A stretch of 64,000 nt of DNA from Macrostomum lignano. Taxonomy: Eukaryota. This document shows positions 1 to 64,000 of the stretch, in pieces. How positions within the stretch are numbered: position 1 is the stretch's first letter; each line of letters begins with the position of its first letter. The notes beneath the pieces were generated by a model. The model was not told the origin of the DNA. It did no database searches and saw nothing but the letters and a program-made list of their open reading frames with translations. The stretch lies in contig NIVC01001103.1 in assembly GCA_002269645.1 (NCBI GenBank), positions 62,001-126,000 of the forward strand, given 5' to 3'. The position numbers and the translations under genes are program-made.

Positions 1-662
1 CGGCAAGCTGATGATGATGATGCCAGTTGATGAACTCCTGGAGCATGCACTGTTCAGCATTCCGCAGGGCACCTTGACGAGCGCTTCGCTTTACGAAGTT
101 TCTCATTTTTTTTCGAAGAACATCGATTTTTCTTAGAAATGAGCCGGGGAGGGTAAGGAGCGTGTACATTAGTCGTATACCGCTAATGCATTTCTCGATC
201 AAATCTCGACCGAATTTGTCTATGGCGTAACCCCATTCAGCGCTATGTGTTCTCTATAGAGCATACCGAATGCACTGGCGATAGATACACCGGCCTCCAG
301 CTCATTTCTAAGAAAATCGAGTGTGGGGTCCTTCTACTTCACTTGAGACGATCGTTTACATTCTATAGCCTAATAAGATACAATGCGCTAGGAAAGGAAG
401 TAAGCAAATGTTCACCCAGTGTCATAATCTATTTAATCAACCCAAATCGTTGGACTGGTTGGACGAGTTATATCGGACCAGCAATTGGAGCAACAACCGT
501 GGCATCTGCATTAACAACAACAGCGGCTTCGGCAGCTACATCTAATGGAACAACAACAGCGGCATATGAAGGTATCTACTATTGAATCCTCTGCATCCTC
601 AGCGCGATTCGTTAGGCTAGATGATGCAGAATTAAAAGCGGAACTGGGCCTCCGCTATTCCA

Positions 663-906
663 GACAACACGCGTCGCAAAGAACCATTGGCCCTTAATGT
701 GTTCAACGAGTGGCGAAATGCGCGCCAGAACGCAGTTTTTCGAGGAGAAACCAAAGGACTTCTTGTCTCCAAACCGATCAAAGAATTGAGTTGAGGCGAT
801 TGGAACAATCTTCTGAGGCGATTCTTCTTCGAGGTGCGCAAACACGATGGGAGCAAGTACAACGCGTCAAGCCATCGAGGGCACTACTGTCTTTGGTTCA
901 ACTGAC
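663..906 (+). pseudogene. Crypton/DUF3504-family tyrosine-recombinase N-terminal remnant
   Basis: Manual translation from 663 gives DNTRRKEPLALNVFNEWRNAR...KELS*GDWNNLLRRFFFEVRKHDGSKYNASS. This matches the NTxxxTxWAxxVFxEW...LxRFxxEVRKxDGxxY pattern of Crypton/KCTD1/ZMYM-type proteins. It has an in-frame stop and no catalytic C-terminus is visible. Confidence 0.55.
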
Positions 907-1964
907 GAACCTCGTCCATCCAAGAAGAGGAAGACATGGGAGTGACTATCTACATCTATACCATCAATAATGTGATGAACTTTCGGACAATTGTTAGCCA
1001 TGCTTAACTTCTTGTTGCACTTTTGCATTCATGTCGTTTCTGTGAAACGAGTTAAATTAAATAGTCTTAGTAGGTTAAGCATACTTTACAGTTAAAGTAT
1101 CGTACATGTACAACTTCGGGCATCGGAATGTCAGGTCCTTCCTGCCAGAGCACCTATCCATTTTAGCGTAATAGTTGTGTTTTAAGGGTTCCAAGCTACA
1201 CTACTGAAAGTAGATACACGATTTCTATATACCATGCATCTATGACGAAATTAATAAATGCACGACCAATTTAATATAACCATCATATTCATATTCCTCT
1301 AAAACGTAACTGTAGATTCGAAATCGGAACAAGTTTACTCAGCATTCAATATCTCTAATAAGCCATATAGCTACTTATCAGTCATAAATCACTTACAGAA
1401 GAGTCTCTGACAGTAGAATCGCGATTCTTTCGCGAGTCGTCTCAGTTTTCAATTGCATGCAGAACACTTACTTGCCGATAGAGTCCATGTCGGCAGGCGG
1501 GCTGGTAGAGTGTTTGCACTGTGCAAACCAGACTGCTTCACTATCGACGCGTCTCCCATCGTCAGGGCTGGATTGAACCGGGAACAGTACTCGGTTGCCA
1601 TGACTACGGAGGTAAAATAAAACATCTCGAAGCATTTTACATTGGACTGAGAACAAACACAGTTCGATCAATACAGCAAACGCACCATAGAGTTAAAAAG
1701 AAAGTAATGCTGCGGTTTGGAAATTCTTGATTTTCTGATTCGTCGAAGAACCAATGCAAGAGGCTGCTACTTTCTAGAGGGTAGAGACGTCACAGAACAT
1801 TAGCTCGTAGTAACCTGGCATTTAATAAATCTGATGGTAAGTACATTTGAGAAGGTGCGCAATATGCTTGCTTTTAACAGCTGTTCTGCACCGTAGATCG
1901 GCTGATTCGAAAGCTCTGCTTTGAATAACCATCACAGGTGGACCATTTTTGTAAGCCGCCGACA

Positions 1965-2255
1965 ATGTTAGAGATGCCGGAGCTGAAGCGCATTCTGCAC
2001 GAGGACGACGCGGAGTCGCTGATCGTCCAGCTCGAGCTGGCCAAGCCCCTCTCTCTGCAGCAGATTCTGCAGCTTGGTATCGAGCAGCTGGGTGATGACG
2101 CCGGCACTGCTGACTGCATCAAGTGCGGCAGGTCCGACTTCACGTCGTTCCTCATCGCTCACTCAACCCTGCTGGAAGTGGCCGCGTGCACACTCGCTCT
2201 CAACTGTGTCACTCTCCTCATCGACGAGTTGGAGGCCGCAGCGGAGTTTGTCGCT

Positions 2256-2290
<35 letters not shown>

Positions 2291-3881
2291 TCTTCATCGG
2301 GCAGTCGGAGAGTCAGTCGTGCCGCTGCACTGTCTCATTGTGAAGCTGTTCACTCTGAGAGGAGGCGGCGGCGGCGGCGGCGGCGGCGGCGATGCGGCAT
2401 TCGAGGACCGGGCGGTGAGATTCGTGCGCCAAGTGTCGGCTGCGCGGCCTCGCTTCTTCCGCGTGTGCGCAGAGAAGGAGGCGTTCGGCCACAATGCTCT
2501 CGAGCTGGCAGTCAGTCTGCAGCTGTTCTCACTGGCTGAGTGCATTCTCGAGTCGGGCAAGTACTGCGGCGAGGTCAGTCTCGTAGCGGGCGTTAAGGTG
2601 CAGCGAGTGGATCTGAGCGAGTACGACTTCGACACCGGGGAGTGATACAACAAGAGCCCCCTGAACATGTTGGCCTTCATGGCAATGAAGGAATTGTCGC
2701 ATCCTCTGAAAAGATTTCTGGAGCATCGCATTATTGCCGAAAGCACACGCAGAATTTCTAGTCGCATTAGACGCCCGATGCTCACCAGAGCAATCGTGCT
2801 CACCATCTACAAGATTATCATTTTGCTGTTTGCTCCAGCCAGCATCTACACCAGAGTGACTGTGACGCGCTTCAAAATCAGCGGGAACTCCAGCTCGTGT
2901 CCCCTGTTTGGAATTCATTTATTGTGGCAATCTATTTGTGAGCACGCGCTTGTTCAAGCTGTGATGAACGTCTCTCTCGTTGCATTCAATTTGGAGTGCT
3001 GCGTGATTCTTGTTTCAAGCGTAGCTCTGGCCAAATCTCTTACCGTTCAAAAGTCGTACACTGAAACACTGCTGGAATTTGTGTTCACCAGGAGCCAGAT
3101 TCCTATAAGAATCGGCATTTTGCTCCTCTCCATCATTATGGCGTACTTTTCAGTGAGAACTAGAACTGAGCCAACTTCGATGATCCCGCTGAACGAAACC
3201 CGACCGCATCAGCTTGTAGCTTTGGACTATGCTACAAGTATCATCTACTCCCTAACGGCACTAACCTTGGTTTACGATTGGATGCTGGTCATCGAGAAAA
3301 TGGTTCTGCTTTGGGATGTCATGGGGATCTTCGCGTTTTTTGTTGCAATCATTTTGGTCGTGATGTCGCTGTTTTGCTGGTTAATATCGCTTGTTGTGCC
3401 ATGCGACCCAGTGTTTCATCCCGAGATGTCAGCGGAGATTTCCTACACTCTTCTTACTTTCTATCTGCTGCTAAATAACGGAGGTTTGTCACGAGATTCG
3501 GTCAGAACACTGGGCGCTGTGTTCCTGTTGACTCACGCGCTCATTGTTCTTTTCTGCTTCAACTTCCTTATCGCGCTGCTGTCCCAGCGTCTGTCCGTGG
3601 CATCGGAAAACCTGCATCACCTCTGCACGGCATACCGAATGCACACGTACCATTTTGTCCAGATGGCTTTCAGGAACTTGCGGAATGCTTTTGGCCTAGA
3701 TAGGCGGTGTACATGTGCATGCATCGAAAAACAAAAAGACAATGAGTTCACGCCTTGGAGATTCTGCCTAATAACGGAAGCTAAATCGGATTTTCAAAGC
3801 GGCGATGCATTATCAGCGCACCGAGAAAACAGCAGCAAGGATGAATTACGTAGAAGTACTACGGGAAACCTCGTACTATAG
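1965..3881 (+). pseudogene. TRPV-like channel paralogue 1, intronless, with one in-frame TGA (2643-2645)
   Basis: ORFs 1938..2645 and 2667..3881 are in the same frame. Ankyrin-like GHNALELAV; VKVQRVDLSEYD..SPLNML resembles the TRPV pre-S1 YDLSxID..SVLE region; multiple TM helices, pore helix LLTFYLLLNNGG, S6 LFCFNFLIALLSQRL. The TGA aligns with CGA at 48879 in paralogue 3. Confidence 0.7.
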
Positions 3882-4669
3882 GTGGGAATTAGGAAAGCGA
3901 TTTTTAAAAACTCAATGGAGCAATATATAAGACAGGCATATGTAGATGTGGTACTTCGTAAATACTCTCTTGCTTTACTTACAGTAGACAAAAAGCACAT
4001 TTTAACATTTAAGGTTTAGGGATCTCTGCATACTGTACATGTTTAGCTACGAAACTCATTATAGCGCTACATTACGTGGATCATTTTGGACCAGAGGTTA
4101 TATATCGGTATTCGTTGCGATTTATCGACAGGTAAATTTACGAGCACCTGTAGAGCACACTTATTCTTTTATGATGCATAACGACCTTTTCTAACTTTTT
4201 CTTTACACATACTGAATAATTCTTATCTATTTATCTTTTATTTAGCGCAATACCAAATTAAGTTCTAGAGTTTCATAATGAGTTATTGTCTAAAGAAAAC
4301 TGCTTAAATATATATTGGTTGAAGTTTTGAGATAAAATTGAAGCATTTTCATCCTATTTCAAGTAGCTACTATGAAATAACTTTTGAAATAAAAAGTGTA
4401 TTATTCTACGGTTACCGGCCAAACCGGCGACAAGACGATCCGGCGACAGATATTTAATTGTCCTAATTTGTTGAGCCTTGGCTGATAGAGGCGGCAGCTG
4501 CAACACAGTAAGCGAAGATGTGAAAGTTTTAATTGCTTGTTCCAAGTTTTTTCGAAGCTGTTTTACGAGTAATGCGTGTGTCGAGGCATTTGTTGACTGT
4601 ACCTAATTTTTATGCATGTGCTTTAGTTTCTCCCAGCGTAAAAGTTACCGATTTGGACACCATCAAGTA

Positions 4670-4814
4670 GTACATGTACATTTAGTTAATCAGCAAAAGT
4701 TGAACAGCTGGTTGTACATGTACATTTAGTTAATCAGCAAAAGTTGAACAGCTGGTTGTACATGTACATTTAGTTAATCAGCAAAAGTTGAACAGCTGGT
4801 TGTACATGTACATT
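4670..4814. repeat. 44-bp tandem repeat x3.3
   Basis: GTACATGTACATTTAGTTAATCAGCAAAAGTTGAACAGCTGGTT repeated perfectly. Confidence 0.95.
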
Positions 4815-5270
4815 GAGGTGGCCCAACTCAATGATTGTCAATCAATCTATGCATGTAACAATAATCAATGGAGCGATCCAGTAAATTGAAATTGTGTAAA
4901 TGTGTCTTTTTATCACATGCGACAATTAATGCACATGCCAAAAATTGGAAGAATCGACCCCCAATATAGAATTTAATACTTGAAATCCACTGTAGCGCGG
5001 TAAAAAGCACAGTAACAACAGCGAAAAGTAGAAGCGCAGCAGAAAAATTAAAAGGAGACTCAAAACATTTTTTCATTACAAACAGCCCGCGATCACAGTC
5101 AATCTCGGACCAATTGCGAGGCTCGTTGACCTTGCTGCACGCGACTCCGCCTACAGTCGGAAGCACAGCTTCTGCACGCGTTGGTACGTACACGTACCGC
5201 GCTGCCTCCGACGCTGTACGACCTGCCGGACCAGATTGTCTCTGCTGATGAATGAGTGTATAATTGCATG

Positions 5271-8200
5271 GGCCGGTGTTGAAGGCGCCTGGCTGGGCTG
5301 GAGCGAAGTCTGGGATTGGCAGAAGAGGCGCAGTTGGAGCGGGTGCGTTGAGAACCTCGCGGTAATGGGTGGCCAGCAGGGCCTTGCGGTGCTCGGTGGA
5401 ATCAGCGCCGACGATGGTGTTGGGCCTGGGCTTCGTGCCAATCAGCTGGTTGATGGCCCTCCAGGCAGCACTATGGCGGCAGTTGTCAGTAGCGAGTTGG
5501 ATTTCGCTCACAGCCTCTTCGATGAAGGTTTCAGTCCGCTGGGCGTAGATGCGCTGCAGCTCGTCCCTGGCAGCACTGGCCTGGTCGCTGTCATGACCGT
5601 GGAGTGCAGCAGTGCTCTGCACATGCCGCCTTGCCTGGGAGATGATGAGATCGCGGTCCCACAGGGCCTTTGGATGATTTGCCTGTCATCGCCAGCAGCG
5701 ATGCAGCAGCCTCGACGGCGTGATGGAAAGATTCGAAGGACTCGGCTGGAGCAGGAGTGGCGGCAAGCAGCTTGCGTAGGAAGACCTGCCGCATGTCCGG
5801 GTTTCTCAGGTCGGCCCAGAGCGGGTGAGGTGGCGCAGGCCCGAGCTTTTGTCAGTGCAGATCAAAGTCGCATGCCACCAGGCGGAGATCAGATTGGACG
5901 CAGTCCGGGCGGATGTTGAGGACTCTGCGCACCCTGGACCTCAGAGCAGTTGGGCAGAGAATCCAGTCCAACCGAGTCGTTCGCCCGTTGGGGCCAGAGA
6001 AAGTTGAAAGCTTGCTGAAGCGCTGTCGCATGATGCCATTGACAGCCATCAGATCTCTGGCCTGGATAAAACTGGATAGAAAAGGTGAGTTGGCATTGGG
6101 GATGCCGCTGGCAATGGCGAGTTGAAGTCACCAGCAACAATGACAGAGTCACGAGCAGGGATGGAATCAAGCCTGCAGCCCAGAGTGTCGTGAAATGCTT
6201 CTGTCTCAGATGGATCTTCGCTGGTCGGGGGGGGGGGGCGTTGGAGCATAGACGCAGATGATGTGAAGTCGCCTGTCTTTTCCGGCAAAGGAGGCGTGTT
6301 CCAGGCGCTCGGATGGAAACCTGATGTCCAGCAGCGCTCTTGATGCGGCGGGCGACAGCAGGAAGCCGATACCTCCAGTTCCCTGTGGAGTGGCTGGGCC
6401 AGCCTTGAATTGCCAGCTTAAGTCCAGAGCCATAGTCTCGTCAGGGTTCTGCCGCCGATGTTCTTGAACTGCCAGGATGGAGATGTTGAGGTCGGCCGCC
6501 AGCCTTGTCAGCTCCTGCAGTCTCCATGTCTGACTGAGGGTGCGGGCATTGAAGGTGGCGACCCGAATCTGGTTTTGAAGATGCGGCTGACTTGTCTCCT
6601 TCTTGGCTCTGCTTGTGCGCGCGCGCATTGCGGGGGCCGAGTTGGGTGGAAGCGATGGCCCTTGAGGCTCCGGTTGGCAGGCCGTGAGTCCTGGTGGGTC
6701 CGACGAGCATTGGCGCGGAGCTCTTTGCGCCGCGCATTAAAGGGCTGCCGGCGGCGCTGAGAGGCTTCCTGACTCCGTCGTCCCCTGTAAGTCGCCAGCT
6801 TGGTTGCGCCGCGCTATCAGGACTGATGGCGGCTCCGTTGGCACCTGGCCGATGCTCTGGCCGGAGGTGGGCGACGTATTTAATTCCCACGCGATGCGTG
6901 AAAATTAAATAGCCAAGGTTGACCGAGCACTGAGGACCATGCGAGCTGATGCCGCCGCTGGGGTGGACGCTATCCCTCCCAGGGTCCTGAAGCTGCCCGA
7001 GCTCACCCCGATCATCACCTGCCTGCTGAACAAGCACTGCAGCCTTGGAGGCAACGAGACCGCCTCAGCTCCTCAGCAATGGCGCATCTCCAAGATTGTC
7101 TCCATCCCGAAGCAAGGTGCCTCCACCCGCCTGCATGGACAACCAGCGGGGCATCGCGCTAGAATGCACAACGCCGAAGCTGCTGAACGCGATTCTGCGC
7201 AACCGCCTCCTGCCCGGCCTCAAACCGCTGCTGCTGAGCCTCCAAAGCGGCTTCCGCCCGGGCAGGTCCACCACCGAGCAGGTTGTCACCATTCGCTCTG
7301 TCATCGAGGCCTGCAAGACCCGCCAGCGCTCCGTGTCAATCATCTTTGTCGACTTTCGCAAGGCCTTTGACTCGGTGTCCAGGCCTGCGATCTCTTGGCT
7401 ATTAAGTGAGCCATGGTGAACCTGCTGCGCTGGTGAGCGCAGTGATGGACCTCTACCGCGACTCCAGGGCTGCGACGGCCCCACAAAAGAGTTCGGCACC
7501 AGCTCAGGCGTCCTTCAGGGCGACACGCTGGCTCCTCTGCTCTTCCTCGTGGTTGTGGACTACGTGCTTCATCGGTCCCTCTGCGAGGATGACAGCTACT
7601 TGGTGGTCTCACGCCGAAGCTCCAGACACCCTGCTGTTTCGCTCCCCGCTCTCGCGTATGCTGACGACATCGCGATGCTCTGCCGCGATCCAGCTGCTGC
7701 CCAGCGCGCTCTCACAAGGCTCTGCGACGAGGGCGCCCTTGTTGGGCTGCTGGTGAACGCTCGCAAGACGGAGGCGCTGCACGTGGGCACGAATACCGCC
7801 CAACTCTAACGCTGCCCAATGGAGACCGCATCGCAGTGTGCGACGACTTCCGGTTCCTCGGCGCCCTGGTGATGAGCCCCGATGCGATTGTCTCCGACAG
7901 GAGGAACCAGGTTTGGCGCGCCGCGCACCTCCTCAGGAACGTTTTTAATTCAGCTGCCAGAGACGAACTGAAGGTGCGCCTGTTCCGCGCGGCCATCGAG
8001 CCGATCCTGATTTACGGCATGGAGGCTGTGCCGCTGACCGAAACGCAAGAGCGAGCCTTGGACGCGCTTTACCGATCGCTGCTGCGCTACGCACTGGGCG
8101 TGCACAACCCGGATCGCCTGTCGACCAACGCTCTGATGGGCCGCGCTCGAACTCCGCCCCTGAGTGCTACCTTGCGCCGGCGCCGTCAGATGCTGCTGGG

Positions 8201-8435
8201 CCACTGCCTACTACGGACCCTGGGTCGCGGTGCGCCCGTCCCTCTGGCCCTGGCCATGCTGCACCGGCCGACCGAGCAATTGCGCCGCGGCCAGGCCCGC
8301 ACTGCCACTCTGGCGGACTGCCTCATCACTGACTTGCAGGCGCTTGAGCTCACCCCTCAGGCTGCTGCTGTCTGCCCCTCCCGCCTGTTCTGCGAGCTCG
8401 TGCGCGCAAGGGGCCTCCCCTCTGCATCCTTATAA
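5271..8435. mobile_element. RTE-like non-LTR retrotransposon with inverted 5' half (APE endonuclease on -, reverse transcriptase on +)
   Basis: Minus strand ~6905->5271 carries APE motifs TFNARTL, QEHR, GGIGFLL, CVYAPT, GDFN, RLDWIL, SDL. Plus strand ~6915->8435 carries RT motifs AGVDAIPP, QSGFRPGRSTTEQ, DFRKAFDSV, QGDTLAPL (frameshifted), YADDIAML, FRFLG. Several frameshifts. Direct repeat AATTGCATG at 5262-5270 and 8435-8443. Confidence 0.9.
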
Positions 8436-11400
8436 ATTGCATGCAAAATGGGATACAAAATAGCTGACCGATAATATCGAATACGCAGTGCGTGTAGCTT
8501 CACCGATATATGTACACTTTGTCGCCGGATTGACTTCGCCGGATTGACTGTCGCCGCTTTGACCGGTTCTCATTTCTACTCTACAAATTTTAAATACGAT
8601 TTTTCTAAGAACTATTTTCTAAGAACAATTAAGAACGGCCTCATGCTTGATCATGATGCACCAATGCCCATGCGCCTGCGCGCTGCTTTATCATCACATC
8701 AGTGACAGAGTCTTCAATAATCTAAAAATTCTATCTAGCTAAATCTTGAAATTTATAGGTATCTGAGTGCTAATGATACCTATATTTAGTTTAAACCGCA
8801 GATATTTAGCGATAGCGATATTTAATATATTTATATAGCATAGGCCCCCTAGCAATAACAATATTAGCGATATTTAGTTTAACCCTAGATATAGGCTGGT
8901 TTTTAATTATAAGCTCAATACTTCGTTATTTAATTCCAGTGGCAGTCGCAGATCCAGGATTCCGAGTTGGGGGAAGGGCCTTCTAGCCTTAGTATCTTAA
9001 GTAAGTTGAAAGTTGCCCCTCAAAAAATTCTAGATCTCCTTTGATCTTCTAGCTTCAGAATCTAGAATTCTAGATCTGTTGCATGTAGCTATTCACTTCT
9101 ATGTTGAACATTTCTCTAGAGGCTACTCACCTACATATCTAATTTGGCATGATAGATGAGCATATTGGTGACATTGATCAAGATTAAAAAGCCAAGTATT
9201 TTTATATATAGGCCTAAAATACAAGTTTAAGATATCCTATTTTTTTAAAAACCTAATTGGGATGCTTTCACATAGTTTATTAATTAAATTTGGCTAATCA
9301 AAGACTAAGATTCATATAATAATAAGGCCTATATATTTTTAAAAATGACTTAATATGTATTATTATAAAAGTAGGCTAACTTTCATTACATTTTAACATT
9401 ACTCTTAGTTACCAAAAGTTCTTGATAATGATAATATATGTAGTAGGGCTATTTTTCTATCCTTTTAAATGCCACCAAAGTTGTGCTGGGGTTTGCTTCC
9501 CTCTTAGCTATTCTACTAATGCTACAAAAGTTGTGCTAGGGGCCTAGCAGTGTTCTTATATGATACAAAATCCTACAAGTTAGCTACCAAAGTTGTCGTA
9601 AGGGTTACTTCTGTCCCTAATATAATCTTTACAAACTGCTACCAAGTTATAATAGGGGTTACTTCTATCCTCCTATTATTTCTAATTTTATATATCCCCA
9701 GTTCTCTCCTCTTGGAGGGTTTCTTTCAGCAGTCTAGCATTATTGGGATCAGAGGGTCACAGCTTTCTTGCTGGGTATTTGGCCCTGAGGCAGGTTTTTT
9801 AGACTGAGTCTTGATTCCTCTACTCTGTGGTAGTATTTTTACCTTTTAAAGGTGAACTTTCAGATTCTGAATCTAGATATCTCATTCTTCTGAAAATGGT
9901 TTGAACTCTCCCAATCTTGGGGTTATTCCTAAGTCACTATCTACTACTTATAAATGAGTAACACTAGAACAACTCTTGAGCTTGACTGATTTCATTTCTA
10001 TAGTTGAAGGAGTTCAAGCTTAGAGCGAGAAGACGGAACAGGATGAACTAAAACTTTTATTTTTCTTGGCCTCTAGTGGGCTCCCTTTTATAGTAAAGTT
10101 TTTCAATACAGTTTATAACAAATGATAATATTTAAAACATACAGAATCTATCACTTATAGAAAATATTTATAATATTTGTACAGTATAACAATAGTAGTA
10201 TTTTTTAGTTACACATTTGACATTTCCTAGAAACTAATAGCATAAAAATGAGGCTTATTATATATAATATATTTAAGAAGCCAAAAAAAATAATTTATAG
10301 TTATAGTCTATTTTTGGTTCAGCCTAGCTAGCTAGGCCTAGTCTTTATTCCTTTTCCCATTTGACATTTATCTATGATATTTTTAGTCATTCAAAATTCA
10401 CCTTTTTTGGTTGGACTTAAGGTATAGTACCTTTGAAGTTTGACTATATTTGATTTTTTGTTTAAAGCCATAGGCTTGTAATAGATTATCTTAGGTATTG
10501 GATATATAAAATTAGTTTATTATTATGGTTCTTATCTATTATTTTTTTTCTATAAATAGTTTAAATATGCCTAAGATATAAAATTGAAATGATCTTTAGA
10601 GCCTATCACTTTTATTATAGTTAATGATTGGTATATGTTTATATTTGTTTATATAAAAGGGCCCATGAATATAAATAAATTTGCCTAATATATCCTAACC
10701 TAAATGGAATATATAGGCCTACTAATCCAAAAAGGTACTTTGTACTTTGAAATATAGTAGTTGGAACTAAAAAGTATTGCACTAATGGAACTTTTATTAT
10801 TTTTTTGTTCCTGGATCTCTTCAAAAAACTTCTAGATAATAGGTAAATTCTATTGTGATTTTTTACAAGTCTATAAGCAGATAGTAACTTATACTTCAAC
10901 TCTCATGAGATAGAATAGGTTAAGCTTATGGGTGGCTTTCTAATTATCAATGATATTTGTCATGAAACAAGTGCTAATGACTATTAGTGCTAATGAATTG
11001 ACATATTATTAGTTGCACATTGCCAAAGTGTTTGCAGTCCATCCAAATGGCTAACATTCAAGCAAGTATAGCTGAATTGCAGGAGCATTGGCACTTGAAA
11101 AAGGAGTTGCTAGTGGAAGCAATTAATTAAAACTTGCTCATTTTGACCCATTATCTCTTCAAAAGTCCAGATTCCTTGCAACTTACTGATACTGAAGCTC
11201 ACCTGAAGATCCAGTTTTTTACCGTCAGAGCAGCATCTGCACTCTGCAGCTCTTCGCAGATCTGCTACAGGTAGCCTGAGCACTGGGAAATGCACATGCA
11301 TGTCGACGAATCCCAGTGATTCGCCAAGCTTCAATGCCTACTTGACAACTAGTATGGCCGGGTGGGACGCAGCTGTACGTCGAGCAAGCCACGTCACCAC

Positions 11401-11833
11401 TTCACATCCTGCATCACCAGTCTGATTCATGCTTGTAGCTGGAACATCCAGTGGGACTGTGAACAATCAACTGCTGCAGCGTCTTTACCGGAATGATGAC
11501 GCTGTTTGATATCACCTAGTTGGGAGCTAGGTGGAGCACCACTCTTATCGCCATTCGGAGGATCTCATGTACATCGCACCTCTGGTTGCTGTTATCATCT
11601 GCCTTGACGTTTCTGCCCCTTTGCGCCACTGACCAAATCCAGGAAATTTCCCCACTTTCAATGCGTTAAACCTTAAGTTAGCTCATACATACACAAAGTG
11701 TAGGAGTTGTGGGCGTATATTTTTCAAAAGACAAAAAAGTTTTGTTTTGTTCTTTTGAATTCTAAAAATATTAGAAATAAAAATGGAACTAAATATTGTA
11801 ATCTAGCACAAGTCTCCGATAAAAAAATAATTT

Positions 11834-14800
11834 ATGCTCACAATTGGCTTCTATTGTTTAGCATCTCTGCCACTGCCTGCACATTACCAGCCGTGTGTCA
11901 GGTCTCTACACAGGCAATTATTATCAACCAGTGCCGCTGTCAAAGCTGCAATGCGAGTTCTAAATGTTGCTGAAAAGAACGATGCAGCCAAAAGCCTGGC
12001 CGCTATCATGTCCAACGGCCAGATGCGCCGCCGGGATGGCCAGTCGAGGTATAACAAAATCTACGAATTCCAGTGCAACCTGCTTGGCCAGCAGTGCCAG
12101 ATGACCATGACCTCGGTTAGTGGCCACTTAATGAACTATGACTTCACTCAGCAGCACAGAAAGTGGCTCAGCTGCACCCGTCGGCCTGTTTGATGCCCCC
12201 GTTGTTAAACAGATACAGCGGGACTACCAGCCAATCAGGGACACCCTGACCAGCTGCCAAGTCCGCTCAGCGGCTGGTCATCTGGACAGATTGCGATCGA
12301 GAGGGCGAAAATATCGCATGGAGATTGTCAACGTCTGCATGGCCTCGAATCCCAGTAATGGTCGTTCAGGCAATTCTTTGGGATTCAGAATGGGGATATG
12401 GATTCTCGTGCAGGATTCAGAATGGGGATCAGGATTCTCGTGCAGGATTCAGAATGGGATATGGATTCTCGTGAGGATTCAGAATGGGGATATGGATTCT
12501 CGTGCAGGATTCAGAAATGGGATATGGATTCTCGTGCAGGATTCAGAATGGGATATGGATTCTCGTGCAGGATTCAGAATGGGGATATGGATTCTCGTGC
12601 AGGATTCAGAATGGGGATCAGGATTCTCGTGCAGGATTCAGAATGGGGATCAGGATTCTCGTGCAGGATTCAGAATGGGGATCAGGATTCTCGNNNNNNN
12701 NNNNNNNNNNNNNNNNNNNNNNNNNNNNNNNNNNNNNNNNNNNNNNNNNNNNNNNNNNNNNNNNNNNNNNNNNNNNNNNNNNNNNNNNNNNNNNNNNNNN
12801 NNNNNNNNNNNNNNNNNNNNNNNNNNNNNNNNNNNNNNNNNNNNNNNNNNNNNNNNNNNNNNNNNNNNNNNNNNNNNNNNNNNNNNNNNNNNNNNNNNNN
12901 NNNNNNNNNNNNNNNNNNNNNNNNNNNNNNNNNNNNNNNNNNNNNNNNNNNNNNNNNNNNNNNNNNNNNNNNNNNNNNNNNNNNNNNNNNNNNNNNNNNN
13001 NNNNNNNNNNNNNNNNNNNNNNNNNNNNNNNNNNNNNNNNNNNNNNNNNNNNNNNNNNNNNNNNNNNNNNNNNNNNNNNNNNNNNNNNNNNNNNNNNNNN
13101 NNNNNNNNNNNNNNNNNNNNNNNNNNNNNNNNNNNNNNNNNNNNNNNNNNNNNNNNNNNNNNNNNNNNNNNNNNNNNNNNNNNNNNNNNNNNNNNNNNNN
13201 NNNNNNNNNNNNNNNNNNNNNNNNNNNNTAGTATTCTCAGTAGTTTCCATGATGAGATTCTTATAGTTTTCATGAGATTCTCGGTAGTTTCCAGGATGAG
13301 ATTCTTGTAGTTTCTATGATAACCTCTGTAGTTTCGCATGATGAGATTCTCATAGTTTTCATGATAAGATTTTGGTAGTTTCCATGATGAGATTTTGGTA
13401 GTTTCCTTGATAGATTTTGGTAGTTTCCATGATGAGATTCTCGCTAGTTTCCCATGATGAGATTCTCGCTAGTTTTCATGATGAGATTTTTGGTAGTTCC
13501 ATGATGAGATTTTGGTAAGTTTCCATGATGAGATTCTCGTAGTTTCCATGATGAGATTCTCGCTAGTTTTCATGATGAGATTTTTGGTAGTTTCCATGAT
13601 GAGATTTTGGTAGTTTCCATGATGAGATTCTCAAGTAGTTTTCATGATAAGATTTTTGGTAGTTTCCATGATGAGATTTTGGTAGTTTCCATGATGAGAT
13701 TCTCGGTAGTTTTCATGATAAGATTTTTGGTAGTTTCCATGATAACCTCTGTAGTTTCCATGATGAAATTTTTGGTAGTTTTCCATGATAATTTCTGTAG
13801 TTTCCATGATAATCTCGGTAGCTTCCGTGATGAGCTTTTTAGTAGTTTCCATGATTCACAATGTTATTTTGAGACTTGGGCGAAGAATGTCGATATTGAT
13901 ATTCAGCCAGATAATCTCAGAGCTCAGCATCTCAAAATGCGCCTGGCTGTCTCGCCTCCTACTTTCCGCAGGCTGTCGGCCAGATGTTTCTGGCCCACGT
14001 GCTCGAATCGCCCATAGCAACAGTAATTAGCGTCGAGTCCAAGCCCAAGAATCGATGGCGCCCGTGCGCGCTGGACACGGTGGAATTCGAGAAGCTGGCC
14101 TCCCGCAAACTGCGCATCAACGCCAAGGAGGCGATGCACATCGCCGAGCGCCTGTACACGCAGGGCTACATCTCCTATCCGCGCACGGAGACGAACATAT
14201 TCCCTAGGGATTTTAATTTGGCGCGGCCTAGTTCAGACTCAAACTGCGGACAATCGGTGGGCCCAGTTTGCCCAGCGAGTGGCCGAGCATGGGCCAAGCC
14301 CGCGGAATGGCAAGAAGTCTGATCAGGCCCATCCGCCTATTCACCCGCTGAAATGCGGTGACGGACTGGCTAATAATGAGGCCAAGGTGAGCCTGCGTTC
14401 TTGTTGTCAGCAACATGTGTTCTTCACTTTTTAAACCTGGAGACCTCGAAAGCCTATGGTATCTTTGGGACTGAGATAACTCCGGATTTAATGCCCCCTG
14501 AGATAATTATGGATTTAATGCCCCCTGAGATAATAATATGGATTTAATGCCCCCTAAGTTAATTCAGAATTTAATGACCCCAGAAATAATTATGGGTTTA
14601 ATGACCCCTGAGATAGTTATGGATTTAATGACCCCTGAAATAATTATGGATTTAATGACCCCCTGGAATAAATCTGGATTTAATGACCCCTTGAGGTAAT
14701 TATGGATTTAATGACCCAGATAATTATGGATTTTATGACCCCTAGGATAATTCTAGATTTAATGACCCCTGAGATAATTCTGGGTTTAATGACCCCCTGA

Positions 14801-17498
14801 GATCGCTCTGGTTTTAATAACCCCTGGGATAATTCTAGATTTCATGACCCACTGAGATAATTATAGTTTTAATGACCCCTGAAATAATTCTGGGTTTAGT
14901 GAGTCAATGACCCCCTGAGAAGATTATGGATTTAATGACCCCTGAGATAATCATGGATTTAATGACCCCTGAGATAATTATAAATTTAATGACCCCCTGA
15001 GATAATTATGCATTTAATGACCCCCTGAGATAATTATGCATTTAATGACCCCCCGCCGTGATAATTATAGATTTAATGATTCCTGAGATAATTATAGATT
15101 TAATGACCCCCTAAGATAATTATAGATTTAATGACCCCCTAAGATAATTATGGATTTAATGACCACTGAGGTCAATCAGCATGCCATGAAAATTAAGTCA
15201 CGACCCCTGTGAGGTAACCCCTCGGTTGATTTCAACCGCTATGACCCACTTTGACACCGTGAGGAAACTTAACAGATGTTAAAGACCTTGTGAGTATGCC
15301 AAATAACTATTCTAGAAGTACTCTATTACCCATCCCGCCAGGTATTCGAGCTGATCGCTCGCCACTTCCTAGCCTGCTGCTCCAAAGACGCCGTGGGTCG
15401 GGAGGTCAAAGTCGGCATAGACATCAACGGCGAAGGCTTCGAAGCCAAAGGCCTGACCATCATTGAGCGCAACTACCTGGAGGTGTACATCTACGATAAA
15501 TGGGTTGATAAAGAACTGCCGCTGTTCCAGCAGGGCCAGCAGTTTCAGCCTAGCAACATCAGCCTGATTGACGGGTGCACGACAGCTCCGGCCCTCCTAA
15601 CCGAGGCCGACCTGATCGCCCTGATGGACCGGCACGGCATTGGAACAGATGCTACTCACGCTGAGCACATTGAAACTGTGAAACAGCGCCTGTATGTCGG
15701 GCTGCAGGACGCCAGGTATCTGGTGCCTGGCCAGCTGGGCATTGGCCTGGTCGAAGGCTACGACGCAATGGGATTTCAAATGTCCAAGCCGGACCTGCGC
15801 TCGGCGCTGGAAGCCGATTTGAAAGCCATCTGCGAGGGCCGGCGTTCTAAACAGGTAAGGCAACTTCTCTGTTAGAGTGTCGGACTCACGGCTGAAAGGT
15901 CGGGGGTTCGATTCCCGACCCACTCGGGACAATTTGTGTCCTTGAGCAAGACACTTAACTCTGCATTGCTTCAGTTCACCCAGCTGTAAAATTGGTGCCA
16001 GCATTAGCTGGGATAATTAAGGGGTGTGTGGCGACCCCCCCCCAGTCCTTGGACTGAACAGCCGTAGAATCGAACCCGCGACCTTTGAGGCAAGCTTCTC
16101 GTTTCTTAGAATAGGATTTTAAAGCTACTTAATAGGCAGTAGTATCGATGGCATATTTTTTGTTTTTGACAGTAAAATACTAAATAAAGGAGGTTGAGAT
16201 ACTTAGCAATCAATAATATCGATTTTTCGTTCTCTCTCTCTGTTTTTCTCCCATCTCAGGACGTGCTCAGCTTCCATATTGAACGCTACAGGCGCGTATT
16301 TGATGAAGCGTGTCGCCAGGCCAACCTGCTGGACGCCCGGGTCGGCCACTACTTGGACGAACAGCCGGCCGAAGCGCCCCAGCTACCCGCTGGCGAAGCC
16401 GGTGGTCAGGCCAATTCGACCAACTTGGTGAGGCGCTGCCCGCAGTGCTCAGCGGCCGACATGGCGCTCAAGACTAAGCGAGACGGCTCCAGTTACTACG
16501 TTGGCTGCCTGGCCTATCCGACCTGCAAGCGCGCTGTCTGGCTGCCCGAGTCTGTCCGCCGGGCCGCCGTGTCCGATCAGAACTGTCCGACTTGTTCAAC
16601 GCCGGGCGGCGCGGACGGACAGGTGCGAAAGCTGACGCTGCAGTTCAGCCAGGCGGCTCCGATGCCGTTCCGCGACTTGGCCGAGCACACCATCTGCGTC
16701 TTCTGCGATCCCGACTATGTTGGCGCGTTTGGCGGCGCTGCTAGCACCGTTGGAGGCGGAGGTGGCGGTGGCCAACCAAAACCATCCACTGCTATTAGTT
16801 TCCATGCCAACGAGCTGCAGGCAGCATCGATGCAGCAGCGTCTGTTTCTGCAGCCGCAGGATCGGCAGACTTTTGCTGTGCAGGCGCCAGCGCCAATGCA
16901 GCAGCAGCCGCCGCCGCAGCCTCCAGGAGGTGCCTCCAACGCCGCTCCGGGCACCTGCGCTTGCGGTACACCTGTACGAGAACTGACTGTACGCAAAGAA
17001 GGCCCAAATAAGGGCAGACAATTCTACAAGTGCGCCACTGGTACCTGCAATCATTTCCAATGGGCTGATGCGCCACCTGGAGGCGGAGGCGGCGGTGGCG
17101 GTGGATTTGCTGGTGCATCGTTTTCAGCGTCGTCCACGCAATACGGTGGTGGCGGCGATTTTGGAAGCGGTGGAGGCGGTGGCTTCGGTGGAAACAGCGG
17201 CTTCGGCGGTGGTGGAGGCGGTGGCTTCGGTGGTGGTGGAGGTGGCGGAAGCAGCGGCTTCGGCGGTGGTGGAGGCGGTGGCTTCGGTGGTGGTGGAGGT
17301 GGCGGAAGCAGCGGCTTCGGCGGTGGTGGAGGTGGAAGCGGCGGCGGAGCTGCCTCAGGCGTCAGTTGCAAGTGCGGCGAGCCGGCCCGCGAGCGGACGG
17401 TGCAGAAAGACGGGCCAAACAAAGGCAGGCCGTTCTTCGGCTGCGCTAAGCCGATGAATCAGAGCTGCAACTTCTTTCAGTGGGGCGACGAGCCCGCT

Positions 17499-17531
<33 letters not shown>

Positions 17532-17586
17532 AGCGGCTTTGCCAACAGTAGCTTTGGCAGCGGCAGCAGCAGAGGTGGCTTCAGCC

Positions 17587-17621
<35 letters not shown>

Positions 17622-17786
17622 TTCCAAAAGGCCAACAGCCATGGCAACCGACGCTCCGGCGGCGGCGGCGGCGGCGGCGGCGGCAGCGACGGCGGTGGCG
17701 GTGACGGGCAGAAAAAGCAACGCAAGTGCGGCGCCTGCGGACAGCCGGGCCACACTAGAAACCGATGCGCAATGTTTATCAACTAG
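11834..17786 (+). CDS. TOP3A: DNA topoisomerase III alpha (multi-exon: ~11834/11951-~12355, part probably in gap, ~13973-14386, 15342-15854, 16260-17786)
   Basis: TOPRIM MRVLNVAEKNDAAK, TSVSGHL, IWTDCDREGEN; catalytic GYISYPRTET; SDQAHPPIHP; GIGTDAT; C-terminal C4 zinc finger, two zf-GRF (VRKEGPNKGRQFYKC, VQKDGPNKGRPFFGC) and a CCHC knuckle. GT-AG sites at 14387/15341 and 15855/16259 keep the frame. About 4 homopolymer-type frameshifts lie near the gap. Confidence 0.93.
12379..12693. repeat. ~33-bp minisatellite running into the assembly gap
   Basis: GGATTCAGAATGGGGATATGGATTCTCGTGCA units. Confidence 0.9.
12694..13229. other. Assembly gap (N run)
   Basis: Run of N flanked by two different minisatellites. 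The missing central TOP3A coding segment (roughly 130 aa by comparison with known TOP3A) probably lies here. Confidence 0.95.
13230..13860. repeat. ~21-23-bp minisatellite (TOP3A intron)
   Basis: GTAGTTTCCATGATGAGATTTT(G) units. Confidence 0.9.
14470..15170. repeat. ~27-bp minisatellite (TOP3A intron)
   Basis: GATTTAATGACCCCTGAGATAATTATG units. Confidence 0.9.
15871..16043 (+). mobile_element. tRNA-derived SINE with CORE-like domain
   Basis: B-box GGTTCGATTCC followed by GTGTCCTTGAGCAAGACACTTAAC (CORE-like) and CACCCAGCTGTAAAATTGG. A reverse-complement copy lies at ~44678-44855. Confidence 0.7.
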
Positions 17787-18700
17787 CAGGCCCTTGAGCC
17801 AGTGTTTTATTGTTTCGATACGATTTTCGACTTACTTTCTCGATGCAAAGCAAGCAGCATTTCTTCCTACCTTTTTTACTAGTTACTTTCTCAATAGTAA
17901 AGCGGTGTTATCTGTGTTGCTACCAGGCAACGAATATAGCATGTAAATCTTGCAAAAATATATCAAGAAACGTTTATATTGTTTATTCTTTGTTTCGTTT
18001 GTCAAGCATGTTTTTTATAAGTTTTAAATTCTAATTTGTACATTGGCAGTGTTTTTATTTGGCGTTTCTTGTTTACCGTATTAGGGGAGCTGCATTGGAG
18101 GAGCTGCATATAGTCGCAGGGGGGCGTTAGCAGCCCCTGGCGTAATCACTGAGGCAATTCTGCCCATTCCCCTGACTTCTTAGCACATACAAGCGGGTCA
18201 ATACTGTAGGCAGCATATGCACTCTATAACTTAGTGATTAAATAAATTATAGGGAATGGAGTTTTTTATTTTTTGAGCACAAAATTTGCAATTACTTTAT
18301 AGTCTTCACATTCAGTAGTAAGCCTTCATTAAATTAGAATAAAATGCCTTATTTATAGGCCATAAATAAATTTATTTGTTTTAATTTATGAATTAGGGTT
18401 GTGGCGCGAGAGTCAGACGCTTTTGGCACCTGAGTTGCTCCGCCTTAGCGTTGCCCAAACTGAGGTATTGAATTTCTCGGCTTTGCCTGACTAATAGATT
18501 AGAACTCTCTCAAAGCCTTTTGTGCTGCTGTCTTTTGTCCTTGTTGGTAGGCTCTCAATTCAACTTTAAAATTGAAATAATAGTTCCCGTTGTCATTGGC
18601 AACGTGGATATACAAGCTTGCCGGATGAGCAGAAAAGGCAGACAGATCGGAATGAAGCGATCGATGTGGAGAGCAAAGTTGAGAAGTCAAGCTTAGAGGT

Positions 18701-19204
18701 TTGACTTTGGCGTCCATAGCAATTCTGTATCGAGCTCAGCCGCTTCTTGTCCTCACACTTTATGCTGTTGCTGTCCGGCTGTCGCGGGCGGCCACTCGCC
18801 TCGGTGGCTACTGTGACAGCCAGCCGGACGCTTTCGCTTGCAGTCCGGGGCGCGTGGCCGGCGCCACAATCGGCGCCATCTTATCTGTCGGCCTGTTAGT
18901 TGGAATCATCGCCGCCTGCTGTCTGTGGCGCCATCGGGCTAACAAAGTGCGCTGCAGCAGGTCAACCGCTCGGCAGCAGCTACCAGAGCCGGCTGGGCAG
19001 ATCCCCATGGTCCCAGCGATGTGGCCGCCGCCTCCGCCGTACAGTCCGCCAGCAGTTGGAGCTGGCGCTCTCCGCAATGCCGGCTTTGCTGCAGACGAAT
19101 GCTTTGAAGAGCCGCAACAGCCGCCGCCGACGCCACCGCATCTAGATTCCATTCAAGACAGTCCGCTGAAGCAGAAGCAGCTGGAAATACCACCAGTCAG
19201 TTAG
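18701..19204 (+). CDS. Small single-pass membrane protein with cytoplasmic PPxY motif
   Basis: Hydrophobic leader, short Cys-containing ectodomain (YCDSQPDAFAC), TM ATIGAILSVGLLVGIIAACCLW, basic stop-transfer RHR, PPPPPYSPP. The start is uncertain (the ORF opens at TTG). Confidence 0.55.
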   Translation: MTLASIAILYRAQPLLVLTLYAVAVRLSRAATRLGGYCDSQPDAFACSPGRVAGATIGAILSVGLLVGIIAACCLWRHRANKVRCSRSTARQQLPEPAGQIPMVPAMWPPPPPYSPPAVGAGALRNAGFAADECFEEPQQPPPTPPHLDSIQDSPLKQKQLEIPPVS

Positions 19205-19644
19205 AAGTTGACTCAGCATGTGCGCTGCTTCTTTTAAAGTGCACCGCCTTCTTTTCATCGCGAAAGAAGTTTTTTTTTAAAGTTAGATTTTTTAGGTTAA
19301 CAAACTTCACCGAAAGACACTTAACTAGGATTGAGCGCTTCTTTAATTAAATACTACGATACGTTACGCTCGTAACTCAAGTTAAATACATTTACTACAT
19401 AAGGTTACACGGCTCTTCTTTTTAACTTTAAAGTTGACAGAACACTTGAGCTCTTTATTACGTCAGTGGAATAGTTTCGTTCAGTATGCTCTAGAGAATG
19501 CACAGCTAGGCCTGAATGGGGTTCCGCCATAGACAAATCCGATTTCACTGAACGCACTGGCGATACGGCCGGCCTCCAGCTGATTTCTAAGAAAATCAAG
19601 TGTAGCGTGTTTCTGCTTCAGTTGCCCGTGTGTCTACTCGTAGA

Positions 19645-19790
19645 TTCGGGTTGGCAAACTTTTTACTTAAGGGCCAGATATGAGAGGGGAGATGAGAGGG
19701 GCGAATAACAAGAGAGCTGAGAAGAGACAAACTTTGAACAGGCCGGATTGCTATTGTGAATTTTCAAAGGATCCGAGGGTCGTATAGTAA
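19645..19790. mobile_element. hAT/Charlie-like MITE fragment
   Basis: GGGTTGGCAAACTTTTT..AAGGGCCAGAT start, plus GAGAGCTGAGAAGAGAC..GCTATTGTGAA shared with the element at 28977-29641. Confidence 0.45.
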
Positions 19791-20377
19791 ATTTGTACAG
19801 CTACTGCAGAAATTTGTACAGCTACTGCAGTAAATTTGTACAGCTACTGCAGTAAATTTGTACAGCTACTGCAGTAAGTTTGTACAGCTACTGCAGTAAG
19901 TTTGTACAGCTACTGCAGTAAATTGGTACAGCTACTGCAGTAAATTTGTACAGCTACTGCAGTAAGTTTGTACAGCTACTGCAGTAAATTGGTACAGCTA
20001 CTGCAGTAAATTTGTACAGCTACTGCAGTAAGTTTGTACAGCTACTGCAGTAAATTGGTACAGCTACTGCAGTAAATTTGTACAGCTACTGCAGTAAGTT
20101 TGTACAGCTACTGCAGTAAATTGGTACAGCTACTGCAGTAAATTTGTACAGCTACTGCAGTAAATGTGTACAACCACTGCAGTAAATTTGTACAGCTACT
20201 GCAGTAAATTGGTACAGCTACTGCAGTAAATTTGTACAGCTACTGCAGTAAGTTTGTACAGCTACTGCAGTAAATTGGTACAGCTACTGCAGTAAATTTG
20301 TACAGCTACTGCAGTAAATGTGTACAACCACTGCAGTAAATTTGTACAGCTACTGCAGTAAATTGGTACAGCTACTG
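19785..20377. repeat. 22-bp minisatellite, ~27 copies
   Basis: GTAAATTTGTACAGCTACTGCA units. Confidence 0.95.
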
Positions 20378-21138
20378 CGCAGTTGACTGTCAAAGTAATC
20401 TAATCAAAAACGTTTTTCCTATGCTAGTCGCAGATAAATCTCGTGTACGCTTGTACTTCTGATAATATTGGCACGCACATTGTACTCTTTAGAGTTTAAA
20501 TTCAAATTATAACTTCTGTCTAAAACAACCAAAACACAAATGATATTACAAGTACAGTCCAAAAATGTTCACGAACCATTAATCGGTTTTATGAATAAAA
20601 ATATATAAACTTCCTAGAAACCCATTGCCTTTTTAGGCCTTTGATTGGATGGAGGTCTTTCAGGTCTATGAGTGGATAAAATAGTGTTAGTATGGCACCC
20701 CATATATGGATAAACAAGATAATTCTATAGCTGGATTCAAATACTGATTGAGCACGGCTAACTCTGTGGTCAGTCGCCCATATGCTGCCTAAACAATGGT
20801 GATAATTAGCTGGTGACGGATGCCAAACATTAATATTAACGTACACTACCTATACAGTAGCGCTTCCTTATATTTACCCACGGCTAACTTGCTGAGTCAA
20901 TAGACTCGGTGTGGGATCTGTTAGGCTATATATGCAGCGATAGAAAGCCAGCAATTGCAAAGGCTAATTGTGCATGTACGTGACGAATCCGGAAGGTTCT
21001 CCTGATCTTTGAAATCCATTAGCAATCACAAAGGCGTTCAGTTTGCTATGGTGAGTTTTTGCAGAGCAGTTGATGAGGTGTTTATCCATCTATACATCAT
21101 ATCGCGCATCAATGTAGGAATTCGCGCAGCTTGAGCAG

Positions 21139-22974
21139 ATGCCGGAGCTGAAGCGCATCCTGCACGAGGACGACGCGGAGTCGCTGATCGTCCAGCTCGA
21201 GCTGGCCAAGCCCCTCTCTCTGCAGCAGATTCTGCAGCTTGGTATCGAGCAGCTGGGTGAAGACGCCGGCACTGATGACTGCATCAAGTGCGGCAGGCCC
21301 GACTTCACGTCGTTCCTCATCGCTCACTCAACCCTGCTGGAAGTGGCCGCGTGCACACTCGCTCTCAACTGTGTCACTCTCCTCATCGACGAGTTGGAGG
21401 CCGCAGCGGAGTTTGTCGCTGGCGCCGACGCCGACGCCGACGCCGACGCTCTTCATCGGGCAGTCGGAGAGTCAGTCGTGCCGCTGCACTGTCTCATTGT
21501 GAAGCTGTTCACTCTGAGAGGAGGCGGCGGCGGCGGCGGCGGCGGCGATGCGGCATTCGAGGACCGGGCGGTGAGATTCGTGCACCAAGTGTCGGCTGCG
21601 CGGCCTCGCTTCTTCCGCGTGTGCGCAGAGAAGGAGGCGTTCGGCCACAATGCTCTCGAGCTGGCAGTCAGTCTGCAGCTGTTCTCACTGGCTGAGTGCA
21701 TTCTCGAGTCGGGCAAGTACTGCGGCGAGGTCAGTCTCGTAGCGGGCGTCAAGGTGCAGCGAGTGGATCTAAGCGAGTACGACTTCTTCTCGGGGGACAG
21801 ATACACGAAGCACCCACTGAGCATGCTGGCCACATCCGCAATGGAGGATACTCCAGATGCTTTGAAAAAGTTCATGGATCATGGCATTGTGAGCCAATGG
21901 TCGCAGAGACTCACCAACTCCATGCGGAGTACGATGCTTATACGAGCTCTCGTGCTGACCGTGTACAAGATCCTGCTTCTTTCTGTCGGCTCGTCGTGTG
22001 TTTACTCGGGCGTGACCGTGACCCGGATGCGGAGCGGCCAGGCGAACGGCAGCTGCCCGCTCTACCGGCTAAACCAGCGCTGGCACTCAAACTGCCAGCA
22101 GCCTTCTGCAAAGCTCGGCCTTGTGCTCCTCCTCATCTGCTACGTCGCTGAGAGCCTTCTGACCGTCTGCTCGAACTGCGTGTTCGCCTGCATGACACGA
22201 GGAGCCGTTTCGCGGTGTCGCGCCATCGTCCAGCACGCTTTGAGAAACAGCCAGATGCCTGTGGCTGTCGGTATCCTGCTTAACTCTGTCCTGACGCTAG
22301 TTCTCGCGATCGGCGCGGTTGAACACGCGTCTTCTCTGACCCTGGCCATCACCGATCGGGACGTCTACTTGAAGCTGCTGGACTACTCCATCAGCCTGCT
22401 GTACATTCTGACCATCTTAACAATTGTGTTCGACTGGATGCTGGTGGTTGAGAGCATCGCCCTGCTGTGGAAAGTGATGAGCACCTTTGCCTTTTTCTTG
22501 GCCATCATATTCAGCTTAATAGCCCTGTTTCTCTGGCTAATCGCCCTTATTGTGCCGTGCGAGCCCAGCTTCAATGTGAACGTGAACAGCAACTTGTTTA
22601 CGGAGGGCCTGCTCGTATTCTACCTGCTGATTAACAATGGCGGCTTGTCCAGTGAATCTATCAGAGCGCTCGGCATCGTCTACCTGGTCATGCACGCCCT
22701 CATTGTGCTGTTCTGCTTCAACTTTCTAATTGCCCTGCTGTCTGAGCGGCTGTCCAAGGCTGCTAGCAGCAGTCGCTACGTCTGTTTGGCCTATCGGCTG
22801 CACGTGCGGTTCATTGGGCTGATGGCGCCGGCTTATCTAATCCGCTGGTCACCTGGATCCAAGACTGTAGACCGCCTCTGCTGCTGCTGCTGCCGCTGCT
22901 TGAAGAGCTTTCTGGGGAAAATTGTCCCAGATTGTTGTTTCCTCTATCGATTGGCTGAGCCTATGACTAACTGA
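21139..22974 (+). CDS. TRPV-like channel paralogue 2, intronless, intact (611 aa)
   Basis: Same N-terminal cassette as paralogues 1 and 3; TM helices, pore LLVFYLLINNGGLS, S6 LFCFNFLIALLSERL, Cys-rich C-terminal tail. Confidence 0.75.
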   Translation: MPELKRILHEDDAESLIVQLELAKPLSLQQILQLGIEQLGEDAGTDDCIKCGRPDFTSFLIAHSTLLEVAACTLALNCVTLLIDELEAAAEFVAGADADADADALHRAVGESVVPLHCLIVKLFTLRGGGGGGGGGDAAFEDRAVRFVHQVSAARPRFFRVCAEKEAFGHNALELAVSLQLFSLAECILESGKYCGEVSLVAGVKVQRVDLSEYDFFSGDRYTKHPLSMLATSAMEDTPDALKKFMDHGIVSQWSQRLTNSMRSTMLIRALVLTVYKILLLSVGSSCVYSGVTVTRMRSGQANGSCPLYRLNQRWHSNCQQPSAKLGLVLLLICYVAESLLTVCSNCVFACMTRGAVSRCRAIVQHALRNSQMPVAVGILLNSVLTLVLAIGAVEHASSLTLAITDRDVYLKLLDYSISLLYILTILTIVFDWMLVVESIALLWKVMSTFAFFLAIIFSLIALFLWLIALIVPCEPSFNVNVNSNLFTEGLLVFYLLINNGGLSSESIRALGIVYLVMHALIVLFCFNFLIALLSERLSKAASSSRYVCLAYRLHVRFIGLMAPAYLIRWSPGSKTVDRLCCCCCRCLKSFLGKIVPDCCFLYRLAEPMTN

Positions 22975-23169
22975 GCTTTGTTGAGCCAACTCGTTGCTTT
23001 GTTTACAGCTTCCTGCCCTTCTCTACTCTACTAAGCTGTAAGTAGTTTGCAACGTATTTTATTGATTAGCAACTGAACGACCTATAAATTAGAAAATTTG
23101 ACAGTTTATGCAGAATACGCGGATGTTTAGAAGCTATATATAATTATTTTTTCTTTGCTCTGGTAAACA

Positions 23170-23705
23170 GGTGGTGCCCTTGTGCACACTTGCTCTAGTG
23201 CACAGGTGCTCTGGTGCACAGGTGCTCTGGTGCACAGTTGCTCTGGTGCACAGGTGCTCTGGTGCACAGGTGCTCTGGTGCACAGGTGCTCTGGTACACA
23301 GGTGCCCTGGTGCACAGGTGCCTTGGTGTACAGGTGCTCTGGTGCACAGGTGCTCTGGTGCACAGGTGCTCTGGTGCACAGGTGCTCTGGTGCACAGGTG
23401 CTCTGGTGCACAGGTGCTCTGGTGCACAGGTGCTCTGGTGCACAGGTGCTCTGGTGCACAGGTGCTCTGGTGCACAGGTGCTCTGGTGCACAGGTGCTCT
23501 GGTGCACAGGTGCTCTGGTGCACAGGTGCTCTGGTGCACAGGTGCTCTGGTGCACAGGTGCTCTGGTGCACAGGTGCTCTGGTGCACAGGTGCTCTGGTG
23601 CACAGGTGCTCTGGTGCACAGGTGCTCTGGTGCACAGGTGCTCTGGTGCACAGGTGCTCTGGTGCACAGGTGCTCTGGTGCACAGGTTCTCTGGTGCACA
23701 GGTGC
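23170..23705. repeat. 16-bp minisatellite
   Basis: TGGTGCACAGGTGCTC units. Confidence 0.95.
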
Positions 23706-24359
23706 ATCCAGGTGCGCAAGGACATCTGGAGGTCGATCCGAGTTGGTGCACAATTCATTCAGTGCTTTAGTTATTTTGGCACTTTGAAAGAAGGCTCAGT
23801 AACTTCTGCAAATCACCTAAAATGTGGAGCAATTTCGCCATTAAACCCTTAATCAGGTAATCCTCAAGCTGTCGCATTTGTTGCGCGAAATAAAATTTAA
23901 TAAACTATAGAATAGCGCCAAGTTGATTTCGAAACTTTCTTCTTCTTTGCTCGATGCTAGAGAGATTACTGACTGATGCGGGGGATTCTTCCCGCACCCC
24001 TTCAGTCCCACCCAATCGTCTGGGGTAATTAACGCCCACCTGAGCTTGCCTCCTCGGATTTCCAGGCTCGAGTTGTCACTCATGCGAGCCATTTTGCCAA
24101 TTCGACTCTTTAGCCGCCTGTAAATCAAAGAGATTGCAAGTACTCGTATGCAGCCGTGCACTTTTGGCAGTGCAGAGCTGCAGTTTTGCTTGTTGGACAG
24201 TGGATAACAACTGGAGGTCAACATATTCAATGGTAACGGAATCTACTTTGTACAGGGGGTAACTCAGTAGTTTGTTAATTTTATCTCATCCATTAAAACT
24301 AAAAGCTAACGGTAAATAAATAATAGTAGATACAAGTTACTTATATAGTTTACTACAGT

Positions 24360-25265
24360 TGTCACCCAACCATTGTTTTGTCACCCAACTGATATCTATT
24401 GTCACCTAAATGATATCTATTGTCACCTAACTGATATCTATTGTCACCTAACTGATATATATTGTCACCTAGCTGATATCTATTATCACCTAACTGATAT
24501 CTATTGTCACCTAACTGATATCTATTGTCACCTAACTGATATCTATTGTCACCTAACTGATATCTATTGTCACCTAACTGATGTCTATTGTCACCTAACT
24601 GATATCTATTGTCACCTAACTGATATCTATTGTCACCTAACTGATGTCTATTGTCACCTAACTGATATCTATTGTCACCGAACTGATACCTATTGTCACC
24701 TAACTGATATCTACTGTCACCTAACTGATACCTATTGTCACCTAACTGATATCTATTGTCACCTAACTGATACCTATTGTCACCTAAATGATATCTATTG
24801 TCACCTAACTGATATCTATTGTCACCTAACTGATATCTATTGTCACCTAACTGATATCTATTGTCACCTAACTGATATCTATTGTCACCTAACTGATACC
24901 TATTGTCACCTAAATGATATCTACTGTCACCTAAATGATACCTATTGTCACCTAACTGATATCTATTGTCACCTAACTGATATCTATTGTCACCTAAATG
25001 ATATCTATTGTCACCTAACTGATATCTATTGTCACCTAACTGATATCTATTGTCACCTAACTGATATCTATTGTCACCTAACTGATATCTATTGTCACCT
25101 AACTGATACCTATTGTCACCTAAATGATATCTACTGTCACCTAAATGATACCTATTGTCACCTAACTGATACCTATTGTCACCAAACTGATATCTATTGT
25201 CACCTAACTGATATCTATTGTCACCCAACTGATATCTATTGTCACCTAACTGATATCGATTGTCA
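24360..25265. repeat. 21-bp minisatellite, ~43 copies
   Basis: TATTGTCACCTAACTGATATC units. Confidence 0.95.
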
Positions 25266-25794
25266 CGTAACAGTCCAACGCATCTAATTTTAAACACATC
25301 TAACAGTTTAACAGTAACAGTGAATACAAAAAGAAATTTATTCTCCAGTGTCTGCTCAAAGCATTAATTTTTATCGCAGCATTGTTCTCAAAGCAAGAAA
25401 TGAAATAAATCTGCTCATTCGAGAAGAATCAATTCCTATTGCATTAATCCAGCAAGAATCCACTATATATTAAACTGATTGAACTGATGCAAGGCAAGCA
25501 TTTGTCTACTCTGATACAGTAGCCTGATATTGAAACACGAGACTCTCTGAAACAATGATGCAGTATTGAACGCGTATTGGATGCAGTGTGCATTTTTATC
25601 CCGTTTTAATCACTGCCGAATCATGCTAGCCTGTCATTGTTTTGCATGGTTACGAGGAGCATTCTGTAGCTGGCAATATGAGAGGTTCGAACCATCTATA
25701 TAGGGATTAATGTAATAATTCCAACTCTCTGCTTGGTTAACAACCTAACAGTTTGCAGAAACTCCAGCTTTTATTGAAATCAGATGATCCAGAT

Positions 25795-28390
25795 ACACGT
25801 AGGTGATTTCCAGTAGATAATCACTCCCAGACAGGTGATTTACAGTAGATAATCACTCCCAGACAGGTGATCCCCAGTAGATAATCACTCCCAGATAGGT
25901 GATTTCCACCAGATAATCACTCCCAGATAGCTGATTCCCAGTAGATAATTACTCCCAGATAGCTGATTCCCAGTAGATAATCACTCCCAGATAGACGATT
26001 CACAGTAGATAATCACTCCCAGATAGATGATCCCCAGTAGATAATCACTCCCAGATAGATGATTCCCAGTAGATATTCACTCTTAGATAGGTGATTTCCA
26101 GTAGATAATCACTCCCAGATAGGTGATTTCCACCAGATAATCACTCCCAGACAGGTGATTTCCACCAGATAATCACTCCCAGACAGCTGATTCTCTGTAG
26201 ATAATCACTCCCAGATAGGTGCTTCCCAGTAGATAATCACTCCCAGATAGATTATCCCCAGTAGATAATCACTCCCAGATAGCTGATTCCAAGTAGATAA
26301 TCACTCCCAGATAGATGATCCCCAGTAGATAATCACTCCCAGATAGCTGATTCCCAGTAGATAATCACTCCGAGATAGCTGATTCCAAGTAGATAATCAC
26401 TCTCAGATAGCTGATGTCCAGTAGATAATCACTCCCAGATAGATGATTCCCAGTAGATATTCACTCTTAGATAGGTGATTTCCAGTAGATAATCACTCCC
26501 AGATAGATGATCCCCAGTAGATAATCACTCCCAGATAGCTGATTCCCAGTAGATAATCACTCCGAGATAGCTGATTCCCAGTAGATAATCACTCTCAGAT
26601 AGCTGATTTTCAGTAGATAATCACTCCCAGATAGATGATTCCCAGTAGATAATCACTCCCAGATAGATGATCCCCAGTAGATAATCACTCCCAGATAGCT
26701 GATTCCCAGTAGATAATCACTCCCAGATAGCTGATTCCCAGTAGATAATCACTGCCAGATAGGTGCTTCCCAGTAGATAATCCTCCCAGATAGGTGATTT
26801 TCAGTAGATAATCACTCCCAGATAGATTATTCCTTGTAGATAATCACTCCCAGATAGTTGATTCTCAGTAGATAATCACTCCCAGATAGCTGATTCCTTG
26901 TAGATAATCACTCCCAGATAGGTGATTTGCAATATAGATAATCACTCCCAGATAGGTGATTTGCAATATAGATAATCACTCCCAGATAGGTGATTTGCAA
27001 TATAGATAATCACTCCCAGATAGGTGATTTGCAATATAGATAATCACTCCCAGATAGGTGATTTGCAATATAGATAATCACTCCCAGATAGGTGATTTGC
27101 AATATAGATAATCACTCCCAGATAGCTGATTCCCACTAGATAATCACTCCCAGATAGCTGATTCCCAGTAGATAATTACTCCCAGATAGCTGATTCCCAG
27201 TAGATAATCACTCCCAGATAACTGATTCCCAGTAGATAATCACTCCCAGATAGATGATTCCCAGTAGATAATCACTCCCAGATAGGTGATTCCCAGTAGA
27301 TAATCACTCCCAGATAGATGATCCCCAGTAGATAATCACTCCCAGATAGCTGATTCCCAGTTGATAATCACTCCGAGATAGCTGATTCCCAGTAGATAAT
27401 CACTCCCAGATAGCTGATTTCCAGTAGATAATCACTCCCAGATAGATGATTCCCAGTAGATATTCACTCTTAGATAGGTGATTTCCAGTAGATAATCACT
27501 CCCAGATAGATGATCCCCAATAGATAATCACTCCCAGATAGCTGATTCCCAGTAGATAATCACTCCGAGATAGCTGATTCCCAGTAGATAATCACTCTCA
27601 GATAGCTGATTTCCAGTAGATAATCACTCCCAGATAGATGATCCCCAGTAGATAATCACTCCCAGATAGCTGATTCCCAGTAGATAATCACTCCGAGATA
27701 GCTGATTCCCAGTAGATAATCACTCTCAGATAGCTGATTTCCAGTAGATAATCACTCCCAGATAGATGATCCCCAGTAGATAATCACTCCCAGATAGCTG
27801 ATTCCCAGTAGATAATCACTCCCAGATAGCTGATTCCCAGTAGATAATCACTGCCAGATAGGTGCTTCCCAGTAGATAATCCTCCCAGATAGGTGATTTT
27901 CAGTAGATAATCACTCCCAGATAGATTATTCCCAGTAGATAATCACTCTCAGATAACTGATTCTCAGTAGATAATCATTCCCAGATAGCTGATTCTCAGT
28001 AGATAATCACTCCCAGATAGCTGATTCCTTGTAGATAATCACTCCCAGATAGTTGATTCTTAGTAGATAATCACTCCCAGATAGCTGATTCCTTGTAGAT
28101 AATCACTCCCAGATAGGTGATTTGCAATATAGATAATCACTCCCAGATAGGTGATTTGCAATATAGATAATCACTCCCAGATAGGTGATTTGCAATATAG
28201 ATCATCACTCCCAGATAGGTGATTTGCAATATAGATAATCACTCCCAGATAGGTGATTTGCAATATAGATAATCACTCCCAGATAGGTGATTTGCAATAT
28301 AGATAATCACTCCCAGATAGCTGATTCCTTGTAGATAATCACTCCCAGATAGGTGATTTGCAATATAGATAATCACTCCCAGATATGGGA
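25795..28390. repeat. 32-34-bp minisatellite with higher-order structure
   Basis: GTAGATAATCACTCCCAGATAGCTGATTCCCA units; variant blocks recur about 1.0-1.1 kb apart. Confidence 0.95.
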
Positions 28391-28976
28391 CTCGCTAGTG
28401 TAGACAGTCACTTTATCAACCGGTAGATAATCAACTCCCAGGTGAATGATTAAACTGTAGATAATCATCCCCTATGTTAGGCAAAGCCTGACAAAGAAAC
28501 GGCCTTCCCTAGATAGGGGTTTATTTTTAAGCAGGACCTCAAAATGCACAAGAACCTCAGCAGAAGGAAGCTACGATGCAGAGCTCACAAATTGCAATTT
28601 TAAGCGCGGCTGCAGGTGGCCGGAGGAGAAGGTGACACGGACAATTTGAGTGGCAACAAACAGAGGCCAGGTTTGCGTGTAAATCTGTGAGAGCGGCTCA
28701 AGGCGGAGCAGAGTCGGGGCTGAGCAGGATGAACAGCTGCACAAAAAGCCAGTCCCAATTACAGGCTGGTCTCACGACTGTCCCGAGCTTGGGTCCTCTT
28801 GTCCTTGTTGAGACTGCGTGAGGACTGCAGCTACTGAGCTCAAGGCTTCGCTTTGACAATTATCAATCGGAATTAGTCTGAGCCCTCTCACTCCAGTGTT
28901 TAATAGACTTTTACTAAACACTCGTCACTTGTTTTTTCAACCCCTCTTCATTTATTCATCAAATACTGTGAATCAG

Positions 28977-29641
28977 TGCCGAGGTCGGCTAATTCTTTGT
29001 CTTAAGGGCCAGATGGAGAACCTGGCGCATGACTGCGGGCCACAGGAGGGGAGAGAGGAGATGGAATAGAAAAGAGACGAGAGAAGATAATAGAAGGGAG
29101 AGGAGAAGAGATAAGAAAGGAGAGAGGAGAGGAGGGAGAGAAAAGAAGAGAGAGAGGAGAGGAGAGGAGAGGAGAGGAGAGGAGAGAGGAGAGGAGAGGA
29201 GAGGAGAGGAGAGGAGAGGAGAGGAGAGAGGAGAGGAGAGGAGAGGAGAGGAGAGGAGGAGAGAAGAGGAGAGAAGAGAAGAGAGGAGACAAGAGGAGAG
29301 GAGAGGAGAGGAGAGGAGAGGAGAGGAGAGGAGAGGAGAGGAGAGGAGAGGAGAGGAGAGGAGAGAGGAGAGGAGAGGAGAGAGGAGAGGAGAGAAGAGA
29401 GGGGAGAGGAGAGGAGAGGAGAGGAGAGGAGAGGGGAGGAGAGGAGAGGAGAGGAGAGGAGAGGAGAGGAGAGGAGAGGAGAGAAGAGGAGAGGAGAGAG
29501 GAGAGGAGAGGAGAGGAGAGGAGAGAAGAGAGGGAGAGATGAGATTAGAGAAGAGAGCTGAGAAGAGACACAAACCTTGAGCGGGCCATATTGCTATTGT
29601 GAAGTTTCAAAGGACCCGAGAGCCGGAGGTTGCAGACCCCT
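28977..29641. mobile_element. hAT/Charlie-like MITE carrying an expanded (GAGAG)n tract
   Basis: Left end GAGGTCGGCTAA..AAGGGCCAGAT..GCGGGCCA; right end GGAGGTTGCAGACCCCTG (hAT-type CAGGGG terminus in reverse). Purine microsatellite at 29040-29575. Confidence 0.55.
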
Positions 29642-31042
29642 GAATTAGTGCAATTATAAATCGAATAGCACTGCTTGACCTTGGCTGCGCGCTAAGTTTC
29701 TCGAATATCACGATATACTTGAATTAATCCAATAATCCCTATCATTTGCGCTCGATACAGTTTGTCGAAAGAGGCCTGACTGCATGTATACAGGATCAAG
29801 GATAAGTATGTATGAAAGGTACGGTAGCCACAGGAGATAAGAGAGGAAACAGGATATGTCTTAGCCATACAGGTAGACGAGAGGCTCATTTACAACTAAA
29901 CTGAGTGGCCTCCTCCGATGTCAAGTTTTGTGCTTTTTGTGCTTTCATTTACGAGTATACAAAGACATGGCGGATTCCGCGTGCTTAGGGACTTCTCACA
30001 CGGGATATAGCTGAGTTCTCCTAGGCTCTTATTCAATAATTCATTGGACTAACCGGGAATTAAGCTGGATTAAGAGGTGGCCCTGGCGAACCTGCTGGAT
30101 TTCGAGAGTTTAAGCGCGCCCATGACATTAGCGCGCCTGTGTATTTTTTGGCAGCCAATGTTCAGGATTCGATGAAAATAAGTATTTTCTATTGAAAGTG
30201 AAGCTGTGTTATGCACGAGGGATAAAAACCTGTTGTCTGGTAATTAGTGGGCACTTATGTCAGTTGCTTCCAAGTAAAGTACGCTTTTGTCAACAATCTG
30301 CCAATTAAAGTGCGCTTATTGATAATGCCTGTGACTGTCTTTAAAACGCGTACTTGTGTCATGCGCGTGTTTTTTTATTATATCACGCGAGAATAATAGA
30401 GAAGTCACGTGATCAATGAATCTGTGAGCCATGGACACCTAAAAGTAGAACTTGGGCTCTACACTCGAAAATGGTGATAAAAGGCAATTTGCAAGCAACA
30501 GCTCCTTCTGTGGGCAGTGCGACTCGGCGCGGATGATATGGCAGAGATAGCTGACCTCAAGCAGATCAATGCTGAGCAGTATAGACCCGGGTTGTGTCAA
30601 TATCGCGACCTGTTTCAGTTCATTGCAAGTGTGTGTTGGCGGGAGGGGGTGGCAATTGGAATGCAGACTTGGAACTGTCGGTGCCCCCCCCCCACTCACT
30701 GCAGGTAGCCTCAGTGTATAGAAAAGGCGTTGCCCTTTTGCCCGCCCGCATGGCATGGCCGCGAGGGGCCGCCGACTGGCCTGTCACCGTATCGCCCCAG
30801 AGAGAGACGGTGAGCACAGCCAGGCATACAGTGCTGCATGGCGAACACAGCAGCAGAGCAGCAGCAGCAGGTTATACTCAGTCGCTTTGCTTACCACCCG
30901 CTATTGCTCGCTATTCTAGTAGCTGGGTAAGGGATTTTCGGCGGGAGAAAGAGAGACTAGGAGAACTCCGCTAGTCAACGACCTGTTCTAGATTCAGTAT
31001 CTGGAATGGGAAATACAAAATATATGCATGTACAAAGCTACT

Positions 31043-31618
31043 TCACCCTGCTGTGATTGGGCAGCAGCTCTGAGCTCCCAAGTTCACCCTGCTGTGATTG
31101 GGCAGCAGCTCTGAGCTCCCAAGTTCACCCTGCTGTGATTGGGCAGCAGCTCTGAGCTCCCAAGTTCACCCTGCTGTGATTGGGCAGCAGCTCTGAGCTC
31201 CCAAGTTCACCCTGCTGTGATTGGGCAGCAGCTCTGAGCTCCCAAGTTCACCCTGCTGTGATTGGGCAGCAGCTCTGAGCTCCCAAGTTCACCCTGCTGT
31301 GATTGGGCAGCAGCTCTGAGCTCCCAAGTTCACCCTGCTGTGATTGGGCAGCAGCTCTGAGCTCCCAAGTTCACCCTGCTGTGATTGGGCAGCATTTCTG
31401 AGCTCCCAAGTTCACCCTGCTGTGATTGGGCAGCAGCTCTGAGCTCCCAAGTTCACCCTGCTGTGATTGGGCAGCAGCTCTGAGCTCCCAAGTTCACCCT
31501 GCTGTGATTGGGCAGCAGCTCTGAGCTCCCAAGTTCACCCTGCTGTGATTGGGCAGCAGCTCTGAGCTCCCAAGTTCACCCTGCTGTGATTGGGCAGCAG
31601 CTCTGAGCTTCAAAGTTC
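31043..31618. repeat. 41-bp near-perfect minisatellite, ~14 copies
   Basis: AAGTTCACCCTGCTGTGATTGGGCAGCAGCTCTGAGCTCCC head-to-tail, with no spacers. Confidence 0.95.
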
Positions 31619-32399
31619 ATCACACTCATTTTGGGCGTGTGCACGAAACTACGAATATTAATGATAATATGATTATTATTTGTTGTTATTACGCACACAA
31701 TTAATTATTTCGATAATAAGCAATCTTTAAAGAGTTGACCATTCAATTCTAGCCTGACAATTTTTATTCCAGTGTTAGGTGATTTTAGAACTCCTTGACT
31801 CGTCCAGGGACCGCGCGCGCGCAGGAGCAAGAAGCCCAGACAGAAGAGAGAAAGAAGGAGTTGGGCGGTTGATTGCGGGAAGATTCGTTATCTGCTTGAG
31901 CTGGCGCGTGGGCTTGCATAGGGTTAGAAGTCGCCGACAGATGATTTATTGCCTATGCTTGGCAATCGGAGACCGTCTGAGCAGTTACCCCCCCCCCCCA
32001 CCCCAAATAGACTGACAATTGGCTACAGAACGCTACACACGCAGAGCCTTTTGAAGTGCAGTTTTCTTTGTCTCTTTGAACAAATTTCTCGCCAGCTTGA
32101 CTCGGCTAGAATAGTATTTTCCGGCACCAGACCTGTTTAATTTCATATCTAACTTTGCCACTGGTTATGGTAGCTCGTATGCTTTGTCAGTGCAATAGAA
32201 ACTCAAATCTCATTGCTTGCTTAGGCCTCGTAGCTTACCCGTAGCTTGAGATAATGAAATGGAATACTAGAATTTTATAACAACATTCCTTACAGTACTA
32301 GGAAATCCAAATCCCCATTGAGACTACCTTAGTATTTCCTGAAACGGCCGATTCATATGAGATTGTCTAAAAAAACTAATATAAAACACACAATGTCTA

Positions 32400-33455
32400 A
32401 AACCCATTCAGAAAAATTATAAATGATATGAGATTATCCAAAACGCCAAGAGATTATCTTAAACCCAATGAGCTTATCCAAACCGTCATGAGATTATCCA
32501 AACCGTCATGAGTTTATCCAAACCGTCATGAGATTATGCAAAAACCAATGAGATTATACAGAACCCATTGAGATTATGCAAAACCCAATGAGATTATGCA
32601 AAACCCAATGAGATTATGCAAAACCCTATGAGATTATGCGAAACCCAATGAGATTATACAGAACCCAATGAGATTATACAAAACCCTATGAGATTATACA
32701 AAACCCAATGAGATTATCCAAAGCCCCATGGGATTATACAAAACCCAATGAGATTATGCAAAACCCAATGAGATTATGCAAAACCCTATGAGATTATGCG
32801 AAACCCAATGAGATTATACAGAACCCAATGAGATTATACAAAACCCTATGAGATTATGCAAAACCCAATGAGATTATACAAAACCCAATGAGATTATCCA
32901 ACACCCAATGAGATTATCCAACACCCAATGGGATTATCCAACACCCAATGAGATTATCCAAAACTCAATGAGATTATGCAAAACCCAATTAGATTATCCA
33001 ACACCCAATGAGATTATCCAACACACAATGAGATTATCCAAAACCCAATGAGATTATCCAACACTCAATGAGATTATCCAACACCCAATTAGATTATCCA
33101 ACACCCAATGAGATTATACAAAACCCAATAAGATTATCCAAAACCCGATGAGATTATCCAAAACGCAATGAGATAACCCAAAACCCTATGAGATTATACA
33201 AAACCCGATGAGATTATCCAACACCCAATGAGATTATCCAAAACTCAATGAGATTATCCAACACCCAATGAGATTATCCAACACCCAATGAGATTATCCA
33301 AAACCCAATGAGATTATCCAACACCCAATGAGATTATCCAACACCCAATGAGATTATCCAACACCCAATGAGATTATCCAACACCCAATGAGATTATACA
33401 AAACCCAATGAGATTATCCAAAACCTAATGAGATTATCCAAAGCCCAATGAACTT
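32400..33455. repeat. 20-bp minisatellite
   Basis: AAACCCAATGAGATTATCCA units. Confidence 0.95.
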
Positions 33456-34597
33456 ATAAAAATTCAAGATGAAAACACTTGGAATCCAGAATAAATTAAT
33501 TACTTTGCTCTCTCAAATTGAATCACAAACAACGCTGGCCAAGCATGCCATTTTATAATTAAACTCATTCAATCATTTAAACAAATCAAACAAAAGCAAA
33601 TAAGGATTTTCAAATTCAAAATGAGATCAGTAAAACAAAACAGCTGCTTTGAAATGGCGGGCGGTCATGCAACCAGCCAGCACAGGACTTGTCCAGTATG
33701 ACAACTATTTTGTACAGATACAAAAAACACTCTCGGGTATTGTTGGTGCTGCTAAATAAGCAATTCAATATGCCGCAGGTATGGCATGAGCAACTTAATC
33801 ATGGACAGATGTTTATAATTAATGAAATTGTCAAATATCCCAGGTACACACAAGAAATGCAACATCAGAAAAAATGGTTAATTTATTTATACATATGTCA
33901 TAATAAAGGTATACTATGAATAGTAAATAATACAGTAATACAGCCCAATGAGAAAATTCTTTAAACCGAATACTCCAACACTCGTTGAATAGCTCAATAC
34001 TAATTGCATACACGCATATGTATATAATAAATATTTGATTTAATGAACAGGTAAAACTACAGTTATAATTAAAACAAGAAGAAATTAAAAAAAACACTGC
34101 TTATCGAAAATCTTATAAAGCAATAAAAAAGAATCACAATTTTTGAAAACTTGCTCACTGATGCTTGCTGGTGCACAACAGAAGACACGGGAAGCGGGGG
34201 ACATAGCCGGGCATACATTGGTGTATAAATAAAGGTCTCGAGAAAAAACACACAATTCAAGAAAATAGCGCCTGAACTGAACGATCGACTTGAATGCTGC
34301 TGGTTTGCCATCATCATCCTGGTTTATTGAATGCGACCCCAACAAATTAAATAGCTAACGACTCACAGTTAGCTGTAATGATGCGCAATACACAACAGTT
34401 AGCGAAGCTGTTGAACTACGATCTATATAATAAGCGGCTTTAAATAATTCTAAGTCGGCTAATAAAGCTAGCAATGCCGATAATGATTCTTGATGCGCGT
34501 GGCGGGGGCACCGATCGAGTGTGGAGATGAGATATGCGCATGTTGTCTAACAGGTAGCACGAGCACTTTATGAACTGCAGCTTGGGTTGGGGCACAG

Positions 34598-35643
34598 CTA
34601 GGCTGGACTGCCAGAGGCCCTGCTGACACCACTGTTGTACCTGAGTGGTTGTCGCTGCTGCTGCTGCTGTTGCTGTTGTTGTTGTTTAAGCTGCTGCGGA
34701 TGCTGAAGATGAGGCGGCATGGGCGGCTGCAGAGGCAAAGGCAGCGGCAGAGGGCCAAGCATGCGGTGCTGCTGCTGCTGCTGCTGTTGAACCATCTGCT
34801 GTTTCCGAAGCATCGCCTGGTGCTGCTGCTGTGGCGGCGAGCGCAGCAATCCGTGCATCTGCAGCTCCTCCTCGCTGCACGCGCCCGAGCTGCAAGGCGA
34901 GCCGCTGCTACGCGACGGACAATCGAATGCTTGCCGATCCTGGCGGACGCGTTCGAGCATGCCCAGCAGCTTCTTGATGGCGCCCTGGGTGAACTCCAGC
35001 GCCTCCAGTGTGGGCCTGTCTATGGCCAGCAGCTGCTCGAAGCTGTACTTGCGCAGCCGATCGAAGTATTTGTGCATCCGGTGCGTCTTCAGCCAGGTGA
35101 GCAGTTTAGATTGATAGTCTTGCCTGCGTGTGGCCGGGAGAGACATTGTACTCACAACTGAGGCACTGGGCTAGTGGCTATATATAACTAAATAGAGAAC
35201 GGTCGCTCACCCATAATGGCAGGCTGGGTACACCGCGGTACCTTCACCAGTGTAACCGACGCTTCCAACTGTGAGAGATTGGAACTGCAGCATCAGGCCT
35301 GAAATGATTGTTGAAATCATAATTGAGTGAATCGAATTCGGTTAACAGGTTATAGACGGCAATGTGGGATAAGTGGTCGAGCCTGGCGGATTCCAAGGAT
35401 TGGGACTCACCGCTAAGGGGACTAGTGGGCGGCGGCGGCATCGGCGGGGCAGCAGCGGCAGCTGGTGATGGTGGTGGGGGTGGGGGTGCGGCCCGGCGGG
35501 GTAACCGTAGTATGCCGGCGACTGCGGCTGCTGCTGAGGCGGCGGTGGCGGCGGCGGTGGCGCCTGCGGCAGAACAGCGAACGGAGACATGAAAGCTGCC
35601 GCAGCGTAATAGGGGCACTGAGGCGGGCCGCCGAGGCAAGAGT

Positions 35644-35674
<31 letters not shown>

Positions 35675-38600
35675 AGACATTTGGTAGAGCATGTGGTGCG
35701 GCGGCACCGGCTGATAGTACTGGACTTGCATTGCAGTTACCGGGCTGTGTTGGTGAGATTCGGCTCAGTTGTGTTGTTGTTGTTGCTGCTGCTGCTTTGA
35801 CATGCGCAGCCTCGGCGCCGCTATTTATGAATGAGGCCGGCACAGCGGCCCGGGCGGGTGGGGAGCGGCCGGGGCGAGGTCAGGGGCGGGCCGGACAGCT
35901 GATTCACGGCGCTGGGCAACTGCTATTGGCTGCTGCCGCTGCTGCCGCTGCTGCTCAAAGGGGGTCTGGGTTAGAGGGAGCAGGCTAAGACAGGTAATGG
36001 GCGTCGGCGGAAGGGGCGGAGTGGGGGGCTGACGCGTGGCTGAGTACACTCAACATTTTCTGGGTAGGGGAAGGAGAGAGAGCTATCAACACTGCAGAAT
36101 GTTGGACTTGTGAGCAAAGAAGAGTAACGCAGACAGGCGGAGAGCGTAGAGCTTTCGCTTTCTTCTATCTAGTTTTGGTATCTGGCAACGCTTGACTAAC
36201 TAGCCATTGTTAGGCATTTGTGCCTGTTCTGTCTGACTGACTAACTGACTAATTCCCGCTGGGGCTGAATGAGGCAGTAAGGGCGGTCGGTCAAGGGCTC
36301 CCCCCAGTCTCTCTCACCTGGTTTGGCCGCGGCCGAGTCCGAGCTGGCCCGGCTGTGGGCCACTGTCGGCGGCTGCGGCGGTCGGGGTGGTCGGCGGGCG
36401 GAGAAAAACTCGACAATGTCGGCCGAGCGCCTGACGGGCTCTGGCAGTTCAACAAGCAACCTTGGAGGGTGGGAAGAGAAATGATAGGGCCGGGTGATGG
36501 CGATAAGGTAGCCGGGTGTTCCACATCTGAAAGGATTCCTAACACGCAGTCCCTGGTGCTTGTGAAACGGAAGGGAAGGCGGGCCCGGGACGTAGAGGGC
36601 TAACTAATAAATTCTAAGTGCTTATTTTCCTGCTTTTGTGTGTTTCCGACATCTGGATGACACTTATTCATGCACATAAAAATCTCCGACGGTCAATTAT
36701 CAATTTATTAGACCTGTTATTTATAAAGGTAGCTAAGTAGATTATATTCCTAAACTGTGGTCAACATAGCATTGTAATATAGCAAGTGCAAGAGGTCAAA
36801 GTGTAGGCACGGCAGGTAGGACAGAATCCAGTTGAGATACTATTTTTAGTAACAAAACTCTTCCCCCACCCGGGCAAGGAAGAGTCATGAGCAGTGGGGA
36901 GGGGACTATCCATATAGGGAACAGGGAGTGGGTATGGGCGGCAGAAAGTACCCGGCTTGTGCAGGGGCCCTCACCCCACCCCGGCAGATCAGTGCAGTCG
37001 TGCATTATTGAAACTATTACATTCTCTTCTAATCTTAACCCAGATAAGACTGGCATGCAAGAAATAATAATTGCAGAAATTATCTCTTCTAAGAAAGTTA
37101 CGAATGGAGACTTTTTTACTAAAAATAGTAACAAAACTGTATTAGAGATAACCAATATTGCCCAGACTTTTAAAAACTTAAAATACATGAAGAAATAAAA
37201 ATTTTCTAACAACAATAGAAAATAAAATAGGTTGAATAGCTGCTAGCACAGTCGGCAAAAGCCATCCGAAATAGAAATGGGTGGGAGTGACCCAAGCAAC
37301 AACATTCATACTGCAGGCACAGCGGGTGGGTCAATCACACAACACACGCACAGTTTGCTAATACCCACACTAGGGCAGCCTCCTCTGCCCTCGCACACAC
37401 ACACACACACCAACTCTGTATAGATAGATGGTCTGGGTCAGGTTCTGCAGGTTTTTGAGTCTGCACAATATGCAAAATAGCGCCTATTACTACAGAGCTA
37501 CCTGTTTACTTGAAGGCTCCAGAAAGGTGGGGGGGGGGCTTACGAGATGGGGCAGTGGCAGCCACAGGTTTAGCTGTTGGGCCCTAGTAGCAGCAGCAGC
37601 TCTCAATATCGACAGCAGCCTTGCGTATAGCGGAATAAACTGATGAGGCACACAGTTTACGTTGAGAAAGAAAGACGCCTGCCTAAAATACGCGAATTCC
37701 ATTCAGGTAAGAATTCGGCACACAGCCGGGGAGGCAGGGGGGGGGCAAGACCTCAATAATGAGACTTCTTCTTCTTTTTCTAGTTTAGTTGGCTCAGAAG
37801 AAGATCACAGGACTCAACTCCGTTGGCTGCGTGCCAAGTGCCCACTCCATAGTCAGCCGCCGCCTACACACTATACGAGGAATTCAAGGGGGTCACCCGT
37901 CCCCCCGTGACCCCGCGTGTTGACTTTGGCCAAGCAAGAAGCGATCCGGAAGCAGAAACAAACAGAGAACATGGCAAAGTAATTAGAAAAAGACAACTGA
38001 TGACTGTGGAACTGCCTAGCCTATTAACTAAACTTCTTAATCTCCCCCCAGATACAGAATTCGAACTATTCGAGTTGTTTATATAAGCGCAGAAATCTGA
38101 CTTGCTTTGAATAGAAATTCTTGATTTTTTGAGTGAGCAAATATTATGATTTCTGAATTCTGCTAACGGCTAACAGGCATTTATTAGGATGGCCGACAGT
38201 GATGACATGAAAAACTTCGAATGCTTTGCAAGTAAAACTAACTCATACTCGATCTTCTAAAGCTCAAAAAAATAATTCAAGGTTAACTTGCAGAACCCTA
38301 CTCAGCACCTAAAACACCGGTTGCAGAACCCTACTCAGCACCAAAGACACCAGTTGCAGAACCCTACTCAGCACCTAAAACACCGGTTGCAGAACCCTAC
38401 TCAGTACCCAAGATACCGGTTGCAGAACCCTACTCAGCACCAAAGACACCGGTTTCAGAACCCTACTCAGCACCCAAGATACCGGTTGCAGAACCCTACA
38501 GCACCTAAAACACCGGTTGCAGAACCCTACTCAGCACCTAAAACACCGGTTGCAGAACCCTACAGCACCAAAGACACCGGTTTCAGAACCCTACTCAGCA

Positions 38601-40719
38601 CCCAAGATACCGGTTGCAGAACCCTACAGCACCTAAAACACCGGTTGCAGAACCCTACTCAGCACCTAAAACACCGGTTGCAGAACCCTACAGCACCCAA
38701 GACACCGGTTGCAGAACCCTACAGCACCAAAGACACCGGTTGCAGAACCCTACTAAGCACCCAAGATACCGGTTGCAGAACCCTACAGCACCAAAGACAC
38801 CGGTTGCAGAACCCTACTCAGCACCCAAGATACCGGTTGCAGAACCCTACAGCACCTAAAACACCGGTTGCAGAACCCTACTCAGCACCTAAAACACCGG
38901 TTGCAGAACCCTACTCAGCACCTAAAACTCCGGTTGCAGAACCCTACTCAGCACCTAAAACACCGGTTGCAGAACCCTACTCAGTACCCAAGATACCGGT
39001 TGCAGAACCCTACTCAGCACCAAAGACACCGGTTTCAGAACCCTACTCAGCACCCAAGATACCGGTTGCAGAACCCTACAGCACCTAAAACACCGGTTGC
39101 AGAACCCTACTCAGCACCTAAAACACCGGTTGCAGAACCCTACAGCACCCAAGACACCGGTTGCAGAACCCTACAGCACCAAAGACACCGGTTGCAGAAC
39201 CCTACTCAGCACCCAAGATACCGGTTGCAGAACCCTACAGCACCTAAAACACCGGTTGCAGAACCCTACTCAGCACCTAAAACACCGGTTGCAGAACCCT
39301 ACAGCACCCAAGACACCGGTTGCAGAACCCTACAGCACCAAAGACACCGGTTGCAGAACCCTACTCAGCACCCAAGATACCGGTTGCAGAACCCTACAGC
39401 ACCAAAGACACCGGTTGCAGAACCCTACTCAGCACCCAAGATACCGGTTGCAGAACCCTACAGCACCTAAAACACCGGTTGCAGAACCCTACTTAGCACC
39501 TAAAACACCGGTTGCAGAACCCTACTCAGCACCTAAAACTCCGGTTGCAGAACCCTACAGCACCAAAGACACCGGTTGCAGAACCCTACTCAGCACCCAA
39601 GATACCGGTTGCAGAACCCTACAGCACCAAAGACACCGGTTGCAGAACCCTACTTAGCACCTAGAACACCGGTTGCAGAACCCTACTCAGCACCAAAAAC
39701 ACCGGTTGCAGAACCCTACAGCACCTAAAACACCGGTTGCAGAACCCTACTCAGCACCTAGAACACCGGTTGCAGAACCCTAATCAGCACCAAAAACACC
39801 GGTTGCAAAACCCTACTCAGCACCTAAAACATGGGCTTGACCTGCGATTGTCATTCCGCAACTCACCGAAGCAACATCTGCACGGCACTGGTGACGGACT
39901 CAGCGCTGAGCCGGGACGCCAGCTTGCCTCTGTTGAGCAGGCCGTCCAGCAGGGGAATTCGGGCAGCCTGCTGAGTCCGCAGATGCGGCTGCACCTGTGA
40001 TTGAGTTTTCACAGTTGGAAACAAGCACGACAGGATGATGACATCGTAACGGTATAGATTTTAGCTTATTCTTGAGCATTTTCTCAATCCAAAATTCCGT
40101 CTAAAAGTCAATGAGAAAATCTTCCTCTTTGAGTTAACTTCCCGTTGGGAACTGAATCCCAGCTGAAATCTTGGGCAATCCGACCCGTGCGTGGGCCGAG
40201 TCCTAATTGAAAACCTGCCAAGTACCTGCCAGTCTGTCCAGTCCTTATCAGATTTTGCTGGATTATAAACCAAAACCTCCTTCAACTACTGTCATTCCAT
40301 GACTGCGATGGATGAACAGTTTAAGTCCGTGTTATAGTTTTTCAGCATTTACTTTTCTCGCAAGAGTCGCCCGATTGCAAAGTAATCGAGCCAACTACAA
40401 TTGTACTTCTATACCCAAAGTCATAAATTATATTTTTCGCCAATAGAGATAATGTTTTTTTATAAACTCAACGGCGAAAATAAGGCAAAACGTGCAGTAA
40501 AAATAAACAGAGAGTCGGATTCAAATGCACCCAGAGGCAGTGAGGAGCGAATATATCTATTTAGCACCTAAATATCATCTCGGGGGCCGCATCTTACGCT
40601 CAGAAACTCTCGCAAACTGACAGAATATTGCGGGTGAGAAGAGGGCGGCCACCTCCCTCCCTCTCCTCTGGCGACAATTGAGTTAGTTCGCATTGAGCAT
40701 TGTTGCTCAATCTGTGCCA

Positions 40720-40759
<40 letters not shown>

Positions 40760-43700
40760 CGCTCGATCTTTCGAAGAGCCGACCCTGATGAAAGAAAAGA
40801 CCCAGCGGCTGGTCCGCAGCTTCTTCATTCTTTTGATGGCGGCTTGAAATTAACTCAGCCCAACCCCCACCTGCAAAGCGCTGACAGGTGCGACAAACTG
40901 GATTTCATACAGCGAAAAATAGATTTGACAGTTTGCCCAGGCCTGGACAGACTGGGGCAGGCGGCGTGCAGCTTCTCAGATGAAGCTATTCATTTATTCA
41001 TTCATTCACACGCCGCATGCTGAGAATACTTTAATTTTTGACCCACTGACAGGCACGCGCTATAATAGTTAGAATGCTGAAATTCTCAGAGTTGCTATGC
41101 TCGTATTGTAAAAAAAATTGGACACTTCATCAGACAGACTAACTGTGCGTGAAATTAGTGATCTGGTTTAATTAAACCAGCAATACGGCTTGTTGTCTAT
41201 GGCTTACAGCAATTACAGCACTTTTCAGACCCCTTAGAGAAGTATACTACATAATAACCTCTAATTTCGTCTTCTATGGAAAAGAAAGTCCGAGGATGCA
41301 CTTTATCAGGCCGAGGCGAAGCCGGGGTCTGAGAATAGCGTCCGAGGGCTTTCTACCATAGAACACGAAACTAGTGAAACTAGAACACGACGGGAGCGGA
41401 GTGCGTTGGCGTTGCCAAGCTTGTGTATATGGTTTTGGAGGTAGACAATGATTGTCTTTAACAGTATTGACAGTATTGTCTTTTTCAACAGAAAAGAAAG
41501 GCCTCGTTAAACGATACATTATATAGTTTTAGTAAAGAAGGTTAATAAGAAAGACTATAGAATTAAAAGCAAATATTTAAATAAAACTCTGCTTCTCTTT
41601 CTTCTGCTCAGTGAGGAAGAGGAAAGGGAAGGCGCGGGTGCCGCTCGGCTGTGTGTGTGGAATTCTGCCGGCATCAACTGACACGCAATAAAACACGTCA
41701 GGTAAGGCAATACAAGGTTGGCAGTGCAATTTTACCTTAGCGTAGAGGGCCAGCAGGTCCGACAGGCTTCTGACAATTTCAGAACGGACACTGCCGGGCC
41801 AGAGAGTCGCCTGCAAGTGCAAGTGTGCGGAAGCTGAGGCTGAGTCGGGAGTTGCATGGCATAATTGAGGCGCAGGCAGAGAGGGAGAGGCTGGGGGTGA
41901 AACGGGGCCGCGGGAGACCTGATCACGTGAATGAGGGAAGGGGTTGCTTTTTACCAAACGGAGCGGGAACGCTCTTTTAGTGGTCAGTCCGTCTACCTGC
42001 CTTCCTCTCTGCACCTGCCGTAGCTATTGATTCAACACAGCCAACAGCCAGCTAAAACATGTAATTGACCCCCCCCCATAAAATGATTTGTTATTCCCAA
42101 TTGACTTGACAAGTAGCCCCATGCTATTTCTTACTTTCTACTGGCAGTAGCTGAGGAAGATATTTTCAGCAAATAAATTGAATGAAAATTTCTTATTGGC
42201 CCACCACTTACGTGGATGCAGAACGGCGCGTCGAGGCCGACAGAGCCGACGGGAGCGGAGTGCGTCGGCGTCGCCAGGCTGGCCTGACGCAGGCACAGAC
42301 CTGCGGGTTGTTGGGAGTGTCAACTACTTGAGCGCTCAGCTACTTTTTCGGTGGTACGCAGAGGGGTCCAATGGAGCCACACCAAAGGGACTGACACTGA
42401 AGTGACTGACACTGAAGTGACTGACACTGAAGTGACTGACACCGAAGGGACTGACACCGAAGTGACTGACACTGAAGTGACTGACACCGAAGGGACTGAC
42501 ACTGAAGTGACTGACACTGAAGTGACTGACACTGAAGTGACTGACACTGAAGTGACTGACACTGAAGTGACTGACACCGAAGAGACTGACACTGAAGTGA
42601 CTGACACCGAAGGGACTGAAACTGAAGTGACTGACACCGAAGGGACTGACACTGAAGTGACTGATACCGAAGGGACTGACACTGAAGTGACTGACACTGA
42701 AGTGACTGACACTGAAGTGACTGACACTGAAGTGACTGACACTGAAGTGACTGACACCGAAGAGACTGACACTGAAGTGACTGACACTGAAGTGACTGAC
42801 ACTGAAGTGACTGACACTGAAGTGACTGACACTGAAGTGACTGACACCGAAGAGACTGACACTGAAGTGACTGACACCGAAGGGACTGAAACTGAAGTGA
42901 CTGACACCGAAGGGACTGACACTGAAGTGACTGATACCGAAGGGACTGACACTGAAGTGACTGACACTGAAGTGACTGACACTGAAGTGACTGACACTGA
43001 AGTGACTGACACTGAAGTGACTGACACCGAAGAGACTGACACTGAAGTGACTGACACCGAAGGGACTGAAACTGAAGTGACTGACACCGAAGGGACTGAC
43101 ACTGAAGTGACTGATACCGAAGGGACTGACACTGAAGTGACTGACACTGAAGTGACTGACACTGAAGTGACTGACACTGAAGTGACTGACACTGAAGTGA
43201 CTGACACTGAAGTGACTGACACTGAAGTGACTGACACTGAAGTGACTGACACTGAAGGGACTGACACTGAAGTGACTGACACCGAAGGGATTGACACTGA
43301 AGTGACTGACACCGAAGGGACTGACACTGAAGTGACTGACACTGAAGTGACTGACACTGAAGTGACTGACACTGAAGTGACTGACGCTGAAGTGACTGAC
43401 GCTGAAGTGACTGACACCGAAGGGACTGACACTGAAGTGACTGACACCGAAGGGACTGACACTGAAGTGACTGACACTGAAGTGACTGACACCGAAGGGA
43501 CTGACACTGAAGGGACTGACACTGAAGTGACTGACACCGAAGTGACTGACACTGAAGTGACTGACACTGAAGCGACTGACACTGAAGTGACTGACACTGA
43601 AGTGACTGACACTGAAGTGACTGACACTGAAGTGACTGACACTGAAGGGACTGACACCGAAGGGACTGACACTGAAGTGACTGACACTGAAGTGACTGAC

Positions 43701-45457
43701 ACTGAAGTGACTGACACTGAAGTGACTGACACTGAAGTGACTGACACTGAAGTGACTGACACTGAAGGGACTGACACCGAAGGGACTGACACTGAAGTGA
43801 CTGACACTGAAGCAAAGCATTGGCCTGGCACTCCTCACCCGGATAAGCAGCAGTTCCAGTCCGTTGCTTCTTTGGTCTGCTGCCCGGCGGTCTTCTAGCT
43901 TCGACATCGAGTTCGGTGGCATCCGACAGTCGTCTCTGCCGCCAGTGCTGCATCAGAGCCGTTATCATCGGCGGCAGAGGCGGAGCCGTGCCGAGCCAAG
44001 CAGATTCATCGGCAGCGGCGGTTGTGACGGCGGTGGCAGATCGGGAGCGCAGTCGATGACCAGCCACCGTTGGCGTTGTCGACGCCGCAGCGGCCGCGCC
44101 AGACTGTCGAAGTGTACAGTCTGAACAGCAGACGGCTTCGGGGTTCGAATCCTGTTTGAAAATTAAACCGAAGTTTGACTTGATTTTGAGCTATAGAAAT
44201 ATTTTATTTGGTGACTACTGTGAGTAGTTGAAATCTACAATATTGCCAGTTTGACTAAAACTTTACCGACAATAAATCAAATAAATCAAATAAATCAAAC
44301 TTGCTGTACGACGGGAGAAATTTGCGCGATGGGAGGAATTTAACTTGATTATAGCTGCCTGCCAATAAAGGACCCTGTGCAAGTAGTGGTCTGGTTTCTA
44401 AAAAGTCTACTAACAAGTAGCAAGACAAGAATATAAGGCTAGCCAATCTTTCATAGTTTGTGTTAAGGGTTGGACACTGATAGTTAAATAAATAGAACCT
44501 ATAGAACGGGTGTGTGCCCAGGGCCGGGCCTAGATCTAAGCGACTAAGACTATCAGAAAAAGAGCGAGGACCCAGAAACCGTTTCTCCTCTATTGCTAGA
44601 AGTCCGATAATAATAAAAATAATTGATTACACCTGCCCCAATGGACAGACGTACAACCGACAGCTCAGCCGCAGCTATGGGGGGGGGGTCGCCACACACG
44701 CCCTCAGTTACCCCAGCTAATGCTGGCACCCATTTTACAGCTGGGTGAACTGAAGCAATGCAGAGTTAAGGTGACTTGCTCAAGGACACAAATTTTTCCT
44801 GAGGGATCAGGAATCGAACCCCCGACCTATCAGTCGTGCGTCTGACGCTGTAACCCCCAGAAACCGGAGCAGCTGTTAAATAGAGGGACGAACCCTAGCA
44901 AGAGCCAGCCGGCTGGCCAGGGCCCGCTGCACCGGCAGCATTCGCAGTCGGCTGGCGAACGGCAGCGCCGGCTGTCGCAGGGCCAGCGCGCCAACCAGGC
45001 AAGCGTGACGCAGGAGGCCACCGTCATTACCACCGGATGCATCGCCTGCGGCGTTAGTGGCGCGCTGAAGATCCAGCCGGGCGAGCCAGTCGGCCAGCAG
45101 GCGGCCGCAGTCTGCGTTGTCGGGCCGCACCAGAGCCAGGGCCAGCGTCAGGCGGCACAGCGCGGCATCGACGACGGCGCCGCCGCCGCTGCCACCCGCC
45201 TCGGGCTCGGTCAATCGGAGTAGCTCGGCTGGCGAGTTGACGCGAGCTTCGGCTTCGCGCAATTCAATGGTGCCGGCGCCGGCATCGGCGGCAGCTGCGG
45301 ACCAGGTGGCTAAAAACCGGAGCTCGAGAGGTGCACAATTGAGCAGCAGCGAGCTGAGCAGTTCGATGCGCTCGTGCGGCTCCAGGCGGCTGCTGAACCA
45401 ATTCAGAACAGAGTCGGGGGTCGGGTCGCTGGTGTCGTTGTTGTGACTGTTAGACAT
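34598..45457 (-). CDS. ZCCHC14: ZCCHC14/ZCCHC2-like protein (N-terminal Smaug-like domain, PX-like domain, Pro/Gln-rich region, RNA-binding SAM)
   Basis: Exon 1 NWFSSRLEPHERIELLSSLLLNCAPLELRFLAT matches the ZCCHC14 WF...R.EFL..LL..C.PLELRFL motif. Phase-consistent GT-AG exons at 44120-43839, 42300-42212, 41918-41736, 39994-39867 and 36460-36318 build a PX-like domain (LWPGSVRSEIVRS...LVELPEPVRRSADIVEFFS). SAM WLKTHRMHKY...TQGAIKK lies at ~35110-34930. The 3' exon structure is uncertain. Confidence 0.72.
38288..39826. repeat. 31/33-bp minisatellite (intronic)
   Basis: CCGGTTGCAGAACCCTAC(TC)AGCACCTAAAACA units. Confidence 0.95.
40723..40753. repeat. (GA)n microsatellite
   Basis: About 15 GA units. 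Confidence 0.9.
42389..43811. repeat. 15-bp minisatellite, ~95 copies (intronic)
   Basis: GACTGACACTGAAGT units; variant cassettes recur at 42577, 42847 and 43027. Confidence 0.95.
44678..44855 (-). mobile_element. tRNA-derived CORE-like SINE, second copy
   Basis: Reverse complement of 15871-16043 (..CAGCTGGGTGAACTGAAGCAATGCAGAGTTAAG..GCTCAAGGACAC..GGAATCGAACCCCCGACC). Confidence 0.7.
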
Positions 45458-47996
45458 TTCAGCTAAAACTGGACTCGCAAAGACTGAGCGACTGAGTTCG
45501 ACGTTGGCTAGTTTAGGACTCAGAATTCAAATTGGCTCCCCTGGCTGCAGCGGACGACAATGGTGGTGGGGGTCGGGGCGTCGCCGCGCGCTCTACCCCA
45601 AACAGAGGCCTCCTGTAGTGGCGACTCGTTAAGGGGCCTGAAAGTATAAATTTTAGCGATAATGCTACAAAATCTGCTGACTAAGTTTATATCAGAAGCA
45701 GCAAAAAGACTGTGCTAACATGATGATTTCCACATCTGAAGATCAATTCAAAGTGAATAAAAGTAAAACAATATTTACAGGACCTCCAGCAGAAAATTTC
45801 AAAGATATCTATTGAAATGCTATATCAATTAAAAAAGTGCAAAATGTTGGGAAAAGATATAAACAAAAGCTGAAAATCAGTAGTTAAAACTCTAGCTATA
45901 GGTTTTTTAAAGAAAAGCTTGAAAAATAATTCTAGACAATAGTTATAATTTAATATACAACTGCAACATTTGAACTAATTTTAAAATCAGCTTTTTTAGG
46001 TATTATCAATTAAATACTTTTCAATTTAAGTAGTTCTAAAATAGTATGCTTAAAGTAATAGTTTTGAAAACCTTAGTGATAACACTTACAAAGTAAGGAA
46101 GTAAATCACAGCAATTTTTCTGGTGCAAGCATAGCTATTTTGTGATATGCTTTAAAATTACAAAGAAACTATAAACTGTACACTCTTCATATAAAAAACA
46201 TAAGTAAACCTAAGTATAGATGTTAAATAATATAATAAGATGTGTGTAAACATGTATGCATACAATGCCATACACATATGTGTACACGATTCTAATAATT
46301 GTGTATGCTTTTCTAAAAAAGTATGGACTACAAGAAATATTTTAAATACGAAAAACAGTCCTACTACATAAAAACTCATCATCTACAATCATCAAGCAAT
46401 AAAATTTATAACTAAGTTTACCAAAATTTATTTCCCAAACTGGGCAAAAATTTTGGGATTTATTAATGAAATAATCTTGATAAAGTTTTAGAAAAAATTT
46501 ATTTATTTTTTCATAAGATGAGCCACCAAATTATTATGTTTTACCTATTTCAAAGCATCTACAATAATATTTGACCAGACTACAAGCGACCTTTCTTCGA
46601 ACGACTGCTTTTAAAGTATTAATATGTTTTACCGCGCATAATAATTAACCTCTTAAAAATAAATTAAAACAAGAAAAACATTTAAAAACAGCATTTCTTT
46701 CGCTTATTATATGATGGAAACTTTTGATTACAAGTTGCGTTGAAAACTTTGTTTTACTGCGTAACTTTTTTGTTTTTTAAACTTTGTTTGTGGCTACAAT
46801 TATTATATACTCTCTCTCTTATATGGGCCTTTTCATATTGCTTGTTCTGGTTCTAGAACCAGATCTAATTTGTAAAGTATATCTTTTTCTCTCCTTAACT
46901 AGAGGACTAGAGGGATGTACGTGCTTTAAAGTTGTAATTATTGTATTGCAATAGCCAAGAAGAAAAGTTATACTGCTTTTTTCTCGGAAGATCCGAACCG
47001 ATTCTGGTTCTGGAATCGGTAGTGTGAAAACCCTATATATATCGAAGATGAATGGCAACAAAATGTTAGTTTTGTTTTTTTATGTAGGAGACTTTTTTCT
47101 CGCTTTTACTCTTTTGCTGTATCACTCACTTCCTAGTGTTTTGAATTAACGTACCCGCTTAAAAATCTCTAGCGTTCAGAATTACTAAAATCGATATAGT
47201 AGCATTTAGCGGCTTCCTTGCATACATGTATACATCTCGCTTCTATATGTACATGTACTGTAAATAAGTATAGTCTTCTTGATTCATTACTCTGATTTAA
47301 AAGAATTTTTCGTCTGCAAATATGAATTTATCAGAAAAAAATCGTGCACATGTAGTATCTACAAATAATTTATGCAACAACAAACGGCGCTATGCATGTA
47401 CTAAGAACATTGAACAGAAAGTACTACACATTTTTGCAGGAAATGAAATCGTGCTCGCCCTAAGACTGACTGTGATTACTGGGCAAAGTGTAAAACGAAA
47501 AGAAAATAACCTATTAATTAGGTTCTTTAAGTACAGCTGTAATTTAGAAATGTGATAAACTTCAACTAAGTGTTTTTTTCACAAGAAAAAAAGTTAGCTG
47601 CATGCCATTAAATAACAGTCCAATTAAGTTCGCGAGTCCGAGACACAGACATTGCATCGTAATTTACGGCTTGGTAACTAATAGCGGATCGATAGCTCCG
47701 CGAAGCAAATAAAAAGACCATGTTTGCAGTATCATGATGTCGCCCCTAATTATTTGCTCAACTTCAGCACACTATACCATCCAATTTCCAGGTACTGGAA
47801 CACTGTCAATAGATTGCGAAAAACTTCGAAGTCCGACTGACACGTCTTTGCAGTCTGGATCGATTGAAACATCACCGAGAACGGTGACAGGCGTTCTCAG
47901 TCAGTCTCACTATGAGAAAAAATCCACTTCCGGCCCAATCTTCTTGGAGCCCAATTATTCTTATCCAGAAAAGTATAAATGGTATAGTAAAATTGG

Positions 47997-50054
47997 TTGC
48001 TAGGGGAAGAATCGCGGGGAAAAACGCAGGAATTTACACACCGCACACGGATCCCTTGTGTCAGGAGGATGAAAGTTGCACCTCAAATTCTTCAAACGGT
48101 AAGCCAAAGTATTCTCTGGTATAAAGCCATTGGCGAACATATGGAAGCAGAAAAATTTGCAGTACACTTACAAACAATTCAGACATTCGATTCCACACTA
48201 ATTGATATGCACGACCTGAAGCGCATCCTGCACGAGGACGACGCGGAGTCGTTGATCGTCCAGCTCGAGCTGGCCAAGCCCCTCTCTCTGCAGCAGATTC
48301 TGCAGCTTGGTATCGAGCAGCTGGGTGATGACGCCAGCACTGCTGACTGCATCAAGTGCGGCAGGTCCGACTTCACGTCGTTCCTCATCGCTCACTCAAC
48401 CCTGCTGGAAGTGGCCGCGTGCACACTCGCTCTCAACTGTGTCACTCTCCTCATCGACGAGTTGGAGGCCGCAGCGGAGTTTGTCGCTGACGCCGACGCT
48501 GACGCCGACGCCGACGCTCTTCATCGGGCAGTCGGAGATTCAGTCGTGCCGCTGCACTGTCTCATTGTGAAGCTGTTCACACTGGGAGGAGGCGGCGGCT
48601 GCGGCGGCGGCGGCGGCGGCGGCGGCGATGCGGCATTCGAGGACCGGGCGGTGAGATTCGTGCGCCAAGTGTCGGCTGCGCGGCCTCGCTTCTTCCGCGT
48701 GTGCGCAGAGAAGGAGGCGTTCGGCCACAATGCTCTCGAGCTGGCAGTCAGTCTGCAGCTGTTCTCACTGGCTGAGTGCATTCTCGAGTCGGGCAAGTAC
48801 TGCGGCGAGGTCAGTCTCGTAGCGGGCGTCAAGGTGCAGCGAGTGGATCTGAGCGAGTACGACTTCGACACCGGGGAGCGATACAACAAGAGCCCCCTGA
48901 ACATGCTGGCAGTCACAGCAATGAGTGATCTTTCAATGCCATTAAAAAAGTTTCTCGACAATGACATTATCAAAAGATGGTCCTGCGCAACAACCGGGCG
49001 GCTAAAGAGATATATGTGTTTGAGGGCACTGATATGCACTTTATACAAGCTAGTCCTACTATTCTTTGGTTCGGCGTGCGTTTACTCGTCAATCTCTGTA
49101 AAAATCCTGGCTAACTACATGCCTGACCGCCCAGTTAACTCAAGCAGTTGCCCGCTGTTCTCGATGCACCACAATATGTCGGAATTTTGCAGCATATTTG
49201 CAGTGCGCTGCATTGTCAACGTTCTGGCATGTGGATACATCATTGAGTGCATCGTGTCGCTGGCCGTTCACCTGATCTATGTCAGGGTAGCTCAGGGCAA
49301 CAGCTCTTACTTGGCGGCGTTGGCACGCGATTTTCGATGCACCAGCCAAATTCCACTGAGAGTCTGCGCATTGAGTCTCATGGTCTGCATCGGTTTGGTT
49401 CCCGACAGGATCCAGATAGTTTCATTGTTTGACAGGGGCGCGGGACTCCGAATTCTGGATTACGCAACTGGCACGCTCTACATTATAACAATAATGACAA
49501 TAGTTTACGACTGGCTGCTGGTTATAAAAACTTTGGCTCTGCTTTGGAATATTGTTGGCATATTTTTCTTCTTTATGGCGATCATCTTCTTGGTTATCGG
49601 CCTGTTCTGCTGGCTCATCACGCTCATCGTGCCGTGCGAAATTGCCTTCGACCGCGAGATGTTCGCCAATCCGTCTTACGGCCTGTTGAACTTCTACCTG
49701 ATGGTCAGCCACGGCGGCCTGTCCCGAGAATCCGCGCAGTCTCTGGGCATCTTCTACCTGGTGACGCACGCCCTCATCGCACTGTTCTGCTTCAATTTTC
49801 TAGTCGCCTTAATGTCGGAGCGATTGTCAACCGCGTCGCGAGATCTGCCTTACATCTGCACCTCCTACAAGCTGTACATTTACCACGTCTACATGCTGTG
49901 CATTGCCTTCGTGAGCCGGCTTGTGCAGTGTAAGAGAAAAATAACAAATGCGAAAGACAACAGTCCGCTTCAGTTCTGCAGAATTTTGGAGCCACAACTC
50001 AGATTCACTGACTTAAAGGGAGCAGGACAATCCACTGCCAGCTATTTAGGTTAG
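47997..50054 (+). CDS. TRPV-like channel paralogue 3, intronless, intact (ATG candidates 48069 and 48207)
   Basis: Shared N-terminal cassette, TM helices, pore LLNFYLMVSHGGLS, S6 LFCFNFLVALMSERL. Confidence 0.75.
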   Translation: MLGEESRGKTQEFTHRTRIPCVRRMKVAPQILQTVSQSILWYKAIGEHMEAEKFAVHLQTIQTFDSTLIDMHDLKRILHEDDAESLIVQLELAKPLSLQQILQLGIEQLGDDASTADCIKCGRSDFTSFLIAHSTLLEVAACTLALNCVTLLIDELEAAAEFVADADADADADALHRAVGDSVVPLHCLIVKLFTLGGGGGCGGGGGGGGDAAFEDRAVRFVRQVSAARPRFFRVCAEKEAFGHNALELAVSLQLFSLAECILESGKYCGEVSLVAGVKVQRVDLSEYDFDTGERYNKSPLNMLAVTAMSDLSMPLKKFLDNDIIKRWSCATTGRLKRYMCLRALICTLYKLVLLFFGSACVYSSISVKILANYMPDRPVNSSSCPLFSMHHNMSEFCSIFAVRCIVNVLACGYIIECIVSLAVHLIYVRVAQGNSSYLAALARDFRCTSQIPLRVCALSLMVCIGLVPDRIQIVSLFDRGAGLRILDYATGTLYIITIMTIVYDWLLVIKTLALLWNIVGIFFFFMAIIFLVIGLFCWLITLIVPCEIAFDREMFANPSYGLLNFYLMVSHGGLSRESAQSLGIFYLVTHALIALFCFNFLVALMSERLSTASRDLPYICTSYKLYIYHVYMLCIAFVSRLVQCKRKITNAKDNSPLQFCRILEPQLRFTDLKGAGQSTASYLG

Positions 50055-50160
50055 GGTTAGAGTATAGTTTAAGTTAGGCTTCTGTTAGGGTAGGTTACGG
50101 TTAGGGTTAAATTAGGGATAGATTTGGGTTAAATTAGGTTAGGGTTTAGGTTAAGGTTAG
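50046..50160 (+). repeat. Degenerate TTAGGG-like tract
   Basis: TTAGGTTAGGGTTAG...GGTTAGGGTTAAATTAGGG...; also present at 63041-63133. Confidence 0.7.
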
Positions 50161-50922
50161 ATTCGACAGTTACTTTCAACATCTTAGCTACGATACTTTA
50201 TTCAGAGCTATACAAAGTTCTCTACCCCTATTTGAAACCGTTTTAGTCTATCAAAGCGCTTCAGTTGATCTGGAAGTTGTTTTTCTGTTTTCTGTTTATG
50301 ACTGTCCTAATATCCTGTAATAATGATTACGAGTATGCTATCCTCTGCTAGATAAGGATCGTGTTTTCGTATTCTCTTTGAAAACAGCATTCCGCTTTGG
50401 AACATTTTGCTGAGTCATGACCACTAGAATTATTGTTTTTTTTACTTCAAGCGCGAGCTTTAATAGAGAAGTATAAGTATAAGGAATAAAATAGCCGCAT
50501 TGAGTGCAAGAACTGCAAAAACAGCTGATAAAGTCGAAGCAAACTTGGCTGTTTTACCTTCCGCAACGCTGTGGGCGGGCGGGCTTACTTGAACTCAACA
50601 ACACGAGCTGCAATAATATTTACGATGCATGGCTGGGCTTAACAAAGATTGTAAACCATGTCTTTTGAGATAATATTAGTCATAATGTAAACTCTCAGCT
50701 TTAATAAAATATTGCTTTGCGGGGCATGTTCTATTTTTATACCTGTCGTAAGCGCTACTTTTTAAGGATGCACCTGAGGCCAGATAATTACAAGAGACGC
50801 AATAAAACAGATAAAAATCTCAACAAATCACGCGCCTTTGCACACACTAGTCTATAAAAGCAATAAAATTTTTGAATTAGGTAAATCATGCAATTACACC
50901 GTGAGCAGTGCAAGCAGCAAAA

Positions 50923-53900
50923 ATGCACGACACAGAGCTTCATCAAGCTTGCGACAGCGGCGACAGTGGGGCCGTAGAGCGACTGCTGAAGTCTGGCGCC
51001 GATCCGGACGCTCGGAACGCGTCGGGTCGGACGCCACTTTGGGTGGCGAGCCAGAAAGGTTTTGTGCCTGCGATGGAGCCGTTGTTTGATGCTGGAGCTC
51101 AGCTAGACTGCGCCCAGAGCGACGGAGCGACTCCACTGTTCGCGGCTGCTCAGGGTGGCTGCGACCCGGCAGTGGCGAAGCTGCTCGAGGCAGGTGCAAG
51201 TTCGGACCTCCAACGCCAGGACGGCTCCACACCGCTGCTGATTGCTGCTCAGACGGGTCACGCCAGAGTCGTTCGCTGTCTTCTCGACGCTGGAGCCGAC
51301 CCGAATCGACAAAGAAACGACGGCTCGTCGCCACTGCTCATGGCGGCTCAGTACGGTCAGCAGAGAGTGCTCGAGATGCTGCTGCAAGCTGGTGCTGATC
51401 TCCACCTGCCCAACATCTTCGGATCGGCGGCCCTGTTCGCAGCCTGCTGGTGGAATCATTTCACAGCCATTCGTCGACTGCTGCAGGTCGGCGCGGACGT
51501 GAACCTGAAGACGAACTCCAAGTGGACACCGCTGCACAAGGCTGCTCAGAAAGGCTACCTAGAGTTAGTGAGCTTCCTCATCGAGTCAGGAGCTCTTGTA
51601 AATGCTCTGGACAACGTCAGATCATCTCCACTGCACACAGCAGCTGAGAACGGACACGATGAGGTAGTGAAGTTTTTAATTGAGTCCAATGCGTCAATCA
51701 ATGCACAGGACTCGAAGGGAGACACGCCGCTCCACAGGGCAGCCAAAAAGGGCAACACTGGTGTGATACGAGTTCTGCTAGAGGCCGGTGCAGATTCCAG
51801 CTTAGAGAACAAGTCCGAGGAACTTCCGATCTGTCTGGCCGCGAGCCACTGCACACAAATGGAAGCAATCGAGCTGCTGCTTCACGCAAGCCAGCCTCAT
51901 AGCGGTCACATCGAGGCGGCAATTGCTGCCGCATGTTGCTACGGGCTCGGGAACAATGCTCTGCGACTACTCAAAAGTGTCAGAGTTGATGCAGAAGTGT
52001 TGCGGCGCATTGTCCCAAAGTCCTGCGCCAGTCTGGCGGTTCAGTGTCTGCGCCGCTTTGACAGAAGCACATCGGGAAATGTAGCATTCGGATCGACTAC
52101 TCCATCCAATTGGTAAGTTAACACCATATTAAAAATTTATGGTAAACCACATTGGTATTTACTACTTGCCAAATGATACTCTTCCACGTTAAACTCAGGC
52201 GCACTTCTTCGGAGAGCCAATTTAGCACAGAGCTGTTTGAAACTCTCGATGGCTCCGGCTTCAACAGAGTCGGTGCCCTCGGTCAGCAGGCTGAGGCAGA
52301 AATTTTGCAGCAAATCGTTCGTCACCTGAAGCCAGACACTTGCATCAATGTAGTTGGCAGCTTCAGCGAAGGATGGGGCAGCTCGTTGAAGTGTCTTAAT
52401 GGCCAGATCGACAAGGACTCCGACATCGACTTCACGGAGATCCTCGCTGACGAACTGCACATCAAAGGTCGCTGCCAATGCGAGTCACCGGATCCTCAGA
52501 AAATAGTCGAATACAAGAAAGGTTACGTTCGCTACCCCGTTGCAAGTAAGTTAAACTCGGTCGCAATTGTGCTTTCTGATTTGTAAATAGCAGTTTGACT
52601 TTGGCCCTGCAAATCCGCTTGTAAAGAAAGATCCAAATAAATAACCGTTGTATCAAATACCGAAACTGCGTTTGTTGCAGCTGCGAATCCGAGCAACCCT
52701 CAGTTCGGCACGCCCCAGTCCCCAGCCATGGACTACGTCAACGCCTTGCGAACCTGCTGCTACCCGGACATTGAGGTCCTAAGACCAGGTCGACCGACTC
52801 AAATCCAACCGCATCTGCTCAAAGCACTCACAACCGAGCTCCAGACGTCCCTGTGTCACTTGGTCAGAGCGGCACCTCCTGACAAAGAAGGCGAATGGCT
52901 CAGATTGAGCACCACCTTCCTCGAGAGGCTCATGATTCGAGGCTTCAACACACTGCAAGGCCAGCTGTTCGTCATCCTCAAGTTCCTCATCAAGCGACAT
53001 CTGTCCAAGTCAGTAAGCGGTCTCAAGACCTACGTGGCAAAGACGCTGATGTTCCGCATGATTGACGAGACTGCTGAAGACGAATGGCGTGCTGACAATC
53101 TGCTGCAGCTCACACGGCGAGCTCTGGAGATTCTGTGCGACGGTCTGCAGCATGGCGGAGAGCACGAGTGCCTGCCGCACTTCTTTGCACCTGACGCAGC
53201 CGTGTACCTGCGGAGTGGTCACTCGAAAAAGAGGGACGTAATGAAAGCAATTAAAAGCACACTGGAAAACCTGAGACAGCCTCTTGTCCAACTCATGGGA
53301 CAGCTGGTCACTACGAAAAACTCGAAATTCATGCAGTTTCACCCATTTACATTGGTGCCGGTTACATATGATCTGCACTCAGTCTGCACCGACATCAGCC
53401 TGCTGCACCTTTACCCCGTGGTGTGGACTCTGGTGCGAGATTTGGCAACCGATTCGAAACCCCCGATGCAGCTCATTAGCAGCATCCCTGACTGCGCGTT
53501 GTCAGTTCGAGAGAGCCTCAGAGCGATGGCCCAGCTGAAGACGGGTCAGCAAGAAGCTGCTTTGTACACACTGCGAGCGGCGGTTCAACACACGGTCAGC
53601 AAGGCAGTCGTCAAGAAGCAGCTCACTACTCTGTCGGATGTTACCGCGGATGTCTGGCAGCAGCTGGAGAACAGCGACTCGATCTGGCGATTCTGCTTCC
53701 GCTACGACCGACGTCCGGATCTCAAGTTCTTGCCCCGGTTCGTCAAAGACAACTTTCCCCTGGGCATGCAGATCTACGGAAACAGGTTCTACATGAACTT
53801 TAGCGCACTGCTGAAGTGCCTGTGTCTGGAGCTCATTCCGACCGACGTGAAGGACGAGTCCCGACGCTGGTTCGAGGAGACACTCGGAGACCAGGAGGCA

Positions 53901-54292
53901 GACGCGGCCGACCTCCTGCTGGCTCTGCAGTACTGCACCGACGCGGACACCCTGGCCGGCATTGTGCACCGGAACAGTGACGTCATCGCGAGTACACCAT
54001 CTATGCAGTCGAAACTCAGCGACAGCATGCTGCGACTGGTGAGTGATAGCGTATGCATCCTTGATATAAGTAGCGTTTCTCATTCCATCTTCATGATTTT
54101 AAACCGAAATAGATGGAGAAAATTGATTCATCCAACCACGGATTGTAGCCGTACCTGCACGAGAGCTGCATGCGACGGACTTTGCTGGGCTTGGCGCACC
54201 AACTGCGTCTGGAAGCAACCGCCGGAAAGTGTCGCCGTCGGCGGCGGCGCAGCGGCCGAATGCGGGAGCTGCCAGTGGCTGTGCGCACGTAG
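50923..54292 (+). CDS. Ankyrin-repeat cGAS-like receptor (ANK-Mab-21 nucleotidyltransferase), 4 exons, 1012 aa predicted
   Basis: Exons 50923-52112, 52199-52545, 52681-54038 and 54149-54292 join in frame at GT-AG sites (3039 nt). About 10 ANK repeats (TPLW, TPLF, TPLL, SPLL, TPLH...). NTase motif VVGSFSEG...DSDID, third Asp in MDYVNALRTCCYP. Mab-21 C-terminal motifs CHLV, WLRLSTTFLE, LKTYVAKT, CLPHFF. Confidence 0.85.
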
Positions 54293-55666
54293 TGCAATCA
54301 GTGCGTTAAGCATGAACTGTTGGCTAAAGTTAAAAACTAAACTTACGACTTTACATGTACGCTCGTATTTCTGGCAATATTTGCTGTTCATCTTCATTTA
54401 TTTATTACAAGCGAACAAGACGATAGTATTTAGTTGAGAGTGCCGATGGGCATCACTGAGCAGTTATTCTGAGCTAATATATCTAGCTACCAGGTATTTA
54501 GACTCATCTGTGGGAGAAAAAGAGCAAATTTTGAATCCCTTTTATACAAAGCAAGTCTTAGTCTCTTTATCCTGTCGTGAAAGTTGTTGGCCTTGAAATC
54601 TTTTTGAATTCTCACAGCATAGGCAAACTTTTCACTTAGCATAAATTCTAGCAACGACTTGCTGGACTATCTCTGGAAATCGATCTGAATACAAATCTAT
54701 AATTTTCTATGTGATTTTAATTCCCGCCTGATAATAAATAATTTCTGCTAATTCTGCGAGTTACTATGATTTCTCCTGTAAATATTTTCATAATTTAACA
54801 TTTGCTGAAGATTTCTGATCAATAAACATCGGTAACAGTAAACGGCTTTGTTCATGTTGTTTTGGTTGCAAAGGGTTTTAAATTTGAATAAGCCTGCCAC
54901 TTTAGGCTGATTGTTTTTTTTTATTCGACTGAAATAAAAAGTTGCAAAGAAATAGAGTCGAACTAAAGTGCAAAGATGACTACAGGTCACAGGGAGTAAC
55001 TATAGGCGGCAATTAGTTTACAGACATAACAGCCTTATAGCTTCCAGCTCTACAACTTTGTGAGGGTTTTTAGAGTCAGACAAGAGCGTTGATAAACTTG
55101 AAGCAGAACAGCACGGTGAGTGCATGGGGTCAGCAGGAACAGATCGTACACCAGGTCTACTGACTTTATCAACTCTCTCAAAAGCCAATCGTTGCTGGTT
55201 AGCAGATAAAATGTGAGCAGCCCAGACCGCAGGTTCAGGTGCAGCGCAGGCAGTATCTACGGCCGTATCGTAGAAAGCTCTGGTGGCGCAGACAGACCAG
55301 CATGAGGAAGCAGAGAACCAGGATGACTGTCCTCATTACTGACTAACTGTTGCAACGAAGATGATTTGCCAATTATTTAACCAAATAGGTTCCCTCACTT
55401 TGCTTAGTTGCATACAACCCGGATCCAGAGCAGCTCAGCGGTAACGCGTCACCACTCCCAGGTTCGATCCCTGCTCGGCCGCATTCATTTGAGACTTTTA
55501 ACGAAAATTGGCCTGGGGATGTTGTGAGATTCACACCTATGAGGATCAACTGCCAAGGCACAGAAAGTGTACATGTCTGACGATTAGAAAGTTAGGACCG
55601 CTGTACACCCTGTGTGAGCGAGTGTGTGAGTGTACTACAGTATTGGCGCGTTTGTATGTGCTCAGG

Positions 55667-56490
55667 GGGTCGCCATCAAAAACCCGAAAAATCACAAATT
55701 GAAAGCACTTCCCATCATAAACCCGAAATATCACAAACCCGAAATATCACAAACCCGAAATATCACAAACCCGAAATATCATAAACCCGAAATGTCACAA
55801 ACCCGAAATATCATAAACCCGAAATATCACAAACCCAAAATATCATAAACCCGAAATATTACAAACCCGAAATATCATAAACCCGAAATATCACAAACCC
55901 GAAATATCATAAACCCGAAATATCACAAACCCGAAATATCACAAACCCGAAATATCACAAACCCGAAATATCACAAACCCGAAATATCATAAACCCGAAA
56001 TATCACAAACCTGAAATATCATAACTCCGAAATTGATAGCAACGCACATCATAAACCTGAAATATCACAAACTCAAAATATCTTCCCTACATGTACATGC
56101 GTCAGCAGCGTTATAAGTTTAGGATTTGTGAAAATTGCAAATTGTGAGGTTTTATGAGGTTTTATGAGGGATTGTGATAGATCGGGATGAATTGTGAGGG
56201 ATTATCATAACTCCGAAAACCAAAATAGTGTTGGACATTGCTAGAACTTTCGGAGTTATGACATTTCGGGTTTATGATGTGCGTTGCTATCAATTTCGGA
56301 GTTATGATATTTCGGGTTTTTTTATATTTCGGGTTTTTTGATATTTCGGGTTTATGATATTTCGGGTTTTTTTATATTTCGGGTTTATGATATTTCGGGT
56401 TTTTTATATTTCGGGTTTGTGATATTTCGGGTTTATGATGGAAAGCGCTTTTCGGAGTTGTGATTTTTCGGGTATGCGATGCCCCCCCCC
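55667..56490. mobile_element. Foldback-like element with inverted arms built from 16-bp subrepeats
   Basis: Left arm (AAACCCGAAATATCAC)n, right arm (GATATTTCGGGTTT)n. Unique segments are also inverted (TTGATAGCAACGCACATCATAAACC vs GGTTTATGATGTGCGTTGCTATCAA). The 8-bp direct repeat TGCTCAGG lies at 55659 and 56491. Confidence 0.7.
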
Positions 56491-56894
56491 TGCTCAGGAG
56501 TCAGCGGAATGGGCAGAATGGCCTCAGTGCTGGTAGTGTGGGACAATGTCACCAAATGCGTTGTGCCGGGGTGGGGGCAGAGCCCTTCTGCGAATATTGA
56601 TAATTGAGCATGTTGTTTCTCTATTTCAGAATAATAAACTGTTAATTTCACCAACAATCACTCGTTGATAACACTTGTAAATGCCATCCAAATACAGCAA
56701 ACAGGCCGTTCATATGGATTTCTATGGACTTTCAAAGCAAGAAAATTCTATGTTTTTGATTTGCTGTTTCTCTGCTCCGTATGCATTGCTTTCTGTATTA
56801 TAGCTCCTTGATGGTAAGCATTTTTTGTTAGTGCAGGCAGATACTACTTATTAAATTTCCGAATAAACAATTAGAATAAATATTATATTAGATT

Positions 56895-57174
56895 CAGGAG
56901 CGTAGGGAGGGGGATAGGGGGGATGTATCCCCCCCGAAGAGCCTGGCCAAAACTTTTTTGTTGCCCTTTGTTGCTATACATGCTACCATGTGACTCTGTC
57001 ATAGCACTTTTTCCTTGGTGTATCCCCCCGTAGGAAATTCACCTTGGTGTATCCCCCCCGTAGGAAATTCACCTTGGTGTATCCCCCCGTAGGAAATTCA
57101 CCTTGGTGTATCCCCCCCGTAGGAAATTCACCTTGGTGTATCCCCCCCGTAGGAAATTCCTGGCTACGCCCCTG
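56895..57174. mobile_element. hAT-type MITE with internal ~29-30-bp tandem repeats
   Basis: TIRs CAGGAGCGTAG / CTACGCCCCTG; flanks ATTAGATT / ATTAGATC (7/8 TSD); internal GGTGTATCCCCCCGTAGGAAATTCACCTT x4-5. Confidence 0.75.
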
Positions 57175-57284
57175 ATTAGATCCATAGAATTGTATGGATG
57201 AACATAAATTTCAACACAATTTGCTTAAGTCATTGTTAGCCTATTTTAGAGACACTGTTTCCAAGGTTACCATTGCATCTTCCA

Positions 57285-57450
57285 GTCAGGTGTGGTTTTA
57301 TAGTCCGGGCGTGGAGGCCGTGTCTCTCGATCAGGCTCAGGTGTGGTCTCATAGTCCGGGCGTGGAGGCCGTGTTTCTTGCTCAGGCTCAGGTGTGGTCT
57401 CATATTCCGGGCGTGGTGGCCGTGTTTCTTGCTCAGGCTCAGGTGAGGCT
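57285..57450. repeat. 51-bp tandem repeat x~3
   Basis: CAGGCTCAGGTGTGGTCTCATAGTCCGGGCGTGGAGGCCGTG.. units. Confidence 0.85.
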
Positions 57451-57649
57451 CCACCAAAATCATAAAGGTGGAGAGGCATTGGTGGCGAATTTTTTGTCCC
57501 GGATTGTACTTCTGGAAAATAATTGGCAACGATTTTTGTGTAACGAAACAGCTGGCTCATGTGATACCAAATCCGTCTGAGCACTTCTATTTGCCAATAA
57601 TCGAGCTGAAGGACACGTTTCGTGTTAGGCTTTTCTTCTTTTGGCTCAC

Positions 57650-58075
57650 TGGTGCCGTATTGCCTGGTCCTGTCGTTTGCAGTGCAATCCTCCCGCGGTG
57701 TAGAGAACCATGGAGAGCGCGTAGTCTTGCCGTATTGCCTGGTCCTGCCGTTTGCAGTGTAATCCTCCTGCGGTGTAGGGAACCATGGAGAGCGCGTAGT
57801 CTTGCCGTATTGCCTGGTCCTGTAGTTTGCAGTGTAATCCTCCCGCGTTGTAGGGAACCATGGAGAGCGCGTAGTCTTGCCGTATTGCCTGGTCCTGTAG
57901 TTTGCAGTGTCATCCTCCCGCGGTGTAGGGAACCATGGAGAGCGCGTAGTCTTGCCGTATTGCCTGGTCCTGCCGTTTGCAGTGCAATCCTCCCGCGGTG
58001 TAGAGAACCATGGAGAGCGCGTAGTCTTGCCGTATCGCCTGGTCCTGTAGTTTGCAGTGTAATCCTCCCGCGGTT
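57650..58075. repeat. 75-bp tandem repeat x~5.5
   Basis: CTTGCCGTATTGCCTGGTCCTG..GGAACCATGGAGAGCGCGTAGT units. Confidence 0.9.
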
Positions 58076-58877
58076 AAGGAGTGTTAGTAGCGTCAGTGCG
58101 TCGCTTTAGGCCCTTCCTGGTCAATAAGGTTCTTAGGCGGGCACCAATGGCACCCGGGACGGGGGAACCCAGCCGTTCCAGCCCTGCGGCGGACGCGGAT
58201 GTCCTGGTGCTGGACGCCGAAGAAGAGGACCTGGACGACCTGGGCGAGGAAGCGACGACCGGCGGCATGGACTCGTTGAACACAGTGAACGTCAAACGAC
58301 GGATCGTGGCGACAGAATGTTAAGGACCCGGGCCCGGGTTCAGCCTTAGCAATTGCCGCGGAGGCGATGCAAGCGTTTCATCGAAAAGTGTTGTCGCGAG
58401 TGACCTACAACGTACCTGCCCTACACCTGACCTACAGCGCGCCAGCCGCACACCTGACCTACTGCACACCAGCCCTACATCTGACCGCCTTTGCTGAGTG
58501 CACCTGAGTTTGAATGTTAGTTTTGACTACTGTAAAATTTTTGAAGATTGCTGATTCCTTTCGCTGTTGTTGATTCTTAGAAGTTTCAATTGCTGCTGGT
58601 TTTGAGATCGTGCCGTAAGCCTGACTGAGTCTGAGATTCCTTTATTGCTGGCGTGATGCTAATTCTTAATAATTGTTTTTTTGCATAACAAAGTTAATAC
58701 AGCGTTAATTGTCATCTTTCTGCCGGTTGGCGAAGGTTCTGTTCAACGTTCGATGTCAATGTTAGATGCTCAATGGTTATGTTCCGTGTTCTATGTCAAA
58801 GTATAATGTTCAATGTAACGTTCTCCCTTTCATCCTATCATATTTTTGCGTCATCCTTCAATCCTGTGCTGTGCGAC

Positions 58878-59418
58878 AAGAGAGAGGCTGATAAGAGAGA
58901 GGACGGTAAGAGAGGAAGATAAGAGAGAGGATGATAAGAGAGGCTGGCAAGAGAGAGGCTGGTAAGAGAGAGGCTGATAAGAGAGGCTGATAAGAGAGAG
59001 GATGATAAGAGAGCCGAAAACACAGGATGATAAGAGAGAGGGTGATAAGAGAGGCTCATAGGAGAGCTGATAAGAGAGCTGATAAGAGAGGCTGATAAGA
59101 GAGGCTGATAAGAGAGGCTGATAAGAGAGAGGCTGATAAGAGAGGCTGATAAGAGAGCTGATAAGAGAGGCTGATAAGAGAGCTGATAAGAGAGCTGATA
59201 AGAGAGCTGATAAGAGAGGCTGATAAGAGAGCTGATAAGAGAGGCTGATAAGAGAGCTGATAAGAGAGGCTGATAAGAGAGGCTGATAAGAGAGCTGATA
59301 AGAGAGGCTGATAAGAGAGGCTGATAAGAGAGCTGATAAGAGAGGCTGATAAGAGAGCTGATAAGAGAGGCTGATAAGAGAGCTGATAAGAGAGGCTGAT
59401 AAGAGAGCTGATAAGAGA
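58878..59418. repeat. 13-15-bp GA-rich minisatellite
   Basis: GCTGATAAGAGAG(G) units. Confidence 0.9.
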
Positions 59419-59885
59419 TGGACTGAGGCAGACACCATAAAGTCACAGAGAGTATAGCCACGAGACAAAGTCAGAAACCCTGGTTGAGCAGTAGTGACTC
59501 ATCAGAGCTTATTATCTAGGCCCACGCAAGTGACGTCACTTTTTGGACCCCGGGCGGGCGGGGTTCGCCGGGAAGGGCTTCTTAGCTGAGGCCGGCTTCT
59601 TGCCATCCGAGCTGGCGCTGCTATTGGCGCCGCCCTGCGGCTGTTTGGCTCTGGCCAGACGGCTCTTCAGCGCGGCTTTCCGCTTCTCGAGGGCGTCAGC
59701 CTGGCGCTCTTTGGCCGCCGATACCTGCTGATCATTTTCCTGGGCCTGGGCAAGTAGCTGCCGGCTGCGCTCCTCGTGCTGCGGTGCAACGCGAGGATGT
59801 GAGATGTCGGGGGTTTAGTCGGGGTCTAGTTCGAGAGGCCAGTCAACACGCACTTTGTAGTTGGTGCTTTGGGTCTCTGTAGCAA

Positions 59886-60207
59886 ATCACCTCACTCCTG
59901 CACTCACCTCACTCCCACACCCACCTCACTCCTGCACCCACCTCACTCCCACACCCACCTCACTCCTGCACCCACTTCACTCCCACACCCACCTCACTCC
60001 TACACCTACCTCACTCCCACACCCACCTCACTCCTGCACCCACTTCACTCCCACACCCACCTCACTCCTGCACCCACTTCACTCCCACACCCACCTCACT
60101 CCTGCACCTACCTCACTCCCACACCCACCTCACTCCTGCACCCACTTCACTCCCACACCCACCTCACTCCTGCACCCACCTCACTCCTGCACCCACCTCA
60201 CTCCTGC
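59886..60207. repeat. 17-bp C-rich minisatellite
   Basis: CACCTCACTCCTGCACC / CACCTCACTCCCACACC units. Confidence 0.9.
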
Positions 60208-61033
60208 AAGTTTACAGGACTCCAGGAAAGATCTGAATTTTCACCCATGAATAGACTTGATAAGAAAAAATTTTCAACAAAAAGATGACAATTACAAGTG
60301 GGAATGATGGGGGCGCCACGGCGCGGGATTGAAAGCTTTTGAGAGCTTCAAACAGAGCGGGAAGCACAAAGAAGCCACACACGGGGGCCTAGTTACTACA
60401 GTATCCCAAACCCCACTATGAATTGAATTGACTGCTGAGCAGTCTGCCACAGCTGGCTTCCCAGCTACCTGTCAGACAGTTCCTCAGTGAGGTATCCCGC
60501 TGGGCACTTGAATAATTTAGAGAATTTTGCACAGATCAACCACCCGCCCTAGCAGTAGCTACACTGACTTACTGTGACATCCGACTCAAGCTGGAGGACC
60601 ACCACCCAGCCCCTCCAGTCTCACCCTCCTGCCTTCATCTGAGCATGTTGCCATGCGGGTAGAACAGATGCCCAACCCTTATATGAAACACATATGAAAC
60701 ATATTAAACACAAGCCCGCAGCGGCAACAGGCAGCTGAAAGCAGCCAGTTTATCCAGCACCCCTATAGCTCCCAGCAGAAATAACTTAACAGAATGGCCA
60801 ATCAACTGCCTCATCGTTAAACTTGAGTCGACCAGCAGCCCATAGCCTCGCTGAAAAATGCATTAGCATACGCTCGTATTTACAGGTATTTTTTAGAACT
60901 AAATTCTGGATTATGCAGTATGCGTCAATACATGTAAATAAAGTAATATTTGCTGTGATTGTACCATAGACTACGTGACTGAAAAATTCCAGCTCTCAGC
61001 GACTTCCAGTTCAACTAGAAAATGAGGTACATA

Positions 61034-62006
61034 CTAGCAATCTACGCCCCCCGTTGGGGAGCAAATAAAGAATGTAATAATTTTAATAGTGATGTAATGT
61101 AGCAAGTAATCCCCCAGATAGCAAGCATCCCCCAAACAGCAGGCATTCCTCAGACAGCAAGCATCCTCAAGACAGCAAGCATCGCCCAGACAGGAAGCAT
61201 TCCCCCAGACAGGAAGCATTCCCCAGATAGCAAGCAATCCTCCAGACAGCAAGCATTCCCCAGACAGCAAGCATCCCCCAGATAGCAAGCATCGCCCAGA
61301 CAGCAAGCATCCCCCAGACAGCAAGCATCCCCCAGACAGCAAGCATCCCCCAGATAGCAAGCATCCCCCAGACAGGAAGCATTCCCCAGACAGCAAGCAT
61401 CTCCCAGACAGCAAGCATCCCCCAGACAGCAAGCATCACTCAGACAGCAAGCATTCTTCAGACAGCAAGCATCCTCAAGACAGCAAGCATTCCCCAGACA
61501 GCAAGCATCCCCCAGATAGCAAGCATCGCCCAGACAGCAAGCATCACTCAGACAGCAAGCATTCTTCAGACAGCAAGCATCCTCAAGACAGCAAGCATTC
61601 CCCAGACAGCAAGCATCCCCCAGATAGCAAGCATCGCCCAGACAGCAAGCATCACACAGACAGCAAGCATCCCCCAGATAGCAAGCATCGCCCAAACAGG
61701 AAGGATTCCCCCAGACAGGAAGCATTCCCCAGACAGCAAGCATCCCCCAGATAGCAAGCATTCCTCATACAGTAAGCTATCCCCCAGACAGCAAGCATCC
61801 CCCAGACAGCTATGGAAAAAACCTGTTTTTCACCTTTTACAGGTACTTAACATTGATCAAAACATACCAAAAACTAATCATACCATCTCTGATAATTTCC
61901 TACAAGTTTCCTACAAGATTTTACACACCGGTCAAAAAATGGAGAAAATTGGTCAAACGGTTTGCTTTTAAACGTGTCGAACACACACACACTCACGTTT
62001 AGTATA
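61034..62006 (-). mobile_element. Non-autonomous Helitron-like element containing an 18-19-bp array
   Basis: On the minus strand the 3' end is a hairpin GCTCCCC-AAC-GGGGGGC (61046-61062), then CTAG followed by host T. The 5' end A|TATACTAAA precedes a (GT)n tract (canonical TC not seen). Internal (CAGACAGCAAGCATCCCC)n at 61105-61810. Confidence 0.6.
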
Positions 62007-62233
62007 TCTATACCATGCAATTTCCTGGTACTGGAACACTGTCAATAGATTGCGAAAAACTTTGAAGTCCGACTGACACGTCTTTGCAGTCTGGACCGAT
62101 TGCAAACATCACCGAGAACGGTGACAGGCGTTCTCAGTCAGTCTCACTATGAGAAAAAATCCACTTCCGGCCCAATCTTCTTGGAGCCCAATTATTCTTA
62201 TCCAGAAAAGTATAAATGATATAGTAAAATTGG

Positions 62234-63049
62234 TTGCTAGGGGAAGAATCGCGAGGAAAAACGCAGGGCTTTACACACCGCACATGGATCCCGTGTTCCC
62301 GTGATCCCGCGGCGTTGGCACGCGATTTTCGATGCACCAGCCAAATTCCACTGAGAGTCTGCGCATTGAGTCTCATGGTCTGCATCGGTTTGGTTCCCGA
62401 CAGGATCCAGATAGTCTCATTGTTTGACAGGGGCGCGGGACTCCGAATTCTGGATTACGCAACTGGCACGCTCTACATTATAACAATAATGAAAATAGTT
62501 TACGATTGGCTGCTGGTTATAAAAACTTTGGCTCTGCTTTGGAATATTGTTGGCATATTTTTCTTCTTTATGGCCATCATCTTCTTGGTTATCGGCCTGT
62601 TCTGCTGGCTCATCACGCTCATCGTGCCGTGCGAAATTGCCTTCGACCGCGAGATGTTCGCCAATCCGTCTTACGGCCTGTTGAACTTCTACCTGATGGT
62701 CAGCCACGGCGGCCTGTCCCGAGAATCCGCGCAGTCTCTGGGCGTCTTCTACCTGGTGACGCACGCCCTCATCGCACTGTTCTGCTTCAATTTTCTAGTC
62801 GCCTTAATGTCGGAGCGATTGTCAACCGCGTCGCGAGATCTGCCTTACATCTGCGCCTCCTACAAGCTGTACATTTACCACGTCTACATGCTGTGCATTG
62901 CCTTCGTGAGCCGGCTGGTGCAGTGTAAGAGAAAAATAACTACTGCGAAAGACAACAGTCCGCTTCAGTTCTGCAGAATTTTGGAGCCACAACTCAGATT
63001 CACCGACTTAAAGGGAGCACGACAATCCACTGCCAGCTATTTAGGTTAG
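62234..63049 (+). pseudogene. TRPV-like paralogue 4: in-frame internally deleted duplicate of paralogue 3
   Basis: Near-identical to 47997-48055 joined to 49314-50054, with a 16-bp filler at 62293-62308. Confidence 0.75.
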
Positions 63050-63899
63050 GGTTAGAGTATAGTTTAAGTTAGGCTTCTGTTAGGGTAGATTACGGTTAGG
63101 GTTAAATTAGGTTAGGGTTTAGGTTAAGGTTAGATTCGACAGTTACTTTCAACATCTTAGCTACGATACTTTATTCAGAGCTATACAAAGTTCTCTATAC
63201 CCCTATTTGAAACCGTTTTAGTCTATCAAAACGTTTCAGTTGTTCTGGAAGTTGTTTTTCTGTTTTCTGTTTATGACTGTCCTAATATCCTGTAATAATG
63301 ATTACGAGTATGCTATCCTCTGCTAGATAAGGATCGTGTTTTCGTATTCTCTTTGAAAAACAGCATTCCGCTTTGGAACATTTTGCTGAGTCATGACCAC
63401 TACAATTATTGTTTTTTTTACTTCAAGCGCGAGCTTCAATAGAGAAGTATTAAGTATAAGGAATAAAATAGCCGCCTTGAGTGCAAGAACTGCAAAAACA
63501 GCTGATAAAGTCGAAGCAAACTTAGCTGCTTTACCTTCCGCAACACTGCGGGCGGGCGAGCTTACTTGAACTCAACAACACGAGCTGCAATAATATTTAC
63601 GATGCATGGCTGGGCTTAACAAAGATTGTAAACCATGTCTTTTGAGATAATATTAGTCATAATGTAAACTCTCAGCTTTAATAAAATATTGCTTTTCGGG
63701 GCATGTTCTATTTTTATACTTGTCGTAAGCGCTTCTTTTTAAGGATGCACCTGAGGCCAGATAACTACAAGAGACGCAATAAAACAGATAAAAATCTCAA
63801 AAAATCACGCGCCTTTGCACACACTGGTCTATAAAAGTAATAAAATTTTTGAATTAGGGAAATCATGCAATTACAACGTGAGCAGTGCAAGCAGCAAAA

Positions 63900-64000
63900 A
63901 TGCACGACACAGAGCTTCATCAAGCTTGCGACAACGGCGACAGTGGGGCCGTAGAGCGACTGCTGAAGTCTGGCGCCGATCCGGACGCTCGGAACGCGTC
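63900..64000 (+). CDS. Start of second ANK-cGLR copy (runs off window)
   Basis: ATGCACGACACAGAGCTTCATCAAGC.. nearly identical to 50923-51023. Confidence 0.75.
   Translation, partial: MHDTELHQACDNGDSGAVERLLKSGADPDARNA

What the first reader, a model, noticed from the sequence alone, without database searches (positions are those of the whole stretch)
1965..50054. Chimeric channel family: near-identical N-terminal cassette on three highly diverged pore modules
Seen: about 0.65-0.7 kb (1974-~2665, 21139-~21790, 48216-~48905) is almost nucleotide-identical among three paralogues. Identity stops abruptly at the start codon region upstream and near YDF(D/F) downstream, after which the TM domains are only moderately similar as proteins. 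Inference: recurrent gene conversion or module swapping homogenises the cytoplasmic ankyrin-like/assembly domain while the sensor and pore part diversifies, as in immune receptor families.
Basis: partly seen in the sequence, partly recalled or inferred. Interest (0 to 1): 0.7.

Follow-up and report, generated by a model that had tools for sequence, protein, structure and literature searches.

The report
Shared N-terminus on diverged flatworm TRP channels
Three neighbouring, very old and very different TRPV-like ion-channel genes of the flatworm Macrostomum lignano carry an almost letter-identical first 650-700 bases, most likely because the gene copies keep overwriting each other's N-terminal part (gene conversion); a clean example of a known process in an undescribed gene family.

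Summary
Three single-ORF paralogues on the + strand (c1 1974-3881, c2 21139-22974, c3 48207-50054) differ at 1.4-1.9% of bases over their first 640-690 nt. They differ at about 48.5% everywhere else (max chi-square above 400). Synonymous divergence is 0.025-0.038 in the cassette and saturated in the rest. Both flanks of the cassette are unrelated between copies, so this is neither a recent duplication nor a crossover.

The best explanation is interlocus gene conversion confined to the N-terminal coding part (confidence 0.72). Whether it is recurrent or was a single burst is not settled.

The C-terminal module is a six-helix TRP-type channel closest to TRPV (profile against PDB E=1e-5; Foldseek top hits all TRPV). 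The cassette is not detectably ankyrin and has no homologue anywhere.

The assembly gap (12694-13228) lies between two different minisatellite arrays in intergenic DNA and touches no paralogue. It does mean that c1 is linked to c2 and c3 only by scaffolding.

Also found: an in-frame TGA in c1 (2643-2645), a truncated copy of c3 without the cassette (62008-63049), and a pore remnant on the minus strand (55079-55262).

This is a new member of a known kind, of moderate interest.

The parts
1974..2674 (+). c1 N-terminal cassette (ATG 1974; near-identical to c2 up to 2629 and to c3 up to 2674)
2643..2645 (+). in-frame TGA in c1, where c3 has CGA and c2 has AGA (Arg). It lies inside the tract shared with c3. 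The frame stays open for 411 more codons.
2675..3881 (+). c1 diverged pre-S1, six-helix TRPV-like module and tail
12694..13228 (.). assembly gap between two unlike minisatellite arrays (12381-12693, 32-nt unit; 13240-13855, 23/47-nt unit); intergenic
21139..21785 (+). c2 N-terminal cassette
21786..22974 (+). c2 diverged TRPV-like module (whole gene is an intact 611-aa ORF)
48207..48910 (+). c3 N-terminal cassette (homologous ATG 48207; identity starts at 48216; the ORF is also open upstream to 47997)
48911..50054 (+). c3 diverged TRPV-like module
62008..63049 (+). c4: copy of the c3 locus (96-97% identical; the duplicated block runs on to the window end at 64000). The stretch 48060-49313, which holds the start codon, the cassette and S1-S2, is missing and replaced by 12 nt of filler (62297-62308).
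55079..55262 (-). c5: degraded remnant of the pore-S6 region of a further family member

Best explanation
The window is from the flatworm Macrostomum lignano. It holds a cluster of lineage-specific, single-exon genes for six-helix TRP-type channels closest to TRPV. The paralogues are old: synonymous sites are saturated and S1-S3 is only 26-31% identical as protein. Their first 215-235 codons, however, have been homogenised by non-crossover ectopic recombination (interlocus gene conversion) between the copies. The last event dates to about dS 0.03. The tract starts at the start codon because that is where paralogue homology begins; the upstream DNA is unrelated. It ends near YDF, where the downstream sequence is too diverged to support heteroduplex formation. 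Shown: the identity step, its limits, the unrelated flanks and the TRPV-like nature of the C-terminal module. Inferred: the mechanism, that conversion has been ongoing rather than a single event, and any functional reason for it, such as a shared cytoplasmic domain for assembly or a common partner.
For: Identity steps from 98-100% to 25-65% within about 30-60 nt at both ends. There are 1.4-1.9% differences inside against 48.5% outside, chi-square 409-437. dS is 0.025-0.038 inside against 1.9 or more outside. pS per 25 codons is 0-0.17, then 0.5, then 0.5-1.0 and mostly 0.65-0.85. The 2-3 kb upstream and 3 kb downstream flanks share nothing by blastn or tblastx except one small dispersed repeat, so the pattern has two boundaries, which rules out a recent whole-gene duplication or a single crossover. 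The reading frame runs straight through the 3' boundary in c2 and c3, so that boundary is not an exon edge. Tract ends differ between copies, which needs at least two events. Each copy has private substitutions and private microsatellite lengths, so they are separate loci. Cassette GC is 63.5% and GC3 0.78, against GC3 0.57-0.73 in the rest and 33-45% GC in the flanks, as GC-biased conversion would give. The copies have the same orientation within 50 kb. Channel assignment: six hydrophobic helices, TRPV4/TRPV3 at E 1e-5, all top Foldseek hits TRPV, and the S6 motif N-x-L-I-A of the group-I TRP fingerprint (PMC9242649). Organism: ORF 16194-17783 is 100% identical to M. lignano topoisomerase A0A1I8GFT8.
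Against: There are no reads, so a polishing or assembly contribution cannot be excluded. The M. lignano reference is known to have chimeric scaffolds and wrongly expanded or collapsed variants (PMC10733133). No orthologous loci from other species were available, so the classical test (cassette tree by species, pore tree by orthology) was not run. The three cassettes are roughly equidistant, which does not prove recurrence. The GC1 excess shows that part of the GC enrichment comes from amino-acid composition. c1 is joined to the others only across the gap.
Confidence: 0.72

Rival explanations
1. One-off domain replacement (module swapping): a single N-terminal segment was recently copied onto unrelated or non-homologous N-termini of the other genes by a non-homologous or microhomology-mediated route such as template switching. 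It would not be homology-driven conversion between ancestrally homologous N-termini.
For: The three cassettes are about equally distant, star-like. The cassette has no detectable homologue outside this window, not even in the three distant relatives of the pore module, which are fragments. The identity step is very abrupt.
Against: It needs at least two independent, exactly in-frame replacements at the same protein position. No target-site duplications, terminal repeats or filler were seen in the aligned junction sequences. The 3' ends differ between copies while all remain colinear with the paralogue alignment, as homology-guided tracts do.
Confidence: 0.13
2. Assembly or polishing artefact: the cassette is truly similar but less so, or is present at fewer loci. 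Consensus polishing or gap filling with multi-mapping reads would then have copied one version into three places.
For: The scaffold contains a gap. The M. lignano reference assembly has 36% of its length in chimeric scaffolds and mis-expanded or collapsed variants (PMC10733133). Cassette divergence (1.4-1.9%) is of the order of the divergence between subgenomes (1.9-2.4%, same paper).
Against: Each copy has private SNPs spread along the cassette and its own microsatellite lengths. The frame is preserved across all junctions. The boundaries differ per copy. c2, c3 and c4 lie on gap-free sequence. Polishing can erase a few percent of difference but cannot create identity from about 50% divergence.
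Confidence: 0.08
3. There was no sequence exchange: the cassette is conserved at the nucleotide level by selection, for example on an overlapping RNA element or antisense gene, since an old duplication.
For: Long antisense ORFs overlap the cassette (2294-2806 and 48521-49048 on the minus strand). Such ORFs are expected in GC-rich sequence.
Against: About 97% identity at four-fold sites against 30-47% in the same genes would need constraint on essentially every base. Yet microsatellite lengths and amino acids do vary within the cassette. There are no Rfam matches in the window.
Confidence: 0.03

Closest known systems
Regionally restricted gene conversion in tandem gene families, e.g. the variable exons of clustered protocadherins (from my own knowledge: Noonan et al. 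2004; conversion in protocadherin clusters is treated in PMC1852091 and PMC2764143; general reviews PMC3966226 and PMC3924837, listed but not read)
   Same: Tandem paralogues in the same orientation. One part of the coding sequence is kept near-identical, synonymous sites included, while the part that confers specificity stays diverged. The tract limits are sharp.
   Different: Here the family is an ion channel, the homogenised part is the cytoplasmic N-terminus, the contrast is extreme (dS 0.03 against saturation), and only three intact-length copies are visible. There is no shared constant exon or splicing.
TRPV channels (TRPV1-6, OSM-9/OCR, Nanchung/Inactive; the canonical M. lignano TRPV reported in PMC5196486)
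   Same: Six transmembrane helices with a pore loop. S5-pore-S6 aligns to TRPV4/TRPV3 (E 1e-5). The S6 motif N-x-L-I-A is present. A long helix follows S6 where the TRP helix sits. The fold search returns TRPV1/2/3 first.
   Different: No Pfam ion-channel or TRP hit. No detectable ankyrin repeats. No tryptophan at the TRP-helix position. In the profile alignment the acidic selectivity-filter residue of TRPV (GMGD) is replaced (NNGG or SHGG). The genes are intronless and only 611-635 aa. Only three distant fragmentary relatives turned up among 1.84 billion representative proteins.
Concerted evolution of duplicated genes by gene conversion with escape through divergence (theory reviewed in PMC3924837)
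   Same: Conversion persists only where identity is still high, and regions past a divergence threshold evolve independently. This predicts a stable, sharp limit like the one seen here.
   Different: The theory is usually applied to whole duplicates. Here one half of the gene has escaped completely and the other half not at all.

Membership tests
TRP channel, group I, TRPV-like | Six transmembrane helices with a re-entrant pore loop between S5 and S6 | tested here: met
   Hydropathy gives six segments in all three proteins. The AF2 model of the C-terminal module shows the matching helices (pLDDT 63.7).
TRP channel, group I, TRPV-like | Significant sequence similarity to known TRP channels | tested here: met
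   A profile of the four pore modules plus three distant hits gives 16 PDB matches, all TRPV4 or TRPV3, best E 1.2e-5, over S5-pore-S6. Single sequences and the paralogue-only profile find nothing.
TRP channel, group I, TRPV-like | Match to a curated family model (Pfam Ion_trans / TRP-type domains) | tested here: not met
   No Pfam family at E<=1 for c2, c3 or the c1 pore module.
TRP channel, group I, TRPV-like | S6 fingerprint N-L-I-A (PMC9242649) | tested here: met
   FNFLIAL / FNFLVAL is found in all copies and in the distant hits.
TRP channel, group I, TRPV-like | Conserved Trp of the TRP helix after S6 (PMC9242649) | tested here: not met
   There is no W within about 30 residues after S6 in c1, c2 or c3. 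The aligned position holds C or T.
TRP channel, group I, TRPV-like | N-terminal ankyrin repeat domain (TRPV, TRPA, TRPC, TRPN) | tested here: not met
   No Pfam Ank. BLASTP against the window's own ankyrin protein gives E>2. An ANK HMM built here scores 0.4 bits or less. Structure could not decide: the N-terminus of the AF2 model has pLDDT about 30.
TRP channel, group I, TRPV-like | TRP-channel fold | tested here: inconclusive
   Of the top 50 Foldseek PDB hits, 43 are TRPV1/2/3 and the other seven are also TRP channels (TRPC, TRPM4, algal TRP1), with probability 0.96-1.00 and 250-420 aligned columns. But E is about 0.01, TM-score 0.45-0.47, and the model has only moderate confidence.
TRP channel, group I, TRPV-like | Cation channel activity | not testable with these tools
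   Needs electrophysiology.
Interlocus gene conversion / concerted evolution | Tract of near-identity that includes synonymous sites, within otherwise diverged paralogues | tested here: met
   dS 0.025-0.038 against 1.9 or more; four-fold sites about 3% against 53-70% different.
Interlocus gene conversion / concerted evolution | Both sides of the tract diverged (not a duplication end or a crossover product) | tested here: met
   Upstream and downstream flanks are unrelated. The limits are mapped.
Interlocus gene conversion / concerted evolution | Tree conflict: cassette groups by species, rest by orthology | not testable with these tools
   No other Macrostomum genome is reachable. There are no homologues of the cassette in the protein collections.
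Interlocus gene conversion / concerted evolution | GC enrichment of the converted tract | tested here: inconclusive
   GC3 is 0.78 against 0.57-0.73, and GC 63.5% against 47-55%, but GC1 is also raised, so amino-acid composition contributes.
Interlocus gene conversion / concerted evolution | Copies are physically real and separate (read support) | not testable with these tools
   No reads. Indirect support comes from private variants in each copy.

The most novel reading that the evidence does not exclude
The identical N-terminal domain is kept identical by selection acting through conversion. It would serve as a common cytoplasmic assembly or partner-binding module that lets diversified TRPV-like sensor/pore subunits co-assemble or plug into one signalling complex. 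That would be a 'constant region plus variable region' design, like clustered protocadherins, but achieved by gene conversion instead of splicing, in a previously undescribed ankyrin-less TRPV-like subfamily of flatworms.
Probability: 0.15. Interest if true: 0.65.

Novelty: new member of a known kind. Interest (0 to 1): 0.42.

Why it matters
This is an unusually clean natural example of domain-restricted concerted evolution. One half of a gene sits at dS about 0.03 and the other half at saturation, with limits sharp to a few dozen bases inside a continuous reading frame. That is useful for studying how conversion tracts are bounded and how paralogues escape conversion. It also uncovers a TRPV-like channel family in a genetically tractable flatworm. 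The searched protein collections hold no full-length member, although they do hold the UniProt M. lignano TOP3A protein encoded in the same window. The family has no Pfam match. If the shared N-terminus turns out to be an assembly or docking module, the locus would be a simple system for asking how sensory channel repertoires diversify while keeping common wiring.

Tried and rejected
- The repeat finder on the whole window was swamped by minisatellites and gave nothing on the paralogues. It was replaced by self-BLAST.
- A GENECONV-style test on runs of agreeing variable sites (first lines) was uninformative, because all three copies are identical in the tract and it holds almost no variable sites. 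The max chi-square test was used instead.
- An off-by-one start for c1 gave nonsense values and was corrected.
- Pfam on the full proteins and on the cassettes found nothing. phmmer and the paralogue-only profile against PDB found nothing.
- The word-indexed protein search with c2 found nothing. Exact-protein contig look-up for c2 found nothing.
- AF2 on full-length c2 with only the paralogues as alignment failed (pLDDT 38.8) and was not used for fold search.
- The contig of the one distant relative that could be traced is a 1.3-kb metagenome fragment with no context.
- No tRNA or Rfam families were found in the window.
- I considered that the 5' limit is a splice or trans-splice acceptor. c2 has CAG|ATG and c1 has AG|ATG, and M. 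lignano trans-splices about 30% of its genes with an SL ending in ATG (PMC8629364). c3 has no AG at that place, and without RNA data this stays open. It is not needed to explain the limit.
- A dS gradient beyond the 3' limit, which would indicate older and longer tracts, was looked for. The step is abrupt within one 25-codon window, so there is no support for it.
Full report
**What the window is.** It has 64,000 bases, 47% GC and one run of 535 N. The ORF at 16194-17783 is 100% identical to the UniRef entry for a DNA topoisomerase (TOP3A-type, GRF zinc fingers) of Macrostomum lignano. The window therefore comes from this free-living flatworm. Much of the non-genic DNA is minisatellite, and many long ORFs listed are simply open frames through these arrays or through the N run.

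**The gap.** The N run at 12694-13228 is flanked on the left by a 32-nt minisatellite (12381-12693) and on the right by a different 23/47-nt minisatellite (13240-13855). It lies 8.8 kb past the stop of the first paralogue and 7.9 kb before the start of the second. No paralogue, cassette or junction is touched, and no frame needs to be carried across it. It does leave one thing open: whether c1 really lies next to c2-c4. That join is scaffolding only, and the M. lignano reference is reported to have many chimeric scaffolds (PMC10733133).

**The observation.** There are three + strand ORFs:
- c1 at 1974-3881
- c2 at 21139-22974 (611 aa, intact)
- c3 at 48207-50054 (the frame is also open upstream to 47997)

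Self-BLAST gives 92-95.5% identity, gaps included, over 727-766 nt at their 5' ends. Only 65-68% identity is found in about 350 nt of the pore region, and nothing elsewhere. In a three-way alignment the 60-nt identity is 25-47% upstream of the ATG and 98-100% through the cassette. Dips occur only at a (GCCGAC)n and a (GGC)n run that differ in length. Identity is 25-65% afterwards.

Max chi-square places the limits as follows, with chi-square 409-437:

| Pair | Tract limits | Differences inside | Differences outside |
|---|---|---|---|
| c1/c2 | 1974-2629 / 21139-21785 | 9/646 | 538/1109 |
| c1/c3 | 1983-2674 / 48216-48910 | 11/682 | 523/1073 |
| c2/c3 | 21148-21785 / 48216-48865 | 12/637 | 543/1118 |

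Other measures agree:
- dS is 0.025-0.038 in the cassette. In the rest it is 1.9 for c2/c3 and not computable (pS above 0.75) for the other two pairs. dN in the rest is about 0.6.
- Four-fold sites differ at about 3% in the cassette against 53-70% in the rest.
- Protein identity is 95-98% in the cassette, 26-31% in S1-S3, 51-58% in S4-S6 and 21-30% in the tail.

**What the genes are.** Neither Pfam nor single-sequence PDB searches recognise them. A profile search of 1.84 billion representative proteins found only three weak hits (E about 1e-6). All three are short fragments that match the S3-S6 part. The one that could be traced sits on a 1.3-kb metagenome contig.

Adding those three to the four pore modules gave a profile that hits TRPV4 and TRPV3 structures at E 1e-5 over S5, pore helix and S6. 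Hydropathy shows six helices. An AF2 model of the C-terminal module (pLDDT 63.7) retrieves only TRP channels from the PDB. TRPV1 comes first, with probability 1.0, about 310-320 aligned columns, E about 0.01 and TM-score 0.45-0.47.

The S6 motif FNFLIAL carries the N-L-I-A part of the group-I TRP fingerprint (PMC9242649). Other expected features are absent:
- The fingerprint tryptophan of the TRP helix is missing.
- In the profile alignment the acidic filter residue of TRPV is replaced by glycine in all window copies, whereas the distant hits keep Asp. That alignment has low confidence.

I conclude that this is a divergent, lineage-specific TRPV-like family. It is separate from the canonical TRPV that M. 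lignano also has (PMC5196486).

**The cassette.** It spans about 220 aa, is predicted helical at low confidence and has no homologue. It shows no ankyrin signal by three tests. 'Ankyrin-like' is therefore unsupported, though a degenerate helical repeat is not excluded.

**How the pattern arose.** Identity at synonymous sites rules out protein-level constraint. Unrelated DNA on both sides rules out a young duplication or a single unequal crossover. The 3' limit lies inside a continuous ORF, so it is not an exon edge.

The copies keep private substitutions (about 3, 6 and 8) and private microsatellite lengths. The tract ends differ: c1 and c3 share about 45-90 nt more at the 3' side than either shares with c2, and c3 departs in codons 2-3. 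This is what non-crossover ectopic recombination between paralogues produces. Tracts can form only where homology is still high, that is from the first codon, with unalignable non-coding DNA upstream, to the point where the pore module has diverged too far.

The raised GC and GC3 of the cassette fits GC-biased conversion but is partly compositional. The step in pS is abrupt. I therefore see no trace of older, longer tracts, and 'recurrent' remains an inference from the need for long-term homology plus the differing ends.

Cassette divergence (1.4-1.9%) is of the same order as the reported divergence between M. lignano subgenomes (1.9-2.4%, PMC10733133). The last homogenisation is thus about as recent as the genome duplication. 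This is an inference.

**Further members.**
- c1 has an in-frame TGA at 2643-2645, where c3 has CGA. It lies inside the tract shared with c3, and 411 open codons follow it. It is a very recent null allele, a base error, or a polymorphism.
- c4 (62008-63049, with the duplicated block continuing to the window end) is a 96-97% copy of the c3 locus. In it, 48060-49313 (start, cassette, S1-S2) is replaced by 12 nt of filler. It differs from c3 by 6 synonymous and 5 non-synonymous changes in 741 nt, and by 2.5-3.5% in non-coding DNA. That level matches subgenome divergence, so c4 could be either a true tandem duplicate with a deletion or a homeologous variant placed in tandem by the assembler.
- c5 (55079-55262, minus strand) is a decayed pore-S6 remnant.

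**Rivals.**
- One-off non-homologous module replacement (0.13) is disfavoured. It needs repeated exact in-frame joins, and no transposon hallmarks were seen at the aligned junctions.
- An assembly or polishing artefact (0.08) cannot create identity from 50% divergence, and private variants argue against it. Only reads can close this.
- Nucleotide-level selection (0.03) is implausible.

**Verdict.** The gene-conversion reading is the best explanation (0.72) and the channel call is supported. The ankyrin and immune-receptor parts are not supported. This is a neat new member of a known kind of process, in an undescribed TRPV-like family, and of moderate interest.

Noticed in passing
window 16194-17783 (+): This long ORF has GRF and Top1-type zinc ribbons and is 100% identical to M. 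lignano DNA topoisomerase A0A1I8GFT8 over 49% of the query. It identifies the source organism and is probably the C-terminal exon of TOP3A.
   Followed up: yes
window 50908-52116 (+); start repeated at about 63885-64000: A stand-alone ankyrin-repeat ORF (9 or more repeats; Pfam Ank E 6e-66) lies 850 nt downstream of c3. Its start is included in the c3/c4 duplicated block. It has no similarity to the cassette.
   Followed up: partly
window 52728-54437 (+): A 569-aa ORF has a weak Mab-21 C-terminal (HhH/H2TH-like) domain hit (E 1.4e-5). It is possibly a cGAS/Mab21-like gene.
   Followed up: no
window 2643-2645: c1 has an in-frame TGA (CGA in c3, AGA in c2) within the converted tract. If conversion is ongoing, this null could be repaired from, or copied into, the other copies.
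   Followed up: partly
window 22600-22640, 49690-49730, 3470-3510 (pore loop): In the profile alignment to TRPV4 the selectivity-filter GMGD corresponds to NNGG (c1, c2) or SHGG (c3, c4), so the acidic residue is missing. The distant metagenomic relatives keep Asp (NFSD/NFTD). This may mean altered ion selectivity. The alignment has low confidence.
   Followed up: partly
window 211-345 and 19480-19624: A small dispersed element (about 80% identity, partly in inverted orientation) lies about 1.6 kb upstream of both c1 and c2. It is the only similarity between the flanks of any two copies. It could be a MITE-like repeat or a shared regulatory piece.
   Followed up: no
window 15871-16043 (+) and 44680-44854 (-): A 173-nt inverted pair at 89% identity, 29 kb apart, of unknown nature.
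   Followed up: no
window 4670-61810 (many): Very dense minisatellites are present, for example 25800-28385 (32 nt x 80), 42385-43812 (15 nt x 95), 38288-39831 (33 nt x 48) and 32428-33451 (20 nt x 51). They create many spurious long ORFs on both strands.
   Followed up: partly
window 21130-21141 and 1965-1976: The start codons of c2 and c1 are directly preceded by AG (CAG|ATG and AG|ATG). M. lignano trans-splices about 30% of its genes with a leader ending in ATG (PMC8629364). The 5' limit of the cassette may coincide with a trans-splice acceptor, but c3 lacks the AG.
   Followed up: partly
window 55440-55530 (-): The stretch contains GGATCGAACC-type sequence reminiscent of a tRNA T-arm, next to the c5 remnant. 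ARAGORN and Rfam call nothing, so it is possibly a SINE or tRNA-derived fragment.
   Followed up: partly

What the first reader, a model, noticed from the sequence alone, without database searches (positions are those of the whole stretch)
50923..54292. Intact ankyrin-cGLR with complete catalytic triad
Seen: four exons splice in frame to 1012 aa with ~10 ANK repeats, GS-x-x-EG...DSDID, a third Asp in DYVNAL, a small CQC insert, and a ~250-aa helical C-terminal extension ending in an Arg-rich tail (KCRRRRRRSGR). Known: cGAS/cGLR activity needs GS plus three acidic residues, whereas classical MAB21L proteins are degenerate at these positions. Inference: an active pattern-recognition enzyme whose ANK array may sense a protein ligand rather than dsDNA or dsRNA.
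Basis: partly seen in the sequence, partly recalled or inferred. Interest (0 to 1): 0.7.

Follow-up and report, generated by a model that had tools for sequence, protein, structure and literature searches.

The report
Flatworm ankyrin-fused cGAS-like receptor gene
This is an intact gene of the flatworm Macrostomum lignano for an ankyrin-repeat protein fused to a cGAS-like enzyme with its catalytic residues in place, one of dozens of such genes in this species and of a type already catalogued in 2023, so it is a sound but not new kind of innate-immune sensor candidate.

Summary
Four exons (50923-52112, 52199-52545, 52681-54038, 54149-54292, + strand, GT/AG introns) splice to 1012 aa. A 1012-aa Macrostomum lignano protein in the database differs from it at 7 residues.

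The protein has four parts:
- ten ankyrin repeats;
- a cGAS/Mab21-fold nucleotidyltransferase. Foldseek top hits are all cGAS, MAB21L1, MB21D2 or Sp-cGLR1, and a family profile matches cGAS at E 3.6e-8;
- a conserved ~240-aa C-terminal domain with no match in PDB or BFVD;
- a 47-aa Arg-rich tail that is not conserved.

G450-S451, D472, D474 and D530 are kept in 83-92 of 100 relatives. D470 varies, so the acidic triad is D472/D474/D530.

The gene belongs to a Macrostomum-specific expansion: 86 clusters at 50% identity score E<=1e-30, and all 16 sampled clusters that carry a name are M. lignano. The nearest outgroups are bivalve and brachiopod cGLR-like proteins without ankyrin repeats.

Li et al. 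2023 already reported ANK-cGLR fusions and put five M. lignano relatives (31-37% identical) into their 140-enzyme screen. None was among the 15 actives they took forward.

Enzyme activity, the ligand, and a protein-sensing role for the ankyrin array remain inferences. I could not determine whether M. lignano has STING. Verdict: a real gene, and a new member of a known kind.

The parts
50923..52112 (+). Exon 1 (aa 1-397): start codon, ten ankyrin repeats plus cap (aa 1-352, window 50923-51978), and the start of the linker
   Evidence: Splice model; Pfam Ank E 2.6e-61, 8 stretches; coordinates
52199..52545 (+). Exon 2 (aa 398-512): N-terminal spine helices and first half of the nucleotidyltransferase lobe. 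Holds G450-S451 (52356-52361), D470-S-D472-I-D474 (52416-52430) and H484-x4-C489-x-C491 (52458-52481)
   Evidence: conservation G450 90, S451 89, D472 92, D474 90 of 100 sequences; H/C motif
52681..54038 (+). Exon 3 (aa 513-965): third catalytic Asp D530 (52731-52733), the WLRLSTTFLE motif (52896-52925), the Mab-21_C helical lobe (aa 609-688, 52968-53207), and the conserved orphan C-terminal domain (aa ~726-965, 53319-54038)
   Evidence: Pfam Mab-21_C 24.3 bits against a cutoff of 24.1, and found in all 8 paralogues. 8gjw_A alignment of D530. Profile against cGAS E 3.6e-8. C-terminal domain model pLDDT 82.3, with no PDB or BFVD match
54149..54292 (+). Exon 4 (aa 966-1012 plus stop): non-conserved basic tail, with KCRRRRRRSGR at 54227-54259
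   Evidence: the acceptors at 54149 and 54164 are the only in-frame ones that give this 47-52-aa tail; 54149 is the one that matches P0001. pLDDT <50. Absent in paralogues. Read in another frame in P0002 and P0003. pI 11.9
63900..63998 (+). Start of a second, tandemly duplicated copy of the same gene (aa 1-33, 97% identical), cut off by the end of the window
   Evidence: tblastn; the segment 49314-51023 matches 62309-64000 at 96.6% identity

Best explanation
This is a real, intact, cytosolic-type protein gene of the free-living flatworm Macrostomum lignano.

Architecture: ten ankyrin repeats; a linker; a cGAS-like receptor (cGLR) nucleotidyltransferase of the Mab21 fold; a family-specific C-terminal domain of about 240 aa; and a short, labile basic tail.

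Shown:
- the gene model;
- the domain identities;
- the cGAS-like fold;
- the presence and family-wide conservation of G450-S451, D472, D474 and D530;
- membership of a large Macrostomum-specific expansion of ANK-cGLR genes.

Inferred:
- Like other cGLRs, the protein rests in an inactive state.
- On binding a ligand, it uses the GS loop and the three Asp residues to coordinate Mg2+/Mn2+ and two NTPs, and makes a cyclic di- or oligonucleotide second messenger.
- The variable ankyrin array, the conserved C-terminal domain, or both act as the ligand-sensing or regulatory modules.
- The signal is read by a downstream receptor (STING or another) that I could not identify.
For: Gene model and database counterpart. 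Conserved intron position in a paralogue.

Domain identities: Pfam Ank and Mab-21_C.

Sequence match to solved structures: a match to the solved cGLR 8gjw_A (E 3.6e-4) aligns MDYVNAL with VDLVPAI. The family profile matches cGAS chains at E 3.6e-8. hhalign pairs EWLRLSTTFLER with the cGAS stretch ETWRLSFSHIEK.

Structure: the AF2 model has pLDDT 78.7 and pTM 0.78, with the order beta1-GS-helix-beta2(DxD)-...-beta(D530). All 50 Foldseek PDB hits at E<=1e-3 are cGAS, MAB21L1, MB21D2 or Sp-cGLR1 (best 4k97_A, E 6.4e-6, TM 0.54 on the target).

Catalytic columns: kept in 83-92 of 100 relatives, including bivalve and brachiopod proteins.

Family size and distribution: 1405 hits, 86 at E<=1e-30. All 16 sampled close clusters that carry a name are M. 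lignano. Outgroups are Mercenaria, Sinanodonta and Lingula, without ANK motifs.

Literature: Li et al. 2023 classify M. lignano relatives as cGLRs and report ANK-cGLR fusions.
Against: There is no biochemical evidence for any member.

Five M. lignano relatives were in the Li et al. screen, and none is labelled among the 15 actives characterised.

Pfam's Mab-21 N-terminal (NTase) model does not detect the N-lobe, so the N-lobe assignment rests on motifs and on a predicted structure.

Only one of the five AF2 models of the 615-aa construct reached pLDDT 78.7; the others reached 55-61.

The loop between GS and DxD is modelled at pLDDT <50.

Asp-Asp distances could not be measured.

Other flatworms examined lack both cGLR and STING. 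My two STING searches did not resolve whether M. lignano has one.
Confidence: 0.6

Rival explanations
1. It is a conventional nucleic-acid-activated cGLR. dsRNA or dsDNA binds the basic surface of the core, as in cGAS or Sp-cGLR1. The ankyrin array serves only for localisation or for recruiting downstream partners, not for sensing.
For: The core alone is mildly basic (pI 8.3; family median about 8.1), whereas the ANK array (5.7) and the C-terminal domain (6.0) are acidic. Li et al. link a higher pI to nucleic-acid sensing. Most characterised cGLRs sense dsDNA or dsRNA.
Against: Five core-plus-C-terminal constructs of M. lignano relatives were assayed with poly I:C and 45-bp dsDNA. None is labelled among the 15 actives. 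ANK repeat number varies widely between paralogues, as expected of a recognition module.
Confidence: 0.2
2. It is a catalytically silent Mab21-type scaffold. It binds a nucleotide, as MAB21L1 binds CTP, but makes no messenger and works through protein-protein contacts of the ankyrin and C-terminal domains.
For: MAB21L1 structures score nearly as well as cGAS in Foldseek. No activity has been reported for any M. lignano member. At least one paralogue (P0015) has lost the motif (DSNVN, third-Asp segment deleted), so loss of catalysis is tolerated in the family.
Against: GS, D472, D474 and D530 are kept in 83-92 of 100 relatives over 20-45% overall identity. This is hard to explain without selection for catalysis. 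Classical MAB21L proteins lack a functional active site.
Confidence: 0.12
3. It is an active nucleotidyltransferase, but its product or pathway is not cGLR-STING-like. It might make linear 2'-5' oligonucleotides in the manner of OAS, or a messenger read by the fused C-terminal domain or by a non-STING receptor.
For: The flatworms examined so far lack STING. The family carries a conserved extra domain with no known structural relative. Li et al. found cGLR products that matched no known messenger.
Against: The fold matches are to cGAS and Mab21, not to OAS. There is no evidence on the product at all. The STING status of M. lignano is unknown.
Confidence: 0.15
4. It is a recently duplicated, decaying or untranscribed copy, an open reading frame kept only because of its youth.
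For: The locus lies in a segmental duplication. Sister copies P0002 and P0003 differ by internal deletions and a frame change in the last exon. The genome is repeat-rich.
Against: There is an uninterrupted 1012-codon frame across four exons with canonical splice sites. There are only 7 amino-acid differences from P0001, and all catalytic and invariant family residues are intact.
Confidence: 0.05

Closest known systems
Macrostomum lignano cGLRs in the Li et al. 2023 screen (PAA86972, PAA45980, PAA57558, PAA93208, PAA68676; PMC9980059, Table S3 rows 89-93)
   Same: Same species and same family. They share the motifs GS-x-x-EGWG, SDID, H...C.C...GH, LRVSTxxLE, QGQLF..K.LIK, GLKTYHAKT and CMPHFF, and the FHPF start of the C-terminal domain. 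Two of them lie in clusters found here (P0044, P0062).
   Different: They are only 31-37% identical to the window protein over the core. The window gene itself was not tested. The screened constructs started just before the core, so they lacked the ankyrin array.
ANK-cGLR fusions of other animals, for example in the coral Stylophora pistillata (Li et al. 2023, Fig. 1C, 4C, S2A, Table S2)
   Same: Ankyrin repeats fused to a cGLR nucleotidyltransferase core, proposed to act in ligand or protein interaction.
   Different: The fusion probably arose independently. The nearest non-Macrostomum relatives found here (bivalves, brachiopod) have no ANK motifs. The coral proteins are not known to carry the C-terminal domain. 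No function is known for either.
cGAS (human, mouse; e.g. PDB 4K97, 6CT9)
   Same: Bilobal Mab21 fold. GS loop, acidic pair on beta2, third acid on a later strand. The WRLS-x-x-x-E motif and the C-lobe helices are shared.
   Different: 13-16% identity. There is no basic N-terminal DNA-binding tail. The cGAS zinc thumb has no equivalent at its position; instead an H/C/C/H motif lies between beta2 and beta3. The ankyrin array and a 240-aa domain are added. The ligand is unknown.
Invertebrate cGLR1 structures 8GJW and 8GJY (Sp-cGLR1)
   Same: Direct sequence match from the third-Asp strand through the C-lobe (8gjw_A E 3.6e-4; 8gjy profile E 1.3e-6).
   Different: These are single-domain, nucleic-acid-activated enzymes (Sp-cGLR1 responds to dsRNA). 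The N-lobe of the window protein is too divergent to align by sequence.
MAB21L1 (PDB 5EOG, 5EOM)
   Same: Same fold, with similar Foldseek scores.
   Different: MAB21L1/2/3 lack a predicted functional active site. The window protein has the full GS/D/D/D set.

Membership tests
cGAS-like receptors (cGLR, Mab21 superfamily) | Bilobal Mab21 fold: pol-beta-type NTase N-lobe plus helical C-lobe | tested here: met
   Foldseek: all 50 hits at E<=1e-3 are cGAS, MAB21L1, MB21D2 or cGLR, TM about 0.54 on the target. Pfam Mab-21_C found in all 8 paralogues. Family profile against cGAS E 3.6e-8.
cGAS-like receptors (cGLR, Mab21 superfamily) | Catalytic motif: h[G/S]S, then [D/E]h[D/E]h, then a third h[D/E]h acid | tested here: met
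   VVG450-S451; D472-I-D474-F; M-D530-Y. These are conserved in 83-92 of 100 relatives and share alignment columns with bivalve and brachiopod relatives. D530 aligns with VDLVPAI of 8gjw_A.
cGAS-like receptors (cGLR, Mab21 superfamily) | The three acidic residues converge on one metal-binding site in 3D | tested here: inconclusive
   In the model each acid sits at the N-terminal tip of a beta-strand, in the cGAS order. No coordinates are returned, so no distances could be measured. The loop aa 460-471 has pLDDT <50.
cGAS-like receptors (cGLR, Mab21 superfamily) | Ligand-dependent synthesis of a nucleotide second messenger | not testable with these tools
   Needs biochemistry. Relatives screened by Li et al. 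are not among the 15 labelled actives.
cGAS-like receptors (cGLR, Mab21 superfamily) | A cognate receptor (STING) encoded in the same genome | tested here: inconclusive
   Two word-index searches with STING queries listed only the 120 best hits (vertebrate, coral, hemichordate), so weak hits could not be inspected. M. lignano is not in Li et al. Table S5. Other flatworms have none.
Ankyrin-repeat proteins | Tandem 33-residue ANK repeats | tested here: met
   Pfam Ank E 2.6e-61 and Ank_2 E 1.7e-60. Ten repeats can be read in aa 1-329.
Classical MAB21L1/2/3 developmental proteins | Degenerate active site (catalytic acids missing) | tested here: not met
   The window protein keeps the GS motif and all three Asp, so it is not of the MAB21L type.
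Bacterial CD-NTases (CBASS) | Match to CD-NTase defence-system profiles | tested here: not met
   No PADLOC hit for the core or the C-terminal domain at E<=1.

The most novel reading that the evidence does not exclude
Macrostomum lignano, an early-branching member of a phylum that otherwise lost cGLR and STING, has built a very large, diversifying receptor family. It has at least 86 clusters at 50% identity, and ankyrin arrays in proteins that range from a few hundred to more than 3000 residues.

In this reading, the conserved C-terminal domain, which has no known structural relative, is an integral output or oligomerisation module. The family would then signal without STING, through a new cGLR pathway architecture. 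The ankyrin arrays would recognise pathogen proteins rather than nucleic acids.
Probability: 0.15. Interest if true: 0.75.

Novelty: new member of a known kind. Interest (0 to 1): 0.35.

Why it matters
cGLRs are a major family of animal pattern-recognition receptors, and most of them have no known ligand. ANK-fused cGLRs are the obvious candidates for sensing something other than nucleic acids.

M. lignano is a tractable laboratory flatworm, which would make ligand and pathway discovery feasible there. It carries dozens of such genes, while the other flatworms examined have none.

Three details found here might help the design of constructs:
- the true catalytic triad is D472/D474/D530;
- the family shares an H/C/C/H motif;
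- the family shares a confidently modelled C-terminal domain with no match in PDB or BFVD.

The screened constructs of Li et al. lacked the ankyrin array, which may explain why none was reported active.

As a discovery, however, the class and the species' repertoire are already published.

Tried and rejected
I used the 99%-identical P0001 core instead.

The N-lobe cannot be aligned to cGAS by sequence.

3. Pfam at E<=1 gave no Mab-21 N-terminal hit in any of 8 paralogues.

4. Searches for the C-terminal domain found nothing:
- Foldseek against PDB, best E 1.1; the TRIF N-terminal domain and TPR-like hits are not significant;
- Foldseek against BFVD, best E 1.3;
- PADLOC, no hit;
- NCBIfam, no hit;
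- the weak Pfam HTH_WhiA, DUF6779 and SLATT_3 hits are at chance level.

5. Two searches for STING in M. lignano were uninformative, because only the best 120 hits are listed. Literature searches gave no statement on M. lignano STING.

6. The look-up of encoding contigs had no record for P0001.

7. The idea that CQC corresponds to the cGAS zinc thumb was rejected. It lies between beta2 and beta3 of the N-lobe, not after the third Asp.

8. The idea that the Arg-rich tail is a conserved functional element was rejected.
Full report
**Observation**

The exons are 50923-52112, 52199-52545, 52681-54038 and 54149-54292 on the + strand. Each intron starts with GT and ends with AG. The exons join to 3039 nt and 1012 codons, ending in TAG.

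Among the possible acceptors for the last exon, only 54149 and 54164 are in frame and give this 47-52-aa tail. 54149 is the one that matches P0001.

A search of the protein collection returned a 1012-aa protein (P0001) that differs at 7 residues. It also returned a set of paralogues, all named Macrostomum lignano. The window therefore comes from this free-living flatworm, and an independent annotation reached the same length.

In a 36%-identical paralogue (P0005, contig NIVC01002284.1) an intron lies at the position of window intron 2, between ...PGYA and SSPATP. The exon 2/3 junction is therefore old.

**Domains**

Pfam finds ankyrin repeats in 8 stretches (E 2.6e-61). It also finds Mab-21_C at aa 609-688, just above its cutoff (24.3 against 24.1 bits). 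The same model hits all eight paralogues tested, with a best E of 1.4e-7. Ten 33-residue repeats can be read in aa 1-329.

A phmmer search of PDB sequences with aa 398-1012 hit a solved cGAS-like receptor 1 (8gjw_A, E 3.6e-4). The alignment pairs MDYVNAL with VDLVPAI, the strand that carries the third catalytic acid. A profile of eight family members hit cGAS chains at E 3.6e-8 and Sp-cGLR1 (8gjy) at 1.3e-6, in the C-lobe. hhalign against human cGAS aligned only the C-lobe, including EWLRLSTTFLER with ETWRLSFSHIEK.

**Structure**

The best model has pLDDT 78.7 and pTM 0.78. The other four models reach only 55-61.

The order of elements is the pol-beta NTase order seen in cGAS:
- two long N-terminal helices;
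- beta1, followed at once by G450-S451;
- a poorly modelled loop;
- beta2 beginning at D474, with D472 just before it;
- a hairpin;
- a strand beginning at D530;
- the helical lobe.

Foldseek against the PDB gave 50 hits at E<=1e-3. All of them are cGAS, MAB21L1, MB21D2 or Sp-cGLR1. The best is 4k97_A (E 6.4e-6, about 370 aligned columns, TM 0.54 on the target).

The tools return no coordinates.

**Catalytic residues**

I aligned 100 sequences: 76 close family representatives and 24 distant ones. Counts out of 100 are G450 90, S451 89, D472 92, D474 90 and D530 83. D470 is D in only 37, and otherwise E, G, N or a gap.

The acidic triad is therefore D472/D474/D530, not the first two Asp of DSDID. 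The distant sequences share these columns. They come from the bivalves Mercenaria and Sinanodonta and the brachiopod Lingula.

One paralogue, P0015, has DSNVN and lacks the third-Asp segment. Its relative P0016 is joined to B-box and Tudor domains.

**Family-specific features**

CQC is part of a motif H484-x4-C489-x-C491-x14-H506. Among the 76 close relatives, H484 is kept in 63, C489 in 69, C491 in 48 and H506 in 53. The column of C491 is a gap in all 24 distant relatives. The window protein has Tyr at position 506. The motif lies between beta2 and beta3, so it is not the cGAS zinc thumb. A small metal site is possible but untested.

After the Mab21 C-lobe comes a domain of about 240 aa (aa ~726-965). 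All paralogues share it, with invariant positions that include HPF, FCF, NF and a late W and D.

Modelled alone with 17 sequences, this domain is confident: pLDDT 82.3, pTM 0.83, and all five models at 79-82. It is mostly helical with two to three short strands.

It has no significant match anywhere I looked:
- PDB, best E 1.1;
- BFVD, best E 1.3;
- Pfam, PADLOC and NCBIfam.

In the exhaustive profile search, matches to this part of the profile appear only in the close family.

The last 47 aa, encoded by exon 4, are a different matter. Their pLDDT is below 50 and they are absent from paralogues. In the near-identical copies P0002 and P0003 the same DNA is read in another frame. The Arg run is encoded by a GC-rich simple stretch. 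I do not treat it as a functional element.

**Family size and distribution**

The profile search of 1.84 billion representatives found 1405 proteins at E<=1e-3 and 86 at E<=1e-30. I sampled 17 of the close group. The 16 that carry a name are all M. lignano, many of them annotated as ANK_REP_REGION proteins, and they range up to 3379 aa.

A crude motif count finds three or more ANK-like motifs in at least 33 of the 76 close representatives, many of which are fragments. It finds none in the 24 distant ones. In this clade, therefore, the ankyrin fusion and the C-terminal domain are Macrostomum-lineage features.

**What is already known**

Li et al. 2023 (PMC9980059; published in Cell) surveyed about 3000 cGLRs. 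They state that 87% are single-domain. Some carry TPR or ankyrin repeats, and nematodes and 'most platyhelminthes' encode none apart from Mab21-like proteins.

Their Table S3 lists five M. lignano proteins (rows 89-93) among the 140 enzymes cloned. These were cloned as N-terminally trimmed constructs without the ankyrin array. The column that names the 15 actives is empty for these five rows. The assay used poly I:C and a 45-bp dsDNA. The authors note that many cGLRs look inactive in vitro, probably because their ligand is unknown.

The window core is 31-37% identical to those five proteins. Planarians and cestodes lack both cGAS/cGLR and STING.

**Mechanism**

The best-supported reading is a ligand-gated nucleotidyltransferase of the cGLR type. 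Fold, motifs and conservation are shown. Catalysis, product, ligand and receptor are inferred.

Domain charges are as follows:

| Segment | pI |
|---|---|
| Ankyrin array | 5.7 |
| cGLR core | 8.3 |
| C-terminal domain | 6.0 |

This leaves room for a nucleic-acid ligand on the core, so I keep that as a rival.

A silent scaffold is less likely, given the conservation of four catalytic positions at 20-45% overall identity. A decaying duplicate is unlikely, given the intact frame and motifs.

**STING**

I could not settle whether M. lignano has STING. Two searches with STING queries listed only the 120 strongest hits, all vertebrate, coral or hemichordate. The papers I found say nothing on this species.

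**Context**

The gene sits in a segmental duplication. Window 49314-51023 matches 62309-64000 at 96.6% identity, so a second copy of the gene starts at 63900 and runs off the window. Neighbouring ORFs are unrelated to immunity.

**Verdict**

The gene is a new member of a known kind. The points not yet in the literature I could search are the orphan C-terminal domain, the H/C/C/H motif and the scale of the Macrostomum expansion.

Noticed in passing
window 49314-51023 and 62309-64000: Segmental duplication at 96.6% identity over 1714 bp, with an offset of about 12,995 bp. It carries the 3' part of the upstream long ORF, the intergenic region and the first 100 nt of the ANK-cGLR gene. A second copy of the gene therefore starts at 63900 and is cut by the window end.
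   Followed up: partly
window 1971-2732, 21137-21888, 48204-48924: A module of about 750 bp is repeated three times at 94-95% identity. Each copy forms the start of a long ORF (1938-2645, 21139-22974, 47997-50054). None has a Pfam hit. The 685-aa ORF at 47997-50054 has a hydrophobic, multi-pass-like C-terminal half.
   Followed up: partly
window 16194-17786 (+): A 530-aa ORF with two GRF zinc fingers (E 2.4e-34) and a topoisomerase C4 zinc ribbon. It looks like the C-terminal part of a topoisomerase III-alpha-type gene.
   Followed up: no
window 13233-13855, 14471-15170, 19786-20378, 23155-23705, 24359-25271, 25800-28385, 31042-31619, 32427-33467, 38288-39831, 42379-43812, 58875-59426, 61100-61810: There are many tandem satellite-like arrays, with copies 77-99% alike. 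Several create long spurious ORFs on both strands. For example, the ORF at 42340-44067 (-) has a low-complexity 'PMG' Pfam hit.
   Followed up: no
paralogues P0015 and P0016 (M. lignano, not in the window): One branch of the family has lost the catalytic motif (DSNVN, third-Asp segment deleted). In one gene model (P0016) this branch is joined to B-box and Tudor domains. This suggests non-catalytic offshoots of the family.
   Followed up: partly
window 54149-54292 compared with P0002 and P0003: Near-identical sister copies read the last exon in a different frame after ...MRRTLLG. The Arg-rich tail of the window copy is therefore replaced by ...APTASGSNRRKVSPS... in them. The C-terminus is evolutionarily labile, or some copies are mis-assembled.
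   Followed up: partly
locus L001 8293-10000 (M. lignano NIVC01002284.1): Upstream of the annotated start of paralogue P0005 there are about 1.7 kb of further in-frame ankyrin-repeat coding sequence. That gene model is therefore probably 5'-truncated, and ankyrin arrays in the family may be longer than annotated.
   Followed up: no
window 57468-58109 (+): An ORF with a sub-threshold Frizzled (Fz) cysteine-rich-domain hit (27.3 bits against a cutoff of 32.1). It overlaps a short internal repeat at 57653-58074.
   Followed up: no
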